This document shows positions 1 to 64,000 of a DNA stretch of 64,000 nucleotides, one piece after another (positions within the stretch are counted from its first letter, which is position 1; every line of letters starts with the position of its first letter). The translations under genes were made by a program, and so were the position numbers. Where the stretch lies: the NCBI RefSeq assembly GCF_018977255.1, contig NW_024704742.1:39124001-39188000 (forward strand), written 5' to 3'. The stretch comes from Callorhinchus milii (Eukaryota). A model generated the notes under the pieces. It worked only from the letters and a program-made list of their open reading frames with translations, was not told the origin of the DNA and ran no database searches.

Positions 1-49
1 CCTTGATGTCCTCCACCAAATCATCAGAGACGGAATCTAGATTTGTTCA

Positions 50-124
50 GGTAAATGTCGCCCAAACAAGGTAGCACTTACCAAAAAACACATAGAAAAT
101 GCTACTGTTTAGGTCACATGTGCC
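50..124 (-). ncRNA. mir430: Representative pre-miR-430-like hairpin; predicted 3p UAAGUGCUACCUUGUUUGGGCG (59-80)
   Basis: Arms paired by hand; seed AAGUGCU; apical UGUG. Exact mature ends are inferred. Confidence 0.88.
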
Positions 125-192
125 ACTAATCTACGGCAGTTCCCTGAAACCAGACATGGCCTCCTGCAACAAGCTGACTGAAGGTTCGGTCA

Positions 193-268
193 GGTAAACA
201 TTGCCCAAACCAGTAGCACTTAGCAGAAAAATACACAGGAAAATGCTACTGTTTGGGTGATATGTGCC
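193..268 (-). ncRNA. mir430: Representative hairpin; predicted 3p UAAGUGCUACUGGUUUGGGCAA (201-222); usually the first hairpin after a promoter module
   Basis: 5' arm CACCCAAACAGTAGCATTT pairs with AAGTGCTACTGGTTTGGGC. Confidence 0.85.
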
Positions 269-376
269 TTTACTTTCCAACTCCTGGATGGAATCCAATG
301 TGTTCCCCTTCAACAAACCAGCACAGGAGAAAAGGCGTTTCAGTCAGGCAAATGTCATCCAAACTAGATAGCAATC

Positions 377-677
377 CTGCAGAGATGAGGAGGAATGAAG
401 AGCTGACTTACTTCACCATCTTCTCGTCTTCGTCTCAGTTTCACAATGTGATTTCTCCAAATGCCCAGACTTCATCTTTTATATTTCTTCAGCTGAATAT
501 CTCTTCATCCTTTTCAATTCATTTTGGATAGGGTGATGTTGTTGCCCTTGGTTGACTTCAATATAGTTGACCAGTTATAAGTTATGATGTCTTTTGTTTG
601 GGTGATAATGACTCCCTTTGTTACCTGGGGTTCAGGTGACCTTTCTAATATGTTCACTTTCGAGTAAGAACTAAATA
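377..677 (-). promoter_or_regulatory. Repeated putative Pol II promoter module, copy 1
   Basis: Minus strand: TATAAAAG 483-476, Inr-like TCACATT 451-445, donor GTAAGT 411-406, Sox-like AACAAAG 622-616, AGGTCA-cc-TGAACC 642-629. Function is inferred from motif order and orientation toward the hairpins. Confidence 0.7.
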
Positions 678-894
678 TGCCTTTGTGTCTCCAATCTACA
701 ACAGTTCCGTGGGCTCCTCCAACAAAGGATGACTTTGGGAAGGAAGGGTCAGGTAAATGTCGCCCAAACAAGGTAGCACTTATTAAAAAACACATAGAAA
801 ATGCTGCTATTCAGGTGACATTTGCCTTTAATCTACGGCAGATGGCCGGAACCAGACATGGCCATCTACAAGAAACTAAATGAAGATTCGATCG

Positions 895-970
895 GGTAGA
901 CGTTGCCCAAACAATTAGCACTTAGCAGAAACATGCACATGAAAATGCTACTGTTCGGGTGATATGTGCC
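895..970 (-). ncRNA. mir430: Representative hairpin; predicted 3p UAAGUGCUAAUUGUUUGGGCAA (903-924)
   Basis: Same fold; seed intact. Confidence 0.82.
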
Positions 971-1176
971 TTTAGTGTTCAAAACCTTGATGTCCTCCAT
1001 CAAATCATCAGAGACGGAATCCAGATTTGGTCAGGTAAATGTTGCCCAAACAAGGTAGCACTTACCAAAAACGACATAGAAAATGCTGCTGTTTAGGTGA
1101 CATGTCCCTTCAATCTACAGCAATTCCAAATCACCAGTCGTGGCCTCCTACAACAAACTGAACGGAGGTTCCTTCA

Positions 1177-1251
1177 GGTAAACATCGCCAAAACAAGTAG
1201 CACTTACCAGAAAATTACTCAGCAAAATGCTACTGTTTGGGTGATATGTCC
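1177..1251 (-). ncRNA. mir430: Representative hairpin; predicted 3p UAAGUGCUACUUGUUUUGGCGA (1185-1206)
   Basis: Same fold; seed intact. Confidence 0.85.
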
Positions 1252-1330
1252 ATTTACTGCACAATACCTTGATGGCATAAGTCGAGGTATTCTCCCCCAA
1301 TCTTTCACAGTAGGAAAGAAGTTTCGGTCA

Positions 1331-1408
1331 GGTAAATGTCGCCAAAACAAGGTAGCACTTACCAAAAAACACATAATAGAAAATGCTCCTGTTCAGGTGA
1401 CATTTGCC
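1331..1408 (-). ncRNA. mir430: Representative hairpin; predicted 3p UAAGUGCUACCUUGUUUUGGCG (1340-1361)
   Basis: Same fold; seed intact. Confidence 0.82.
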
Positions 1409-2237
1409 TTTAATCTACAGCAGTTCGCCGGAAGCAGACATGGCCTCCTGCAACAAATTAACTGAAGGTTTGGTCAGGAAAACGTTGCCCAAACAAGGTA
1501 GCACTTACCAAAAACGACATAGAAAATGCTGCTGTTTAGGTGACATGTCCCTTCAATCTACAGCAATTCCAAATCACCAGTCGTGGCCTCCTACAACAAA
1601 CTGAATGGAGGTTCCTTCAGGTAAACATCGCCAAAACAAGTAGCACTTACCAGAAAATTACTCAGCAAAATGCTACTGTTTGGGTGATATGTCCATTTAC
1701 TGCACAATACCTTGATGGCATAAGTCGAGGTATCCTCCCCCAATCTTTCACAGTAGGAAAGAAGTTTCGGTCAGGTAAAAGTCGCCAAAACAGGGTAGCA
1801 CTTACTAAAAAACACATAGAAAATGCTCCTGCTGAGGTGACATGTGCTTTAGTGTTCAAAACCTTGATGTCCTCCACCAAATCATCAGAGACGGAATCTA
1901 GATTTGTTCAGGTAAATGTCGCCCAAACAAGGAAGCACTTACCAAAAAACACATAGAAAATGGTACTGTTTATGTCACATGTGCCACTAATCTACGGCAG
2001 TTCCCTGAAACCAGACATGGCCTCCTGCAACAAGCTGAATGAAGGTTCGGTCAGGTAAACATTGCCCAAACCAGTAGCACTTAGCAGAAAAATACACAGG
2101 AAAATGTTACTGTTTGGGGGATATGTGCCTTTACTTTCCAACTCCTGGATGGAATCCAATGTGTTCCCCTTCAACAAACCAGCACAGGAGAAAAGGCGTT
2201 TCAGTCAGGCAAATGTCATCCAAACTAGATAGCAATC

Positions 2238-2538
2238 CTGCAGAGATGAGGAGGAATGAAGAGCTGACTTACTTCACCATCTTCTCGTCTTCGTCTCAGT
2301 TTCACAATGTGATTTCTCCAAATGCCCAGACTTCATCTTTTATATTTCTTCAGCTGAATATCTCTTCATCCTTTTCAATTCATTTTGGATAGGGTGATGT
2401 TGTTGCCCTTGGTTGACTTCAATATAGTTGACCAGTTATAAGTTATGATGTCTTTTGTTTGGGTGATAATGACTCCCTTTGTTACCTGGGGTTCAGGTGA
2501 CCTTTCTAATATGTTCACTTTCGAGTAAGAACTAAATA
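2238..2538 (-). promoter_or_regulatory. Promoter module copy 2
   Basis: Near-identical to copy 1; TATA 2337-2344. Confidence 0.7.
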
Positions 2539-3896
2539 TGCCTTTGTGTCTCCAATCTACAACAGTTCCGTGGGCTCCTCCAACAAAGGATGACTTTGGG
2601 AAGGAAGGGTCAGGTAAATGTCGCCCAAACAAGGTAGCACTTATTAAAAAACACATAGAAAATGCTGCTATTCAGGTGACATTTGCCTTTAATCTACGGC
2701 AGATGGCCGGAACCAGACATGGCCATCTACAAGAAACTAAATGAAGTTTCGATCGGGTAGACGTTGCCCAAACAATTAGCACTTAGCAGAAACATTCACT
2801 TAAAATTGCTACTGTTCTGTTGATATGTGCCTTTAGTGTTCAAAACCTTGATGTTCTCCATCAAATCATCAGAGACGGAATCTAGATTTGTTCAGGTAAA
2901 TGTTGCCCCAACAAGGTAGCACTTACCAAAAAAGACATAGAAAATGCTACTGTTGAGGTGACATGTGCGTTGAATCGACGGCAGTTCCCCGGAACCAGAC
3001 ATGGCCTCCTACAAGAACACTGAATGCAGGTTCGGTCAGGAAAAGGTTGCCCAAACAGTTAGCACTTACCAGAAAACAAACATAAAATGCTGCTGTTTAG
3101 GTGACATGTCCCTTCAATCCACAGCAATTCCAAATCACCAGTCGTGGCCTCCTACAACAACCTGAATGAAGGTTCGTTTAGGTAAACATCGCCAAAACAA
3201 GTAGCACTTACCAGAAAATTACTCAGCAAAATGCTACTGTTTGGGTGATATGTCCATTTACTGCACAATACCTTGATGGCATAAGTCGATAGTATTCTCC
3301 CCCAATCTTTCACAGTAGGAAAGAAGTTTCGGTCAGGTAAATGTCGCCAAAACAGGGTAGCACTTAATAGAAAACACATAGAAAATGCTCCTGCTGAGGT
3401 GACATGTGCTTTAGTGTTCAAAACCTTGATGTGCTCCACCAAATCATCAGAGACGGAAACTAGATTTGTTCAGGTAAATGTCGCCCAAACAAGGTAGCAC
3501 TTACCAAAAAACACATAGAAAATGCTACTGTTTAGGTCACATGTGCCACTAATCTACGGCAGTTTCCTGAAACCAGACATGGCCTCCTGCAACAAGCTGA
3601 ATGAAGGTTCGGTCAGGTAAACATTGCCCAAACCAGTAGCACTTAGCAGAAAAATACACAGGAAAATGCTACTGTTTGGGTGATGTGTGCCTTCAGTGTT
3701 CAAAACCTTGATGTCCTCCATCAAATCATCAGAGACGGAATCTAGATTTGTTCAGGTAAATGTCGCCCAAACAAGGTAGCACTTACCAAAAACACATAGA
3801 AAATGCTCCTGTTCAGGTGACATTTGCCTTTAATCTGCAGCAGTTCGCCGGAAGCAGACATGGCCTCCTGCAACAAATTAACTGAAGGTTTGGTCA

Positions 3897-3969
3897 GGAA
3901 AACGTTGCCCAAACAGTTAGCACTTACCAGAAAACAAACAGAAAATGCTGCTGTTTAGGTGACATGTCC
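3897..3969 (-). ncRNA. mir430: Representative hairpin; predicted 3p UAAGUGCUAACUGUUUGGGCAA (3905-3926)
   Basis: Same fold; seed intact. Confidence 0.82.
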
Positions 3970-4376
3970 CTTCAATCTACAGCAATTCCAAATCACCAGT
4001 CGTGGCCTCCAACAACAAACTGAACGGAGGTTCCTTCAGGTAAACATCGCCAAAACAAGTAGCACTTACCAGAAAATTACTCAGCAAAATGCTACTGTTT
4101 GGGTGATATGTCCATTTACTGCACAATACCTTGATGGCATAAGTCGAGGTATTCTCCCCCAATCTTTCACAGTAGGAAAGAAGTTTCGGTCAGGTAAGCA
4201 TCGCCAAAACAAGTAGCACTTACCAGAAAATTACTCAGCAAAATGCTACTGTTTGGGTGATATGTGCCTTTACTTTCCAACTCCTGGATGGAATCCAATG
4301 TGTTCCCCTTCAACAAACCAGCACAGGAGAAGAGGCGTTTCAGTCAGGCAAATGTCATCCAAACTAGATAGCAATC

Positions 4377-4677
4377 CTGCAGAGATGAGGAGGAATGAAG
4401 AGCTGACTTACTTCACCATCTTCTCGTCTTCGTCTCAGTTTCACAATGTGATTTCTCCAAATGCCCAGACTTCATCTTTTATATATCTTCAGCTGAATAT
4501 CTCTTCATCCTTTTCAATTCATTTTGGATAGGGTGATGTTGTTGCCCTTGGTTGACTTCAATATAGTTGACCAGTTATAAGTTATGATGTCTTTTGTTTG
4601 GGTGATAATGACTCCCTTTGTTACCTGGGGTTCAGGTGACCTTTCTAATATGTTCACTTTCGAGTAAGAACTAAATA
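4377..4677 (-). promoter_or_regulatory. Promoter module copy 3 (TATATAAAAG allele)
   Basis: TATA 4476-4483. Confidence 0.7.
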
Positions 4678-5474
4678 TGCCTTTGTGTCTCCAATCTACA
4701 ACAGTTCCGTGGGCTCCTCCAACAAAGGATGACTTTGGGAAGGAAGGGTCAGGTAAATGTCGCCCAAACAAGGTAGCACTTATTAAAAAACACATAGAAA
4801 ATGCTGTTATTCAGGTGACATTTGCCTTTAATCTATGGCAGATGGCCGGAACCAGACATGGCCATCTACAAGAAACTAAATGAAGATTCGATCGGGTAGA
4901 CGTTGCCCAAACAATTAGCACTTAGCAGAAACATGCACATGAAAATGCTACTGTTCGGGTGATATGTGCCTTTAGTGTTCAAAACCTTGATGTCCTCCAT
5001 CAAATCATCAGAGACGGAATCCAGATTTGGTCAGATAAATGTTGCCCAAACAAGGTAGTACTTACCAAAAACGACATAGAAAATGCTGCTGTTTAGGTGA
5101 CATGTCCCTTCAATCTACAGCAATTCCAAATCACCAGTCGTGGCCTCCTACAACAAACTGAACGGAGGTTCCTTCAGGTAAACATCGCCAAAACAAGTAG
5201 CACTTACCAGAAAATTACTCAGCAAAATGCTACTGTTTGGGTGATATGTCCATTTACTGCACAATACCTTGATGGCATAAGTCGAGGTATTCTCCCCCAA
5301 TCTTTCACAGTAGGAAAGAAGTTTCGGTCAGGTAAATGTCGCCAAAACAAGGTAGCACTTACCAAAAAAGACATAGAAAATGCTACTGTTGAGGTGACAT
5401 GTTCCTTTAATCTACGGCAGTTCCCCGGAACCTGACATGGCTTCCTACAATCACACTGAAGGAAGGTTCGGTCA

Positions 5475-5550
5475 GGAAAACGTTGCCCAAACAGGTAGCA
5501 CTTATCTGAAAAATACACAGGAAAATGCTACTGTTTGGGTTACATGTGCC
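5475..5550 (-). ncRNA. mir430: Representative hairpin; predicted 3p UAAGUGCUACCUGUUUGGGCAA (5483-5504)
   Basis: Same fold; seed intact. Confidence 0.85.
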
Positions 5551-6251
5551 TCTGCTGTCCTATACCCGGATGGAATCAAATGTGGTCTCCTTCACCTTAC
5601 CGTCACAGTTGGAAAGAAGGTTCGGTCAGGTAAATGTCGCCCAAACAAGGTAGCACTTACCAAAAAACACATAATAGAAAATGCTCCTGTTCAGGTGACA
5701 TTTGCCTTTAATCTACAGCAGTTCGCCGGAAGCAGACATGGCCTCCTGCAACAAATTAACTGAAGGTTTGGTCAGGAAAACGTTGCCCAAACAGTTAGCA
5801 CTTACCAGAAAACAAACAGAAAATGCTGCTGTTTAGGTGACATGTCCCTTCAATCTACAGCAATTCCAAATCACCAGTCGTGGCCTCCTACACAAACTGA
5901 ACGGAGGTTCCTTCAGGTAAACATCGCCAAAACAAGGAGCACTTACCAGAAAATTACTCAGCAAAAGGCTACTGTTTGGGTGATATGTCCATTTACTGCA
6001 CAATACCTTGATGGCATAAGTCGAGGTATTCTCCCCAATCTTTCACAGTAGGAAAGAAGTTTCGGTCAGGTAAGCATCGCCAAAACAAGTAGCACTTACC
6101 AGAAAATTACTCAGCAAAATGCTACTGTTTGGGTGATATGTGCCTTTACTTTCCAACTCCTGGATGGAATCCAATGTGTTCCCTTCAACAAACCAGCACA
6201 GGAGAAGAGGCGTTTCAGTCAGGCAAATGTCATCCAAACTAGATAGCAATC

Positions 6252-6552
6252 CTGCAGAGATGAGGAGGAATGAAGAGCTGACTTACTTCACCATCTTCTC
6301 GTCTTCGTCTCAGTTTCACAATGTGATTTCTCCAAATGCCCAGACTTCATCTTTTATATATCTTCAGCTGAATATCTCTTCATCCTTTTCAATTCATTTT
6401 GGATAGGGTGATGTTGTTGCCCTTGGTTGACTTCAATATAGTTGACCAGTTATAAATTATGATGTCTTTTGTTTGGGTGATAATGACTCCCTTTGTTACC
6501 TGGGGTTCAGGTGACCTTTCTAATATGTTCACTTTCGAGTAAGAACTAAATA
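6252..6552 (-). promoter_or_regulatory. Promoter module copy 4 (TATATAAAAG allele)
   Basis: TATA 6351-6358. Confidence 0.7.
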
Positions 6553-9500
6553 TGCCTTTGTGTCTCCAATCTACAACAGTTCCGTGGGCTCCTCCAACAA
6601 AGGATGACTTTGGGAAGGAAGGGTCAGGTAAATGTCGCCCAAACAAGGTAGCACTTTTTAAAAAACACATAGAAAATGCTGTTATTCAGGTGACATTTGC
6701 CTTTAATCTATGGCAGATGGCCGGAACCAGACATGGCCATCTACAAGAAACTAAATGAAGATTCGATCGGGTAGACGTTGCCCAAACAATTAGCACTTAG
6801 CAGAAACATGCACATGAAAATGCTACTGTTCGGGTGATATGTGCCTTTAGTGTTCAAAGCCTTGATGTCCTCCATCAAATCATCAGAGACGGAATCCAGA
6901 TTTGGTCAGGTAAATGTTGCCCAAACAAGGTAGTACTTACCAAAAACGACATAGAAAATGCTGCTGTTTAGGTGACATATCCCTTCAATCTACAGCAATT
7001 CCAAATCACCAGTCGTGGCCTCCTACAACAAACTGAACGGAGGTTCCTTCAGGTAAACATCGCCAAAACAAGTAGCACTTACCAAAAAATTACTCAGCAA
7101 AAGGCTACTGTTTGGGTGATATGTCCATTTATTGCACAATACCTTGATGGCATAAGTCGAGGTATTCTCCCCCAATCTTTCACAGTAGGAAAGAAGTTTC
7201 GGTCAGGTAAATGTCGCCAAAACAAGGTAGCACTTACCAAAAAAGACATAGAAAATGCTACTGTTGAGGTGACATGTGCCTTTAATCTACGGCAGTTCCC
7301 CGGAACCTGACATGGCTTCCTACAACCACACTGAAGGAAGGTTCGGTCAGGAAAACGTTGCCCAAACAGGTAGCACTTATCTAAAAAATACACAGGAAAA
7401 TGCTACTGTTTGGGTTACATGTGCCTCTGCTGTCCTATACCCGGATGGAATCAAATGTGGTCTCCTTCACCTTACCGTCACAGTTGGAAAGAAGGTTTGG
7501 TCAGGTAAATGTCACCCAAACAAGGTAGCACTTACTAAAAAACACATAATAGAAAATGCTCCTGTTCAGGTAACATTTGCCTTTAATCTACAGCAGTTCG
7601 GCGGAAGCAGACATGGCATCCTACAAGAACACTGAATGCAGGTTCGGTCAGGAAAAGGTTGCCCAAACAGATAGCACTTACCAGAAAACAAACAGAAAAT
7701 GCTGCTGTTTAGGTGACATGTCCCTTCAATCTACAGCAATTCCAAATCACCAGTCGTGGCCTCCTACAACAACTTGAATGAAGGTTTGTTTAGGTAAACA
7801 TCGCCAAAACAAGTAGCACTTACCAGAAAATTACTCACCAAAATGCTACTGTTTGGGTGATATGTCCATTTACTGCACAATACCTTGATGGCATAAGTCG
7901 AGGTATTCTCCCCAATTTTTCACAGTAGGAAAGAAGTTTCGGTCAGGTAAATGTCGCCGAAACAAGGTAGCACTTACTAAAAAACACATAGAAAATGCTC
8001 CTGCTGAGGTGACATGTGCTTCAGTGTTCAAAACCTTGATGTCCTCCACCAAATCATCAGAGACGGAATCTAGATTTGTTCAGGTAAATGTCGTCCAAAC
8101 AAGGTAGCACTTACCAAAAAAGACATAGAAAATGCTACTGTTGAGGTGACATGTGCCTTTAATCTACGGCAGTTCCCCGGAACCTGACATGGCTTCCTAC
8201 AACCACACTGAAGGAAGGTTCGGTCAGGAAAACGTTGCCCAAACAGGTAGCACTTATCTGAAAAATACACAGGAAAATGCTACTGTTTGGTTACATGTGC
8301 CTCTGCTGGCCTATACCCGGATGGAATCAAATGTAGTGTCCTCCACCTTACCGTCACAGTTGGAAAGACGTTTCGGTCAGGTAAATGTCGCCCAAACAAG
8401 GTAGCACTTACCAAAATAGACATAGAAAATGCTACTGTTTCGGTCACATGTGCCAATAATCTACGGCAGTTCCCTGAAACCAGACATGGCCTCCTGCAAC
8501 AAACTGAATGAAGGTTCGGTCAGGTAAACATTGCCCAAACCAGTAGCACTTAGCAGAAAAATACACAGGAAAATGCTACTGTTCGGGTGATATGTGCCTT
8601 CAGTGTTCAAAACCTTGATGTCCTCCATCAAATCATCAGAGACGGAATCTAGATTTGTTCAGGTAAATGTCGCCCAAACAAGGTAGCACTTACCAAAAAA
8701 GACATAGAAAATGCTACTGTTGAGGTGACATGTGCCTTTAATTTACGGCCGTTCACCGGATCCTGACATGGCTTCCTACAACCACGCTGAAGGAAGGTTC
8801 GGTCAGGAGAACGTTGCCCAAACAGGTAGCACTTATCTGAAAAATACACAGGAAAAAGCTCCTGTTTGGGTTACATGTGCCTCTGCTGTCCTACACCCGG
8901 ATGGAATCAAATGTGGTCTCCTCCACCTTACCGTCACAGTTGGAAAGAAGGTTCGGTCAGGTAAATGTCGCCCAAATAGGGTAGCACTTACCAAAAAACA
9001 CATAGAAAATGCTCCTGTTCAGGTGACATTTGCCTTTAATCCACAGCAGTTCGCCGGAAGCAGACATGGCCTCCTGCAACAAATTAACTGAAGGTTTGGT
9101 CAGGAAAACGTTGCCCAAACAGTTAGCACTTACCAGAAAACAAACAGAAAATGCTGCTGTTTAGGTGACATGTCCCTTCAATCTACAGCAATTCCAAATC
9201 ACCAGTCGTGGCCTCCTACAACAAACTGAACGGAGGTTCCTTCAGGTAAACATCGCCAAAACAAGTAGCACTTACCAGAAAATTACTCAGCAAAATGCTA
9301 CTGTTTGGGTGATATGTCCATTTACTGCACAATACCTTGATGGCATAAGTCGAGGTATTCTCCCCCAATCTTTCACAGTAGGAAAGAAGTTTCGGTCAGG
9401 TAAATGTCGCCAAAACAAGGTAGCACTTACCAAAAAAGACATAGAAAATGCTACTGTTGAGGTGACATGTTCCTTTAATCTACGGCAGTTCCCCGGAACC

Positions 9501-10323
9501 TGACATGGCTTCCTACAACCACACTGAAGGAAGGTTCGGTCAGGAAAACGTTGCCCAAACAGGTAGCACTTATCTGAAAAATACACAGGAAAATGCTACT
9601 GTTTGGGTTACATGTGCCTCTGCTGTCCTATACCCGGATGGAATCAAATGTGGTCTCCTTCACCTTACCGTCACAGTTGGAAAGAAGGTTCGGTCAGGTA
9701 AATGTCGCCCAAACAAGGTAGCACTTACCAAAAAACACATAATAGAAAATGCTCCTGTTCAGGTGACATTTGCCTTTAATCTACAGCAGTTCGCCGGAAG
9801 CAGACATGGCCTCCTGCAACAAATTAACTGAAGGTTTGGTCAGGAAAACGTTGCCCAAACAGTTAGCACTTACCAGAAAACAAACAGAAAATGCTGCTGT
9901 TTAGGTGACATGTCCCTTCAATCTACAGCAATTCCAAATCACCAGTCGTGGCCTCCTACAACAAACTGAACGGAGGTTCCTTCAGGTAAACATCGCCAAA
10001 ACAAGGAGCACTTACCAGAAAATTACTCAGCAAAAGGCTACTGTTTGGGTGATATGTCCATTTACTGCACAATACCTTGATGGCATAAGTCGAGGTATTC
10101 TCCCCCAATCTTTCACAGTAGGAAAGAAGTTTCGGTCAGGTAAATGTCGCCAAAACAAGGTAGCACTTACCAGAAAATTACTCAGCAAAATGCTACTGTT
10201 TGGGTGATATGTGCCTTTACTTTCCAACTCCTGGATGGAATCCAATGTGTTCCCCTTCAACAAACCAGCACAGGAGAAGAGGCGTTTCAGTCAGGCAAAT
10301 GTCATCCAAACTAGATAGCAATC

Positions 10324-10623
10324 CTGCAGAGATGAGGAGGAATGAAGAGCTGACTTACTTCACCATCTTCTCGTCTTCGTCTCAGTTTCACAATGTGATT
10401 TCTCCAAATGCCCAGACTTCATCTTTATATATCTTCAGCTGAATATCTCTTCATCCTTTTCAATTCATTTTGGATAGGGTGATGTTGTTGCCCTTGGTTG
10501 ACTTCAATATAGTTGACCAGTTATAAATTATGATGTCTTTTGTTTGGGTGATAATGACTCCCTTTGTTACCTGGGGTTCAGGTGACCTTTCTAATATGTT
10601 CACTTTCGAGTAAGAACTAAATA
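10324..10623 (-). promoter_or_regulatory. Promoter module copy 5 (TATATAAAG, 1-bp shorter)
   Basis: TATA ~10423-10429. Confidence 0.68.
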
Positions 10624-12200
10624 TGCCTTTGTGTCTCCAATCTACAACAGTTCCGTGGGCTCCTCCAACAAAGGATGACTTTGGGAAGGAAGGGTCAGGT
10701 AAATGTCGCCCAAACAAGGTAGCACTTTTTAAAAAACACATAGAAAATGCTGTTATTCAGGTGACATTTGCCTTTAATCTATGGCAGATGGCCGGAACCA
10801 GACATGGCCATCTACAAGAAACTAAATGAAGATTCGATCGGGTAGACGTTGCCCAAACAATTAGCACTTAGCAGAAACATGCACATGAAAATGCTACTGT
10901 TCGGGTGATATGTGCCTTTAGTGTTCAAAGCCTTGATGTCCTCCATCAAATCATCAGAGACGGAATCCAGATTTGGTCAGGTAAATGTTGCCCAAACAAG
11001 GTAGTACTTACCAAAAACGACATAGAAAATGCTGCTGTTTAGGTGACATGTCCCTTCAATCTACAGCAATTCCAAATCACCAGTCGTGGCCTCCTACAAC
11101 AAACTGAACGGAGGTTCCTTCAGGTAAACATCGCCAAAACAAGTAGCACTTACCAGAAAATTACTCAGCAAAATGCTACTGTTTGGGTGATATGTCCATT
11201 TACTGCACAATACCTTGATGGCATAAGTCGAGGTATTCTCCCCCAATCTTTCACAGTAGGAAAGAAGTTTCGGTCAGGTAAATGTCGCCAAAACAAGGTA
11301 GCACTTACCAAAAAAGACATAGAAAATGCTACTGTTGAGGTGACATGTTCCTTTAATCTACGGCAGTTCCCCGGAACCTGACATGGCTTCCTACAACCAC
11401 ACTGAAGGAAGGTTCGGTCAGGAAAACGTTGCCCAAACAGGTAGCACTTATCTGAAAAATACACAGGAAAATGCTACTGTTTGGGTTACATGTGCCTCTG
11501 CTGTCCTATACCCGGATGGAATCAAATGTGGTCTCCTTCACCTTACCGTCACAGTTGGAAAGAAGGTTCGGTCAGGTAAATGTCGCCCAAACAAGGTAGC
11601 ACTTACCAAAAAACACATAATAGAAAATGCTCCTGTTCAGGTGACATTTGCCTTTAATCTACAGCAGTTCGCCGGAAGCAGACATGGCCTCCTGCAACAA
11701 ATTAACTGAAGGTTTGGTCAGGAAAACGTTGCCCAAACAGTTAGCACTTACCAGAAAACAAACAGAAAATGCTGCTGTTTAGGTGACATGTCCCTTCAAT
11801 CTACAGCAATTCCAAATCACCAGTCGTGGCCTCCTACAACAAACTGAACGGAGGTTCCTTCAGGTAAACATCGCCAAAACAAGGAGCACTTACCAGAAAA
11901 TTACTCAGCAAAAGGCTACTGTTTGGGTGATATGTCCATTTACTGCACAATACCTTGATGGCATAAGTCGAGGTATTCTCCCCCAATCTTTCACAGTAGG
12001 AAAGAAGTTTCGGTCAGGTAAGCATCGCCAAAACAAGTAGCACTTACCAGAAAATTACTCAGCAAAATGCTACTGTTTGGGTGATATGTGCCTTTACTTT
12101 CCAACTCCTGGATGGAATCCAATGTGTTCCCCTTCAACAAACCAGCACAGGAGAAGAGGCGTTTCAGTCAGGCAAATGTCATCCAAACTAGATAGCAATC

Positions 12201-12501
12201 CTGCAGAGATGAGGAGGAATGAAGAGCTGACTTACTTCACCATCTTCTCGTCTTCGTCTCAGTTTCACAATGTGATTTCTCCAAATGCCCAGACTTCATC
12301 TTTTATATATCTTCAGCTGAATATCTCTTCATCCTTTTCAATTCATTTTGGATAGGGTGATGTTGTTGCCCTTGGTTGACTTCAATATAGTTGACCAGTT
12401 ATAAATTATGATGTCTTTTGTTTGGGTGATAATGACTCCCTTTGTTACCTGGGGTTCAGGTGACCTTTCTAATATGTTCACTTTCGAGTAAGAACTAAAT
12501 A
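12201..12501 (-). promoter_or_regulatory. Promoter module copy 6 (TATATAAAAG allele)
   Basis: TATA 12300-12307. Confidence 0.7.
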
Positions 12502-15500
12502 TGCCTTTGTGTCTCCAATCTACAACAGTTCCGTGGGCTCCTCCAACAAAGGATGACTTTGGGAAGGAAGGGTCAGGTAAATGTCGCCCAAACAAGGTAG
12601 CACTTTTTAAAAAACACATAGAAAATGCTGTTATTCAGGTGACATTTGCCTTTAATCTATGGCAGATGGCCGGAACCAGACATGGCCATCTACAAGAAAC
12701 TAAATGAAGATTCGATCGGGTAGACGTTGCCCAAACAATTAGCACTTAGCAGAAACATGCACATGAAAATGCTACTGTTCGGGTGATATGTGCCTTTAGT
12801 GTTCAAAGCCTTGATGTCCTCCATCAAATCATCAGAGACGGAATCCAGATTTGGTCAGGTAAATGTTGCCCAAACAAGGTAGTACTTACCAAAAACGACA
12901 TAGAAAATGCTGCTGTTTAGGTGACATATCCCTTCAATCTACAGCAATTCCAAATCACCAGTCGTGGCCTCCTACAACAAACTGAACGGAGGTTCCTTCA
13001 GGTAAACATCGCCAAAACAAGTAGCACTTACCAGAAAATTACTCAGCAAAAGGCTACTGTTTGGGTGATATGTCCATTTATTGCACAATACCTTGATGGC
13101 ATAAGTCGAGGTATTCTCCCCCAATCTTTCACAGTAGGAAAGAAGTTTCGGTCAGGTAAATGTCGCCAAAACAAGGTAGCACTTACCAAAAAAGACATAG
13201 AAAATGCTACTGTTGAGGTGACATGTGCCTTTAATCTACGGCAGTTCCCCGGAACCTGACATGGCTTCCTACAACCACACTGAAGGAAGGTTCGGTCAGG
13301 AAAACGTTGCCCAAACAGGTAGCACTTATCTAAAAAATACACAGGAAAATGCTACTGTTTGGGTTACATGTGCCTCTGCTGTCCTATACCCGGATGGAAT
13401 CAAATGTGGTCTCCTTCACCTTACCGTCACAGTTGGAAAGAAGGTTTGGTCAGGTAAATGTCACCCAAACAAGGTAGCACTTACTAAAAAACACATAATA
13501 GAAAATGCTCCTGTTCAGGTAACATTTGCCTTTAATCTACAGCAGTTCGGCGGAAGCAGACATGGCATCCTACAAGAACACTGAATGCAGGTTCGGTCAG
13601 GAAAAGGTTGCCCAAACAGTTAGCACTTACCAGAAAACAAACAGAAAATGCTGCTGTTTAGGTGACATGTCCCTTCAATCCACAGCAATTCCAAATCACC
13701 AGTCGTGGCCTCCTACAACAACCTGAATGAAGGTTCGTTTAGGTAAACATCGCCAAAACAAGTAGCACTTACCAGAAAATTACTCACCAAAATGCTACTG
13801 TTTGGGTGATATGTCCATTTACTGCACAATACCTTGATGGCATAAGTCGAGGTATTCTCCCCCAATTTTTCACAGTAGGAAAGAAGTTTCGGTCAGGTAA
13901 ATGTCGCCGAAACAAGGTAGCACTTACTAAAAAACACATAGAAAATGCTCCTGCTGAGGTGACATGTGCTTCAGTGTTCAAAACCTTGATGTCCTCCACC
14001 AAATCATCAGAGACGGAATCTAGATTTGTTCAGGTAAATGTCGTCCAAACAAGGTAGCACTTACCAAAAAAGACATAGAAAATGCTACTGTTGAGGTGAC
14101 ATGTGCCTTTAATCTACGGCAGTTCCCCGGAACCTGACATGGCTTCCTACAACCACACTGAAGGAAGGTTCGGTCAGGAAAACGTTGCCCAAACAGGTAG
14201 CACTTATCTGAAAAATACACAGGAAAATGCTACTGTTTGGTTACATGTGCCTCTGCTGGCCTATACCCGGATGGAATCAAATGTAGTGTCCTCCACCTTA
14301 CCGTCACAGTTGGAAAGACGTTTCGGTCAGGTAAATGTCGCCCAAACAAGGTAGCACTTACCAAAATAGACATAGAAAATGCTACTGTTTCGGTCACATG
14401 TGCCAATAATCTACGGCAGTTCCCTGAAACCAGACATGGCCTCCTGCAACAAACTGAATGAAGGTTCGGTCAGGTAAACATTGCCCAAACCAGTAGCACT
14501 TAGCAGAAAAATACACAGGAAAATGCTACTGTTCGGGTGATATGTGCCTTCAGTGTTCAAAACCTTGATGTCCTCCATCAAATCATCAGAGACGGAATCT
14601 AGATTTGTTCAGGTAAATGTCGCCCAAACAAGGTAGCACTTACCAAAAAAGACATAGAAAATGCTACTGTTGAGGTGACATGTGCCTTTAATTTACGGCC
14701 GTTCACCGGATCCTGACATGGCTTCCTACAACCACGCTGAAGGAAGGTTCGGTCAGGAGAACGTTGCCCAAACAGGTAGCACTTATCTGAAAAATACACA
14801 GGAAAAAGCTCCTGTTTGGGTTACATGTGCCTCTGCTGTCCTACACCCGGATGGAATCAAATGTGGTCTCCTCCACCTTACCGTCACAGTTGGAAAGAAG
14901 GTTCGGTCAGGTAAATGTCGCCCAAATAGGGTAGCACTTACCAAAAAACACATAGAAAATGCTCCTGTTCAGGTGACATTTGCCTTTAATCCACAGCAGT
15001 TCGCCGGAAGCAGACATGGCCTCCTGCAACAAATTAACTGAAGGTTTGGTCAGGAAAACGTTGCCCAAACAGTTAGCACTTACCAGAAAACAAACAGAAA
15101 ATGCTGCTGTTTAGGTGACATGTCCCTTCAATCTACAGCAATTACAAATCACCAGTCGTCGCCTCCTACAACAAACTGAACGGAGGTTCCTTCAGGTAAA
15201 CATCACCAAAACAAGTAGCACTTACCAGAAAATTACTCAGCAAAATGCTACTGTTTGGGTGATATGTCCATTTACTGCACAATACCTTGATGGCATAAGT
15301 CGAGGTATTCTCCTCCAATCTTTCACAGTAGGAAAGAAGTTTCGGTCAGGTAAATGTCGCCAAAACAAGGTAGCACTTATTAAAAACACATAGAAAATGC
15401 TCCTGCTGAGGTGACATGTGCTTTAGTGTTCAAAACCTTGATGTCCTCCACCAAATCATCAGAGACGGAATCTAGATTTGTTCAGGTAAATGTCGCCCAA

Positions 15501-15811
15501 ACAAGGTAGCACTTACCAAAAAACACATAGAAAATGCTACTGTTTAGGTCACATGTGCCACTAATCTACGGCAGTTCCCTGAAACTAGACATGGCCTCCT
15601 GCAACAAGCTGAATGAAGTTTCGGTCAGGTAAGCATCGCCAAAACAAGTAGCACTTACCAGAAAATTACTCAGCAAAATGCTACTGTTTGGGTGATATGT
15701 GCCTTTACTTTCCAACTCCTGGATGGAATCCAATGTGTTCCCCTTCAACAAACCAGCACAGGAGAAGAGGCGTTTCAGTCAGGCAAATGTCATCCAAACT
15801 AGATAGCAATC

Positions 15812-16112
15812 CTGCAGAGATGAGGAGGAATGAAGAGCTGACTTACTTCACCATCTTCTCGTCTTCGTCTCAGTTTCACAATGTGATTTCTCCAAATGCC
15901 CAGACTTCATCTTTTATATATCTTCAGCTGAATATCTCTTCATCCTTTTCAATTCATTTTGGATAGGGTGATGTTGTTGCCCTTGGTTGACTTCAATATA
16001 GTTGACCAGTTATAAATTATGATGTCTTTTGTTTGGGTGATAATGACTCCCTTTGTTACCTGGGGTTCAGGTGACCTTTCTAATATGTTCACTTTCGAGT
16101 AAGAACTAAATA
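15812..16112 (-). promoter_or_regulatory. Promoter module copy 7 (TATATAAAAG allele)
   Basis: TATA 15911-15918. Confidence 0.7.
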
Positions 16113-17689
16113 TGCCTTTGTGTCTCCAATCTACAACAGTTCCGTGGGCTCCTCCAACAAAGGATGACTTTGGGAAGGAAGGGTCAGGTAAATGTCGCCC
16201 AAACAAGGTAGCACTTATTTAAAAACACATAGAAAATGCTGTTATTCAGGTGACATTTGCCTTTAATCTATGGCAGATTGCCGGAACCAGACATGGCCAT
16301 CTACAAGAAACTAAATGAAGATTCGATCGGGTAGACGTTGCCCAAACAATTAGCACTTAGCAGAAACATGCACATGAAAATGCTACTGTTCGGGTGATAT
16401 GTGCCTTTAGTGTTCAAAACCTTGATGTCCTCCATCAAATCATCAGAGACGGAATCCAGATTTGGTCAGGTAAATGTTGCCCAAACAAGGTAGCACTTAC
16501 CAAAAACGACATAGAAAATGCTGCTGTTTAGGTGACATGTCCCTTCAATCTACAGCAATTCCAAATCACCAGTCGTGGCCTCCTACAACAAACTGAACGG
16601 AGGTTCCTTCAGGTAAACATCGCCAAAACAAGTAACACTTACCAGAAAATTACTCAGCAAAATGCTACTGTTTGGGTGATATGTCCATTTACTGCACAAT
16701 ACCTTGATGGCATAAGTCGAGGTATTCTCCCCCAATCTTTCACAGTAGGAAAGAAGTTTCGGTCAGGTAAGTGTCGCCAAAACAAGGTAGCACTTACCAA
16801 AAAAGACATAGAAAATGCTACTGTTGAGGTGACATGTTCCTTTAATCTACGGCAGTTCCCCGGAACCTGACATGGCTTCCTACAACCACACTGAAGGAAG
16901 GTTCGGTCAGGAAAACGTTGCCCAAACAGGTAGCACTTATCTGAAAAATACACAGGAAAATGCTACTGTTTGGGTTACATGTGCCTCTGCTGTCCTATAC
17001 CCGGATGGAATCAAATGTGGTCTCCTTCACCTTACCGTCACAGTTGGAAAGAAGGTTCGGTCAGGTAAATGTCGCCCAAACAAGGTAGCACTTACCAAAA
17101 AACACATAATAGAAAATGCTCCTGTTCAGGTGACATTTGCCTTTAATCTACAGCAGTTCGCCGGAAGCAGACATGGCCTCCTGCAACAAATTAACTGAAG
17201 GTTTGGTCAGGAAAACGTTGCCCAAACAGTTAGCACTTACCAGAAAACAAACAGAAAATGCTGCTGTTTAGGTGACATGTCCCTTCAATCTACAGCAATT
17301 CCAAATCACCAGTCGTGGCCTCCTACAACAAACTGAACGGAGGTTCCTTCAGGTAAACATCGCCAAAACAAGGAGCACTTACCAGAAAATTACTCAGCAA
17401 AAGGCTACTGTTTGGGTGATATGTCCATTTACTGCACAATACCTTGATGGCATAAGTCGAGGTATTCTCCCCCAATCTTTCACAGTAGGAAAGAAGTTTC
17501 GGTCAGGTAAGCATCGCCAAAACAAGTAGCACTTACCAGAAAATTACTCAGCAAAATGCTACTGTTTGGGTGATATGTGCCTTTACTTTCCAACTCCTGG
17601 ATGGAATCCAATGTGTTCCCCTTCAACAAACCAGCACAGGAGAAGAGGCGTTTCAGTCAGGCAAATGTCATCCAAACTAGATAGCAATC

Positions 17690-17990
17690 CTGCAGAGATG
17701 AGGAGGAATGAAGAGCTGACTTACTTCACCATCTTCTCGTCTTCGTCTCAGTTTCACAATGTGATTTCTCCAAATGCCCAGACTTCATCTTTTATATATC
17801 TTCAGCTGAATATCTCTTCATCCTTTTCAATTCATTTTGGATAGGGTGATGTTGTTGCCCTTGGTTGACTTCAATATAGTTGACCAGTTATAAATTATGA
17901 TGTCTTTTGTTTGGGTGATAATGACTCCCTTTGTTACCTGGGGTTCAGGTGACCTTTCTAATATGTTCACTTTCGAGTAAGAACTAAATA
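17690..17990 (-). promoter_or_regulatory. Promoter module copy 8 (TATATAAAAG allele)
   Basis: TATA 17789-17796. Confidence 0.7.
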
Positions 17991-20900
17991 TGCCTTTGTG
18001 TCTCCAATCTACAACAGTTCCGTGGGCTCCTCCAACAAAGGATGACTTTGGGAAGGAAGGGTCAGGTAAATGTCGCCCAAACAAGGTAGCACTTATTAAA
18101 AACACATAGAAAATGCTGTTATTCAGGTGACATTTGCCTTTAATCTATGGCAGATGGCCGGAACCAGACATGGCCATCTACAAGAAACTAAATGAAGATT
18201 CGATCGGGTAGACGTTGCCCAAACAATTAGCACTTAGCAGAAACATGCACATGAAAATGCTACTGTTCGGGTGATATGTGCCTTTAGTGTTCAAAGCCTT
18301 GATGTCCTCCATCAAATCATCAGAGACGGAATCCAGATTTGGTCAGGTAAATGTTGCCCAAACAAGGTAGTACTTACCAAAAACGACATAGAAAATGCTG
18401 CTGTTTAGGTGACATATCCCTTCAATCTACAGCAATTCCAAATCACCAGTCGTGGCCTCCTACAACAAACTGAACGGAGGTTCCTTCAGGTAAACATCGC
18501 CAAAACAAGTAGCACTTACCAGAAAATTACTCAGCAAAAGGCTACTGTTTGGGTGATATGTCCATTTATTGCACAATACCTTGATGGCATAAGTCGAGGT
18601 ATTCTCCCCCAATCTTTCACAGTAGGAAAGAAGTTTCGGTCAGGTAAATGTCGCCAAAACAAGGTAGCACTTACCAAAAAAGACATAGAAAATGCTACTG
18701 TTGAGGTGACATGTGCCTTTAATCTACGGCAGTTCCCCGGAACCTGACATGGCTTCCTACAACCACACTGAAGGAAGGTTCGGTCAGGAAAACGTTGCCC
18801 AAACAGGTAGCACTTATCTAAAAAATACACAGGAAAATGCTACTGTTTGGGTTACATGTGCCTCTGCTGTCCTATACCCGGATGGAATCAAATGTGGTCT
18901 CCTTCACCTTACCGTCACAGTTGGAAAGAAGGTTTGGTCAGGTAAATGTCACCCAAACAAGGTAGCACTTACTAAAAAACACATAATAGAAAATGCTCCT
19001 GTTCAGGTAACATTTGCCTTTAATCTACAGCAGTTCGGCGGAAGCAGACATGGCATCCTACAAGAACACTGAATGCAGGTTCGGTCAGGAAAAGGTTGCC
19101 CAAACAGATAGCACTTACCAGAAAACAAACAGAAAATGCTGCTGTTTAGGTGACATGTCCCTTCAATCTACAGCAATTCCAAATCACCAGTCGTGGCCTC
19201 CTACAACAACTTGAATGAAGGTTTGTTTAGGTAAACATCGCCAAAACAAGTAGCACTTACCAGAAAATTACTCACCAAAATGCTACTGTTTGGGTGATAT
19301 GTCCATTTACTGCACAATACCTTGATGGCATAAGTCGAGGTATTCTCCCCCAATTTTTCACAGTAGGAAAGAAGTTTCGGTCAGGTAAATGTCGCCGAAA
19401 CAAGGTAGCACTTACTAAAAAACACATAGAAAATGCTCCTGCTGAGGTGACATGTGCTTCAGTGTTCAAAACCTTGATGTCCTCCACCAAATCATCAGAG
19501 ACGGAATCTAGATTTGTTCAGGTAAATGTCGTCCAAACAAGGTAGCACTTACCAAAAAAGACATAGAAAATGCTACTGTTGAGGTGACATGTGCCTTTAA
19601 TCTACGGCAGTTCCCCGGAACCTGACATGGCTTCCTACAACCACACTGAAGGAAGGTTCGGTCAGGAAAACGTTGCCCAAACAGGTAGCACTTATCTGAA
19701 AAATACACAGGAAAATGCTACTGTTTGGGTTACATGTGCCTCTGCTGGCCTATACCCGGATGGAATCAAATGTAGTGTCCTCCACCTTACCGTCACAGTT
19801 GGAAAGACGGTTTCGGTCACATGTGCCAATAATCTACGGCAGTTCCCTGAAACCAGACATGGCCTCCTGCAACAAACTGAATGAAGGTTCGGTCAGGTAA
19901 ACATTGCCCAAACCAGTAGCACTTAGCAGAAAAATACACAGGAAAATGCTACTGTTCGGGTGATATGTGCCTTCAGTGTTCAAAACCTTGATGTCCTCCA
20001 TCAAATCATCAGAGACGGAATCTAGATTTGTTCAGGTAAATGTCGCCCAAACAAGGTAGCACTTACCAAAAAAGACATAGAAAATGCTACTGTTGAGGTG
20101 ACATGTGCCTTTAATTTACGGCCGTTCACCGGATCCTGACATGGCTTCCTACAACCACGCTGAAGGAAGGTTCGGTCAGGAGAACGTTGCCCAAACAGGT
20201 AGCACTTATCTGAAAAATACACAGGAAAAAGCTCCTGTTTGGGTTACATGTGCCTCTGCTGTCCTACACCCGGATGGAATCAAATGTGGTCTCCTCCACC
20301 TTACCGTCACAGTTGGAAAGAAGGTTCGGTCAGGTAAATGTCGCCCAAATAGGGTAGCACTTACCAAAAAAACACATAGAAAATGCTCCTGTTCAGGTGA
20401 CATTTGCCTTTAATCCACAGCAGTTCGCCGGAAGCAGACATGGCCTCCTGCAACAAATTAACTGAAGGTTTGGTCAGGAAAACGTTGCCCAAACAGTTAG
20501 CACTTACCAGAAAACAAACAGAAAATGCTGCTGTTTAGGTGACATGTCCCTTCAATCTACAGCAATTACAAATCACCAGTCGTCGCCTCCTACAACAAAC
20601 TGAACGGAGGTTCCTTCAGGTAAACATCACCAAAACAAGTAGCACTTACCAGAAAATTACTCAGCAAAATGCTACTGTTTGGGTGATATGTCCATTTACT
20701 GCACAATACCTTGATGGCATAAGTCGAGGTATTCTCCTCCAATCTTTCACAGTAGGAAAGAAGTTTCGGTCAGGTAAATGTCGCCAAAACAAGGTAGCAC
20801 TTATTAAAAAACACATAGAAAATGCTCCTGCTGAGGTGACATGTGCTTTAGTGTTCAAAACCTTGCCCAAACAGGTAGCACTTATCTGAAAAATACACAG

Positions 20901-21330
20901 GAAAATGCTACTGTTTGGGTTACATGTGCCTCTGCTGTCCTATACCCGGATGGAATCAAATGTCCTCCACCAAATCATCAGAGACGGAATCTAGATTTGT
21001 TCAGGTAAATGTCGCCCAAACAAGGTAGCACTTACCAAAAAACACATAGAAAATGCTACTGTTTAGGTCACACGTGCCACTAATCTACGGCAGTTCCCTG
21101 AAACTAGACATGGCCTCCTGCAACAAGCTGAATGAAGGTTCGGTCAGGTAAACATTGCCCAAACCAGTAGCACTTAGCAGAAAAATACACAGGAAAATGC
21201 TACTGTTTGGGTGATATGTGCCTTTACTTTCCAACTCCTGGATGGAATCCAATGTGTTCCCCTTCAACTAACCAGCACAGGAGAAGAGGCGTTTCAGTCA
21301 GGCAAATGTCATCCAAACTAGATAGCAATC

Positions 21331-21631
21331 CTGCAGAGATGAGGAGGAATGAAGAGCTGACTTACTTCACCATCTTCTCGTCTTCGTCTCAGTTTCACAA
21401 TGTGATTTCTCCAAATGCCCAGACTTCATCTTTTATATATCTTCAGCTGAATATCTCTTCATCCTTTTCAATTCATTTTGGATAGGGTGATGTTGTTGCC
21501 CTTGGTTGACTTCAATATAGTTGACCAGTTATAAGTTATGATGTCTTTTGTTTGGGTGATAATGACTCCCTTTGTTACCTGGGGTTCAGGTGACCTTTCT
21601 AATATGTTCACTTTCGAGTAAGAACTAAATA
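21331..21631 (-). promoter_or_regulatory. Promoter module copy 9 (TATATAAAAG allele)
   Basis: TATA 21430-21437. Confidence 0.7.
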
Positions 21632-24600
21632 TGCCTTTGTGTCTCCAATCTACAACAGTTCCGTGGGCTCCTCCAACAAAGGATGACTTTGGGAAGGAAG
21701 GGTCAGGTAAATGTCGCCCAAACAAGGTAGCACTTATTAAAAAACACATAGAAAATGCTGCTATTCAGGTGACATTTGCCTTTAATCTACGGCAGATGGC
21801 CGGAACCAGACATGGCCATCTACAAGAAACTAAATGAAGATTCGATCGGGTAGACGTTGCCCAAACAATTAGCACTTAGCAGAAACATGCACATGAAAAT
21901 GCTACTGTTCGGGTGATATGTGCCTTTAGTGTTCAAAACCTTGATGTCCTCCATCAAATCATCAGAGACGGAATCCAGATTTGGTCAGGTAAATGTTGCC
22001 CAAACAAGGTAGCACTTACCAAAAACGACACAGAAAATGCTGCTGTTTAGGTGACATGTCCCTTCAATCTACAGCAATTCCAAATCACCAGTCGTGGCCT
22101 CCTACAACAAACTGAACGGAGGTTCCTTCAGGTAAACATCGCCAAAACAAGTAGCACTTACCAGAAAATTACTCAGCAAAATGCTACTGTTTGGGTGATA
22201 TGTCCATTTACTGCACAATACCTTGATGGCATAAGTCGAGGTATTCTCCCCCAATCTTTCACAGTAGGAAAGAAGTTTCGGTCAGGTAAATGTCGCCAAA
22301 ACAAGGTAGCACTTATTAAAAAACACATAGAAAATGCTCCTGCTGAGGTGACATGTGCTTTAGTGTTCAAAACCTTGATGTCCTCCACCAAATCATCAGA
22401 GACGGAATCTAGATTTGTTCAGGTAAATGTCGCCCAAACAAGGTAGCACTTACCAAAAAACACATAGAAAATGCTACTGTTGAGGTGACATGTGCCTTTA
22501 ATCTACGGTAGTTTCCCGGAACCTGACATGGCTTCCTACAACTACACTGAAGGAAGGTTCGGTCAGGAAAACGTTGCCCAAACAGGTAGCACTTATCTGA
22601 AAAATACACAGGAAAATGCTACTGTTTGGGTTACATGTGCCTCTGCTGTCCTATACCCGGATGGAATCAAATGTGGTCTCCTTCACCTTACCGTCACAGT
22701 TGGAAAGAAGGTTTGGTCAGGTAAATGTCGCCCAAACAAGGTAGCACTTACCAAAAAACACATAATAGAAAATGCTGTTATTCAGGTGACATTTGCCTTT
22801 AATCTACGGCAGATGGCCGGAACCAGACATGGCCATCTACAAGAAACTAAATGAAGATTCGATCGGGTAGACGTTGCCCAAACAATTAGCACTTAGCAGA
22901 AACATGCACATGAAAATGCTACTGTTCGGGTGATATGTGCCTTTAGTGTTCAAAACCTTGATGTCCTCCATCAAATCATCAGAGACGGAATCCAGATTTG
23001 GTCAGGTAAATGTTGCCCAAACAAGGTAGCACTTACCAAAAACGACACAGAAAATGCTGCTGTTTAGGTGACATGTCCCTTCAATCTACAGCAATTCCAA
23101 ATCACCAGTCGTGGCCTCCTACAACAAACTGAACGGAGGTTCCTTCAGGTAAACATCGCCAAAACAAGTAGCACTTACCAGAAAATTACTCAGCAAAATG
23201 CTACTGTTTGGGTGATATGTCCATTTACTGCACAATACCTTGATGGCATAAGTCGAGGTATTCTCCCCCAATCTTTCACAGTAGGAAAGAAGTTTCGGTC
23301 AGGTAAATGTCGCCAAAACAAGGTAGCACTTATTAAAAAACACATAGAAAATGCTCCTGCTGAGGTGACATGTGCTTTAGTGTTCAAAACCTTGATGTCC
23401 TCCACCAAATCATCAGAGACGGAATCTAGATTTGTTCAGGTAAATGTCGCCCAAACAAGGTAGCACTTACCAAAAAACACATAGAAAATGCTACTGTTGA
23501 GGTGACATGTGCCTTTAATCTACGGCAGTTTCCCGGAACCTGACATGGCTTCCTACAACTACACTGAAGGAAGGTTCGGTCAGGAAAACGTTGCCCAAAC
23601 AGGTAGCACTTATCTGAAAAATACACAGGAAAATGCTACTGTTTGGGTTACATGTGCCTCTGCTGTCCTATACCCGGATGGAATCAAATGTGGTCTCCTT
23701 CACCTTACCGTCACAGTTGGAAAGAAGGTTTGGTCAGGTAAATGTCGCCCAAACAAGGTAGCACTTACCAAAAAACACATAATAGAAAATGCTCCTGTTC
23801 AGTTGACATTTGCCTTTAATCTACAGCAGTTCGCCGGAAGCAGACATGGCCTCCTGCAACAAATTAACTGAAGGTTTGGTCAGGAAAACGTTGCCCAAAC
23901 AGTTAGCACTTACCAGAAAACAAACAGAAAATGCTGCTGTTTAGGTGACATGTCCCTTCAATCTACAGCAATTCCAAATCACCAGTCGTGGCCTCCTACA
24001 ACAAACTGAACGGAGGTTCCTTCAGGTAAACATCGCCAAAACAAGTAGCACTTACCAGAAAATTACTCAGCAAAATGCTACTGTTTGGGTGATATGTCCA
24101 TTTACTGTACAATACCTTGATGGCATAAGTCGAGGTATTCTCCTCCAATCTTTCACAGTAGGAAAGAAGTTTCGGTCTGGTAAATGTCGCCAAAACAGGG
24201 TAGCACTTACTAAAAAACACATAGAAAATGCTCCTGCTGAGGTGACATGTGCTTTAGTGTTCAAAACCTTGATGTCCTCCACCAAATCATCAGAGACGGA
24301 ATCTAGATTTGTTCAGGTAAATGTCGCCCAAACAAGGTAGCACTTACCAAAAAACACATAGAAAATGCTACTGTTTAGGTCACATGTGCCACTAATCTAC
24401 GGCAGTTCCCTGAAACCAGACATGGCCTCCTGCAACAAGCTGAATGAAGGTTCGGTCAGGTAAACATTGCCCAAACCAGTAGCACTTAGCAGAAAAATAC
24501 ACAGGAAAATGCTACTGTTTGGGGGATATGTGCCTTTACTTTCCAACTCCTGGATGGAATCCAATGTGTTCCCCTTCAACAAACCAGCACAGGAGAAAAG

Positions 24601-24642
24601 GCGTTTCAGTCAGGCAAATGTCATCCAAACTAGATAGCAATC

Positions 24643-24943
24643 CTGCAGAGATGAAGAGGAATGAAGAGCTGACTTACTTCACCATCTTCTCGTCTTCGTC
24701 TCAGTTTCACAATGTGATTTCTCCAAATGCCCAGACTTCATCTTTTATATTTCTTCAGCTGAATATCTCTTCATCCTTTTCAATTCATTTTGGATAGGGT
24801 GATGTTGTTGCCCTTGGTTGACTTCAATATAGTTGACCAGTTATAAGTTATGATGTCTTTTGTTTGGGTGATAATGACTCCCTTTGTTACCTGGGGTTCA
24901 GGTGACCTTTCTAATATGTTCACTTTCGAGTAAGAACTAAATA
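24643..24943 (-). promoter_or_regulatory. Promoter module copy 10
   Basis: TATA 24742-24749. Confidence 0.7.
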
Positions 24944-26937
24944 TGCCTTTGTGTCTCCAATCTACAACAGTTCCGTGGGCTCCTCCAACAAAGGATGACT
25001 TTGGGAAGGAAGGGTCAGGTAAATGTCGCCCAAACAAGGTAGCACTTATTAAAAAACACATAGAAAATGCTGTTATTCAGGTGACATTTGCCTTTAATCT
25101 ACGGCAGATGGCCGGAACCAGACATGGCCATCTACAAGAAACTAAATGAAGATTCGATCGGGTAGACGTTGCCCAAACAATTAGCACTTAGCAGAAACAT
25201 GCACATGAAAATGCTACTGTTCGGGTGATATGTGCCTTTAGTGTTCAAAACCTTGATGTCCTCCATCAAATCATCAGAGACGGAATCCAGATTTGGTCAG
25301 GTAAATGTTGCCCAAACAAGGTAGCACTTACCAAAAACGACACAGAAAATGCTGCTGTTTAGGTGACATGTCCCTTCAATCTACAGCAATTCCAAATCAC
25401 CAGTCGTGGCCTCCTACAACAAACTGAACGGAGGTTCCTTCAGGTAAACATCGCCAAAACAAGTAGCACTTACCAGAAAATTACTCAGCAAAATGCTACT
25501 GTTTGGGTGATATGTCCATTTACTGCACAATACCTTGATGGCATAAGTCGAGGTATTCTCCCCCAATCTTTCACAGTAGGAAAGAAGTTTCGGTCAGGTA
25601 AATGTCGCCAAAACAAGGTAGCACTTATTAAAAAACACATAGAAAATGCTCCTGCTGAGGTGACATGTGCTTTAGTGTTCAAAACCTTGATGTCCTCCAC
25701 CAAATCATCAGAGACGGAATCTAGATTTGTTCAGGTAAATGTCGCCCAAACAAGGTAGCACTTACCAAAAAACACATAGAAAATGCTACTGTTGAGGTGA
25801 CATGTGCCTTTAATCTACGGCAGTTTCCCGGAACCTGACATGGCTTCCTACAACTACACTGAAGGAAGGTTCGGTCAGGAAAACGTTGCCCAAACAGGTA
25901 GCACTTATCTGAAAAATACACAGGAAAATGCTACTGTTTGGGTTACATGTGCCTCTGCTGTCCTATACCCGGATGGAATCAAATGTGGTCTCCTTCACCT
26001 TACCGTCACAGTTGGAAAGAAGGTTTGGTCAGGTAAATGTCGCCCAAACAAGGTAGCACTTACCAAAAAACACATAATAGAAAATGCTCCTGTTCAGTTG
26101 ACATTTGCCTTTAATCTACAGCAGTTCGCCGGAAGCAGACATGGCCTCCTGCAACAAATTAACTGAAGGTTTGGTCAGGAAAACGTTGCCCAAACAGTTA
26201 GCACTTACCAGAAAACAAACAGAAAATGCTGCTGTTTAGGTGACATGTCCCTTCAATCTACAGCAATTCCAAATCACCAGTCGTGGCCTCCTACAACAAA
26301 CTGAACGGAGGTTCCTTCAGGTAAACATCGCCAAAACAAGTAGCACTTACCAGAAAATTACTCAGCAAAATGCTACTGTTTGGGTGATATGTCCATTTAC
26401 TGTACAATACCTTGATGGCATAAGTCGAGGTATTCTCCTCCAATCTTTCACAGTAGGAAAGAAGTTTCGGTCTGGTAAATGTCGCCAAAACAGGGTAGCA
26501 CTTACTAAAAAACACATAGAAAATGCTCCTGCTGAGGTGACATGTGCTTTAGTGTTCAAAACCTTGATGTCCTCCACCAAATCATCAGAGACGGAATCTA
26601 GATTTGTTCAGGTAAATGTCGCCCAAACAAGGTAGCACTTACCAAAAAACACATAGAAAATGCTACTGTTTATGTCACATGTGCCACTAATCTACGGCAG
26701 TTCCCTGAAACCAGACATGGCCTCCTGCAACAAGCTGAATGAAGGTTCGGTCAGGTAAACATTGCCCAAACCAGTAGCACTTAGCAGAAAAATACACAGG
26801 AAAATGCTACTGTTTGGGGGATATGTGCCTTTACTTTCCAACTCCTGGATGGAATCCAATGTGTTCCCCTTCAACAAACCAGCACAGGAGAAAAGGCGTT
26901 TCAGTCAGGCAAATGTCATCCAAACTAGATAGCAATC

Positions 26938-27238
26938 CTGCAGAGATGAAGAGGAATGAAGAGCTGACTTACTTCACCATCTTCTCGTCTTCGTCTCAGT
27001 TTCACAATGTGATTTCTCCAAATGCCCAGACTTCATCTTTTATATTTCTTCAGCTGAATATCTCTTCATCCTTTTCAATTCATTTTGGATAGGGTGATGT
27101 TGTTGCCCTTGGTTGACTTCAATATAGTTGACCAGTTATAAGTTATGATGTCTTTTGTTTGGGTGATAATGACTCCCTTTGTTACCTGGGGTTCAGGTGA
27201 CCTTTCTAATATGTTCACTTTCGAGTAAGAACTAAATA
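26938..27238 (-). promoter_or_regulatory. Promoter module copy 11
   Basis: TATA 27037-27044. Confidence 0.7.
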
Positions 27239-29232
27239 TGCCTTTGTGTCTCCAATCTACAACAGTTCCGTGGGCTCCTCCAACAAAGGATGACTTTGGG
27301 AAGGAAGGGTCAGGTAAATGTCGCCCAAACAAGGTAGCACTTATTAAAAAACACATAGAAAATGCTGTTATTCAGGTGACATTTGCCTTTAATCTACGGC
27401 AGATGGCCGGAACCAGACATGGCCATCTACAAGAAACTAAATGAAGATTCGATCGGGTAGACGTTGCCCAAACAATTAGCACTTAGCAGAAACATGCACA
27501 TGAAAATGCTACTGTTCGGGTGATATGTGCCTTTAGTGTTCAAAACCTTGATGTCCTCCATCAAATCATCAGAGACGGAATCCAGATTTGGTCAGGTAAA
27601 TGTTGCCCAAACAAGGTAGCACTTACCAAAAACGACACAGAAAATGCTGCTGTTTAGGTGACATGTCCCTTCAATCTACAGCAATTCCAAATCACCAGTC
27701 GTGGCCTCCTACAACAAACTGAACGGAGGTTCCTTCAGGTAAACATCGCCAAAACAAGTAGCACTTACCAGAAAATTACTCAGCAAAATGCTACTGTTTG
27801 GGTGATATGTCCATTTACTGCACAATACCTTGATGGCATAAGTCGAGGTATTCTCCCCCAATCTTTCACAGTAGGAAAGAAGTTTCGGTCAGGTAAATGT
27901 CGCCAAAACAAGGTAGCACTTATTAAAAAACACATAGAAAATGCTCCTGCTGAGGTGACATGTGCTTTAGTGTTCAAAACCTTGATGTCCTCCACCAAAT
28001 CATCAGAGACGGAATCTAGATTTGTTCAGGTAAATGTCGCCCAAACAAGGTAGCACTTACCAAAAAACACATAGAAAATGCTACTGTTGAGGTGACATGT
28101 GCCTTTAATCTACGGCAGTTTCCCGGAACCTGACATGGCTTCCTACAACTACACTGAAGGAAGGTTCGGTCAGGAAAACGTTGCCCAAACAGGTAGCACT
28201 TATCTGAAAAATACACAGGAAAATGCTACTGTTTGGGTTACATGTGCCTCTGCTGTCCTATACCCGGATGGAATCAAATGTGGTCTCCTTCACCTTACCG
28301 TCACAGTTGGAAAGAAGGTTTGGTCAGGTAAATGTCGCCCAAACAAGGTAGCACTTACCAAAAAACACATAATAGAAAATGCTCCTGTTCAGTTGACATT
28401 TGCCTTTAATCTACAGCAGTTCGCCGGAAGCAGACATGGCCTCCTGCAACAAATTAACTGAAGGTTTGGTCAGGAAAACGTTGCCCAAACAGTTAGCACT
28501 TACCAGAAAACAAACAGAAAATGCTGCTGTTTAGGTGACATGTCCCTTCAATCTACAGCAATTCCAAATCACCAGTCGTGGCCTCCTACAACAAACTGAA
28601 CGGAGGTTCCTTCAGGTAAACATCGCCAAAACAAGTAGCACTTACCAGAAAATTACTCAGCAAAATGCTACTGTTTGGGTGATATGTCCATTTACTGTAC
28701 AATACCTTGATGGCATAAGTCGAGGTATTCTCCTCCAATCTTTCACAGTAGGAAAGAAGTTTCGGTCTGGTAAATGTCGCCAAAACAGGGTAGCACTTAC
28801 TAAAAAACACATAGAAAATGCTCCTGCTGAGGTGACATGTGCTTTAGTGTTCAAAACCTTGATGTCCTCCACCAAATCATCAGAGACGGAATCTAGATTT
28901 GTTCAGGTAAATGTCGCCCAAACAAGGTAGCACTTACCAAAAAACACATAGAAAATGCTACTGTTTATGTCACATGTGCCACTAATCTACGGCAGTTCCC
29001 TGAAACCAGACATGGCCTCCTGCAACAAGCTGAATGAAGGTTCGGTCAGGTAAACATTGCCCAAACCAGTAGCACTTAGCAGAAAAATACACAGGAAAAT
29101 GCTACTGTTTGGGGGATATGTGCCTTTACTTTCCAACTCCTGGATGGAATCCAATGTGTTCCCCTTCAACAAACCAGCACAGGAGAAAAGGCGTTTCAGT
29201 CAGGCAAATGTCATCCAAACTAGATAGCAATC

Positions 29233-29533
29233 CTGCAGAGATGAAGAGGAATGAAGAGCTGACTTACTTCACCATCTTCTCGTCTTCGTCTCAGTTTCAC
29301 AATGTGATTTCTCCAAATGCCCAGACTTCATCTTTTATATTTCTTCAGCTGAATATCTCTTCATCCTTTTCAATTCATTTTGGATAGGGTGATGTTGTTG
29401 CCCTTGGTTGACTTCAATATAGTTGACCAGTTATAAGTTATGATGTCTTTTGTTTGGGTGATAATGACTCCCTTTGTTACCTGGGGTTCAGGTGACCTTT
29501 CTAATATGTTCACTTTCGAGTAAGAACTAAATA
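29233..29533 (-). promoter_or_regulatory. Promoter module copy 12
   Basis: TATA 29332-29339. Confidence 0.7.
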
Positions 29534-31527
29534 TGCCTTTGTGTCTCCAATCTACAACAGTTCCGTGGGCTCCTCCAACAAAGGATGACTTTGGGAAGGA
29601 AGGGTCAGGTAAATGTCGCCCAAACAAGGTAGCACTTATTAAAAAACACATAGAAAATGCTGTTATTCAGGTGACATTTGCCTTTAATCTACGGCAGATG
29701 GCCGGAACCAGACATGGCCATCTACAAGAAACTAAATGAAGATTCGATCGGGTAGACGTTGCCCAAACAATTAGCACTTAGCAGAAACATGCACATGAAA
29801 ATGCTACTGTTCGGGTGATATGTGCCTTTAGTGTTCAAAACCTTGATGTCCTCCATCAAATCATCAGAGACGGAATCCAGATTTGGTCAGGTAAATGTTG
29901 CCCAAACAAGGTAGCACTTACCAAAAACGACACAGAAAATGCTGCTGTTTAGGTGACATGTCCCTTCAATCTACAGCAATTCCAAATCACCAGTCGTGGC
30001 CTCCTACAACAAACTGAACGGAGGTTCCTTCAGGTAAACATCGCCAAAACAAGTAGCACTTACCAGAAAATTACTCAGCAAAATGCTACTGTTTGGGTGA
30101 TATGTCCATTTACTGCACAATACCTTGATGGCATAAGTCGAGGTATTCTCCCCCAATCTTTCACAGTAGGAAAGAAGTTTCGGTCAGGTAAATGTCGCCA
30201 AAACAAGGTAGCACTTATTAAAAAACACATAGAAAATGCTCCTGCTGAGGTGACATGTGCTTTAGTGTTCAAAACCTTGATGTCCTCCACCAAATCATCA
30301 GAGACGGAATCTAGATTTGTTCAGGTAAATGTCGCCCAAACAAGGTAGCACTTACCAAAAAACACATAGAAAATGCTACTGTTGAGGTGACATGTGCCTT
30401 TAATCTACGGCAGTTTCCCGGAACCTGACATGGCTTCCTACAACTACACTGAAGGAAGGTTCGGTCAGGAAAACGTTGCCCAAACAGGTAGCACTTATCT
30501 GAAAAATACACAGGAAAATGCTACTGTTTGGGTTACATGTGCCTCTGCTGTCCTATACCCGGATGGAATCAAATGTGGTCTCCTTCACCTTACCGTCACA
30601 GTTGGAAAGAAGGTTTGGTCAGGTAAATGTCGCCCAAACAAGGTAGCACTTACCAAAAAACACATAATAGAAAATGCTCCTGTTCAGTTGACATTTGCCT
30701 TTAATCTACAGCAGTTCGCCGGAAGCAGACATGGCCTCCTGCAACAAATTAACTGAAGGTTTGGTCAGGAAAACGTTGCCCAAACAGTTAGCACTTACCA
30801 GAAAACAAACAGAAAATGCTGCTGTTTAGGTGACATGTCCCTTCAATCTACAGCAATTCCAAATCACCAGTCGTGGCCTCCTACAACAAACTGAACGGAG
30901 GTTCCTTCAGGTAAACATCGCCAAAACAAGTAGCACTTACCAGAAAATTACTCAGCAAAATGCTACTGTTTGGGTGATATGTCCATTTACTGTACAATAC
31001 CTTGATGGCATAAGTCGAGGTATTCTCCTCCAATCTTTCACAGTAGGAAAGAAGTTTCGGTCTGGTAAATGTCGCCAAAACAGGGTAGCACTTACTAAAA
31101 AACACATAGAAAATGCTCCTGCTGAGGTGACATGTGCTTTAGTGTTCAAAACCTTGATGTCCTCCACCAAATCATCAGAGACGGAATCTAGATTTGTTCA
31201 GGTAAATGTCGCCCAAACAAGGTAGCACTTACCAAAAAACACATAGAAAATGCTACTGTTTAGGTCACATGTGCCACTAATCTACGGCAGTTCCCTGAAA
31301 CCAGACATGGCCTCCTGCAACAAGCTGAATGAAGGTTCGGTCAGGTAAACATTGCCCAAACCAGTAGCACTTAGCAGAAAAATACACAGGAAAATGCTAC
31401 TGTTTGGGGGATATGTGCCTTTACTTTCCAACTCCTGGATGGAATCCAATGTGTTCCCCTTCAACAAACCAGCACAGGAGAAAAGGCGTTTCAGTCAGGC
31501 AAATGTCATCCAAACTAGATAGCAATC

Positions 31528-31827
31528 CTGCAGAGATGAGAGGAATGAAGAGCTGACTTACTTCACCATCTTCTCGTCTTCGTCTCAGTTTCACAATGTG
31601 ATTTCTCCAAATGCCCAGACTTCATCTTTTATATTTCTTCAGCTGAATATCTCTTCATCCTTTTCAATTCATTTTGGATAGGGTGATGTTGTTGCCCTTG
31701 GTTGACTTCAATATAGTTGACCAGTTATAAGTTATGATGTCTTTTGTTTGGGTGATAATGACTCCCTTTGTTACCTGGGGTTCAGGTGACCTTTCTAATA
31801 TGTTCACTTTCGAGTAAGAACTAAATA
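31528..31827 (-). promoter_or_regulatory. Promoter module copy 13
   Basis: TATA 31626-31633. Confidence 0.7.
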
Positions 31828-33539
31828 TGCCTTTGTGTCTCCAATCTACAACAGTTCCGTGGGCTCCTCCAACAAAGGATGACTTTGGGAAGGAAGGGTC
31901 AGGTAAATGTCGCCCAAACAAGGTAGCACTTATTAAAAAACACATAGAAAATGCTGCTGTTTAGGTGACATGTCCCTTCAATCTACAGCAATTCCAAATC
32001 ACCAGTCGTGGCCTCCTACAACAAACTGAACGGAGGTTCCTTCAGGTAAACATCGCCAAAACAAGTAGCACTTACCAGAAAATTACTCAGCAAAATGCTA
32101 CTGTTTGGGTGATATGTCCATTTACTGCACAATACCTTGATGGCATAAGTCGAGGTATTCTCCCCCAATCTTTCACAGTAGGAAAGAAGTTTCGGTCAGG
32201 TAAATGTCGCCAAAACAAGGTAGCACTTATTAAAAAACACATAGAAAATGCTCCTGCTGAGGTGACATGTGCTTTAGTGTTCAAAACCTTGATGTCCTCC
32301 ACCAAATCATCAGAGACGGAATCTAGATTTGTTCAGGTAAATGTCGCCCAAACAAGGTAGCACTTACCAAAAAACACATAGAAAATGCTACTGTTGAGGT
32401 GACATGTGCCTTTAATCTACGGCAGTTTCCCGGAACCTGACATGGCTTCCTACAACTACACTGAAGGAAGGTTCGGTCAGGAAAACGTTGCCCAAACAGG
32501 TAGCACTTATCTGAAAAATACACAGGAAAATGCTACTCTTTGGGTTACATGTGCCTCTGCTGTCCTATACCCGGATGGAATCAAATGTGGTCTCCTTCAC
32601 CTTACCGTCACAGTTGGAAAGAAGGTTTGGTCAGGTAAATGTCGCCCAAACAAGGTAGCACTTACCAAAAAACACATAATAGAAAATGCTCCTGTTCAGT
32701 TGACATTTGCCTTTAATCTACAGCAGTTCGCCGGAAGCAGACATGGCCTCCTGCAACAAATTAACTGAAGGTTTGGTCAGGAAAACGTTGCCCAAACAGT
32801 TAGCACTTACCAGAAAACAAACAGAAAATGCTGCTGTTTAGGTGACATGTCCCTTCAATCTACAGCAATTCCAAATCACCAGTCGTGGCCTCCTACAACA
32901 AACTGAACGGAGGTTCCTTCAGGTAAACATCGCCAAAACAAGTAGCACTTACCAGAAAATTACTCAGCAAAATGCTACTGTTTGGGTGATATGTCCATTT
33001 ACTGTACAATACCTTGATGGCATAAGTCGAGGTATTCTCCTCCAATCTTTCACAGTAGGAAAGAAGTTTCGGTCTGGTAAATGTCGCCAAAACAGGGTAG
33101 CACTTACTAAAAAACACATAGAAAATGCTCCTGCTGAGGTGACATGTGCTTTAGTGTTCAAAACCTTGATGTCCTCCACCAAATCATCAGAGACGGAATC
33201 TAGATTTGTTCAGGTAAATGTCGCCCAAACAAGGTAGCACTTACCAAAAAACACATAGAAAATGCTACTGTTTAGGTCACATGTGCCACTAATCTACGGC
33301 AGTTCCCTGAAACCAGACATGGCCTCCTGCAACAAGCTGAATGAAGGTTCGGTCAGGTAAACATTGCCCAAACCAGTAGCACTTAGCAGAAAAATACACA
33401 GGAAAATGCTACTGTTTGGGGGATATGTGCCTTTACTTTCCAACTCCTGGATGGAATCCAATGTGTTCCCCTTCAACAAACCAGCACAGGAGAAAAGGCG
33501 TTTCAGTCAGGCAAATGTCATCCAAACTAGATAGCAATC

Positions 33540-33840
33540 CTGCAGAGATGAAGAGGAATGAAGAGCTGACTTACTTCACCATCTTCTCGTCTTCGTCTCA
33601 GTTTCACAATGTGATTTCTCCAAATGCCCAGACTTCATCTTTTATATTTCTTCAGCTGAATATCTCTTCATCCTTTTCAATTCATTTTGGATAGGGTGAT
33701 GTTGTTGCCCTTGGTTGACTTCAATATAGTTGACCAGTTATAAGTTATGATGTCTTTTGTTTGGGTGATAATGACTCCCTTTGTTACCTGGGGTTCAGGT
33801 GACCTTTCTAATATGTTCACTTTCGAGTAAGAACTAAATA
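33540..33840 (-). promoter_or_regulatory. Promoter module copy 14
   Basis: TATA 33639-33646. Confidence 0.7.
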
Positions 33841-35834
33841 TGCCTTTGTGTCTCCAATCTACAACAGTTCCGTGGGCTCCTCCAACAAAGGATGACTTTG
33901 GGAAGGAAGGGTCAGGTAAATGTCGCCCAAACAAGGTAGCACTTATTAAAAAACACATAGAAAATGCTGTTATTCAGGTGACATTTGCCTTTAATCTACG
34001 GCAGATGGCCGGAACCAGACATGGCCATCTACAAGAAACTAAATGAAGATTCGATCGGGTAGACGTTGCCCAAACAATTAGCACTTAGCAGAAACATGCA
34101 CATGAAAATGCTACTGTTCGGGTGATATGTGCCTTTAGTGTTCAAAACCTTGATGTCCTCCATCAAATCATCAGAGACGGAATCCAGATTTGGTCAGGTA
34201 AATGTTGCCCAAACAAGGTAGCACTTACCAAAAACGACACAGAAAATGCTGCTGTTTAGGTGACATGTCCCTTCAATCTACAGCAATTCCAAATCACCAG
34301 TCGTGGCCTCCTACAACAAACTGAACGGAGGTTCCTTCAGGTAAACATCGCCAAAACAAGTAGCACTTACCAGAAAATTACTCAGCAAAATGCTACTGTT
34401 TGGGTGATATGTCCATTTACTGCACAATACCTTGATGGCATAAGTCGAGGTATTCTCCCCCAATCTTTCACAGTAGGAAAGAAGTTTCGGTCAGGTAAAT
34501 GTCGCCAAAACAAGGTAGCACTTATTAAAAAACACATAGAAAATGCTCCTGCTGAGGTGACATGTGCTTTAGTGTTCAAAACCTTGATGTCCTCCACCAA
34601 ATCATCAGAGACGGAATCTAGATTTGTTCACGTAAATGTCGCCCAAACAAGGTAGCACTTACCAAAAAACACATAGAAAATGCTACTGTTTAGGTGACAT
34701 GTGCCACTAATCTACGGCAGTTTCCCGGAACCTGACATGGCTTCCTACAACCACACTGAAGGAAGGTTCGGTCAGGAAAACGTTGCCCAAACAGGTAGCA
34801 CTTATCTGAAAAATACACAGGAAAATGCTACTCTTTGGGTTACATGTGCCTCTGCTGTCCTATACCCGGATGGAATCAAATGTGGTCTCCTTCACCTTAC
34901 CGTCACAGTTGGAAAGAAGGTTTGGTCAGGTAAATGTCGCCCAAACAAGGTAGCACTTACCAAAAAACACATAATAGAAAATGCTCCTGTTCAGTTGACA
35001 TTTGCCTTTAATCTACAGCAGTTCGCCGGAAGCAGACATGGCCTCCTGCAACAAATTAACTGAAGGTTTGGTCAGGAAAACGTTGCCCAAACAGTTAGCA
35101 CTTACCAGAAAACAAACAGAAAATGCTGCTGTTTAGGTGACATGTCCCTTCAATCTACAGCAATTCCAAATCACCAGTCGTGGCCTCCTACAACAAACTG
35201 AACGGAGGTTCCTTCAGGTAAACATCGCCAAAACAAGTAGCACTTACCAGAAAATTACTCAGCAAAATGCTACTGTTTGGGTGATATGTCCATTTACTGT
35301 ACAATACCTTGATGGCATAAGTCGAGGTATTCTCCTCCAATCTTTCACAGTAGGAAAGAAGTTTCGGTCTGGTAAATGTCGCCAAAACAGGGTAGCACTT
35401 ACTAAAAAACACATAGAAAATGCTCCTGCTGAGGTGACATGTGCTTTAGTGTTCAAAACCTTGATGTCCTCCACCAAATCATCAGAGACGGAATCTAGAT
35501 TTGTTCAGGTAAATGTCGCCCAAACAAGGTAGCACTTACCAAAAAACACATAGAAAATGCTACTGTTTAGGTCACATGTGCCACTAATCTACGGCAGTTC
35601 CCTGAAACCAGACATGGCCTCCTGCAACAAGCTGAATGAAGGTTCGGTCAGGTAAACATTGCCCAAACCAGTAGCACTTAGCAGAAAAATACACAGGAAA
35701 ATGCTACTGTTTGGGGGATATGTGCCTTTACTTTCCAACTCCTGGATGGAATCCAATGTGTTCCCCTTCAACAAACCAGCACAGGAGAAAAGGCGTTTCA
35801 GTCAGGCAAATGTCATCCAAACTAGATAGCAATC

Positions 35835-36135
35835 CTGCAGAGATGAAGAGGAATGAAGAGCTGACTTACTTCACCATCTTCTCGTCTTCGTCTCAGTTTC
35901 ACAATGTGATTTCTCCAAATGCCCAGACTTCATCTTTTATATTTCTTCAGCTGAATATCTCTTCATCCTTTTCAATTCATTTTGGATAGGGTGATGTTGT
36001 TGCCCTTGGTTGACTTCAATATAGTTGACCAGTTATAAGTTATGATGTCTTTTGTTTGGGTGATAATGACTCCCTTTGTTACCTGGGGTTCAGGTGACCT
36101 TTCTAATATGTTCACTTTCGAGTAAGAACTAAATA
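35835..36135 (-). promoter_or_regulatory. Promoter module copy 15
   Basis: TATA 35934-35941. Confidence 0.7.
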
Positions 36136-38281
36136 TGCCTTTGTGTCTCCAATCTACAACAGTTCCGTGGGCTCCTCCAACAAAGGATGACTTTGGGAAG
36201 GAAGGGTCAGGTAAATGTCGCCCAAACAAGGTAGCACTTATTAAAAAACACATAGAAAATGCTGTTATTCAGGTGACATTTGCCTTTAATCTACGGCAGA
36301 TGGCCGGAACCAGACATGGCCATCTACAAGAAACTAAATGAAGATTCGATCGGGTAGACGTTGCCCAAACAATTAGCACTTAGCAGAAACATGCACATGA
36401 AAATGCTACTGTTCGGGTGATATGTGCCTTTAGTGTTCAAAACCTTGATGTCCTCCATCAAATCATCAGAGACGGAATCCAGATTTGGTCAGGTAAATGT
36501 TGCCCAAACAAGGTAGCACTTACCAAAAACGACACAGAAAATGCTGCTGTTTAGGTGACATGTCCCTTCAATCTACAGCAATTCCAAATCACCAGTCGTG
36601 GCCTCCTACAACAAACTGAACGGAGGTTCCTTCAGGTAAACATCGCCAAAACAAGTAGCACTTACCAGAAAATTACTCAGCAAAATGCTACTGTTTGGGT
36701 GATATGTCCATTTACTGCACAATACCTTGATGGCATAAGTCGAGGTATTCTCCCCCAATCTTTCACAGTAGGAAAGAAGTTTCGGTCAGGTAAATGTCGC
36801 CAAAACAAGGTAGCACTTATTAAAAAACACATAGAAAATGCTCCTGCTGAGGTGACATGTGCTTTAGTGTTCAAAACCTTGATGTCCTCCACCAAATCAT
36901 CAGAGACGGAATCTAGATTTGTTCAGGTAAATGTCGCCCAAACAAGGTAGCACTTACCAAAAAACACATAGAAAATGCTACTGTTTAGGTCACATGTGCC
37001 ACTAATCTACGGCAGTTCCCCGGAACCTGACATGGCTTCCTACAACCACACTGAAGGAAGGTTCGGTCAGGAAAACGTTGCCCAAACAGGTAGCACTTAT
37101 CTGAAAAATACACAGGAAAATGCTACTGTTTGGGTTACATGTGCCTCTGCTGTCCTATACCCGGATGGAATCAAATGTGGTCTCCTTCACCTTACCGTCA
37201 CAGTTGGAAAGAAGGTTTGGTCAGGTAAATGTCGCCCAAACAAGGTAGCACTTACCAAAAAACACATAGAAAATGCTACTGTTTAGGTCACATGTGCCAC
37301 TAATCTACGGCAGTTCCCCGGAACCTGACATGGCTTCCTACAACCACACTGAAGGAAGGTTCGGTCAGGAAAACGTTGTCCAAACAGTTAGCACTTACCG
37401 GAAAACAAACAGAAAATGCTGCTGTTTAGGTGACATGTCCCTTCAATCTACAGCAATTCCAAATCACCAGTCGTGGCCTCCTACAACAAACTGAATGGAG
37501 GTTCCTTCAGGTAAACATCGCCAAAACAAGTAGCACTTACCAGAAAATTACTCAGCAAAATGCTATTGTTTGGGTGATATGTCCATTTACTGCACAATAC
37601 CTTGATGGCATAAGTCGAGGTATTCTCCCCCAATCTTTCACAGTAGGAAAGAAGTTTCGGTCAGGTAAGCATCGCCAAAACAAGTTGCACTTACCAGAAA
37701 ATTACTCAGCAAAATGCTACTGTTTGGGTGATATGTCCATTTACTGCACAATACCTTGATGGCATAAGTCAAGGTATTCTCCCCCAATCTTTCACAGTAG
37801 GAAAGAAGTTTCGGTCAGGTAAATGTCGCCAAAACAAGGTAGCACTTATTAAAAAACACATAGAAAATGCTCCTGCTGAGGTGACATGTGCTTCAGTGTT
37901 CAAAACCTTGATGTCCTCCACCAAATCATCAGAGACGGAATCCAGATTTGTTCAGGTAAATGTCGCCCAAACAAAGTAGCACTTGCCAAAAAACACATAG
38001 AAAATGCTACTGTTTAGGTCACATGTGCCACTAATCTACGGCAGTTCCCTGAAACCAGACATGGCCTCCTGCAACAAGCTGAATGAAGGTTCGGTCAGGT
38101 AAACATTGCCCAAACCAGTAGCACTTAGCAGAAAAATACACAAGAAAATGCTACTGTTTGGGTGATATGTGCCTTTACTTTCCAACTCCTGGATGGAATC
38201 CAATGTGTTCCCCTTCAACAAACCAGCACAGGAGAAAAGGTGTTTCAGTCAGGCAAATGTCATCCAAACTAGATAGCAATC

Positions 38282-38582
38282 CTGCAGAGATGAGGAGGAA
38301 TGAAGAGCTGACTTACTTTACCATCTTCTCGTCTTCGTCTCAGTTTCACAATGTGATTTCTCCAAATGCCCAGACTTCATCTTTTATATTTCTTCAGCTG
38401 AATATCTCTTCATCCTTTTCAATTCATTTTGGATAGGGTGATGTTGTTGCCCTTGGTTGACTTCAATATAGTTGACCAGTTATAAGTTATGATGTCTTTT
38501 GTTTGGGTGATAATGACTCCCTTTGTTACCTGGGGTTCAGGTGACCTTTCTAATATGTTCACTTTCGAGTAAGAACTAAATA
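38282..38582 (-). promoter_or_regulatory. Promoter module copy 16
   Basis: TATA 38381-38388. Confidence 0.7.
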
Positions 38583-40294
38583 TGCCTTTGTGTCTCCAAT
38601 CTACAACAGTTCCGTGGGCTCCTCCAACAAAGGATGACTTTGGGAAGGAAGGGTCAGGTAAATGTCGCCCAAACAAGGTAGCACTTATTAAAAAACACAT
38701 AGAAAATGCTGCTGTTTAGGTGACATGTCCCTTCAATCTACAGCAAATCCAAATCACCAGTCGTGGCCTCCTACAACAAACTGAACGGAGGTTCCTTCAG
38801 GTAAACATCGCCAAAACAAGTAGCACTTACCAGAAAATTACTCAGCAAAATGCTACTGTTTGGGTGATATGTCCATTTACTGCACAATACCTTGATGGCA
38901 TAATTCGAGGTATTCTCCCCCAATCTTTCACAGTAGGAAAGAAGTTTCGGTCAGGTAAATGTCGCCAAAACAAGGTAGCACTTATTAAAAAACACATAGA
39001 AAATGCTCCTGCTGAGGTGACATGTGCTTTAGTGTTCAAAACCTTGATGTCCTCCACCAAATCATCAGAGACGGAATCTAGATTTGTTCAGGTAAATGTC
39101 GCCCAAACAAGGTAGCACTTACCAAAAAACACATAGAAAATGCTACTGTTGAGGTGACATGTGCCTTTAATCTACGGCAGTTTCCCGGAACCTGACATGG
39201 CTTCCTACAACGACACTGAAGGAAGGTTCGGTCAGGAAAACGTTGCCCAAACAGGTAGCACTTATCTGAAAAATACACAGGAAAATGCTACTCTTTGGGT
39301 TACATGTGCCTCTGCTGTCCTATACCCGGATGGAATCAAATGTGGTCTCCTTCACCTTACCGTCACAGTTGGAAAGAAGGTTTGGTCAGGTAAATGTCGC
39401 CCAAACAAGGTAGCACTTACCAAAAAACACATAATAGAAAATGCTCCTGTTCAGTTGACATTTGCCTTTAATCTACAGCAGTTCGCCGGAAGCAGACATG
39501 GCCTCCTGCAACAAATTAACTGAAGGTTTGGTCAGGAAAACGTTGCCCAAACAGTTAGCACTTACCAGAAAACAAACAGAAAATGCTGCTGTTTAGGTGA
39601 CATGTCCCTTCAATCTACAGCAATTCCAAATCACCAGTCGTGGCCTCCTACAACAAACTGAACGGAGGTTCCTTCAGGTAAACATCGCCAAAACAAGTAG
39701 CACTTACCAGAAAATTACTCAGCAAAATGCTACTGTTTGGGTGATATGTCCATTTACTGTACAATACCTTGATGGCATAAGTCGAGGTATTCTCCTCCAA
39801 TCTTTCACAGTAGGAAAGAAGTTTCGGTCTGGTAAATGTCGCCAAAACAGGGTAGCACTTACTAAAAAACACATAGAAAATGCTCCTGCTGAGGTGACAT
39901 GTGCTTTAGTGTTCAAAACCTTGATGTCCTCCACCAAATCATCAGAGACGGAATCTAGATTTGTTCAGGTAAATGTCGCCCAAACAAGGTAGCACTTACC
40001 AAAAAACACATAGAAAATGCTACTGTTTAGGTCACATGTGCCACTAATCTACGGCAGTTCCCTGAAACCAGACATGGCCTCCTGCAACAAGCTGAATGAA
40101 GGTTCGGTCAGGTAAACATTGCCCAAACCAGTAGCACTTAGCAGAAAAATACACAGGAAAATGCTACTGTTTGGGGGATATGTGCCTTTACTTTCCAACT
40201 CCTGGATGGAATCCAATGTGTTCCCCTTCAACAAACCAGCACAGGAGAAAAGGTGTTTCAGTCAGGCAAATGTCATCCAAACTAGATAGCAATC

Positions 40295-40595
40295 CTGCAG
40301 AGATGAGGAGGAATGAAGAGCTGACTTACTTTACCATCTTCTCGTCTTCGTCTCAGTTTCACAATGTGATTTCTCCAAATGCCCAGACTTCATCTTTTAT
40401 ATTTCTTCAGCTGAATATCTCTTCATCCTTTTCAATTCATTTTGGATAGGGTGATGTTGTTGCCCTTGGTTGACTTCAATATAGTTGACCAGTTATAAGT
40501 TATGATGTCTTTTGTTTGGGTGATAATGACTCCCTTTGTTACCTGGGGTTCAGGTGACCTTTCTAATATGTTCACTTTCGAGTAAGAACTAAATA
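40295..40595 (-). promoter_or_regulatory. Promoter module copy 17
   Basis: TATA 40394-40401. Confidence 0.7.
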
Positions 40596-42307
40596 TGCCT
40601 TTGTGTCTCCAATCTACAACAGTTCCGTGGGCTCCTCCAACAAAGGATGACTTTGGGAAGGAAGGGTCAGGTAAATGTCGCCCAAACAAGGTAGCACTTA
40701 TTAAAAAACACATAGAAAATGCTGCTGTTTAGGTGACATGTCCCTTCAATCTACAGCAATTCCAAATCACCAGTCGTGGCCTCCTACAACAAACTGAACG
40801 GAGGTTCCTTCAGGTAAACATCGCCAAAACAAGTAGCACTTACCAGAAAATTACTCAGCAAAATGCTACTGTTTGGGTGATATGTCCATTTACTGCACAA
40901 TACCTTGATGGCATAATTCGAGGTATTCTCCCCCAATCTTTCACAGTAGGAAAGAAGTTTCGGTCAGGTAAATGTCGCCAAAACAAGGTAGCACTTATTA
41001 AAAAACACATAGAAAATGCTCCTGCTGAGGTGACATGTGCTTTAGTGTTCAAAACCTTGATGTCCTCCACCAAATCATCAGAGACGGAATCTAGATTTGT
41101 TCAGGTAAATGTCGCCCAAACAAGGTAGCACTTACCAAAAAACACATAGAAAATGCTACTGTTGAGGTGACATGTGCCTTTAATCTACGGCAGTTTCCCG
41201 GAACCTGACATGGCTTCCTACAACTACACTGAAGGAAGGTTCGGTCAGGAAAACGTTGCCCAAACAGGTAGCACTTATCTGAAAAATACACAGGAAAATG
41301 CTACTCTTTGGGTTACATGTGCCTCTGCTGTCCTATACCCGGATGGAATCAAATGTGGTCTCCTTCACCTTACCGTCACAGTTGGAAAGAAGGTTTGGTC
41401 AGGTAAATGTCGCCCAAACAAGGTAGCACTTACCAAAAAACACATAATAGAAAATGCTCCTGTTCAGTTGACATTTGCCTTTAATCTACAGCAGTTCGCC
41501 GGAAGCAGACATGGCCTCCTGCAACAAATTAACTGAAGGTTTGGTCAGGAAAACGTTGCCCAAACAGTTAGCACTTACCAGAAAACAAACAGAAAATGCT
41601 GCTGTTTAGGTGACATGTCCCTTCAATCTACAGCAATTCCAAATCACCAGTCGTGGCCTCCTACAACAAACTGAACGGAGGTTCCTTCAGGTAAACATCG
41701 CCAAAACAAGTAGCACTTACCAGAAAATTACTCAGCAAAATGCTACTGTTTGGGTGATATGTCCATTTACTGTACAATACCTTGATGGCATAAGTCGAGG
41801 TATTCTCCTCCAATCTTTCACAGTAGGAAAGAAGTTTCGGTCTGGTAAATGTCGCCAAAACAGGGTAGCACTTACTAAAAAACACATAGAAAATGCTCCT
41901 GCTGAGGTGACATGTGCTTTAGTGTTCAAAACCTTGATGTCCTCCACCAAATCATCAGAGACGGAATCTAGATTTGTTCAGGTAAATGTCGCCCAAACAA
42001 GGTAGCACTTACCAAAAAACACATAGAAAATGCTACTGTTTAGGTCACATGTGCCACTAATCTACGGCAGTTCCCTGAAACCAGACATGGCCTCCTGCAA
42101 CAAGCTGAATGAAGGTTCGGTCAGGTAAACATTGCCCAAACCAGTAGCACTTAGCAGAAAAATACACAGGAAAATGCTACTGTTTGGGGGATATGTGCCT
42201 TTACTTTCCAACTCCTGGATGGAATCCAATGTGTTCCCCTTCAACAAACCAGCACAGGAGAAAAGGCGTTTCAGTCAGGCAAATGTCATCCAAACTAGAT
42301 AGCAATC

Positions 42308-42608
42308 CTGCAGAGATGAAGAGGAATGAAGAGCTGACTTACTTCACCATCTTCTCGTCTTCGTCTCAGTTTCACAATGTGATTTCTCCAAATGCCCAGA
42401 CTTCATCTTTTATATTTCTTCAGCTGAATATCTCTTCATCCTTTTCAATTCATTTTGGATAGGGTGATGTTGTTGCCCTTGGTTGACTTCAATATAGTTG
42501 ACCAGTTATAAGTTATGATGTCTTTTGTTTGGGTGATAATGACTCCCTTTGTTACCTGGGGTTCAGGTGACCTTTCTAATATGTTCACTTTCGAGTAAGA
42601 ACTAAATA
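42308..42608 (-). promoter_or_regulatory. Promoter module copy 18
   Basis: TATA 42407-42414. Confidence 0.7.
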
Positions 42609-45052
42609 TGCCTTTGTGTCTCCAATCTACAACAGTTCCGTGGGCTCCTCCAACAAAGGATGACTTTGGGAAGGAAGGGTCAGGTAAATGTCGCCCAAAC
42701 AAGGTAGCACTTATTAAAAAACACATAGAAAATGCTGTTATTCAGGTGACATTTGCCTTTAATCTACGGCAGATGGCCGGAACCAGACATGGCCATCTAC
42801 AAGAAACTAAATGAAGATTCGATCGGGTAGACGTTGCCCAAACAATTAGCACTTAGCAGAAACATGCACATGAAAATGCTACTGTTCGGGTGATATGTGC
42901 CTTTAGTGTTCAAAACCTTGATGTCCTCCATCAAATCATCAGAGACGGAATCCAGATTTGGTCAGGTAAATGTTGCCCAAACAAGGTAGCACTTACCAAA
43001 AACGACATAGAAAATGCTGCTGTTTAGGTGACATGTCCCTTCAATCTACAGCAATTCCAAATCACCAGTCGTGGCCTCCTACAACAAACTGAACGGAGGT
43101 TCCTTCAGGTAAACATCGCCAAAACAAGTAGCACTTACCAGAAAATTACTCAGCAAAATGCTACTGTTTGGGTGATATGTCCATTTACTGCACAATACCT
43201 TGATGGCATAAGTCGAGGTATTCTCCCCCAATCTTTCACAGTAAGAAAGAAGTTTCGGTCAGGTAAATGTCGCCAAAACAAGGTAGCACTTATTAAAAAA
43301 CACATAGAAAATGCTCCTGCTGAGGTGACATGTGCTTTAGTGTTCAAAACCTTGATGTCCTCCACCAAATCATCAGAGACGGAATCTAGATTTGTTCACG
43401 TAAATGTCGCCCAAACAAGGTAGCACTTACCAAAAAACACATAGAAAATGCTACTGTTTAGGTCACATGTGCCACTAATCTACGGCAGTTCCCCGGAACC
43501 TGACATGGCTTCCTACAACCACACTGAAGGAAGGTTCGGTCAGGAAAACGTTGCCCAAACAGGTAGCACTTATCTGAAAAATACACAGGAAAATGCTACT
43601 CTTTGGGTTACATGTGCCTCTGCTGTCCTATACCCGGATGGAATCAAATGTGGTCTCCTTCACCTTACCGTCACAGTTGGAAAGAAGGTTTGGTCAGGTA
43701 AATGTCGCCCAAACAAGGTAGCACTTACCAAAAAACACATAGAAAATGCTACTGTTGAGGTGACATGTGCCTTTAATCTACGGCAGTTTCCCGGAACCTG
43801 ACATGGCTTCCTACAACCACACTGAAGGAAGGTTCGGTCAGGAAAACGTTGCCCAAACAGGTAGCACTTATCTGAAAAATACACAGGAAAATGCTACTGT
43901 TTGGGTTACATGTGCCTCTGCTGTCCTATACCCGGATGGAATCAAATGTGGTCTCCTTCACCTTACCGTCACAGTTGGAAAGAAGGTTTGTTCAGGTAAA
44001 TGTCGCCCAAACAAGGTAGCACTTACCAAAAAACACATAGAAAATGCTACTGTTTAGGTCACATGTGCCACTAATCTACGGCAGTTCCCCGGAACCTGAC
44101 ATGGCTTCCTACAACCACACTGAAGGAAGGTTCGGTCAGGAAAACGTTGCCCAAACAGTTAGCACTTACCGGAAAACAAACAGAAAATGCTGCTGTTTAG
44201 GTGACATGTCCCTTCAATCTACAGCAATTCCAAATCACCAGTCGTGGCCTCCTACAACAAACTGAATGGAGGTTCCTTCAGGTAAACATCGCCAAAACAA
44301 GTAGCACTTACCAGAAAATTACTCAGCAAAATGCTATTGTTTGGGTGATATGTCCATTTACTGCACAATACCTTGATGGCATAAGTCGAGGTATTCTCCC
44401 CCAATCTTTCACAGTAGGAAAGAAGTTTCGGTCAGGTAAGCATCGCCAAAACAAGTTGCACTTACCAGAAAATTACTCAGCAAAATGCTACTGTTTGGGT
44501 GATATGTCCATTTACTGCACAATACCTTGATGGCATAAGTCAAGGTATTCTCCCCCAATCTTTCACAGTAGGAAAGAAGTTTCGGTCAGGTAAATGTCGC
44601 CAAAACAAGGTAGCACTTATTAAAAAACACATAGAAAATGCTCCTGCTGAGGTGACATGTGCTTCAGTGTTCAAAACCTTGATGTCCTCCACCAAATCAT
44701 CAGAGACGGAATCCAGATTTGTTCAGGTAAATGTCGCCCAAACAAAGTAGCACTTGCCAAAAAACACATAGAAAATGCTACTGTTTAGGTCACATGTGCC
44801 ACTAATCTACGGCAGTTCCCTGAAACCAGACATGGCCTCCTGCAACAAGCTGAATGAAGGTTCGGTCAGGTAAACATTGCCCAAACCAGTAGCACTTAGC
44901 AGAAAAATACACAAGAAAATGCTACTGTTTGGGTGATATGTGCCTTTACTTTCCAACTCCTGGATGGAATCCAATGTGTTCCCCTTCAACAAACCAGCAC
45001 AGGAGAAAAGGTGTTTCAGTCAGGCAAATGTCATCCAAACTAGATAGCAATC

Positions 45053-45353
45053 CTGCAGAGATGAGGAGGAATGAAGAGCTGACTTACTTTACCATCTTCT
45101 CGTCTTCGTCTCAGTTTCACAATGTGATTTCTCCAAATGCCCAGACTTCATCTTTTATATTTCTTCAGCTGAATATCTCTTCATCCTTTTCAATTCATTT
45201 TGGATAGGGTGATGTTGTTGCCCTTGGTTGACTTCAATATAGTTGACCAGTTATAAGTTATGATGTCTTTTGTTTGGGTGATAATGACTCCCTTTGTTAC
45301 CTGGGGTTCAGGTGACCTTTCTAATATGTTCACTTTCGAGTAAGAACTAAATA
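45053..45353 (-). promoter_or_regulatory. Promoter module copy 19
   Basis: TATA 45152-45159. Confidence 0.7.
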
Positions 45354-48300
45354 TGCCTTTGTGTCTCCAATCTACAACAGTGCCGTGGGCTCCTCCAACA
45401 AAGGATGACTTTGGGAAGGAAGGGTCAGGTAAATGTCGCCCAAACAAGGTAGCACTTATTAAAAAACACATAGAAAATGCTGCTATTCAGGAGACATTTG
45501 CCTTTAATCTACGGCAGATGGCCGGAACCAGACATGGCCATCTACAAGAAACTAAATGAAGATTCGATCGGGTAGACGTTACCCAAACAATTAGCACTGA
45601 GCAGAAACATGCACATGAAAATGCTACTGTTCGGGTGATATGTGCCTTTAGTGTTCAAAACCTTGATATCCTCCATCAAATCATCAGACGGAATCCAGAT
45701 TCGGTCAGGTAAATGTTGCCCAAACAAGGTAGCACTTACCAAAAACGACATAGAAAACGCTGCTGTTTAGGTGACATGTCCCTTCAATCTACAGCAATTC
45801 CAAATCACCAGTCGTGGCCTCCTACAACAAACTGAACGGAGGTTCCTTCAGGTAAACATCGCCAAAACAAGTAGCACTTACCAGAAAATTACTCAGCAAA
45901 ATGCTACTGTTTGGGTGATATGTCCATTTACTGCACAATACCTTCATGGCATAAGTCGAGGTATTCTCCCCCAATCTTTCACAGTAGGAAAGAAGTTTCG
46001 GTCAGGTAAATGTCGCCAAAACAAGGTAGCACTAATTAAAAAACACATAGAAAATGCTCCTGCTGAGGTGACATGTGCTTCAGTGTTCAAAACCTTGATG
46101 TCCTCCACCAAATCATCAGAGACGGAATCTAGATTTGTTCAGGTAAATGTCGCCCAAACAAGGCAGCACTTACCAAAAAAGACATAGAAAATGCTACTGT
46201 TGAGGTGACATGTGCCTTTAATCTACGGCAGTTCCCCGCAACCTGACATGGCTTCCTACAACCACACTGAAGGAAGGTTCGGTCAGGAAAACGTTGCCCA
46301 AACAGGTAGCACTTATCTGAAAAATACACAGGAAAATGCTACTGTTTGGGTTACATGTGCCTCTGCTGTCCTATACCCGGATGGAATCAAATGTGGTCTC
46401 CTTCACCTTACCGTCACAGTTGGAAAGAAGGTTTGTTCAGGTAAATGTCGCCCAAACAAGGTAGCACTTACCAAAAAACACATAGAAAATGCTACTGTTG
46501 AGGTGACATGTGCCTTTAATCTACAGCAATTCCAAATCACCAGTCGTGGCCTCCTACAACAAACTGAACGGAGGTTCCTTCAGGTAAACATCGCCAAACC
46601 AAGTAGCACTTACCAGAAAATTACTCAGCAAAATGCTACTGTTTGGGTGATATGTCCATTTACTGCACAATACCTTGATGGCATAAGTCGAGGTATTCTC
46701 CCCCAATCTTTCACAGTAGGAGAGAAGTTTCGGTCAGGTAAATGTCGCCAAAACAAGGTAGCACTTATTAAAAAACACATAGAAAATGCTCCTGCTGAGG
46801 TGACATGTGCTTCAGTGTTCAAAACCTTGATGTCCTCCACCAAATCATCAGAGACGGAATCTAGATTTGTTCAGGTAAATGTCGCCCAAACAAGGTAGCA
46901 CTTACCAAAAAACACATAGAAAATGCTACTGTTGAGGTGACATGTGCCTTTAATCTACAGCAATTCCAAATCACCAGTAGTGGCCTCCTACAACAAACTG
47001 AACGGAGGTTCCTTCAGGTAAACATCGCCAAACCAAGTAGCACTTACCAGAAAATTACTCAGCAAAATGCTACTGTTTGGGTGATATGTCCATTTACTGC
47101 ACAATACCTTGATGGCATAAGTCGAGGTATTCTCCCCCAATCTTTCACAGTAGGAAAGAAGTTTCGGTCAGGTAAATGTCGCCAAAACAAGGTAGCACTT
47201 ATTAAAAAACACATAGAAAATGCTCCTGCTGAGGTGACATGTGCTTTAGTGTTCAAAACCTTGATGTCCTCCACCAAATCATCAGAGACGGAATCTAGAT
47301 TTGTTCACGTAAATGTCGCCCAAACAAGGTAGCACTTACCAAAAAACACATAGAAAATGCTACTGTTTAGGTCACATGTGCCACTAATCTACGGCAGTTC
47401 CCCGGAACCTGACATGGCTTCCTACAACCACACTGAAGGAAGGTTCGGTCAGGAAAACGTTGCCCAAACAGGTAGCACTTATCTGAAAAATACACAGGAA
47501 AATGCTACTGTTTGGGTTACATGTGCCTCTGCTGTCCTATACCCGGATGGAATCAAATGTGGTCTCCTTCACCTTACCGTCACAGTTGGAAAGAAGGTTT
47601 GGTCAGGTAAATGTCGCCCAAACAAGGTAGCACTTACCAAAAAACACATAGAAAATGCTACTGTTTAGGTCACATGTGCCACTAATCTACGGCAGTTCCC
47701 CGGAACCTGACATGGCTTCCTACAACCACACTGAAGGAAGGTTCGGTCAGGAAAACGTTGTCCAAACAGTTAGCACTTACCGGAAAACAAACAGAAAATG
47801 CTGCTGTTTAGGTGACATGTCCCTTCAATCTACAGCAATTCCAAATCACCAGTCGTGGCCTCCTACAACAAACTGAATGGAGGTTCCTTCAGGTAAACAT
47901 CGCCAAAACAAGTAGCACTGACCAGAAAATTACTCAGCAAAATGCTATTGTTTGGGTGATATGTCCATTTACTGCACAATACCTTGATGGCATAAGTCAA
48001 GGTATTCTCCCCCAATCTTTCACAGTAGGAAAGAAGTTTCGGTCAGGTAAATGTCGCCAAAACAAGGTAGCACTTATTAAAAAACACATAGAAAATGCTC
48101 CTGCTGAGGTGACATGTGCTTCAGTGTTCAAAACCTTGATGTCCTCCACCAAATCATCAGAGACGGAATCCAGATTTGTTCAGGTAAATGTCGCCCAAAA
48201 CAAAGTAGCACTTGCCAAAAAACACATAGAAAATGCTACTGTTTAGGTCACATGTGCCACTAATCTACGGCAGTTCCCTGAAACCAGACATGGCCTCCTG

Positions 48301-48510
48301 CAACAAGCTGAATGAAGGTTCGGTCAGGTAAACATTGCCCAAACCAGTAGCACTTAGCAGAAAAATACACAAGAAAATGCTACTGTTTGGGTGATATGTG
48401 ACTTTACTTTCCAACTCCTGGATGGAATCCAATGTGTTCCCCTTCAACAAACCAGCACAGGAGAAAAGGTGTTTCAGTCAGGCAAATGTCATCCAAACTA
48501 GATAGCAATC

Positions 48511-48811
48511 CTGCAGAGATGAGGAGGAATGAAGAGCTGACTTACTTTACCATCTTCTCGTCTTCGTCTCAGTTTCACAATGTGATTTCTCCAAATGCCC
48601 AGACTTCATCTTTTATATTTCTTCAGCTGAATATCTCTTCATCCTTTTCAATTCATTTTGGATAGGGTGATGTTGTTGCCCTTGGTTGACTTCAATATAG
48701 TTGACCAGTTATAAGTTATGATGTCTTTTGTTTGGGTGATAATGACTCCCTTTGTTACCTGGGGTTCAGGTGACCTTTCTAATATGTTCACTTTCGAGTA
48801 AGAACTAAATA
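48511..48811 (-). promoter_or_regulatory. Promoter module copy 20
   Basis: TATA 48610-48617. Confidence 0.7.
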
Positions 48812-50611
48812 TGCCTTTGTGTCTCCAATCTACAACAGTTCCGTGGGCTCCTCCAACAAAGGATGACTTTGGGAAGGAAGGGTCAGGTAAATGTCGCCCA
48901 AACAAGGTAGCACTTATTAAAAAACACATAGAAAATGCTGCTGTTTAGGTGACATGTCCCTTCAATCTACAGCAATTCCAAATCACCAGTCGTGGCCTCC
49001 TACAACAAACTGAACGGAGGTTCCTTCAGGTAAACATCGCCAAAACAAGTAGCACTTACCAGAAAATTACTCAGCAAAATGCTACTGTTTGGGTGATATG
49101 TCCATTTACTGCACAATACCTTGATGGCATAATTCGAGGTATTCTCCCCCAATCTTTCACAGTAGGAAAGAAGTTTCGGTCAGGTAAATGTCGCCAAAAC
49201 AAGGTAGCACTTATTAAAAAACACATAGAAAATGCTCCTGCTGAGGTGACATGTGCTTTAGTGTTCAAAACCTTGATGTCCTCCACCAAATCATCAGAGA
49301 CGGAATCTAGATTTGTTCAGGTAAATGTCGCCCAAACAAGGTAGCACTTACCAAAAAACACATAGAAAATGCTACTGTTGAGGTGACATGTGCCTTTAAT
49401 CTACGGCAGTTTCCCGGAACCTGACATGGCTTCCTACAACTACACTGAAGGAAGGTTCGGTCAGGAAAACGTTGCCCAAACAGGTAGCACTTATCTGAAA
49501 AATACACAGGAAAATGCTACTCTTTGGGTTACATGTGCCTCTGCTGTCCTATACCCGGATGGAATCAAATGTGGTCTCCTTCACCTTACCGTCACAGTTG
49601 GAAAGAAGGTTTGGTCAGGTAAATGTCGCCCAAACAAGGTAGCACTTACCAAAAAACACATAATAGAAAATGCTCCTGTTCAGTTGACATTTGCCTTTAA
49701 TCTACAGCAGTTCGCCGGAAGCAGACATGGCCTCCTGCAACAAATTAACTGAAGGTTTGGTCAGGAAAACGTTGCCCAAACAGTTAGCACTTACCAGAAA
49801 ACAAACAGAAAATGCTGCTGTTTAGGTGACATGTCCCTTCAATCTACAGCAATTCCAAATCACCAGTCGTGGCCTCCTACAACAAACTGAACGGAGGTTC
49901 CTTCAGGTAAACATCGCCAAAACAAGTAGCACTTACCAGAAAATTACTCAGCAAAATGCTACTGTTTGGGTGATATGTCCATTTACTGTACAATACCTTG
50001 ATGGCATAAGTCGAGGTATTCTCCTCCAATCTTTCACAGTAGGAAAGAAGTTTCGGTCTGGTAAATGTCGCCAAAACAGGGTAGCACTTACTAAAAAACA
50101 CATAGAAAATGCTCCTGCTGAGGTGACATGTGCTTTAGTGTTCAAAACCTTGATGTCCTCCACCAAATCATCAGAGACGGAATCTAGATTTGTTCAGGTA
50201 AATGTCGCCCAAACAAGGTAGCACTTACCTGAAAAACACACAGAAAATGCTACTGTTTGGGTTACATGTGCCTCTGCTGTCCTATACCCGGATGGAATCA
50301 AATGTGGTCTCCTCCACCTTACCGTCACAGTTGGAAAGAAGGTTTAGGTCACATGTGCCACTAATCTACGGCAGTTCCCTGAAACCAGACATGGCCTCCT
50401 GCAACAAGCTGAATGAAGGTTCGGTCAGGTAAACATTGCCCAAACCAGTAGCACTTAGCAGAAAAATACACAGGAAAATGCTACTGTTTGGGGGATATGT
50501 GCCTTTACTTTCCAACTCCTGGATGGAATCCAATGTGTTCCCCTTCAACAAACCAGCACAGGAGAAAAGGCGTTTCAGTCAGGCAAATGTCATCCAAACT
50601 AGATAGCAATC

Positions 50612-50912
50612 CTGCAGAGATGAAGAGGAATGAAGAGCTGACTTACTTCACCATCTTCTCGTCTTCGTCTCAGTTTCACAATGTGATTTCTCCAAATGCC
50701 CAGACTTCATCTTTTATATTTCTTCAGCTGAATATCTCTTCATCCTTTTCAATTCATTTTGGATAGGGTGATGTTGTTGCCCTTGGTTGACTTCAATATA
50801 GTTGACCAGTTATAAGTTATGATGTCTTTTGTTTGGGTGATAATGACTCCCTTTGTTACCTGGGGTTCAGGTGACCTTTCTAATATGTTCACTTTCGAGT
50901 AAGAACTAAATA
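50612..50912 (-). promoter_or_regulatory. Promoter module copy 21
   Basis: TATA 50711-50718. Confidence 0.7.
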
Positions 50913-53355
50913 TGCCTTTGTGTCTCCAATCTACAACAGTTCCGTGGGCTCCTCCAACAAAGGATGACTTTGGGAAGGAAGGGTCAGGTAAATGTCGCCC
51001 AAACAAGGTAGCACTTATTAAAAAACACATAGAAAATGCTGTTATTCAGGTGACATTTGCCTTTAATCTACGGCAGATGGCCGGAACCAGACATGGCCAT
51101 CTACAAGAAACTAAATGAAGATTCGATCGGGTAGACGTTGCCCAAACAATTAGCACTTAGCAGAAACATGCACATGAAAATGCTACTGTTCGGGTGATAT
51201 GTGCCTTTAGTGTTCAAAACCTTGATGTCCTCCATCAAATCATCAGAGACGGAATCCAGATTTGGTCAGGTAAATGTTGCCCAAACAAGGTAGCACTTAC
51301 CAAAAACGACATAGAAAATGCTGCTGTTTAGGTGACATGTCCCTTCAATCTACAGCAATTCCAAATCACCAGTCGTGGCCTCCTACAACAAACTGAACGG
51401 AGGTTCCTTCAGGTAAACATCGCCAAAACAAGTAGCACTTACCAGAAAATTACTCAGCAAAATGCTACTGTTTGGGTGATATGTCCATTTACTGCACAAT
51501 ACCTTGATGGCATAAGTCGAGGTATTCTCCCCCAATCTTTCACAGTAGGAAAGAAGTTTCGGTCAGGTAAATGTCGCCAAAACAAGGTAGCACTTATTAA
51601 AAAACACATAGAAAATGCTCCTGCTGAGGTGACATGTGCTTTAGTGTTCAAAACCTTGATGTCCTCCACCAAATCATCAGAGACGGAATCTAGATTTGTT
51701 CACGTAAATGTCGCCCAAACAAGGTAGCACTTACCAAAAAACACATAGAAAATGCTACTGTTTAGGTCACATGTGCCACTAATCTACGGCAGTTCCCCGG
51801 AACCTGACATGGCTTCCTACAACCACACTGAAGGAAGGTTCGGTCAGGAAAACGTTGCCCAAACAGGTAGCACTTATCTGAAAAATACACAGGAAAATGC
51901 TACTCTTTGGGTTACATGTGCCTCTGCTGTCCTATACCCGGATGGAATCAAATGTGGTCTCCTTCACCTTACCGTCACAGTTGGAAAGAAGGTTTGGTCA
52001 GGTAAATGTCGCCCAAACAAGGTAGCACTTACCAAAAAACACATAGAAAATGCTACTGTTGAGGTGACATGTGCCTTTAATCTACGGCAGTTTCCCGGAA
52101 CCTGACATGGCTTCCTACAACCACACTGAAGGAAGGTTCGGTCAGGAAAACGTTGCCCAAACAGGTAGCACTTATCTGAAAAATACACAGGAAAATGCTA
52201 CTGTTTGGGTTACATGTGCCTCTGCTGTCCTATACCCGGATGGAATCAAATGTGGTCTCCTTCACCTTACCGTCACAGTTGGAAAGAAGGTTTGTTCAGG
52301 TAAATGTCGCCCAAACAAGGTAGCACTTACCAAAAAACACATAGAAAATGCTACTGTTTAGGTCACATGTGCCACTAATCTACGGCAGTTCCCCGGAACC
52401 TGACATGGCTTCCTACAACCACACTGAAGGAAGGTTCGGTCAGGAAAACGTTGCCCAAACAGTTAGCACTTACCGGAAAACAAACAGAAAATGCTGCTGT
52501 TTAGGTGACATGTCCCTTCAATCTACAGCAATTCCAAATCACCAGTCGTGGCCTCCTACAACAAACTGAATGGAGGTTCCTTCAGGTAAACATCGCCAAA
52601 ACAAGTAGCACTTACCAGAAAATTACTCAGCAAAATGCTATTGTTTGGGTGATATGTCCATTTACTGCACAATACCTTGATGGCATAAGTCGAGGTATTC
52701 TCCCCCAATCTTTCACAGTAGGAAAGAAGTTTCGGTCAGGTAAGCATCGCCAAAACAAGTTGCACTTACCAGAAAATTACTCAGCAAAATGCCACTGTTT
52801 GGGTGATATGTCCATTTACTGCACAATACCTTGATGGCATAAGTCAAGGTATTCTCCCCCAATCTTTCACAGTAGGAAAGAAGTTTCGGTCAGGTAAATG
52901 TCGCCAAAACAAGGTAGCACTTATTAAAAACACATAGAAAATGCTCCTGCTGAGGTGACATGTGCTTCAGTGTTCAAAACCTTGATGTCCTCCACCAAAT
53001 CATCAGAGACGGAATCCAGATTTGTTCAGGTAAATGTCGCCCAAACAAAGTAGCACTTGCCAAAAAACACATAGAAAATGCTACTGTTTAGGTCACATGT
53101 GCCACTAATCTACGGCAGTTCCCTGAAACCAGACATGGCCTCCTGCAACAAGCTGAATGAAGGTTCGGTCAGGTAAACATTGCCCAAACCAGTAGCACTT
53201 AGCAGAAAAATACACAAGAAAATGCTACTGTTTGGGTGATATGTGCCTTTACTTTCCAACTCCTGGATGGAATCCAATGTGTTCCCCTTCAACAAACCAG
53301 CACAGGAGAAAAGGTGTTTCAGTCAGGCAAATGTCATCCAAACTAGATAGCAATC

Positions 53356-53656
53356 CTGCAGAGATGAGGAGGAATGAAGAGCTGACTTACTTTACCATCT
53401 TCTCGTCTTCGTCTCAGTTTCACAATGTGATTTCTCCAAATGCCCAGACTTCATCTTTTATATTTCTTCAGCTGAATATCTCTTCATCCTTTTCAATTCA
53501 TTTTGGATAGGGTGATGTTGTTGCCCTTGGTTGACTTCAATATAGTTGACCAGTTATAAGTTATGATGTCTTTTGTTTGGGTGATAATGACTCCCTTTGT
53601 TACCTGGGGTTCAGGTGACCTTTCTAATATGTTCACTTTCGAGTAAGAACTAAATA
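53356..53656 (-). promoter_or_regulatory. Promoter module copy 22
   Basis: TATA 53455-53462. Confidence 0.7.
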
Positions 53657-55650
53657 TGCCTTTGTGTCTCCAATCTACAACAGTTCCGTGGGCTCCTCCA
53701 ACAAAGGATGACTTTGGGAAGGAAGGGTCAGGTAAATGTCGCCCAAACAAGGTAGCACTTATTAAAAAACACATAGAAAATGCTGCTATTCAGGAGACAT
53801 TTGCCTTTAATCTACGGCAGATGGCCGGAACCAGACATGGCCATCTACAAGAAACTAAATGAAGATTCGATCGGGTAGACGTTACCCAAACAATTAGCAC
53901 TGAGCAGAAACATGCACATGAAAATGCTACTGTTCGGGTGATATGTGCCTTTAGTGTTCAAAACCTTGATATCCTCCATCAAATCATCAGAGACGGAATC
54001 CAGATTTGGTCAGGTAAATGTTGCCCAAACAAGGTAGCACTTACCAAAAACGACACAGAAAATGCTGCTGTTTAGGTGACATGTCCCTTCAATCTACAGC
54101 AATTCCAAATCACCAGTCGTGGCCTCCTACAACAAACTGAACGGAGGTTCCTTCAGGTAAACATCGCCAAAACAAGTAGCACTTACCAGAAAATTACTCA
54201 GCAAAATGCTACTGTTTGGGTGATATGTCCATTTACTGCACAATACCTTGATGGCATAAGTCGAGGTATTCTCCCCCAATCTTTCACAGTAGGAAAGAAG
54301 TTTCGGTCAGGTAAATGTCGCCAAAACAAGGTAGCACTTATTAAAAAACACATAGAAAATGCTCCTGCTGAGGTGACATGTGCTTTAGTGTTCAAAACCT
54401 TGATGTCCTCCACCAAATCATCAGAGACGGAATCTAGATTTGTTCAGGTAAATGTCGCCCAAACAAGGTAGCACTTACCAAAAAACACATAGAAAATGCT
54501 ACTGTTGAGGTGACATGTGCCTTTAATCTACGGCAGTTTCCCGGAACCTGACATGGCTTCCTACAACCACACTGAAGGAAGGTTCGGTCAGGAAAACGTT
54601 GCCCAAACAGGTAGCACTTATCTGAAAAATACACAGGAAAATGCTACTGTTTGGGTTACATGTGCCTCTGCTGTCCTATACCCGGATGGAATCAAATGTG
54701 GTCTCCTTCACCTTACCGTCACAGTTGGAAAGAAGGTTTGGTCAGGTAAATGTCGCCCAAACAAGGTAGCACTTACCAAAAAACACATAATAGAAAATGC
54801 TCCTGTTCAGTTGACATTTGCCTTTAATCTACAGCAGTTCGCCGGAAGCAGACATGGCCTCCTGCAACAAATTAACTGAAGGTTTGGTCAGGAAAACGTT
54901 GCCCAAACAGTTAGCACTTACCAGAAAACAAACAGAAAATGCTGCTGTTTAGGTGACATGTCCCTTCAATCTACAGCAATTCCAAATCACCAGTCGTGGC
55001 CTCCTACAACAAACTGAACGGAGGTTCCTTCAGGTAAACATCGCCAAAACAAGTAGCACTTACCAGAAAATTACTCAGCAAAATGCTACTGTTTGGGTGA
55101 TATGTCCATTTACTGTACAATACCTTGATGGCATAAGTCGAGGTATTCTCCTCCAATCTTTCACAGTAGGAAAGAAGTTTCGGTCTGGTAAATGTCGCCA
55201 AAACAGGGTAGCACTTACTAAAAAACACATAGAAAATGCTCCTGCTGAGGTGACATGTGCTTTAGTGTTCAAAACCTTGATGTCCTCCACCAAATCATCA
55301 GAGACGGAATCTAGATTTGTTCAGGTAAATGTCGCCCAAACAAGGTAGCACTTACCAAAAAACACATAGAAAATGCTACTGTTTATGTCACATGTGCCAC
55401 TAATCTACGGCAGTTCCCTGAAACCAGACATGGCCTCCTGCAACAAGCTGAATGAAGGTTCGGTCAGGTAAACATTGCCCAAACCAGTAGCACTTAGCAG
55501 AAAAATACACAGGAAAATGCTACTGTTTGGGGGATATGTGCCTTTACTTTCCAACTCCTGGATGGAATCCAATGTGTTCCCCTTCAACAAACCAGCACAG
55601 GAGAAAAGGCGTTTCAGTCAGGCAAATGTCATCCAAACTAGATAGCAATC

Positions 55651-55951
55651 CTGCAGAGATGAAGAGGAATGAAGAGCTGACTTACTTCACCATCTTCTCG
55701 TCTTCGTCTCAGTTTCACAATGTGATTTCTCCAAATGCCCAGACTTCATCTTTTATATTTCTTCAGCTGAATATCTCTTCATCCTTTTCAATTCATTTTG
55801 GATAGGGTGATGTTGTTGCCCTTGGTTGACTTCAATATAGTTGACCAGTTATAAGTTATGATGTCTTTTGTTTGGGTGATAATGACTCCCTTTGTTACCT
55901 GGGGTTCAGGTGACCTTTCTAATATGTTCACTTTCGAGTAAGAACTAAATA
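55651..55951 (-). promoter_or_regulatory. Promoter module copy 23
   Basis: TATA 55750-55757. Confidence 0.7.
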
Positions 55952-58394
55952 TGCCTTTGTGTCTCCAATCTACAACAGTTCCGTGGGCTCCTCCAACAAA
56001 GGATGACTTTGGGAAGGAAGGGTCAGGTAAATGTCGCCCAAACAAGGTAGCACTTATTAAAAAACACATAGAAAATGCTGTTATTCAGGTGACATTTGCC
56101 TTTAATCTACGGCAGATGGCCGGAACCAGACATGGCCATCTACAAGAAACTAAATGAAGATTCGATCGGGTAGACGTTGCCCAAACAATTAGCACTTAGC
56201 AGAAACATGCACATGAAAATGCTACTGTTCGGGTGATATGTGCCTTTAGTGTTCAAAACCTTGATGTCCTCCATCAAATCATCAGAGACGGAATCCAGAT
56301 TTGGTCAGGTAAATGTTGCCCAAACAAGGTAGCACTTACCAAAAACGACACAGAAAATGCTGCTGTTTAGGTGACATGTCCCTTCAATCTACAGCAATTC
56401 CAAATCACCAGTCGTGGCCTCCTACAACAAACTGAACGGAGGTTCCTTCAGGTAAACATCGCCAAAACAAGTAGCACTTACCAGAAAATTACTCAGCAAA
56501 ATGCTACTGTTTGGGTGATATGTCCATTTACTGCACAATACCTTGATGGCATAAGTCGAGGTATTCTCCCCCAATCTTTCACAGTAGGAAAGAAGTTTCG
56601 GTCAGGTAAATGTCGCCAAAACAAGGTAGCACTTATTAAAAAACACATAGAAAATGCTCCTGCTGAGGTGACATGTGCTTTAGTGTTCAAAACCTTGATG
56701 TCCTCCACCAAATCATCAGAGACGGAATCTAGATTTGTTCAGGTAAATGTCGCCCAAACAAGGTAGCACTTACCAAAAAACACATAGAAAATGCTACTGT
56801 TGAGGTGACATGTGCCTTTAATCTACGGCAGTTTCCCGGAACCTGACATGGCTTCCTACAACCACACTGAAGGAAGGTTCGGTCAGGAAAACGTTGCCCA
56901 AACAGGTAGCACTTATCTGAAAAATACACAGGAAAATGCTACTGTTTGGGTTACATGTGCCTCTGCTGTCCTATACCCGGATGGAATCAAATGTGGTCTC
57001 CTTCACCTTACCGTCACAGTTGGAAAGAAGGTTTGGTCAGGTAAATGTCGCCCAAACAAGGTAGCACTTACCAAAAAACACATAGAAAATGCTACTGTTG
57101 AGGTGACATGTGCCTTTAATCTACGGCAGTTTCCCGGAACCTGACATGGCTTCCTACAACCACACTGAAGGAAGGTTCGGTCAGGAAAACGTTGCCCAAA
57201 CAGGTAGCACTTATCTGAAAAATACACAGGAAAATGCTACTGTTTGGGTTACATGTGCCTCTGCTGTCCTATACCCGGATGGAATCAAATGTGGTCTCCT
57301 TCACCTTACCGTCACAGTTGGAAAGAAGGTTTGTTCAGGTAAATGTCGCCCAAACAAGGTAGCACTTACCAAAAAACACATAGAAAATGCTACTGTTTAG
57401 GTCACATGTGCCACTAATCTACGGCAGTTCCCCGGAACCTGACATGGCTTCCTACAACCACACTGAAGGAAGGTTCGGTCAGGAAAACGTTGCCCAAACA
57501 GTTAGCACTTACCGGAAAACAAACAGAAAATGCTGCTGTTTAGGTGACATGTCCCTTCAATCTACAGCAATTCCAAATCACCAGTCGTGGCCTCCTACAA
57601 CAAACTGAATGGAGGTTCCTTCAGGTAAACATCGCCAAAACAAGTAGCACTTACCAGAAAATTACTCAGCAAAATGCTATTGTTTGGGTGATATGTCCAT
57701 TTACTGCACAATACCTTGATGGCATAAGTCGAGGTATTCTCCCCCAATCTTTCACAGTAGGAAAGAAGTTTCGGTCAGGTAAGCATCGCCAAAACAAGTT
57801 GCACTTACCAGAAAATTACTCAGCAAAATGCCACTGTTTGGGTGATATGTCCATTTACTGCACAATACCTTGATGGCATAAGTCAAGGTATTCTCCCCCA
57901 ATCTTTCACAGTAGGAAAGAAGTTTCGGTCAGGTAAATGTCGCCAAAACAAGGTAGCACTTATTAAAAAACACATAGAAAATGCTCCTGCTGAGGTGACA
58001 TGTGCTTCAGTGTTCAAAACCTTGATGTCCTCCACCAAATCATCAGAGACGGAATCCAGATTTGTTCAGGTAAATGTCGCCCAAACAAAGTAGCACTTGC
58101 CAAAAAACACATAGAAAATGCTACTGTTTAGGTCACATGTGCCACTAATCTACGGCAGTTCCCTGAAACCAGACATGGCCTCCTGCAACAAGCTGAATGA
58201 AGGTTCGGTCAGGTAAACATTGCCCAAACCAGTAGCACTTAGCAGAAAAATACACAGAAAATGCTACTGTTTGGGTGATATGTGCCTTTACTTTCCAACT
58301 CCTGGATGGAATCCAATGTGTTCCCCTTCAACAAACCAGCACAGGAGAAAAGGTGTTTCAGTCAGGCAAATGTCATCCAAACTAGATAGCAATC

Positions 58395-58695
58395 CTGCAG
58401 AGATGAGGAGGAATGAAGAGCTGACTTACTTTACCATCTTCTCGTCTTCGTCTCAGTTTCACAATGTGATTTCTCCAAATGCCCAGACTTCATCTTTTAT
58501 ATTTCTTCAGCTGAATATCTCTTCATCCTTTTCAATTCATTTTGGATAGGGTGATGTTGTTGCCCTTGGTTGACTTCAATATAGTTGACCAGTTATAAGT
58601 TATGATGTCTTTTGTTTGGGTGATAATGACTCCCTTTGTTACCTGGGGTTCAGGTGACCTTTCTAATATGTTCACTTTCGAGTAAGAACTAAATA
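58395..58695 (-). promoter_or_regulatory. Promoter module copy 24
   Basis: TATA 58494-58501. Confidence 0.7.
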
Positions 58696-60687
58696 TGCCT
58701 TTGTGTCTCCAATCTACAACAGTTCCGTGGGCTCCTCCAACAAAGGATGACTTTGGGAAGGAAGGGTCAGGTAAATGTCGCCCAAACAAGGTAGCACTTA
58801 TTAAAAAACACATAGAAAATGCTGCTATTCAGGAGACATTTGCCTTTAATCTACGGCAGATGGCCGGAACCAGACATGGCCATCTACAAGAAACTAAATG
58901 AAGATTCGATCGGGTAGACGTTACCCAAACAATTAGCACTGAGCAGAAACATGCACATGAAAATGCTACTGTTCGGGTGATATGTGCCTTTAGTGTTCAA
59001 AACCTTGATATCCTCCATCAAATCATCAGACGGAATCCAGATTTGGTCAGGTAAATGTTGCCCAAACAAGGTAGCACTTACCAAAAACGACACAGAAAAT
59101 GCTGCTGTTTAGGTGACATGTCCCTTCAATCTACAGCAATTCCAAATCACCAGTCGTGGCCTCCTACAACAAACTGAACGGAGGTTCCTTCAGGTAAACA
59201 TCGCCAAAACAAGTAGCACTTACCAGAAAATTACTCAGCAAAATGCTACTGTTTGGGTGATATGTCCATTTACTGCACAATACCTTGATGGCATAAGTCG
59301 AGGTATTCTCCCCCAATCTTTCACAGTAGGAAAGAAGTTTCGGTCAGGTAAATGTCGCCAAAACAAGGTAGCACTTATTAAAAAACACATAGAAAATGCT
59401 CCTGCTGAGGTGACATGTGCTTTAGTGTTCAAAACCTTGATGTCCTCCACCAAATCATCAGAGACGGAATCTAGATTTGTTCAGGTAAATGTCGCCCAAA
59501 CAAGGTAGCACTTACCAAAAAACACATAGAAAATGCTACTGTTGAGGTGACATGTGCCTTTAATCTACGGCAGTTTCCCGGAACCTGACATGGCTTCCTA
59601 CAACCACACTGAAGGAAGGTTCGGTCAGGAAAACGTTGCCCAAACAGGTAGCACTTATCTGAAAAATACACAGGAAAATGCTACTGTTTGGGTTACATGT
59701 GCCTCTGCTGTCCTATACCCGGATGGAATCAAATGTGGTCTCCTTCACCTTACCGTCACAGTTGGAAAGAAGGTTTGGTCAGGTAAATGTCGCCCAAACA
59801 AGGTAGCACTTACCAAAAAATACATAATAGAAAATGCTCCTGTTCAGTTGACATTTGCCTTTAATCTACAGCAGTTCGCCGGAAGCAGACATGGCCTCCT
59901 GCAACAAATTAACTGAAGGTTTGGTCAGGAAAACGTTGCCCAAACAGTTAGCACTTACCAGAAAACAAACAGAAAATGCTGCTGTTTAGGTGACATGTCC
60001 CTTCAATCTACAGCAATTCCAAATCACCAGTCGTGGCCTCCTACAACAAACTGAACGGAGGTTCCTTCAGGTAAACATCGCCAAAACAAGTAGCACTTAC
60101 CAGAAAATTACTCAGCAAAATGCTACTGTTTGGGTGATATGTCCATTTACTGTACAATACCTTGATGGCATAAGTCGAGGTATTCTCCTCCAATCTTTCA
60201 CAGTAGGAAAGAAGTTTCGGTCTGGTAAATGTCGCCAAAACAGGGTAGCACTTACTAAAAAACACATAGAAAATGCTCCTGCTGAGGTGACATGTGCTTT
60301 AGTGTTCAAAACCTTGATGTCCTCCACCAAATCATCAGAGACGGAATCTAGATTTGTTCAGGTAAATGTCGCCCAAACAAGGTAGCACTTACCAAAAAAC
60401 ACATAGAAAATGCTACTGTTTATGTCACATGTGCCACTAATCTACGGCAGTTCCCTGAAACCAGACATGGCCTCCTGCAACAAGCTGAATGAAGGTTCGG
60501 TCAGGTAAACATTGCCCAAACCAGTAGCACTTAGCAGAAAAATACACAGGAAAATGCTACTGTTTGGGGGATATGTGCCTTTACTTTCCAACTCCTGGAT
60601 GGAATCCAATGTGTTCCCCTTCAACAAACCAGCACAGGAGAAAAGGCGTTTCAGTCAGGCAAATGTCATCCAAACTAGATAGCAATC

Positions 60688-60988
60688 CTGCAGAGATGAA
60701 GAGGAATGAAGAGCTGACTTACTTCACCATCTTCTCGTCTTCGTCTCAGTTTCACAATGTGATTTCTCCAAATGCCCAGACTTCATCTTTTATATTTCTT
60801 CAGCTGAATATCTCTTCATCCTTTTCAATTCATTTTGGATAGGGTGATGTTGTTGCCCTTGGTTGACTTCAATATAGTTGACCAGTTATAAGTTATGATG
60901 TCTTTTGTTTGGGTGATAATGACTCCCTTTGTTACCTGGGGTTCAGGTGACCTTTCTAATATGTTCACTTTCGAGTAAGAACTAAATA
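60688..60988 (-). promoter_or_regulatory. Promoter module copy 25
   Basis: TATA 60787-60794. Confidence 0.7.
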
Positions 60989-62220
60989 TGCCTTTGTGTC
61001 TCCAATCTACAACAGTTCCGTGGGCTCCTCCAACAAAGGATGACTTTGGGAAGGAAGGGTCAGGTAAATGTCGCCCAAACAAGGTAGCACTTATTAAAAA
61101 ACACATAGAAAATGCTGTTATTCAGGTGACATTTGCCTTTAATCTACGGCAGATGGCCGGAACCAGACATGGCCATCTACAAGAAACTAAATGAAGATTC
61201 GATCGGGTAGACGTTGCCCAAACAATTAGCACTTAGCAGAAACATGCACATGAAAATGCTACTGTTCGGGTGATATGTGCCTTTAGTGTTCAAAACCTTG
61301 ATGTCCTCCACCAAATCATCAGAGACGGAATCTAGATTTGTTCAGGTAAATGTCGCCCAAACAGGTAGCACTTATCTGAAAAATACACAGGAAAATGCTT
61401 CTGTTTGGGTCACATGTGCCTCTGCTGTCCTATACCCGGATGGAATCAAATGTGGTCTCCTTCACCTTACCGTCACAGTTGGAAAGAAGGTTTGGTCAGG
61501 TAAATGTCGCCCAAACAAGGTAGCACTTACCAAAAAACACATAATAGAAAATGCTCCTGTTCAGTTGACATTTGCCTTTAATCTACAGCTGTTCGCCGGA
61601 AGCAGACATGGCCTCCTGCAACAAATTAACTGAAGGTTTGGTCAGGAAAACGTTGCCCAAACAGTTAGCACTTACCAGAAAACAAACAGAAAATGCTGCT
61701 GTTTAGGTGACATGTCCCTTCAATCTACAGCAATTCCAAATCACCAGTCGTGGCCTCCTACAACAAACTGAACGGAGGTTCCTTCAGGTAAACATCGCCA
61801 AAACAAGTAGCACTTACCAGAAAATTACTCAGCAAAATGCTACTGTTTGGGTGATATGTCCATTTACTGTACAATACCTTGATGGCATAAGTCGAGGTAT
61901 TCTCCTCCAATCTTTCACAGTAGGAAAGAAGTTTCGGTCTGGTAAATGTCGCCAAAACAGGGTAGCACTTACTAAAAAACACATAGAAAATGCTCCTGCT
62001 GAGGTGACATGTGCTTTAGTGTTCAAAACCTTGATGTCCTCCACCAAATCATCAGAGACGGAATCTAGATTTGTTCAGGTAAATGTCGCCCAAACAAGGT
62101 AGCACTTGCCAAAAAACACATAGAAAATGCTACTGTTTAGGTCACATGTGCCACTAATCTACGGCAGTTCCCTGAAACCAGACATGGCCTCCTGCAACAA
62201 GCTGAATGAAGGTTCGGTCA

Positions 62221-62296
62221 GGTAAACATTGCCCAAACCAGTAGCACTTAGCAGAAAAATACACAGGAAAATACTACTGTTTGGGTGATATTTGCC
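62221..62296 (-). ncRNA. mir430: Rightmost (5'-most) hairpin of the cluster; predicted 3p UAAGUGCUACUGGUUUGGGCAA (62229-62250)
   Basis: Last monomer before the terminal promoter module; it has a few private substitutions in the 5' arm. Confidence 0.82.
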
Positions 62297-62404
62297 TTTG
62301 CTTTCCAACTCCTGGATGGAATCCAATGTGTTCCCCTTCAACAAACCAACACAGAAGAAAAGGCGTTTCAGTCAGGCAAATGTCATCCAAACTAGATAGC
62401 AATC

Positions 62405-62705
62405 CTGCAGAGATGAGGAGGAATGAAGAGCTGACTTACTTCACCATCTTCTCGTCTTCGTCTCAGTTTCACAATGTGATTTCTCCAAATGCCCAGACTT
62501 CATCTTTTATATTTCTTCAGCTGAATATCTCTTCATCCTTTTCAATTCATTTTGGATAGGGTGATGTTTTTGTTCTTGGTTGACTTGAATATAGTTAACC
62601 AGTTATAAGTGATGGTGTCTTTTGTTTGAGTGATAATCACTCCCTTTGTTACTTGGGGTTCAGGTGACCTTTCTAATATGTTCACTTTGAATTAAGAACT
62701 AAATA
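62405..62705 (-). promoter_or_regulatory. Terminal (5'-most, probable founder) promoter module, copy 26
   Basis: TATAAAAG 62511-62504 and donor GTAAGT 62439-62434. It is contiguous with single-copy upstream DNA, and its upstream half is diverged from the internal copies. Confidence 0.75.
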
Positions 62706-62883
62706 GTTCTTCATCTGGATGTCTCTTCATTCTTCTCAATTCTTTTTGGATTAAGTGATAATGTTGCCCTTTGTTGACCAGGTGTATGATATGTTGTGTT
62801 TTGTAAAGGCAGATTGTGACTTTCTTTGTTACCTGGGGTTGAGATGACCTGTCTCATATACTCTTTTGGATTAAGCAACTGAA
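62514..62883. repeat. Old diverged tandem duplication (~190 bp unit) of the promoter-upstream block
   Basis: 62708.. TCTTCATCTGGATGTCTCTTCATTCTTCTCAATTCTTTTTGGAT aligns to 62514.. TCTTCAGCTGAATATCTCTTCATCCTTTTCAATTCATTTTGGAT. CTTTGTTACCTGGGGTTGAGATGACCT aligns to CTTTGTTACTTGGGGTTCAGGTGACCT. Confidence 0.85.
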
Positions 62884-63321
62884 GAAAATCAAGTGACATC
62901 TTAGATCTTAAAATTTAAATGTAATGTTTATCTTCTGAAATAAAATGAAATTGTTTGAGCAGCGAGAAGTAGAAATCGATAAATGTCACCTGAGCACCTT
63001 AATATTTATTATGCTAAAATCAACCAAATGAATTGAGTAACGGTGTGATTTTGGATTGTTCTTTGCAAGTAGATTGAGAAACTGATGAGCCTCCAAATTT
63101 AGATCCATAGTCCCTGAAGATAATTAGAAACTTTGTGGAGACTTACGTTGGAATGAGTCTGATACAATGTGTGGCACTGTAACACTATTGCACTAGTTTG
63201 GACCTGAAAATATTAATGTTCAGTTTCTTTGCTGTGTTTCTGTGCAATCTGGGGGTTTGCTTTCCTCCCTTTTCAATTCGTTTTCAGATTATTACATTGA
63301 TTATTAATTTCAACTCTGAAG

Positions 63322-63359
63322 GAGAAGCATATCTCTCCTGAACGGGAGATATGCTTCTC
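63322..63359. repeat. Perfect 14-bp inverted repeat with 10-nt spacer
   Basis: GAGAAGCATATCTC (63322-63335) / GAGATATGCTTCTC (63346-63359). Confidence 0.9.
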
Positions 63360-63634
63360 TTTGAAATTGCAACATCCCTTTGGAAATGCAACCAGAAGTC
63401 TGGAGACATTGTTTCATTAATATTCCTTTACCGAGGATACTCATCACCCATAGTGTCTGAATTTAAAAAATACATTATAATCATAATTAAAATTTCAATA
63501 AGGAATGCATCTTGCCTTCACAGCACTGAATAATTTACATTACTTCTTGCTGGTCTTAACAAATGTTATCGAAACCTAGACAAGATACTGAGAGTCATCA
63601 ATATAAGCAAGTCATGTTAAAAACAAACAACAAT

Positions 63635-63926
63635 TTTTGGATGAGATGTTCGTCTGAGGTCCCCTCCGTTTGTTCAGTTGGCTGTTTTCTCATGGCTATT
63701 TTCGAAAAGAGAAGGGAGTTTCTCCCAGTGTTCTGGTCAACAATCCACCAAACATAATTGGCCATTTGTTTGATGGCTGTATGAAGGGCATTGCTGTGCG
63801 CAATTGTACTACTGCCATTGCCTACAAATGCACGGTCACTCCATTTCACTGTAATTCCTGTGAAGCGCTTTGAGACATCCTTCTGATATAAGGCGCTATG
63901 CCAAATGCAAGGATTATTATTATTAT
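63635..63926 (+). mobile_element. 5'-truncated, diverged DeuSINE-like SINE (AmnSINE1/LmeSINE1/SacSINE1 superfamily) with L2-type tail
   Basis: Resembles the Deu domain (GGATGAGATGTT..TGAGGTCCC...CATGGCTATTTTCGAAAAGAGAAGGGAGTTTCTCCCAGTGTTCTGGTCAA) and the L2-derived 3' end (TGTGAAGCGCTTTGAGAC...AAGGCGCTAT..AAATGCAAG) followed by (ATT)n. Recognised from memory of the consensus, not by a search. Confidence 0.7.
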
Positions 63927-64000
63927 CCGTGAGTTTTGTGTTACTTATACTGATTGAAAAATCGTAAACATCCACACGCATTACTTTTTCAGTGAGACTT

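Follow-up and report, generated by a model that had tools for sequence, protein, structure and literature searches.

The 64,000-nucleotide stretch analyzed here (the window; Callorhinchus milii assembly GCF_018977255.1, contig NW_024704742.1, positions 39,124,001 to 39,188,000) is a portion of a ~92-kb tandem array of ~480 miR-430-family hairpin genes in the elephant fish, a cartilaginous fish. The array is very probably the miR-430-family locus of this holocephalan, composed of head-to-tail Pol II-type transcription units read from the minus strand, whose products would, by analogy, serve in the clearance of maternal mRNA.

Extent and block architecture of the array

Monomers were located with nhmmer using a profile HMM made from the window's own hairpins, and were thus not chosen by seed. 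Over the whole locus, this search identified 480 minus-strand monomers at 39,094,205-39,186,301 (~92 kb), giving the multi-copy, one-strand tandem cluster that is characteristic of the miR-430 family. The plus strand yielded five weak matches; save for one inverted remnant, the array is co-oriented. The share of the window (positions 1-62301, minus strand; nhmmer, seed counts and block listing) is 357 monomers in 26 blocks, so that the ~355 hairpins counted in a first-pass annotation of this DNA were an accurate estimate. The same annotation placed the start of the array at position 50, which is not so, as the array runs off the left end of the window, past which its main part goes on for ~21 kb with a small outlier beyond. 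Nor is it a plain satellite-like monomer repeat: monomer spacing is mostly 137-155 nt, but the window also contains 25 gaps of ~560 nt, and the blocks are set apart by a 456-nt non-hairpin spacer. The array occupies 0.009% of the genome (92 kb of 991.5 Mb), matching the figure of 'about 0.01%' given for miR-430 clusters in PMC10417697.

In total, the array comprises ~33 blocks of 9-25 hairpins, each preceded by the 456-nt spacer. A genome search recovered 32 full-length spacer copies at 99-100% identity and one partial copy, all within the locus. The spacer carries a TATAAAAG box, and the TATA core is found in 33 copies (32 exact, one with a 1-nt deletion), 26 of them inside the window on the minus strand, at about positions 486, 2347, 4486, 6361, 10433, 12310, 15921, 17799, 21440, 24752, 27047, 29342, 31636, 33649, 35944, 38391, 40404, 42417, 45162, 48620, 50721, 53465, 55760, 58504, 60797 and 62514. 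Based on the TATA box and on its position ahead of each hairpin group, the spacer is a putative pri-miR-430 promoter unit. No AATAAA or ATTAAA is present in the spacer consensus. The copy at 290-745 (minus strand) has its TATAAAAG box at 483-476; beyond this box, on the minus strand, lies the remnant of the 3' arm of a dead hairpin. The copy heading the array in the direction of transcription (62318-62705, minus strand) covers spacer positions 69-456 at 96% identity, with its TATA core intact at ~62514; an older, diverged partial copy (62703-62883, minus strand; 72% identity, spacer positions 71-265) ends just before the TATA position.

Two consecutive 2295-nt blocks (24752-29341, minus strand), each consisting of a spacer and 13 hairpins in the pattern EAGBFADACBIHC, are 100% identical, and other 2295-nt blocks are 99.5-99.7% identical. 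The far end of the array contains SINE insertions, an inverted copy, and a 25-N assembly gap with a 750-bp duplicate (99.2%) on each side, because of which the copy number at that end is uncertain. It is conceivable, though unlikely, that the identity of the locus is right and its size and block order are partly a product of assembly, with near-identical 2.3-kb units over-expanded or collapsed, as suggested by the adjacent identical blocks, by the gap between duplicates, and by the precedent of the zebrafish locus, which was underestimated ~40-fold before long reads (10.1101/2021.08.09.455629). Against this, the variation in block length and hairpin order is structured, unlike the outcome of a simple mis-join, and the 33 spacer copies all fall in one locus, with none found on unplaced contigs in the genome search. 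Outside the array, in the flank for which the first-pass annotation named a DeuSINE, the window contains a dispersed SINE-like repeat (63634-63927) with 43 other matches at 72-84% identity on many contigs of the genome; an insertion of the same element is found in the old far end of the array.

Family assignment and the separate miR-302/367 locus

All Rfam matches in the window are to RF01413 (miR-430) on the minus strand, with no other family represented, in agreement with the initial assignment to a minus-strand miR-430-family locus. Matches with E<=0.01 were obtained for 136 of the 357 monomers: seven exceed the gathering score of 47.3 (48-56.1 bits), and a further 129 lie under it at 36-43 bits. 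Monomers under the threshold score 30-46 bits against a model that was built on teleost sequences. The best-scoring pre-miR-430 hairpin (7507-7577, minus strand; 56.1 bits, E 6.2e-08, full model 1-70) has identical copies at 13456-13526 and 18944-19014. The non-teleost vertebrate suggested in the first pass is the right kind of host, because the COX1 of the genome's mitochondrion (519 aa) matches, letter for letter, the record named Callorhinchus milii (Tax=Callorhinchus).

A separate miR-302/367 cluster is present on the same contig at 33.66 Mb (plus strand), 5.4 Mb from the array, and consists of a mir-367-like hairpin with a miR-302-like hairpin on either side (Rfam RF00668 and RF00735). 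It lies antisense within a minus-strand LARP7-like gene that encodes La and xRRM (RRM_3) domains. The array and this LARP7-intronic cluster share a 3p-arm AAGUGC seed and membership in Rfam clan CL00096, but occupy distinct loci in the Callorhinchus genome, and the array hairpins obtain their best scores with the miR-430 model, not the mir-302 model. The possibility that the array is itself the miR-302/367 cluster was rejected, given its 5.4 Mb distance from the La and RRM_3 gene and the lack of any mir-367 match in the window by Rfam search.

A related and rather improbable alternative is that the array is a genuine, processed cluster that is used like amniote miR-302 or miR-290/371, in pluripotent, germline or stem cells, with no clearance burst at genome activation. 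The need for a very rapid burst may be less pressing in chimaeras, whose embryos grow at a slow pace from large, yolky eggs, and the retention of canonical miR-302/367 shows that a single genome puts AAGUGC miRNAs to more than one use. The same retention also cuts the other way, since Callorhinchus already has a dedicated locus for a miR-302-type role, and the extreme copy number and repeated TATA units of the array resemble the zebrafish and Xenopus loci that fire at genome activation.

Hairpin structure and Microprocessor-type features

Canonical Microprocessor substrates have a stem of ~33-35 bp (~11 bp lower and ~22 bp upper) with an apical loop, and auxiliary motifs that include a downstream CNNC and an apical UGU/GUG. 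The array hairpins are predicted to fold into such substrates, with minus-strand stem-loops of ~33 bp that are more stable than shuffled sequence. For 82 distinct 76-nt hairpins, compared with dinucleotide shuffles, the mean z-score was -3.38, with z<-2 in 68, and 75 folded as one unbranched hairpin with 22 bp or more. The mean MFE was -23.1 kcal/mol for the minus-strand RNA versus -18.9 for the plus, with the minus strand more stable in 73 of 82. These folds bear out the ~75-nt minus-strand stem-loops described in the first-pass annotation, which had itself proposed folding as a check.

RNAalifold, run blind on a MAFFT alignment, did not recover the hairpin, and a consensus was therefore mapped by hand from per-sequence folds, giving a single helix of 27 pairs (alignment columns 8-38 and 57-90). 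Applied to 84 distinct copies, this consensus retains pairing in 89.6% of cells, versus 29-47% with the partner column slid. One pair is compensatory (GC in 59 copies, AU in 21). Covariation is otherwise thin, with both-sided change in only 4 of 29 pairs and most measures no better than shuffles, as expected for hairpins that are recent paralogues.

Among 153 distinct seed-bearing monomers, which are related and so do not count as independent observations, 127 have a CNNC beginning at +17 to +19 from the assumed 3p end, and 130 carry UGU or GUG within the apical 16 nt. The CNNC is retained even though the spacers surrounding it vary the most.

Seed, candidate mature sequence and diversity profile

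In the window, the minus strand contains AAGTGC 346 times and the plus strand not once; among the 357 minus-strand monomers, AAGTGCT is found 342 times, in every case in the 3' arm of the predicted stem-loop; and TAAGTGCT occurs 333 times, versus 2.5 expected from shuffles. The AAGUGC seed is thus intact in 346 of 357 monomers, of which 333 read UAAGUGCU. Taking the 3p arm as the probable mature strand, the seed AAGUGCU occupies nt 2-8 of the product, as in the miR-430 family. Seed mutations are found in 11 of 357 monomers in the window and 13 of 123 upstream of it. Examples on the minus strand include an AAGUAC monomer at 5032-5114, detected by nhmmer without AAGTGC, and ten further monomers also lacking AAGTGC are located at 6907, 10978, 12856, 16610, 18344, 45570, 46003, 47890, 53873 and 58912.

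The commonest hairpin carrying the commonest 3p 22-mer (57336-57419, minus strand; copy counts, alignment row and fold) is present 15 times in its 84-nt form. Its candidate mature 3p sequence, UAAGUGCUACCUUGUUUGGGCG (57347-57368, minus strand), is a 22-mer found 87 times in the window. The first nine letters are those of the 3p consensus of the Rfam miR-430 model, and comparison by eye with X. tropicalis miR-427, as printed in PMC11829755, gives 17 of 22 matching positions, including the last eight, UUUGGGCG. The earlier description of a miR-430-like 5' half joined to a miR-427-like 3' end stands on these two matches.

Nucleotide diversity (pi) was computed on 171 distinct HMM-defined monomers, without selection on the seed, and was 0.039 in the seed, 0.181 in 3p nt 9-22, 0.150 in the 5p arm, 0.257 in the loop and 0.43-0.45 in the inter-hairpin spacers. 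The seed is thus ~4-fold less diverse than the arms and ~11-fold less than the spacers, a selection-like profile that agrees with the initial impression of a nearly invariant seed in a diverging background. Seed 'conservation' by raw copy count is largely recent amplification, because many blocks are 99.5-100% identical; selection speaks only through the comparison across distinct monomers, which are themselves non-independent. That the array is instead a satellite seeded by a miR-430 hairpin, grown by unequal crossing-over and now largely silent or unprocessed, with its uniform seed a mark of recent amplification, would fit the block identity, the lost seeds, and the SINE insertions and inverted copy at the far end, but is very improbable given 171 distinct monomers graded exactly like working miRNA genes, the retained pairing, the CNNC at a fixed distance within an otherwise variable spacer, and an intact TATA core in every one of the 33 spacers.

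Proposed mechanism

In the preferred reading, as a miR-430-family locus acting in maternal clearance, each unit would begin with the TATA-bearing spacer, followed by its run of 9-25 pre-miRNA hairpins at ~140-155 nt spacing. The long primary transcripts would be cut by Drosha/DGCR8 at each hairpin, these having a lower stem of ~11 bp, an upper stem of ~22 bp, an apical UGU/GUG, and a CNNC ~17-19 nt downstream. Dicer would then free the ~22-nt 3p-arm miRNA, whose seed is AAGUGCU. If the array acts like zebrafish miR-430 and Xenopus miR-427, its many copies may allow a very large miRNA output within a few cell cycles of genome activation, and the miRNA would then deadenylate and clear maternal mRNAs bearing GCACUU sites. 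The embryonic timing and function attributed to the array are likewise modeled on these systems.

Evolutionary implications

Fish and frog embryos transcribe the miR-430/427 arrays among their very first genes and use them to clear maternal RNA, and the zebrafish array organizes a transcription body. The chimaera lineage split from the bony vertebrates early in the history of jawed vertebrates, and a well-assembled chimaera copy provides an outgroup to all bony vertebrates. The Callorhinchus copy shows the same design, with hundreds of hairpins on one strand and a TATA-bearing unit that recurs along the array. A bolder reading, less likely than not, is that the promoter-dense mega-array, with a TATA promoter before every short run of AAGUGCU hairpins, goes back to the common ancestor of all jawed vertebrates and was not a teleost or frog invention; that its locus was separate from the LARP7-intronic miR-302/367 on the same chromosome, and perhaps its local duplicate; and that the chimaera array would nucleate a transcription body at genome activation, as in zebrafish. 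The coexistence of the array and canonical miR-302/367 on one chromosome bears on whether miR-302 and miR-430/427 have a common origin or came to their seed by convergence, which is posed as an open question in PMC7564603.

Comparison with known miR-430 and miR-427 loci

The array is known in kind and species, because tandem miR-430 repeats in C. milii were reported by Jimenez-Ruiz et al. 2023 (PMC10417697), with the assembly IMCB_Cmil_1.0 in a supplementary table. These repeats are the same kind of object from the same species or genus, and the first-pass suggestion that such an array may be unannotated is accordingly not supported as stated. The C. milii sequences are grouped there outside variants a, b and c, in agreement with the first-pass view that they are not the a/b/c triplet. 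In the available portion of that report, Table 1 has no C. milii row and the Table S1 row gives no chromosome or locus count, so the 480 monomers, ~92-kb extent, 33 TATA spacers, 9-25 hairpins per unit and miR-302/367 linkage are not visible in it. The present analysis leaves the overall picture unchanged and fills in the anatomy of a locus already in print, namely how many copies it has, how they are arranged in blocks, the TATA spacer between blocks and the linkage to miR-302/367.

The zebrafish chromosome 4 miR-430 locus, as described by Hadzhiev et al. (10.1101/2021.08.09.455629), contains 313 TATA-box promoters and 655 triplets in ~577 kb, with two to three triplets (6-9 hairpins) per 650-bp promoter. 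Both loci consist of one-strand tandem hairpins with the AAGUGCU seed in TATA-headed units, at very high promoter and hairpin density and with a 3p-arm miRNA, the promoters and the mature strand being putative on the Callorhinchus side. By contrast, the Callorhinchus array has 33 spacers and 480 hairpins in ~92 kb; each 456-nt spacer serves 9-25 hairpins, packed one every 140-155 nt, and the block pattern has no a/b/c triplet order. According to PMC10417697, the Danio promoter sequence itself is not found outside Danio. In Xenopus, 171 tandem miR-427 precursors are located at the distal end of Chr03 in X. tropicalis, and 33 copies in both orientations span 55 kb in X. laevis (PMC10569791). The Callorhinchus array resembles these loci in its high-copy tandem organization, its seed and the miR-427 match of its commonest 22-mer, and differs from them in its 480 copies, which are in one orientation save for the one inverted remnant.

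Hairpin array and family assignment

Tandem repeats fill the window from position 1 to 62,400, with periods of about 142, 154, 282, 298 and 434 nt (Tandem Repeats Finder), and GC stays level near 0.42 until the final 2 kb, where it falls to 0.38. The motif AAGTGC occurs 346 times on the minus strand and 0 times on the plus strand, its extended form AAGTGCT occurs 342 times on the minus strand, and TAAGTGCT occurs 333 times on the same strand, against 2.5 expected from dinucleotide-preserving shuffles. A search with a monomer HMM, built from 84 distinct hairpins of the window itself, identifies 357 minus-strand monomers, 11 of which carry a point mutation in the seed. The first-pass annotation, which had read the window as a miR-430-family cluster of about 355 minus-strand hairpins, was thus accurate in its count, and its observation is confirmed and its interpretation supported overall.

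The family assignment was studied by Rfam search. Seven minus-strand matches in the window, every one of them to the miR-430 model RF01413, lie above the gathering score of 47.3, with scores of 56.1 or 48 bits. Permissive filters return 136 matches in the window at E<=0.01, which are likewise minus-strand RF01413 matches without exception, and none of the other families of the Rfam clan scores best at any array hairpin. The window contains 27 distinct candidate mature 22-mers, the commonest of which, UAAGUGCUACCUUGUUUGGGCG, occurs 87 times. The start of this 22-mer resembles the 3p consensus of the RF01413 model, and in a by-eye comparison with the X. tropicalis miR-427 sequence given in PMC11829755, 17 of the 22 positions match, including the last eight, which bears out the earlier description of a miR-430-like start joined to a miR-427-like end.

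Hairpin folding and Microprocessor geometry

On folding, the minus-strand monomers form stable hairpins, as the first-pass annotation had proposed. Each of the 346 stretches of 84 nt centred on a seed folds, and their MFE averages -26.0 kcal/mol. Among 82 distinct 76-nt hairpins, the minus-strand RNA is more stable than the plus-strand RNA in 73 (means of -23.1 vs -18.9) and 75 fold into a single hairpin of 22 or more pairs with no branches; the folding z-score, calculated from 50 dinucleotide shuffles of each, has a mean of -3.38 and is below -2 in 68.

RNAalifold, applied blind to a MAFFT alignment of 84 distinct hairpins, returned only a local stem of 4 pairs instead of the hairpin, as the 3' arm contains an indel that throws the arms out of register. 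The consensus hairpin was mapped from the folds of the individual sequences and then counted on the alignment, giving standard pairs in 89.6% of 2,435 cells, compared with 29-47% after shifting the partner 1-3 columns. A single lower-stem pair shows a clean switch, being G-C in 59 copies and A-U in 21; covariation elsewhere in the stem is weak, as expected for array monomers, which are young paralogues. The hairpin geometry is of the Microprocessor substrate type, the lower stem measuring about 11 bp, the upper about 22 bp and the loop about 14 nt. Both CNNC and an apical UGU or GUG are Microprocessor motifs; among 153 distinct seed-bearing monomers, a CNNC starts 17-19 nt past the assumed 3p end in 127, and an apical UGU or GUG is present in 130.

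Sequence diversity of the monomers

Because entire blocks of the array are 99.5-100% identical, raw copy counts inflate apparent conservation. By contrast, differences in diversity within the monomer are informative, because the genealogy is common to every site within a monomer. The diversity profile was calculated from 171 distinct monomers of the whole locus, defined by the HMM rather than by the seed. Nucleotide diversity (pi) is 0.039 at 3p nt 2-8 (the seed), 0.069 at 3p nt 1, 0.150 in the 5p arm, 0.181 at 3p nt 9-22, 0.257 in the loop, and 0.43-0.45 in the inter-hairpin spacers. Judged from these sequences, the profile is that expected for working miRNA genes, with the 3p arm as the predicted guide strand. 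By analogy with known systems, the 3p-arm products, of 22-23 nt, would start at UAAGUGCU. The processing, strand choice, timing and function of the array are likewise proposed by analogy, from the zebrafish and Xenopus loci.

Block structure and the TATA-bearing spacer

The array is more than a simple satellite of monomers: its hairpins are arranged in blocks split by 456-nt spacers. The window contains 25 gaps of about 560 nt, each with one such non-hairpin spacer. Every spacer copy in the genome lies within the array locus; 32 are full-length (99-100% identity) and one is partial (96%). In minus-strand orientation, the consensus of the spacer contains a TATAAAAG box at position 267, followed by a remnant of a hairpin 3' arm, and contains neither AATAAA nor ATTAAA. 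The TATA core is intact in 33 of 33 spacer copies (26 of them inside the window), 32 being exact and one having a 1-nt deletion. Downstream of each spacer, in the direction of transcription, come 9-25 hairpins whose order recurs between blocks, and the modal block has 2,295 nt and 13 hairpins. The leading spacer of the array (window 62318-62705, minus strand) is located at the high-coordinate end, which lies upstream for transcripts of the minus strand, and is preceded by an older partial spacer copy (window 62703-62883, minus strand).

The position of the spacer and its TATA box suggest that it is a putative promoter, from which the minus-strand start site would fall about 25-35 nt downstream of TATAAAAG. 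Transcription from the TATA box by Pol III was considered and rejected by inference, because the runs of five or six T present in most hairpin loops would terminate Pol III at the first hairpin.

Two further features of the spacer sequence were observed. Just past the putative start site, at about 333-375 of the consensus, there is a GTAAGT resembling a 5' splice site (e.g. in the copy at 290-745, minus strand), with a polypyrimidine tract and CAG 30 nt beyond it. This splice-site-like stretch overlaps the dead-hairpin remnant and is shorter than a vertebrate intron can be. A 68-nt piece of the array spacer, 99% identical, occurs alone on another contig (G000:C11:3239661-3239728), where it covers the TATA box plus about 24 nt beyond it and directly adjoins a tRNA-like SINE head. 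No hairpins are found near this piece, which may be a fragment moved by rearrangement or by SINE-associated transduction.

Extent and flanks of the locus

The window corresponds to 39,124,001-39,188,000 of contig C1 in an assembly of 991.5 Mb, and the extent of the array was surveyed over a 264-kb region that reaches 150 kb upstream of the window and 50 kb downstream of it. The main array reaches 39,103,441 on C1, outside the window. Past it lies an 8-kb stretch in which a 25-N assembly gap (C1:39,095,282-39,095,306, or 1282-1306 of the interval L011), at the array's old distal end, is flanked by SINE-like insertions and one inverted degenerate monomer, and then a final 0.7-kb group of degenerate monomers ending at C1 39,094,205. 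The whole locus thus contains 480 minus-strand monomers over about 92 kb, with the seed intact in 456, and no further monomers are present in the rest of the 264-kb region. A 750-bp segment is repeated on both sides of the 8-kb interruption with 99.2% identity, and may be a real duplication or a product of assembly. SINE-like copies are inserted in the decayed array end at about 1000-1280 and 2250-2600 of L011, and a dispersed SINE-like element at window 63634-63927 has 43 other scored matches in the genome, at 72-84% identity.

The flanks (120 kb upstream and 50 kb downstream) contain 113 ORFs of at least 100 aa, among which Pfam detects only three reverse-transcriptase fragments, and 164 ORFs of 80-99 aa. 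By the Pfam scan of ORFs of at least 100 aa, the array flanks are gene-poor.

A genome-wide search for the hairpin pattern gives 582 matches, 567 of them inside the 264-kb region and the other 15 outside. One of the latter, at C1:17,012,279, has no match to the hairpin HMM and is probably due to chance. The whole-genome Rfam search scored 66 of about 247,000 candidates, and therefore leaves room for other small loci. Elsewhere in the assembly, C1762 is a mitochondrial contig with COX1 (519 residues, translation table 2). Its product is identical at every residue to cytochrome c oxidase subunit I of Callorhinchus milii (UniRef entry Tax=Callorhinchus, n=9), which assigns the genome to Callorhinchus at the level of the genus, the resolution that COX1 by itself affords. 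Several COX1-like stretches rich in TGA codons occur on the unplaced contigs G000:C800 and G000:C203, where they probably represent either mitochondrial DNA inserted in the nuclear genome or redundant mitochondrial pieces of the assembly.

The miR-302/367 cluster

On the minus strand of the same contig, Pfam identified a gene (C1:33,647,231-33,675,014) whose domains are La and RRM_3 (xRRM). Between its La and RRM_3 exons, on the plus strand, Rfam gives a mir-302 match of 48 bits, under the gathering score of 55, with a mir-367 match of 33 bits, under the gathering score of 54, and a second AAGUGC hairpin, each within 1.2 kb of it. The resulting canonical cluster of miR-302, mir-367 and a miR-302-like hairpin lies within G000:C1:33660712-33663778 (interval L041, plus strand), with hairpins at L041:1501-1567, 2036-2102 and about 2630-2710. 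In tetrapods, miR-302/367 is antisense in an intron of LARP7 (PMC7564603). The arrangement here is the tetrapod one, and together with the domains it suggests that the host gene is LARP7-like. The cluster and the miR-430-type array are 5.4 Mb apart on one chromosome-scale contig. Callorhinchus is a holocephalan cartilaginous fish. On the boldest reading, both the promoter-dense layout of the array and its standing apart from miR-302/367 may go back to the jawed-vertebrate ancestor.

Comparison with known loci

The array is a textbook kind of locus, and its discovery in C. milii is already in print (Jimenez-Ruiz et al. 2023, PMC10417697). That study places the C. milii miR-430 sequences outside the groups of variants a, b and c, and its supplementary table lists the species under assembly IMCB_Cmil_1.0; C. 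milii has no row in Table 1, and its row in Table S1 carries no chromosome or locus number. A full-text literature search gave no match to the three commonest 22-mers of the window, no description of the locus was found in literature naming miR-430 together with elephant shark, and the 2014 elephant shark genome paper and one supplement contain none of 'miR-430', 'miR-427', 'miR-302' or 'AAGUGCU'. The copy number, block structure and miR-302/367 linkage may thus be new details.

The zebrafish miR-430 locus is described as having a 650-bp TATA-box promoter ahead of every two or three hairpin triplets, with 313 promoters and 655 triplets in about 577 kb (10.1101/2021.08.09.455629), and miR-427 precursors are reported to number 171 in X. 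tropicalis and 33 over 55 kb in X. laevis (PMC10569791). Compared with the loci as described in these reports, the spacer-then-hairpins layout of Callorhinchus, with the spacer as a putative promoter, follows the promoter-then-triplets logic of zebrafish, and its array, with 480 hairpins in 33 units over 92 kb, falls between the zebrafish and Xenopus loci and packs its hairpins more densely.

Follow-up and report, generated by a model that had tools for sequence, protein, structure and literature searches.

A TATA-bearing module repeated through the miR-430-type hairpin array of Callorhinchus milii as a candidate promoter

Results

The window, a stretch of 64,000 nt of the Callorhinchus milii genome, is occupied over positions 1-62373 (minus strand) by part of a tandem array of miR-430-type hairpins, delineated by Rfam RF01413, seeds, a hairpin-unit HMM and folding. 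The whole array extends over about 83 kb (G000:C1:39103466-39186883) and holds about 480 hairpin units genome-wide, while the unit HMM counts 357 of them, each of 137-155 bp, in the window. The AAGUGCU seed occurs 342 times in the window with a period of 137-155 nt, in 342/342 cases on the minus strand. Seven minus-strand matches pass the gathering score of RF01413 (48-56 bits vs 47.3) and the majority of the 357 units score below it; for two units the folding energies are -26.5 and -29.5 kcal/mol (z values -3.3 and -3.4, respectively). Judged by covariance score and by the AAGUGCU seed on the 3' arm, in tandem, the hairpins belong to the miR-430 precursor family. WDR1, the closest gene upstream on the array strand, is complete, and the end of its last exon (C1:39195297) lies 8.4 kb ahead of the first module described below; the array is therefore intergenic rather than intronic.

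The sole non-hairpin component of the array within the window is a module of 324 bp. With the reference copy (window 377-700, minus strand) as BLASTN query against the 64-kb window, 27 matches were obtained, 27/27 on the minus strand, of which 26 represent copies of the module. The first-pass annotation had described a non-hairpin module recurring 26 times in the orientation of the hairpins, about once per 2.4 kb, and both the count and the spacing (mean about 2480 bp, range 1694-4071 bp in the window) were recovered. Genome-wide, 33 modules were counted. Numbered 1 to 25 in ascending order, the full-length copies (99.07-100% identity in the window) lie on the minus strand at 377-700 (the reference, 100%), 2238-2561 (100%), 4377-4700 (99.7%), 6252-6575 (99.4%), 10324-10646 (with a 1-nt deletion), 12201-12524, 15812-16135, 17690-18013, 21331-21654, 24643-24966, 26938-27261, 29233-29556, 31528-31850 (with a 1-nt deletion at module position 311), 33540-33863, 35835-36158, 38282-38605, 40295-40618, 42308-42631, 45053-45376, 48511-48834, 50612-50935, 53356-53679, 55651-55974, 58395-58718 and 60688-61011, the last internal copy. 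Copy 26, at 62405-62705 (minus strand), is the terminal, 5'-most one at the array edge, and aligns at 95.7% identity over module positions 24-324. The 27th match, at 62703-62883 (minus strand), is an older, degenerate partial duplicate of the upstream half of the module, with 72% identity to module positions 26-220, in which CCCCAGGTAACAAAG is kept and the TATA box is lost.

The blocks between modules hold 9-25 hairpin units by the unit HMM and 9-24 by exact seed, the former being the very range that had been proposed from the sequence; 5 of the 25 blocks contain 20-25 units (unit HMM). One of these five, the 3312-bp unit at 24966, proved on alignment to contain a further block of hairpins attached with no module between, so that module loss seems to be tolerated. 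Taken whole, the 2.3-kb repeat units are 99.4-99.9% identical. Since the module copies arose by duplication, they are best counted as one observation, a single evolutionary event within a homogenised higher-order repeat; the earlier figure of 26 is thus right as a count and does not amount to 26-fold evidence. The internal copies fall into seven distinct module haplotypes, with varied block lengths. Two variants are confined to internal copies, namely 287A (6/26 window copies) and 312T (9/26).

No hairpin seed or unit-HMM match was found upstream of the terminal module, so a module forms the beginning of the array. Alignment of the terminal copy begins only at module position 24, and the sequence upstream of this point is non-array DNA. 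At the reference copy, the left junction (684-747, minus strand) consists of inter-hairpin spacer and the start of a 5' arm (unit HMM 8-74) running into the insert, and directly 3' of the module lies a truncated miR-430 3' arm (347-373, minus strand; unit HMM 117-143) that has no 5' arm partner. These hairpin-unit borders, together with the non-array sequence upstream of the terminal copy, show that the array's own 5' flank was copied into a hairpin unit to give the internal modules. The terminal copy differs from the internal copies at 13 sites, every one within module positions 24-160, and its core (positions 161-311) is identical to theirs. This identity extends on into the hairpin block and so reflects homogenisation rather than selection.

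In module coordinates, AGGTCACCTGAACC begins at 59, AACAAAG at 79, AACAAAA at 103, TATAAAAG at 218, TCACATT at 250 and GTAAGT at 290. The corresponding minus-strand positions in the reference copy are 629-642 for the AGGTCA-cc-TGAACC element, 616-622 for AACAAAG (the complement of the Sox-type CTTTGTT), 592-598 for the weaker Sox-like AACAAAA, 476-483 for the TATA box (module 218-225), 445-451 for the initiator-like TCACATT, whose predicted +1 A falls at window 449, and 406-411 for GTAAGT, which fits the 5' splice-site consensus. Between the first T of the TATA box and the A of TCACATT (module position 252) the distance is 34 nt, and GTAAGT follows 38 nt beyond that A; motifs and distances alike were found where the first-pass annotation had placed them. 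The exact TATAAAAG is present in 25 of the 26 module copies. In the remaining one (10324-10646), the 1-nt deletion on an A216T background yields TATATAAAG, which is still a TATA box, so that all 26 copies carry one. On the transcribed strand of the window, TATAAA occurs 26 times, TATAAAAG 25 times and TATAWAWR 32 times, all inside modules and none outside them; no further sense TATAAA is met from the first hairpin to the window end at 64000.

The likelihood of such a layout arising by chance was gauged with 100,000 mononucleotide shuffles of one insert of ~307 nt. A sense TATAWAWR followed 28-34 nt downstream by a YYANWYY initiator, a joint criterion whose motif definitions were picked post hoc after the sequence had been seen, appeared in 0.8% of the shuffles, the exact TATAAAAG in 2.6% and TATAWAWR in 16.6%. 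The usual distance from TATA box to start is 28-33 nt, and the 34 nt found here stands at the long edge of this range, which counts against a promoter. Transcription-factor motifs in the module likewise appear sparse and weak and weigh on the same side. Both of the Sox-like strings noted at first are present, of which only one is a canonical heptamer (CTTTGTT), the other being weaker; the octamer ATGCAAAT, sought on both strands of the module, was not found. Variation within repeat families amounts to 3 segregating sites in 1240 nt of module vs 43 in 7691 nt of the remainder, and excess constraint on the modules is not significant (Fisher p=0.20).

The GTAAGT string had been read as the splice donor of a promoter cassette, an assignment that is not supported. 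It matches the consensus in 26/26 modules, yet it is not specific to them: of 243 occurrences on the array strand in the window, 217 lie in hairpins as part of the microRNA seed, 197 of these reading GGTAAGT. The GTAAGT of the module, 32 nt ahead of the truncated 3' arm, is probably what is left of a miR-430 seed.

Runs of at least four T begin 116 nt after the putative start and also occur in the hairpin loops, which carry T5-T6 runs; runs of at least five T number 241. A TATA-dependent, type-3 promoter of RNA polymerase III was considered and ruled out by the TTTT 116 nt downstream of the putative start and by the T runs of the loops. AATAAA occurs only 6 times in the 83 kb of transcribed strand, and for this reason the proposed organisation of the array into many short transcription units is not established.

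Discussion

The module is most likely the RNA polymerase II promoter of the pri-miR-430 transcript, a plausible and unproven reading. The architecture of the module, the confinement of TATA boxes to modules, the start of the array with a module, the derivation from the 5' flank and the intergenic position all speak for the promoter that was proposed at the outset; of its further parts, the splice donor is unsupported and the Sox sites are weak. It consists of about 230 bp of upstream sequence, a TATA box and, about 34 nt beyond the latter, an initiator. The module was probably first present only at the 5' edge of the array, whereupon the 5' flank and a hairpin block were duplicated into a hairpin unit inside the array, and the resulting higher-order repeat was amplified to give the 33 copies of the assembly. 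At genome activation, polymerase would load on each copy, internal ones included, and transcribe the 9-25 hairpins downstream of it. With the copies multiplied, no hairpin would be more than about 4 kb from a start site, and polymerase could load in parallel along the 83-kb locus. As there are hardly any poly(A) signals, transcripts would end by Microprocessor cleavage or by running on. Read-through from upstream units might, however, occlude internal promoters, and this counts against the reading.

An unlikely though serious alternative is that the terminal module (62405-62705) alone is the working promoter and that the 32 internal copies are passengers of an amplified higher-order repeat, either silent or occluded by read-through of one long pri-miRNA. 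The homogenisation of whole units to 99.4-99.9% and the lack of excess constraint on modules are what such passengers would show; the six AATAAA signals in 83 kb could let upstream transcripts traverse the internal modules; and the five long blocks, with one junction that has no module, fit a module that can be lost. Against this stand the internal cores (161-311), which match the terminal core exactly, and the TATA box, which is kept in every window copy, the deletion copy included. A single start for about 83 kb would, moreover, imply an unusually long microRNA primary transcript, and an isolated copy of the zebrafish promoter is active autonomously (10.1101/2021.08.09.455629).

Less probable still is that the module is not a promoter at all, being instead a hairpin unit that has decayed or been interrupted, or else an ancient insertion, with fortuitous TATA- and initiator-like strings, and that the array is transcribed from elsewhere, for example from an upstream TATA-less start or by read-through of WDR1. 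The module does lie inside a hairpin unit, with a GTAAGT that looks like a seed remnant; single TATA motifs arise in 2.6% (exact TATAAAAG) and 16.6% (TATAWAWR) of the shuffles, the transcription-factor motif evidence is weak, and WDR1 lies upstream on the same strand. However, a TATA box and an initiator are seldom paired by chance in the correct geometry (0.8%), the array's 5' edge is exactly where the module and its older partial duplicate lie, the stretch from the first hairpin to position 64000 holds no other sense TATAAA, and the WDR1 coding sequence ends 8.4 kb upstream.

It is very improbable that the modules are an artefact of a mis-assembled or inflated tandem repeat, for although a 25-N gap adjoins a 98.8% duplicate of the array tail (C1:39094254-39095282) and marks the region as hard to assemble, module contigs reach a depth of 159-423 vs 5.3-9.1 for unique flank in three DNA runs, which may include the source individual, that is, they are 30-60x deeper; one contig runs from unique flank into the terminal module, and the internal copies differ in haplotype (seven) and in block length. 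The depth ratio, a rough one, translates into about 30-60 module copies, consistent with tens.

With the promoter reading preferred, the locus may be regarded as a well-anchored prediction from sequence. It appears to preserve the scar of the module's birth, a junction between flank and a hairpin 5' arm with a truncated 3' arm downstream of it, and would illustrate a simple route to promoter multiplication by duplication of the 5' flank into a hairpin unit and subsequent amplification of the higher-order repeat. The internal-only variants 287A and 312T would allow capped reads to be assigned to internal copies. The split between holocephalans and bony fishes lies at the base of the jawed vertebrates. 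Tentatively, and with somewhat less than even confidence, it may be proposed that promoter multiplication in miR-430 arrays is not a teleost peculiarity: a promoter in the 5' flank would have been captured and amplified here, and all 33-50 copies would become active when the genome is activated, seeding a focus resembling a transcription body. How the first zygotic transcription bodies form is studied with the zebrafish miR-430 locus as the model, and the extreme promoter density of that locus is regarded as the cause. Chimaeras develop slowly, and firing of all copies here would hence suggest that the design serves dosage or the formation of such bodies, beyond short cell cycles alone. The same layout built from an unrelated module would mean, if true, that the design is ancient in jawed vertebrates or that it evolves repeatedly; either reading would show it to be selected rather than a zebrafish oddity.

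Comparison with known systems

Tandem arrays of rDNA, 5S, histone and snRNA genes have one promoter per unit, complete genes and defined terminators. The present array resembles them in that a promoter co-amplified with its product would multiply output, and differs from them in that its units vary in hairpin number and have no recognisable terminator.

Hairpins with the AAGUGCU seed also form a large tandem array at the miR-427 locus of Xenopus, which is switched on strongly with the first wave and relies on Pou5f3 and Sox3. It comprises 171 precursors in X. tropicalis and 33, in both orientations over 55 kb, in X. laevis; unlike the locus described here, it is not credited with a repeated promoter module in the sections consulted (PMC10569791). 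That the repeats of tandem miR-430 clusters, in cartilaginous through to bony fishes, may include a promoter is also the idea of a study that predicted putative promoters in the miR-430 repeat subunits of other fishes, and in which the Danio promoter was not found outside Danio (PMC10417697). Its promoters were predicted by a neural network from short consensus subunits (251-1481 bp), and a C. milii assembly was used, with the subunit taken from Tandem Repeats Finder. In the portions seen, Table 1 held no row for C. milii, and neither a 324-bp module every about 2.5 kb nor an origin of the module from the 5' flank of the array was described (PMC10417697).

The closest parallel is the zebrafish miR-430 locus, in which a 650-bp TATA promoter recurs between the hairpin triplets, every 1.8 kb on average; its start sites have been mapped by CAGE, and a single promoter copy drove a reporter (10.1101/2021.08.09.455629). 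By its recurring non-hairpin segment and the TATA box within it, the C. milii array appears to be of the same promoter-in-repeat type: in both, such segments alternate with hairpin blocks of one orientation at a single large tandem locus, with a spacing of about 2 kb (about 2.5 kb here, an average of 1.8 kb in zebrafish). The two differ in the non-hairpin insert (about 310 vs 650 bp), in hairpins per module (9-25 vs two to three triplets, i.e. 6-9) and in copies (33 in about 83 kb vs >300 in 0.6 Mb), and the hairpins here do not form a-c-b triplets of the zebrafish kind. The zebrafish locus is documented by CAGE starts, Nanog/Pou5f3/Sox ChIP and reporter lines, whereas that of C. milii is known from its sequence. 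Multiplied promoters have already been shown in zebrafish and predicted in other fishes, and the locus described here adds another case.

A hairpin array with a recurrent module

From position 1 to about 62,373 the window is a tandem array of miR-430-type hairpins, all on the minus strand and with a unit period of 137-155 nt. A profile made from 101 distinct units recovered 357 hairpin units in the window, all AAGUGCU seeds (342/342) lie on the minus strand, and seven hairpins pass Rfam RF01413. The folds of two sampled hairpins are clearly more stable than those of shuffled sequence (z -3.3 and -3.4). On the contig that carries the window, the whole array extends from about C1:39103466 to 39186883 (~83 kb) and holds 33 modules, 451 exact seeds and ~480 hairpin-unit matches; of the 142 hairpin candidates in the 991.5-Mb genome 40 were scored, and every scored match fell within this single locus.

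The recurrent non-hairpin module described by the first-pass annotation was confirmed in full, with 26 copies and all the motifs in their places. Taking window 377-700 (minus strand, 324 bp) as the reference, BLASTN against the window found 25 full-length copies of 99.07-100% identity and, at the 5' edge of the array, a terminal copy (62405-62705, minus strand, 95.7% identity), together with a partial copy at 62703-62883 (minus strand, 72% identity). In the sense direction the motif scan placed AGGTCACCTGAACC at module position 59, AACAAAG at 79, AACAAAA at 103, the TATA box TATAAAAG at 218, TCACATT at 250 and GTAAGT at 290; the A of TCACATT follows the first T of the TATA box at a distance of 34 nt. 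One of the two Sox-like sites is a canonical heptamer (the complement of AACAAAG) and the other is weaker. The scan found no ATGCAAAT octamer. The exact TATAAAAG is present in 25 of the 26 copies and TATATAAAG in the remaining one. The substitution A216T, found in 7/26 copies, extends the box to TATATAAAAG; the box is shortened by a deletion in one copy alone (window 10324-10646; positions 216 and 221), which retains TATATAAAG because it has this A216T background. The variants 287A and 312T occur in six and nine window copies, respectively, and neither is found in the terminal copy.

Successive modules are spaced 1694-4071 bp apart, with 9-25 hairpin units in each block between them. Five blocks, in the units at window 16135, 21654, 24966, 48834 and 10646, have 20-25 hairpin units each. 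Only one of these was aligned, the 3312-bp unit at 24966; it looks like two blocks fused with no module between them, as unequal crossing-over between hairpin paralogues could produce.

Module anatomy and proposed origin

The left edge of the internal module aligns to positions 8-74 of the hairpin unit, i.e. the spacer and the start of the 5' arm (profile, E 8e-6), and the right edge to positions 117-143 (profile, E 0.004), which hold the 3' half of the mature microRNA. With hairpin-unit sequence at both of its edges, the module is an insert of ~310 bp inside one hairpin unit, where it takes the place of the 5' arm, loop and seed. The terminal copy can be aligned to the internal ones from module position 24 onwards only. 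Further upstream it gives way to non-array sequence, first to a degenerate and older duplicate of the module's upstream half, and scans with the seed and the unit profile found no hairpins upstream of the terminal module. In the simplest history, the module would originally have been the array's own 5' flank, a duplication would have moved it, together with a hairpin block, into a hairpin unit, and the resulting higher-order repeat would then have been amplified and homogenised.

The possibility that the module stems from a transposon was set aside, the sole copy outside the array being a 68-bp fragment on another chromosome (C11:3239661-3239728, minus strand), 99% identical to module 186-253, from the TATA box to the C of the initiator. 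This fragment directly adjoins the head of a tRNA-Ala-derived SINE, has no obvious target-site duplication, and could have arisen from read-through array RNA as a chimeric or 5'-extended retrocopy. Towards the 3' end of the array (C1:39104087-39104416), a SINE of the same tRNA-derived type, with an (ATT)n tail, is inserted into a hairpin, and ~28 nt of inverted hairpin sequence before it hold the only plus-strand AAGTGCT of that stretch. Just upstream of the array, window 63618-64000 is a very high-copy interspersed repeat (contig depth ~1,000-49,000 in four runs, with many joints and loose ends) that resembles, in reverse orientation, the body and tail of this SINE. About 8 kb downstream of the array, C1:39094254-39095306 is a 98.8% duplicate of the array 3' end with five hairpin units; it adjoins a 25-N gap and could stem from an uncollapsed haplotype or a mis-join instead of being a second locus.

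Evidence on promoter function

The modules, internal copies included, are probably working pri-miR-430 promoters, with a putative start at the A of TCACATT (module position ~252, window 449 in the reference copy). On the transcribed strand every TATAAA (26), TATAAAAG (25) and TATAWAWR (32) lies in a module, while the hairpins (~54 kb) and the upstream 1.1 kb have none. When the insert was shuffled 100,000 times, a TATAWAWR with a YYANWYY initiator 28-34 nt downstream arose in 0.8% of cases, the motif definitions being post hoc. Every hairpin loop carries T runs, which excludes polymerase III. Also in favor of a promoter, the array is intergenic, the last coding exon of the same-strand gene WDR1 ending 8.4 kb upstream. 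This gene is complete (C1:39195297-39211334, minus strand, residues 8-609 matched in 14 exons), and a Pfam scan of 65 flanking ORFs detected WD40 exons only. Over its aligned part, one flanking exon matches a UniRef WDR1 entry labelled Callorhinchus milii at 100% identity, so that the genome belongs to this chimaera or to a very near relative. WDR1 could anchor synteny searches for an orthologous array in other species.

The 5' edge of the array is where a promoter must stand, and a module stands there. It is conceivable, yet unlikely, that this terminal copy is the only working promoter; its core equals the internal cores over module 161-311. The identity runs on into the downstream hairpin block, which reflects homogenisation rather than selection or constraint, and the terminal-versus-internal footprint was therefore dropped as evidence for selection. 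All 13 differences of the terminal copy lie in module 24-160 and leave the three upstream motifs untouched, for which our own arithmetic gives a chance of ~5%, a weak indication.

That the module is not a promoter at all is less likely still. Further observations count against the promoter reading or are neutral to it. The module copies are non-independent observations, whole 2.3-kb units being 99.4-99.9% identical. Within four repeat families, extra constraint on the module was not significant (3 segregating sites in 1240 nt versus 43 in 7691 elsewhere, p=0.20), and the low diversity from module -100 to +450 across units is confounded by the paralogy of the flanking hairpins. No RNA run was found for window 60000-64000, and one run tentatively taken as RNA gave no coverage of the modules. 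An assembly artefact is a very remote explanation of the repeated modules: module contig depth is 159-423 versus 5.3-9.1 for the unique upstream flank in three DNA runs, which may include the assembled individual, a rough ratio of ~30-60 that fits tens of copies, read depth not being copy number, and contigs join the unique flank to the terminal module.

The promoter interpretation of the first-pass annotation is thus partly supported, through the exclusivity of the TATA box, the position at the 5' edge and a layout like that of zebrafish; the GTAAGT does not mark out a purpose-built cassette.

The GTAAGT element and transcript ends

In the window GTAAGT occurs 243 times on the transcribed strand, and 217 of these occurrences are in hairpins, because the mature microRNA starts (G)UAAGUGCU. 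The module GTAAGT lies 32 nt upstream of a truncated 3' arm, which starts TGCTATC; with those 32 nt removed, the two together would form a miR-430-like mature sequence, and GTAAGT appeared at that position in 1.2% of shuffles. Given this miR-430-like join and the GTAAGT of the hairpins, the element is best read as a seed remnant, to which U1 may still bind. The next pyrimidine-rich CAG follows after 35 nt, which is below vertebrate intron length, and the fold of the putative first exon with the pyrimidine stretch does not surpass that of shuffled sequence (z -0.12 and +1.39). The idea that a hairpin or mini-intron is hidden there was accordingly dropped. In 197 hairpins the microRNA seed creates GGTAAGT, a near-perfect 5' splice-site/U1-binding consensus on the minus strand, and the spacers contain acceptor-like TTGTTGCAG|G. 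Binding of U1 along the pri-miRNA could conceivably suppress premature cleavage.

AATAAA occurs on the transcribed strand only six times in 83 kb, once within a SINE, so that in the proposed design of many short units the unit ends are not set by poly(A) signals. Termination would presumably follow Microprocessor cleavage.

Comparison with known systems

The first-pass annotation linked promoter multiplication to rapid microRNA output in short cleavage cycles; chimaeras develop slowly, and this rationale is therefore doubtful here. The layout closely parallels that of the experimentally defined zebrafish miR-430 locus, where a 650-bp TATA promoter lies between hairpin triplets. According to the preprint on that locus (10.1101/2021.08.09.455629), promoters are spaced on average 1.8 kb apart, CAGE start sites are mapped, and one promoter copy by itself drove a reporter. 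Within the accessible literature on miR-430/miR-427 arrays, only PMC10417697 touches on the subject, its available text not describing this module; it surveys arrays from lamprey to teleosts, a C. milii assembly included, reports for all species but three that a neural network predicted promoters in the consensus subunits, and did not find the Danio promoter outside Danio. The idea of a repeat-borne promoter is already in print, with zebrafish as its experimental precedent; new here are the specific TATA-box module, found in a cartilaginous-fish-type genome, and its proposed derivation from the 5' flank of the array.
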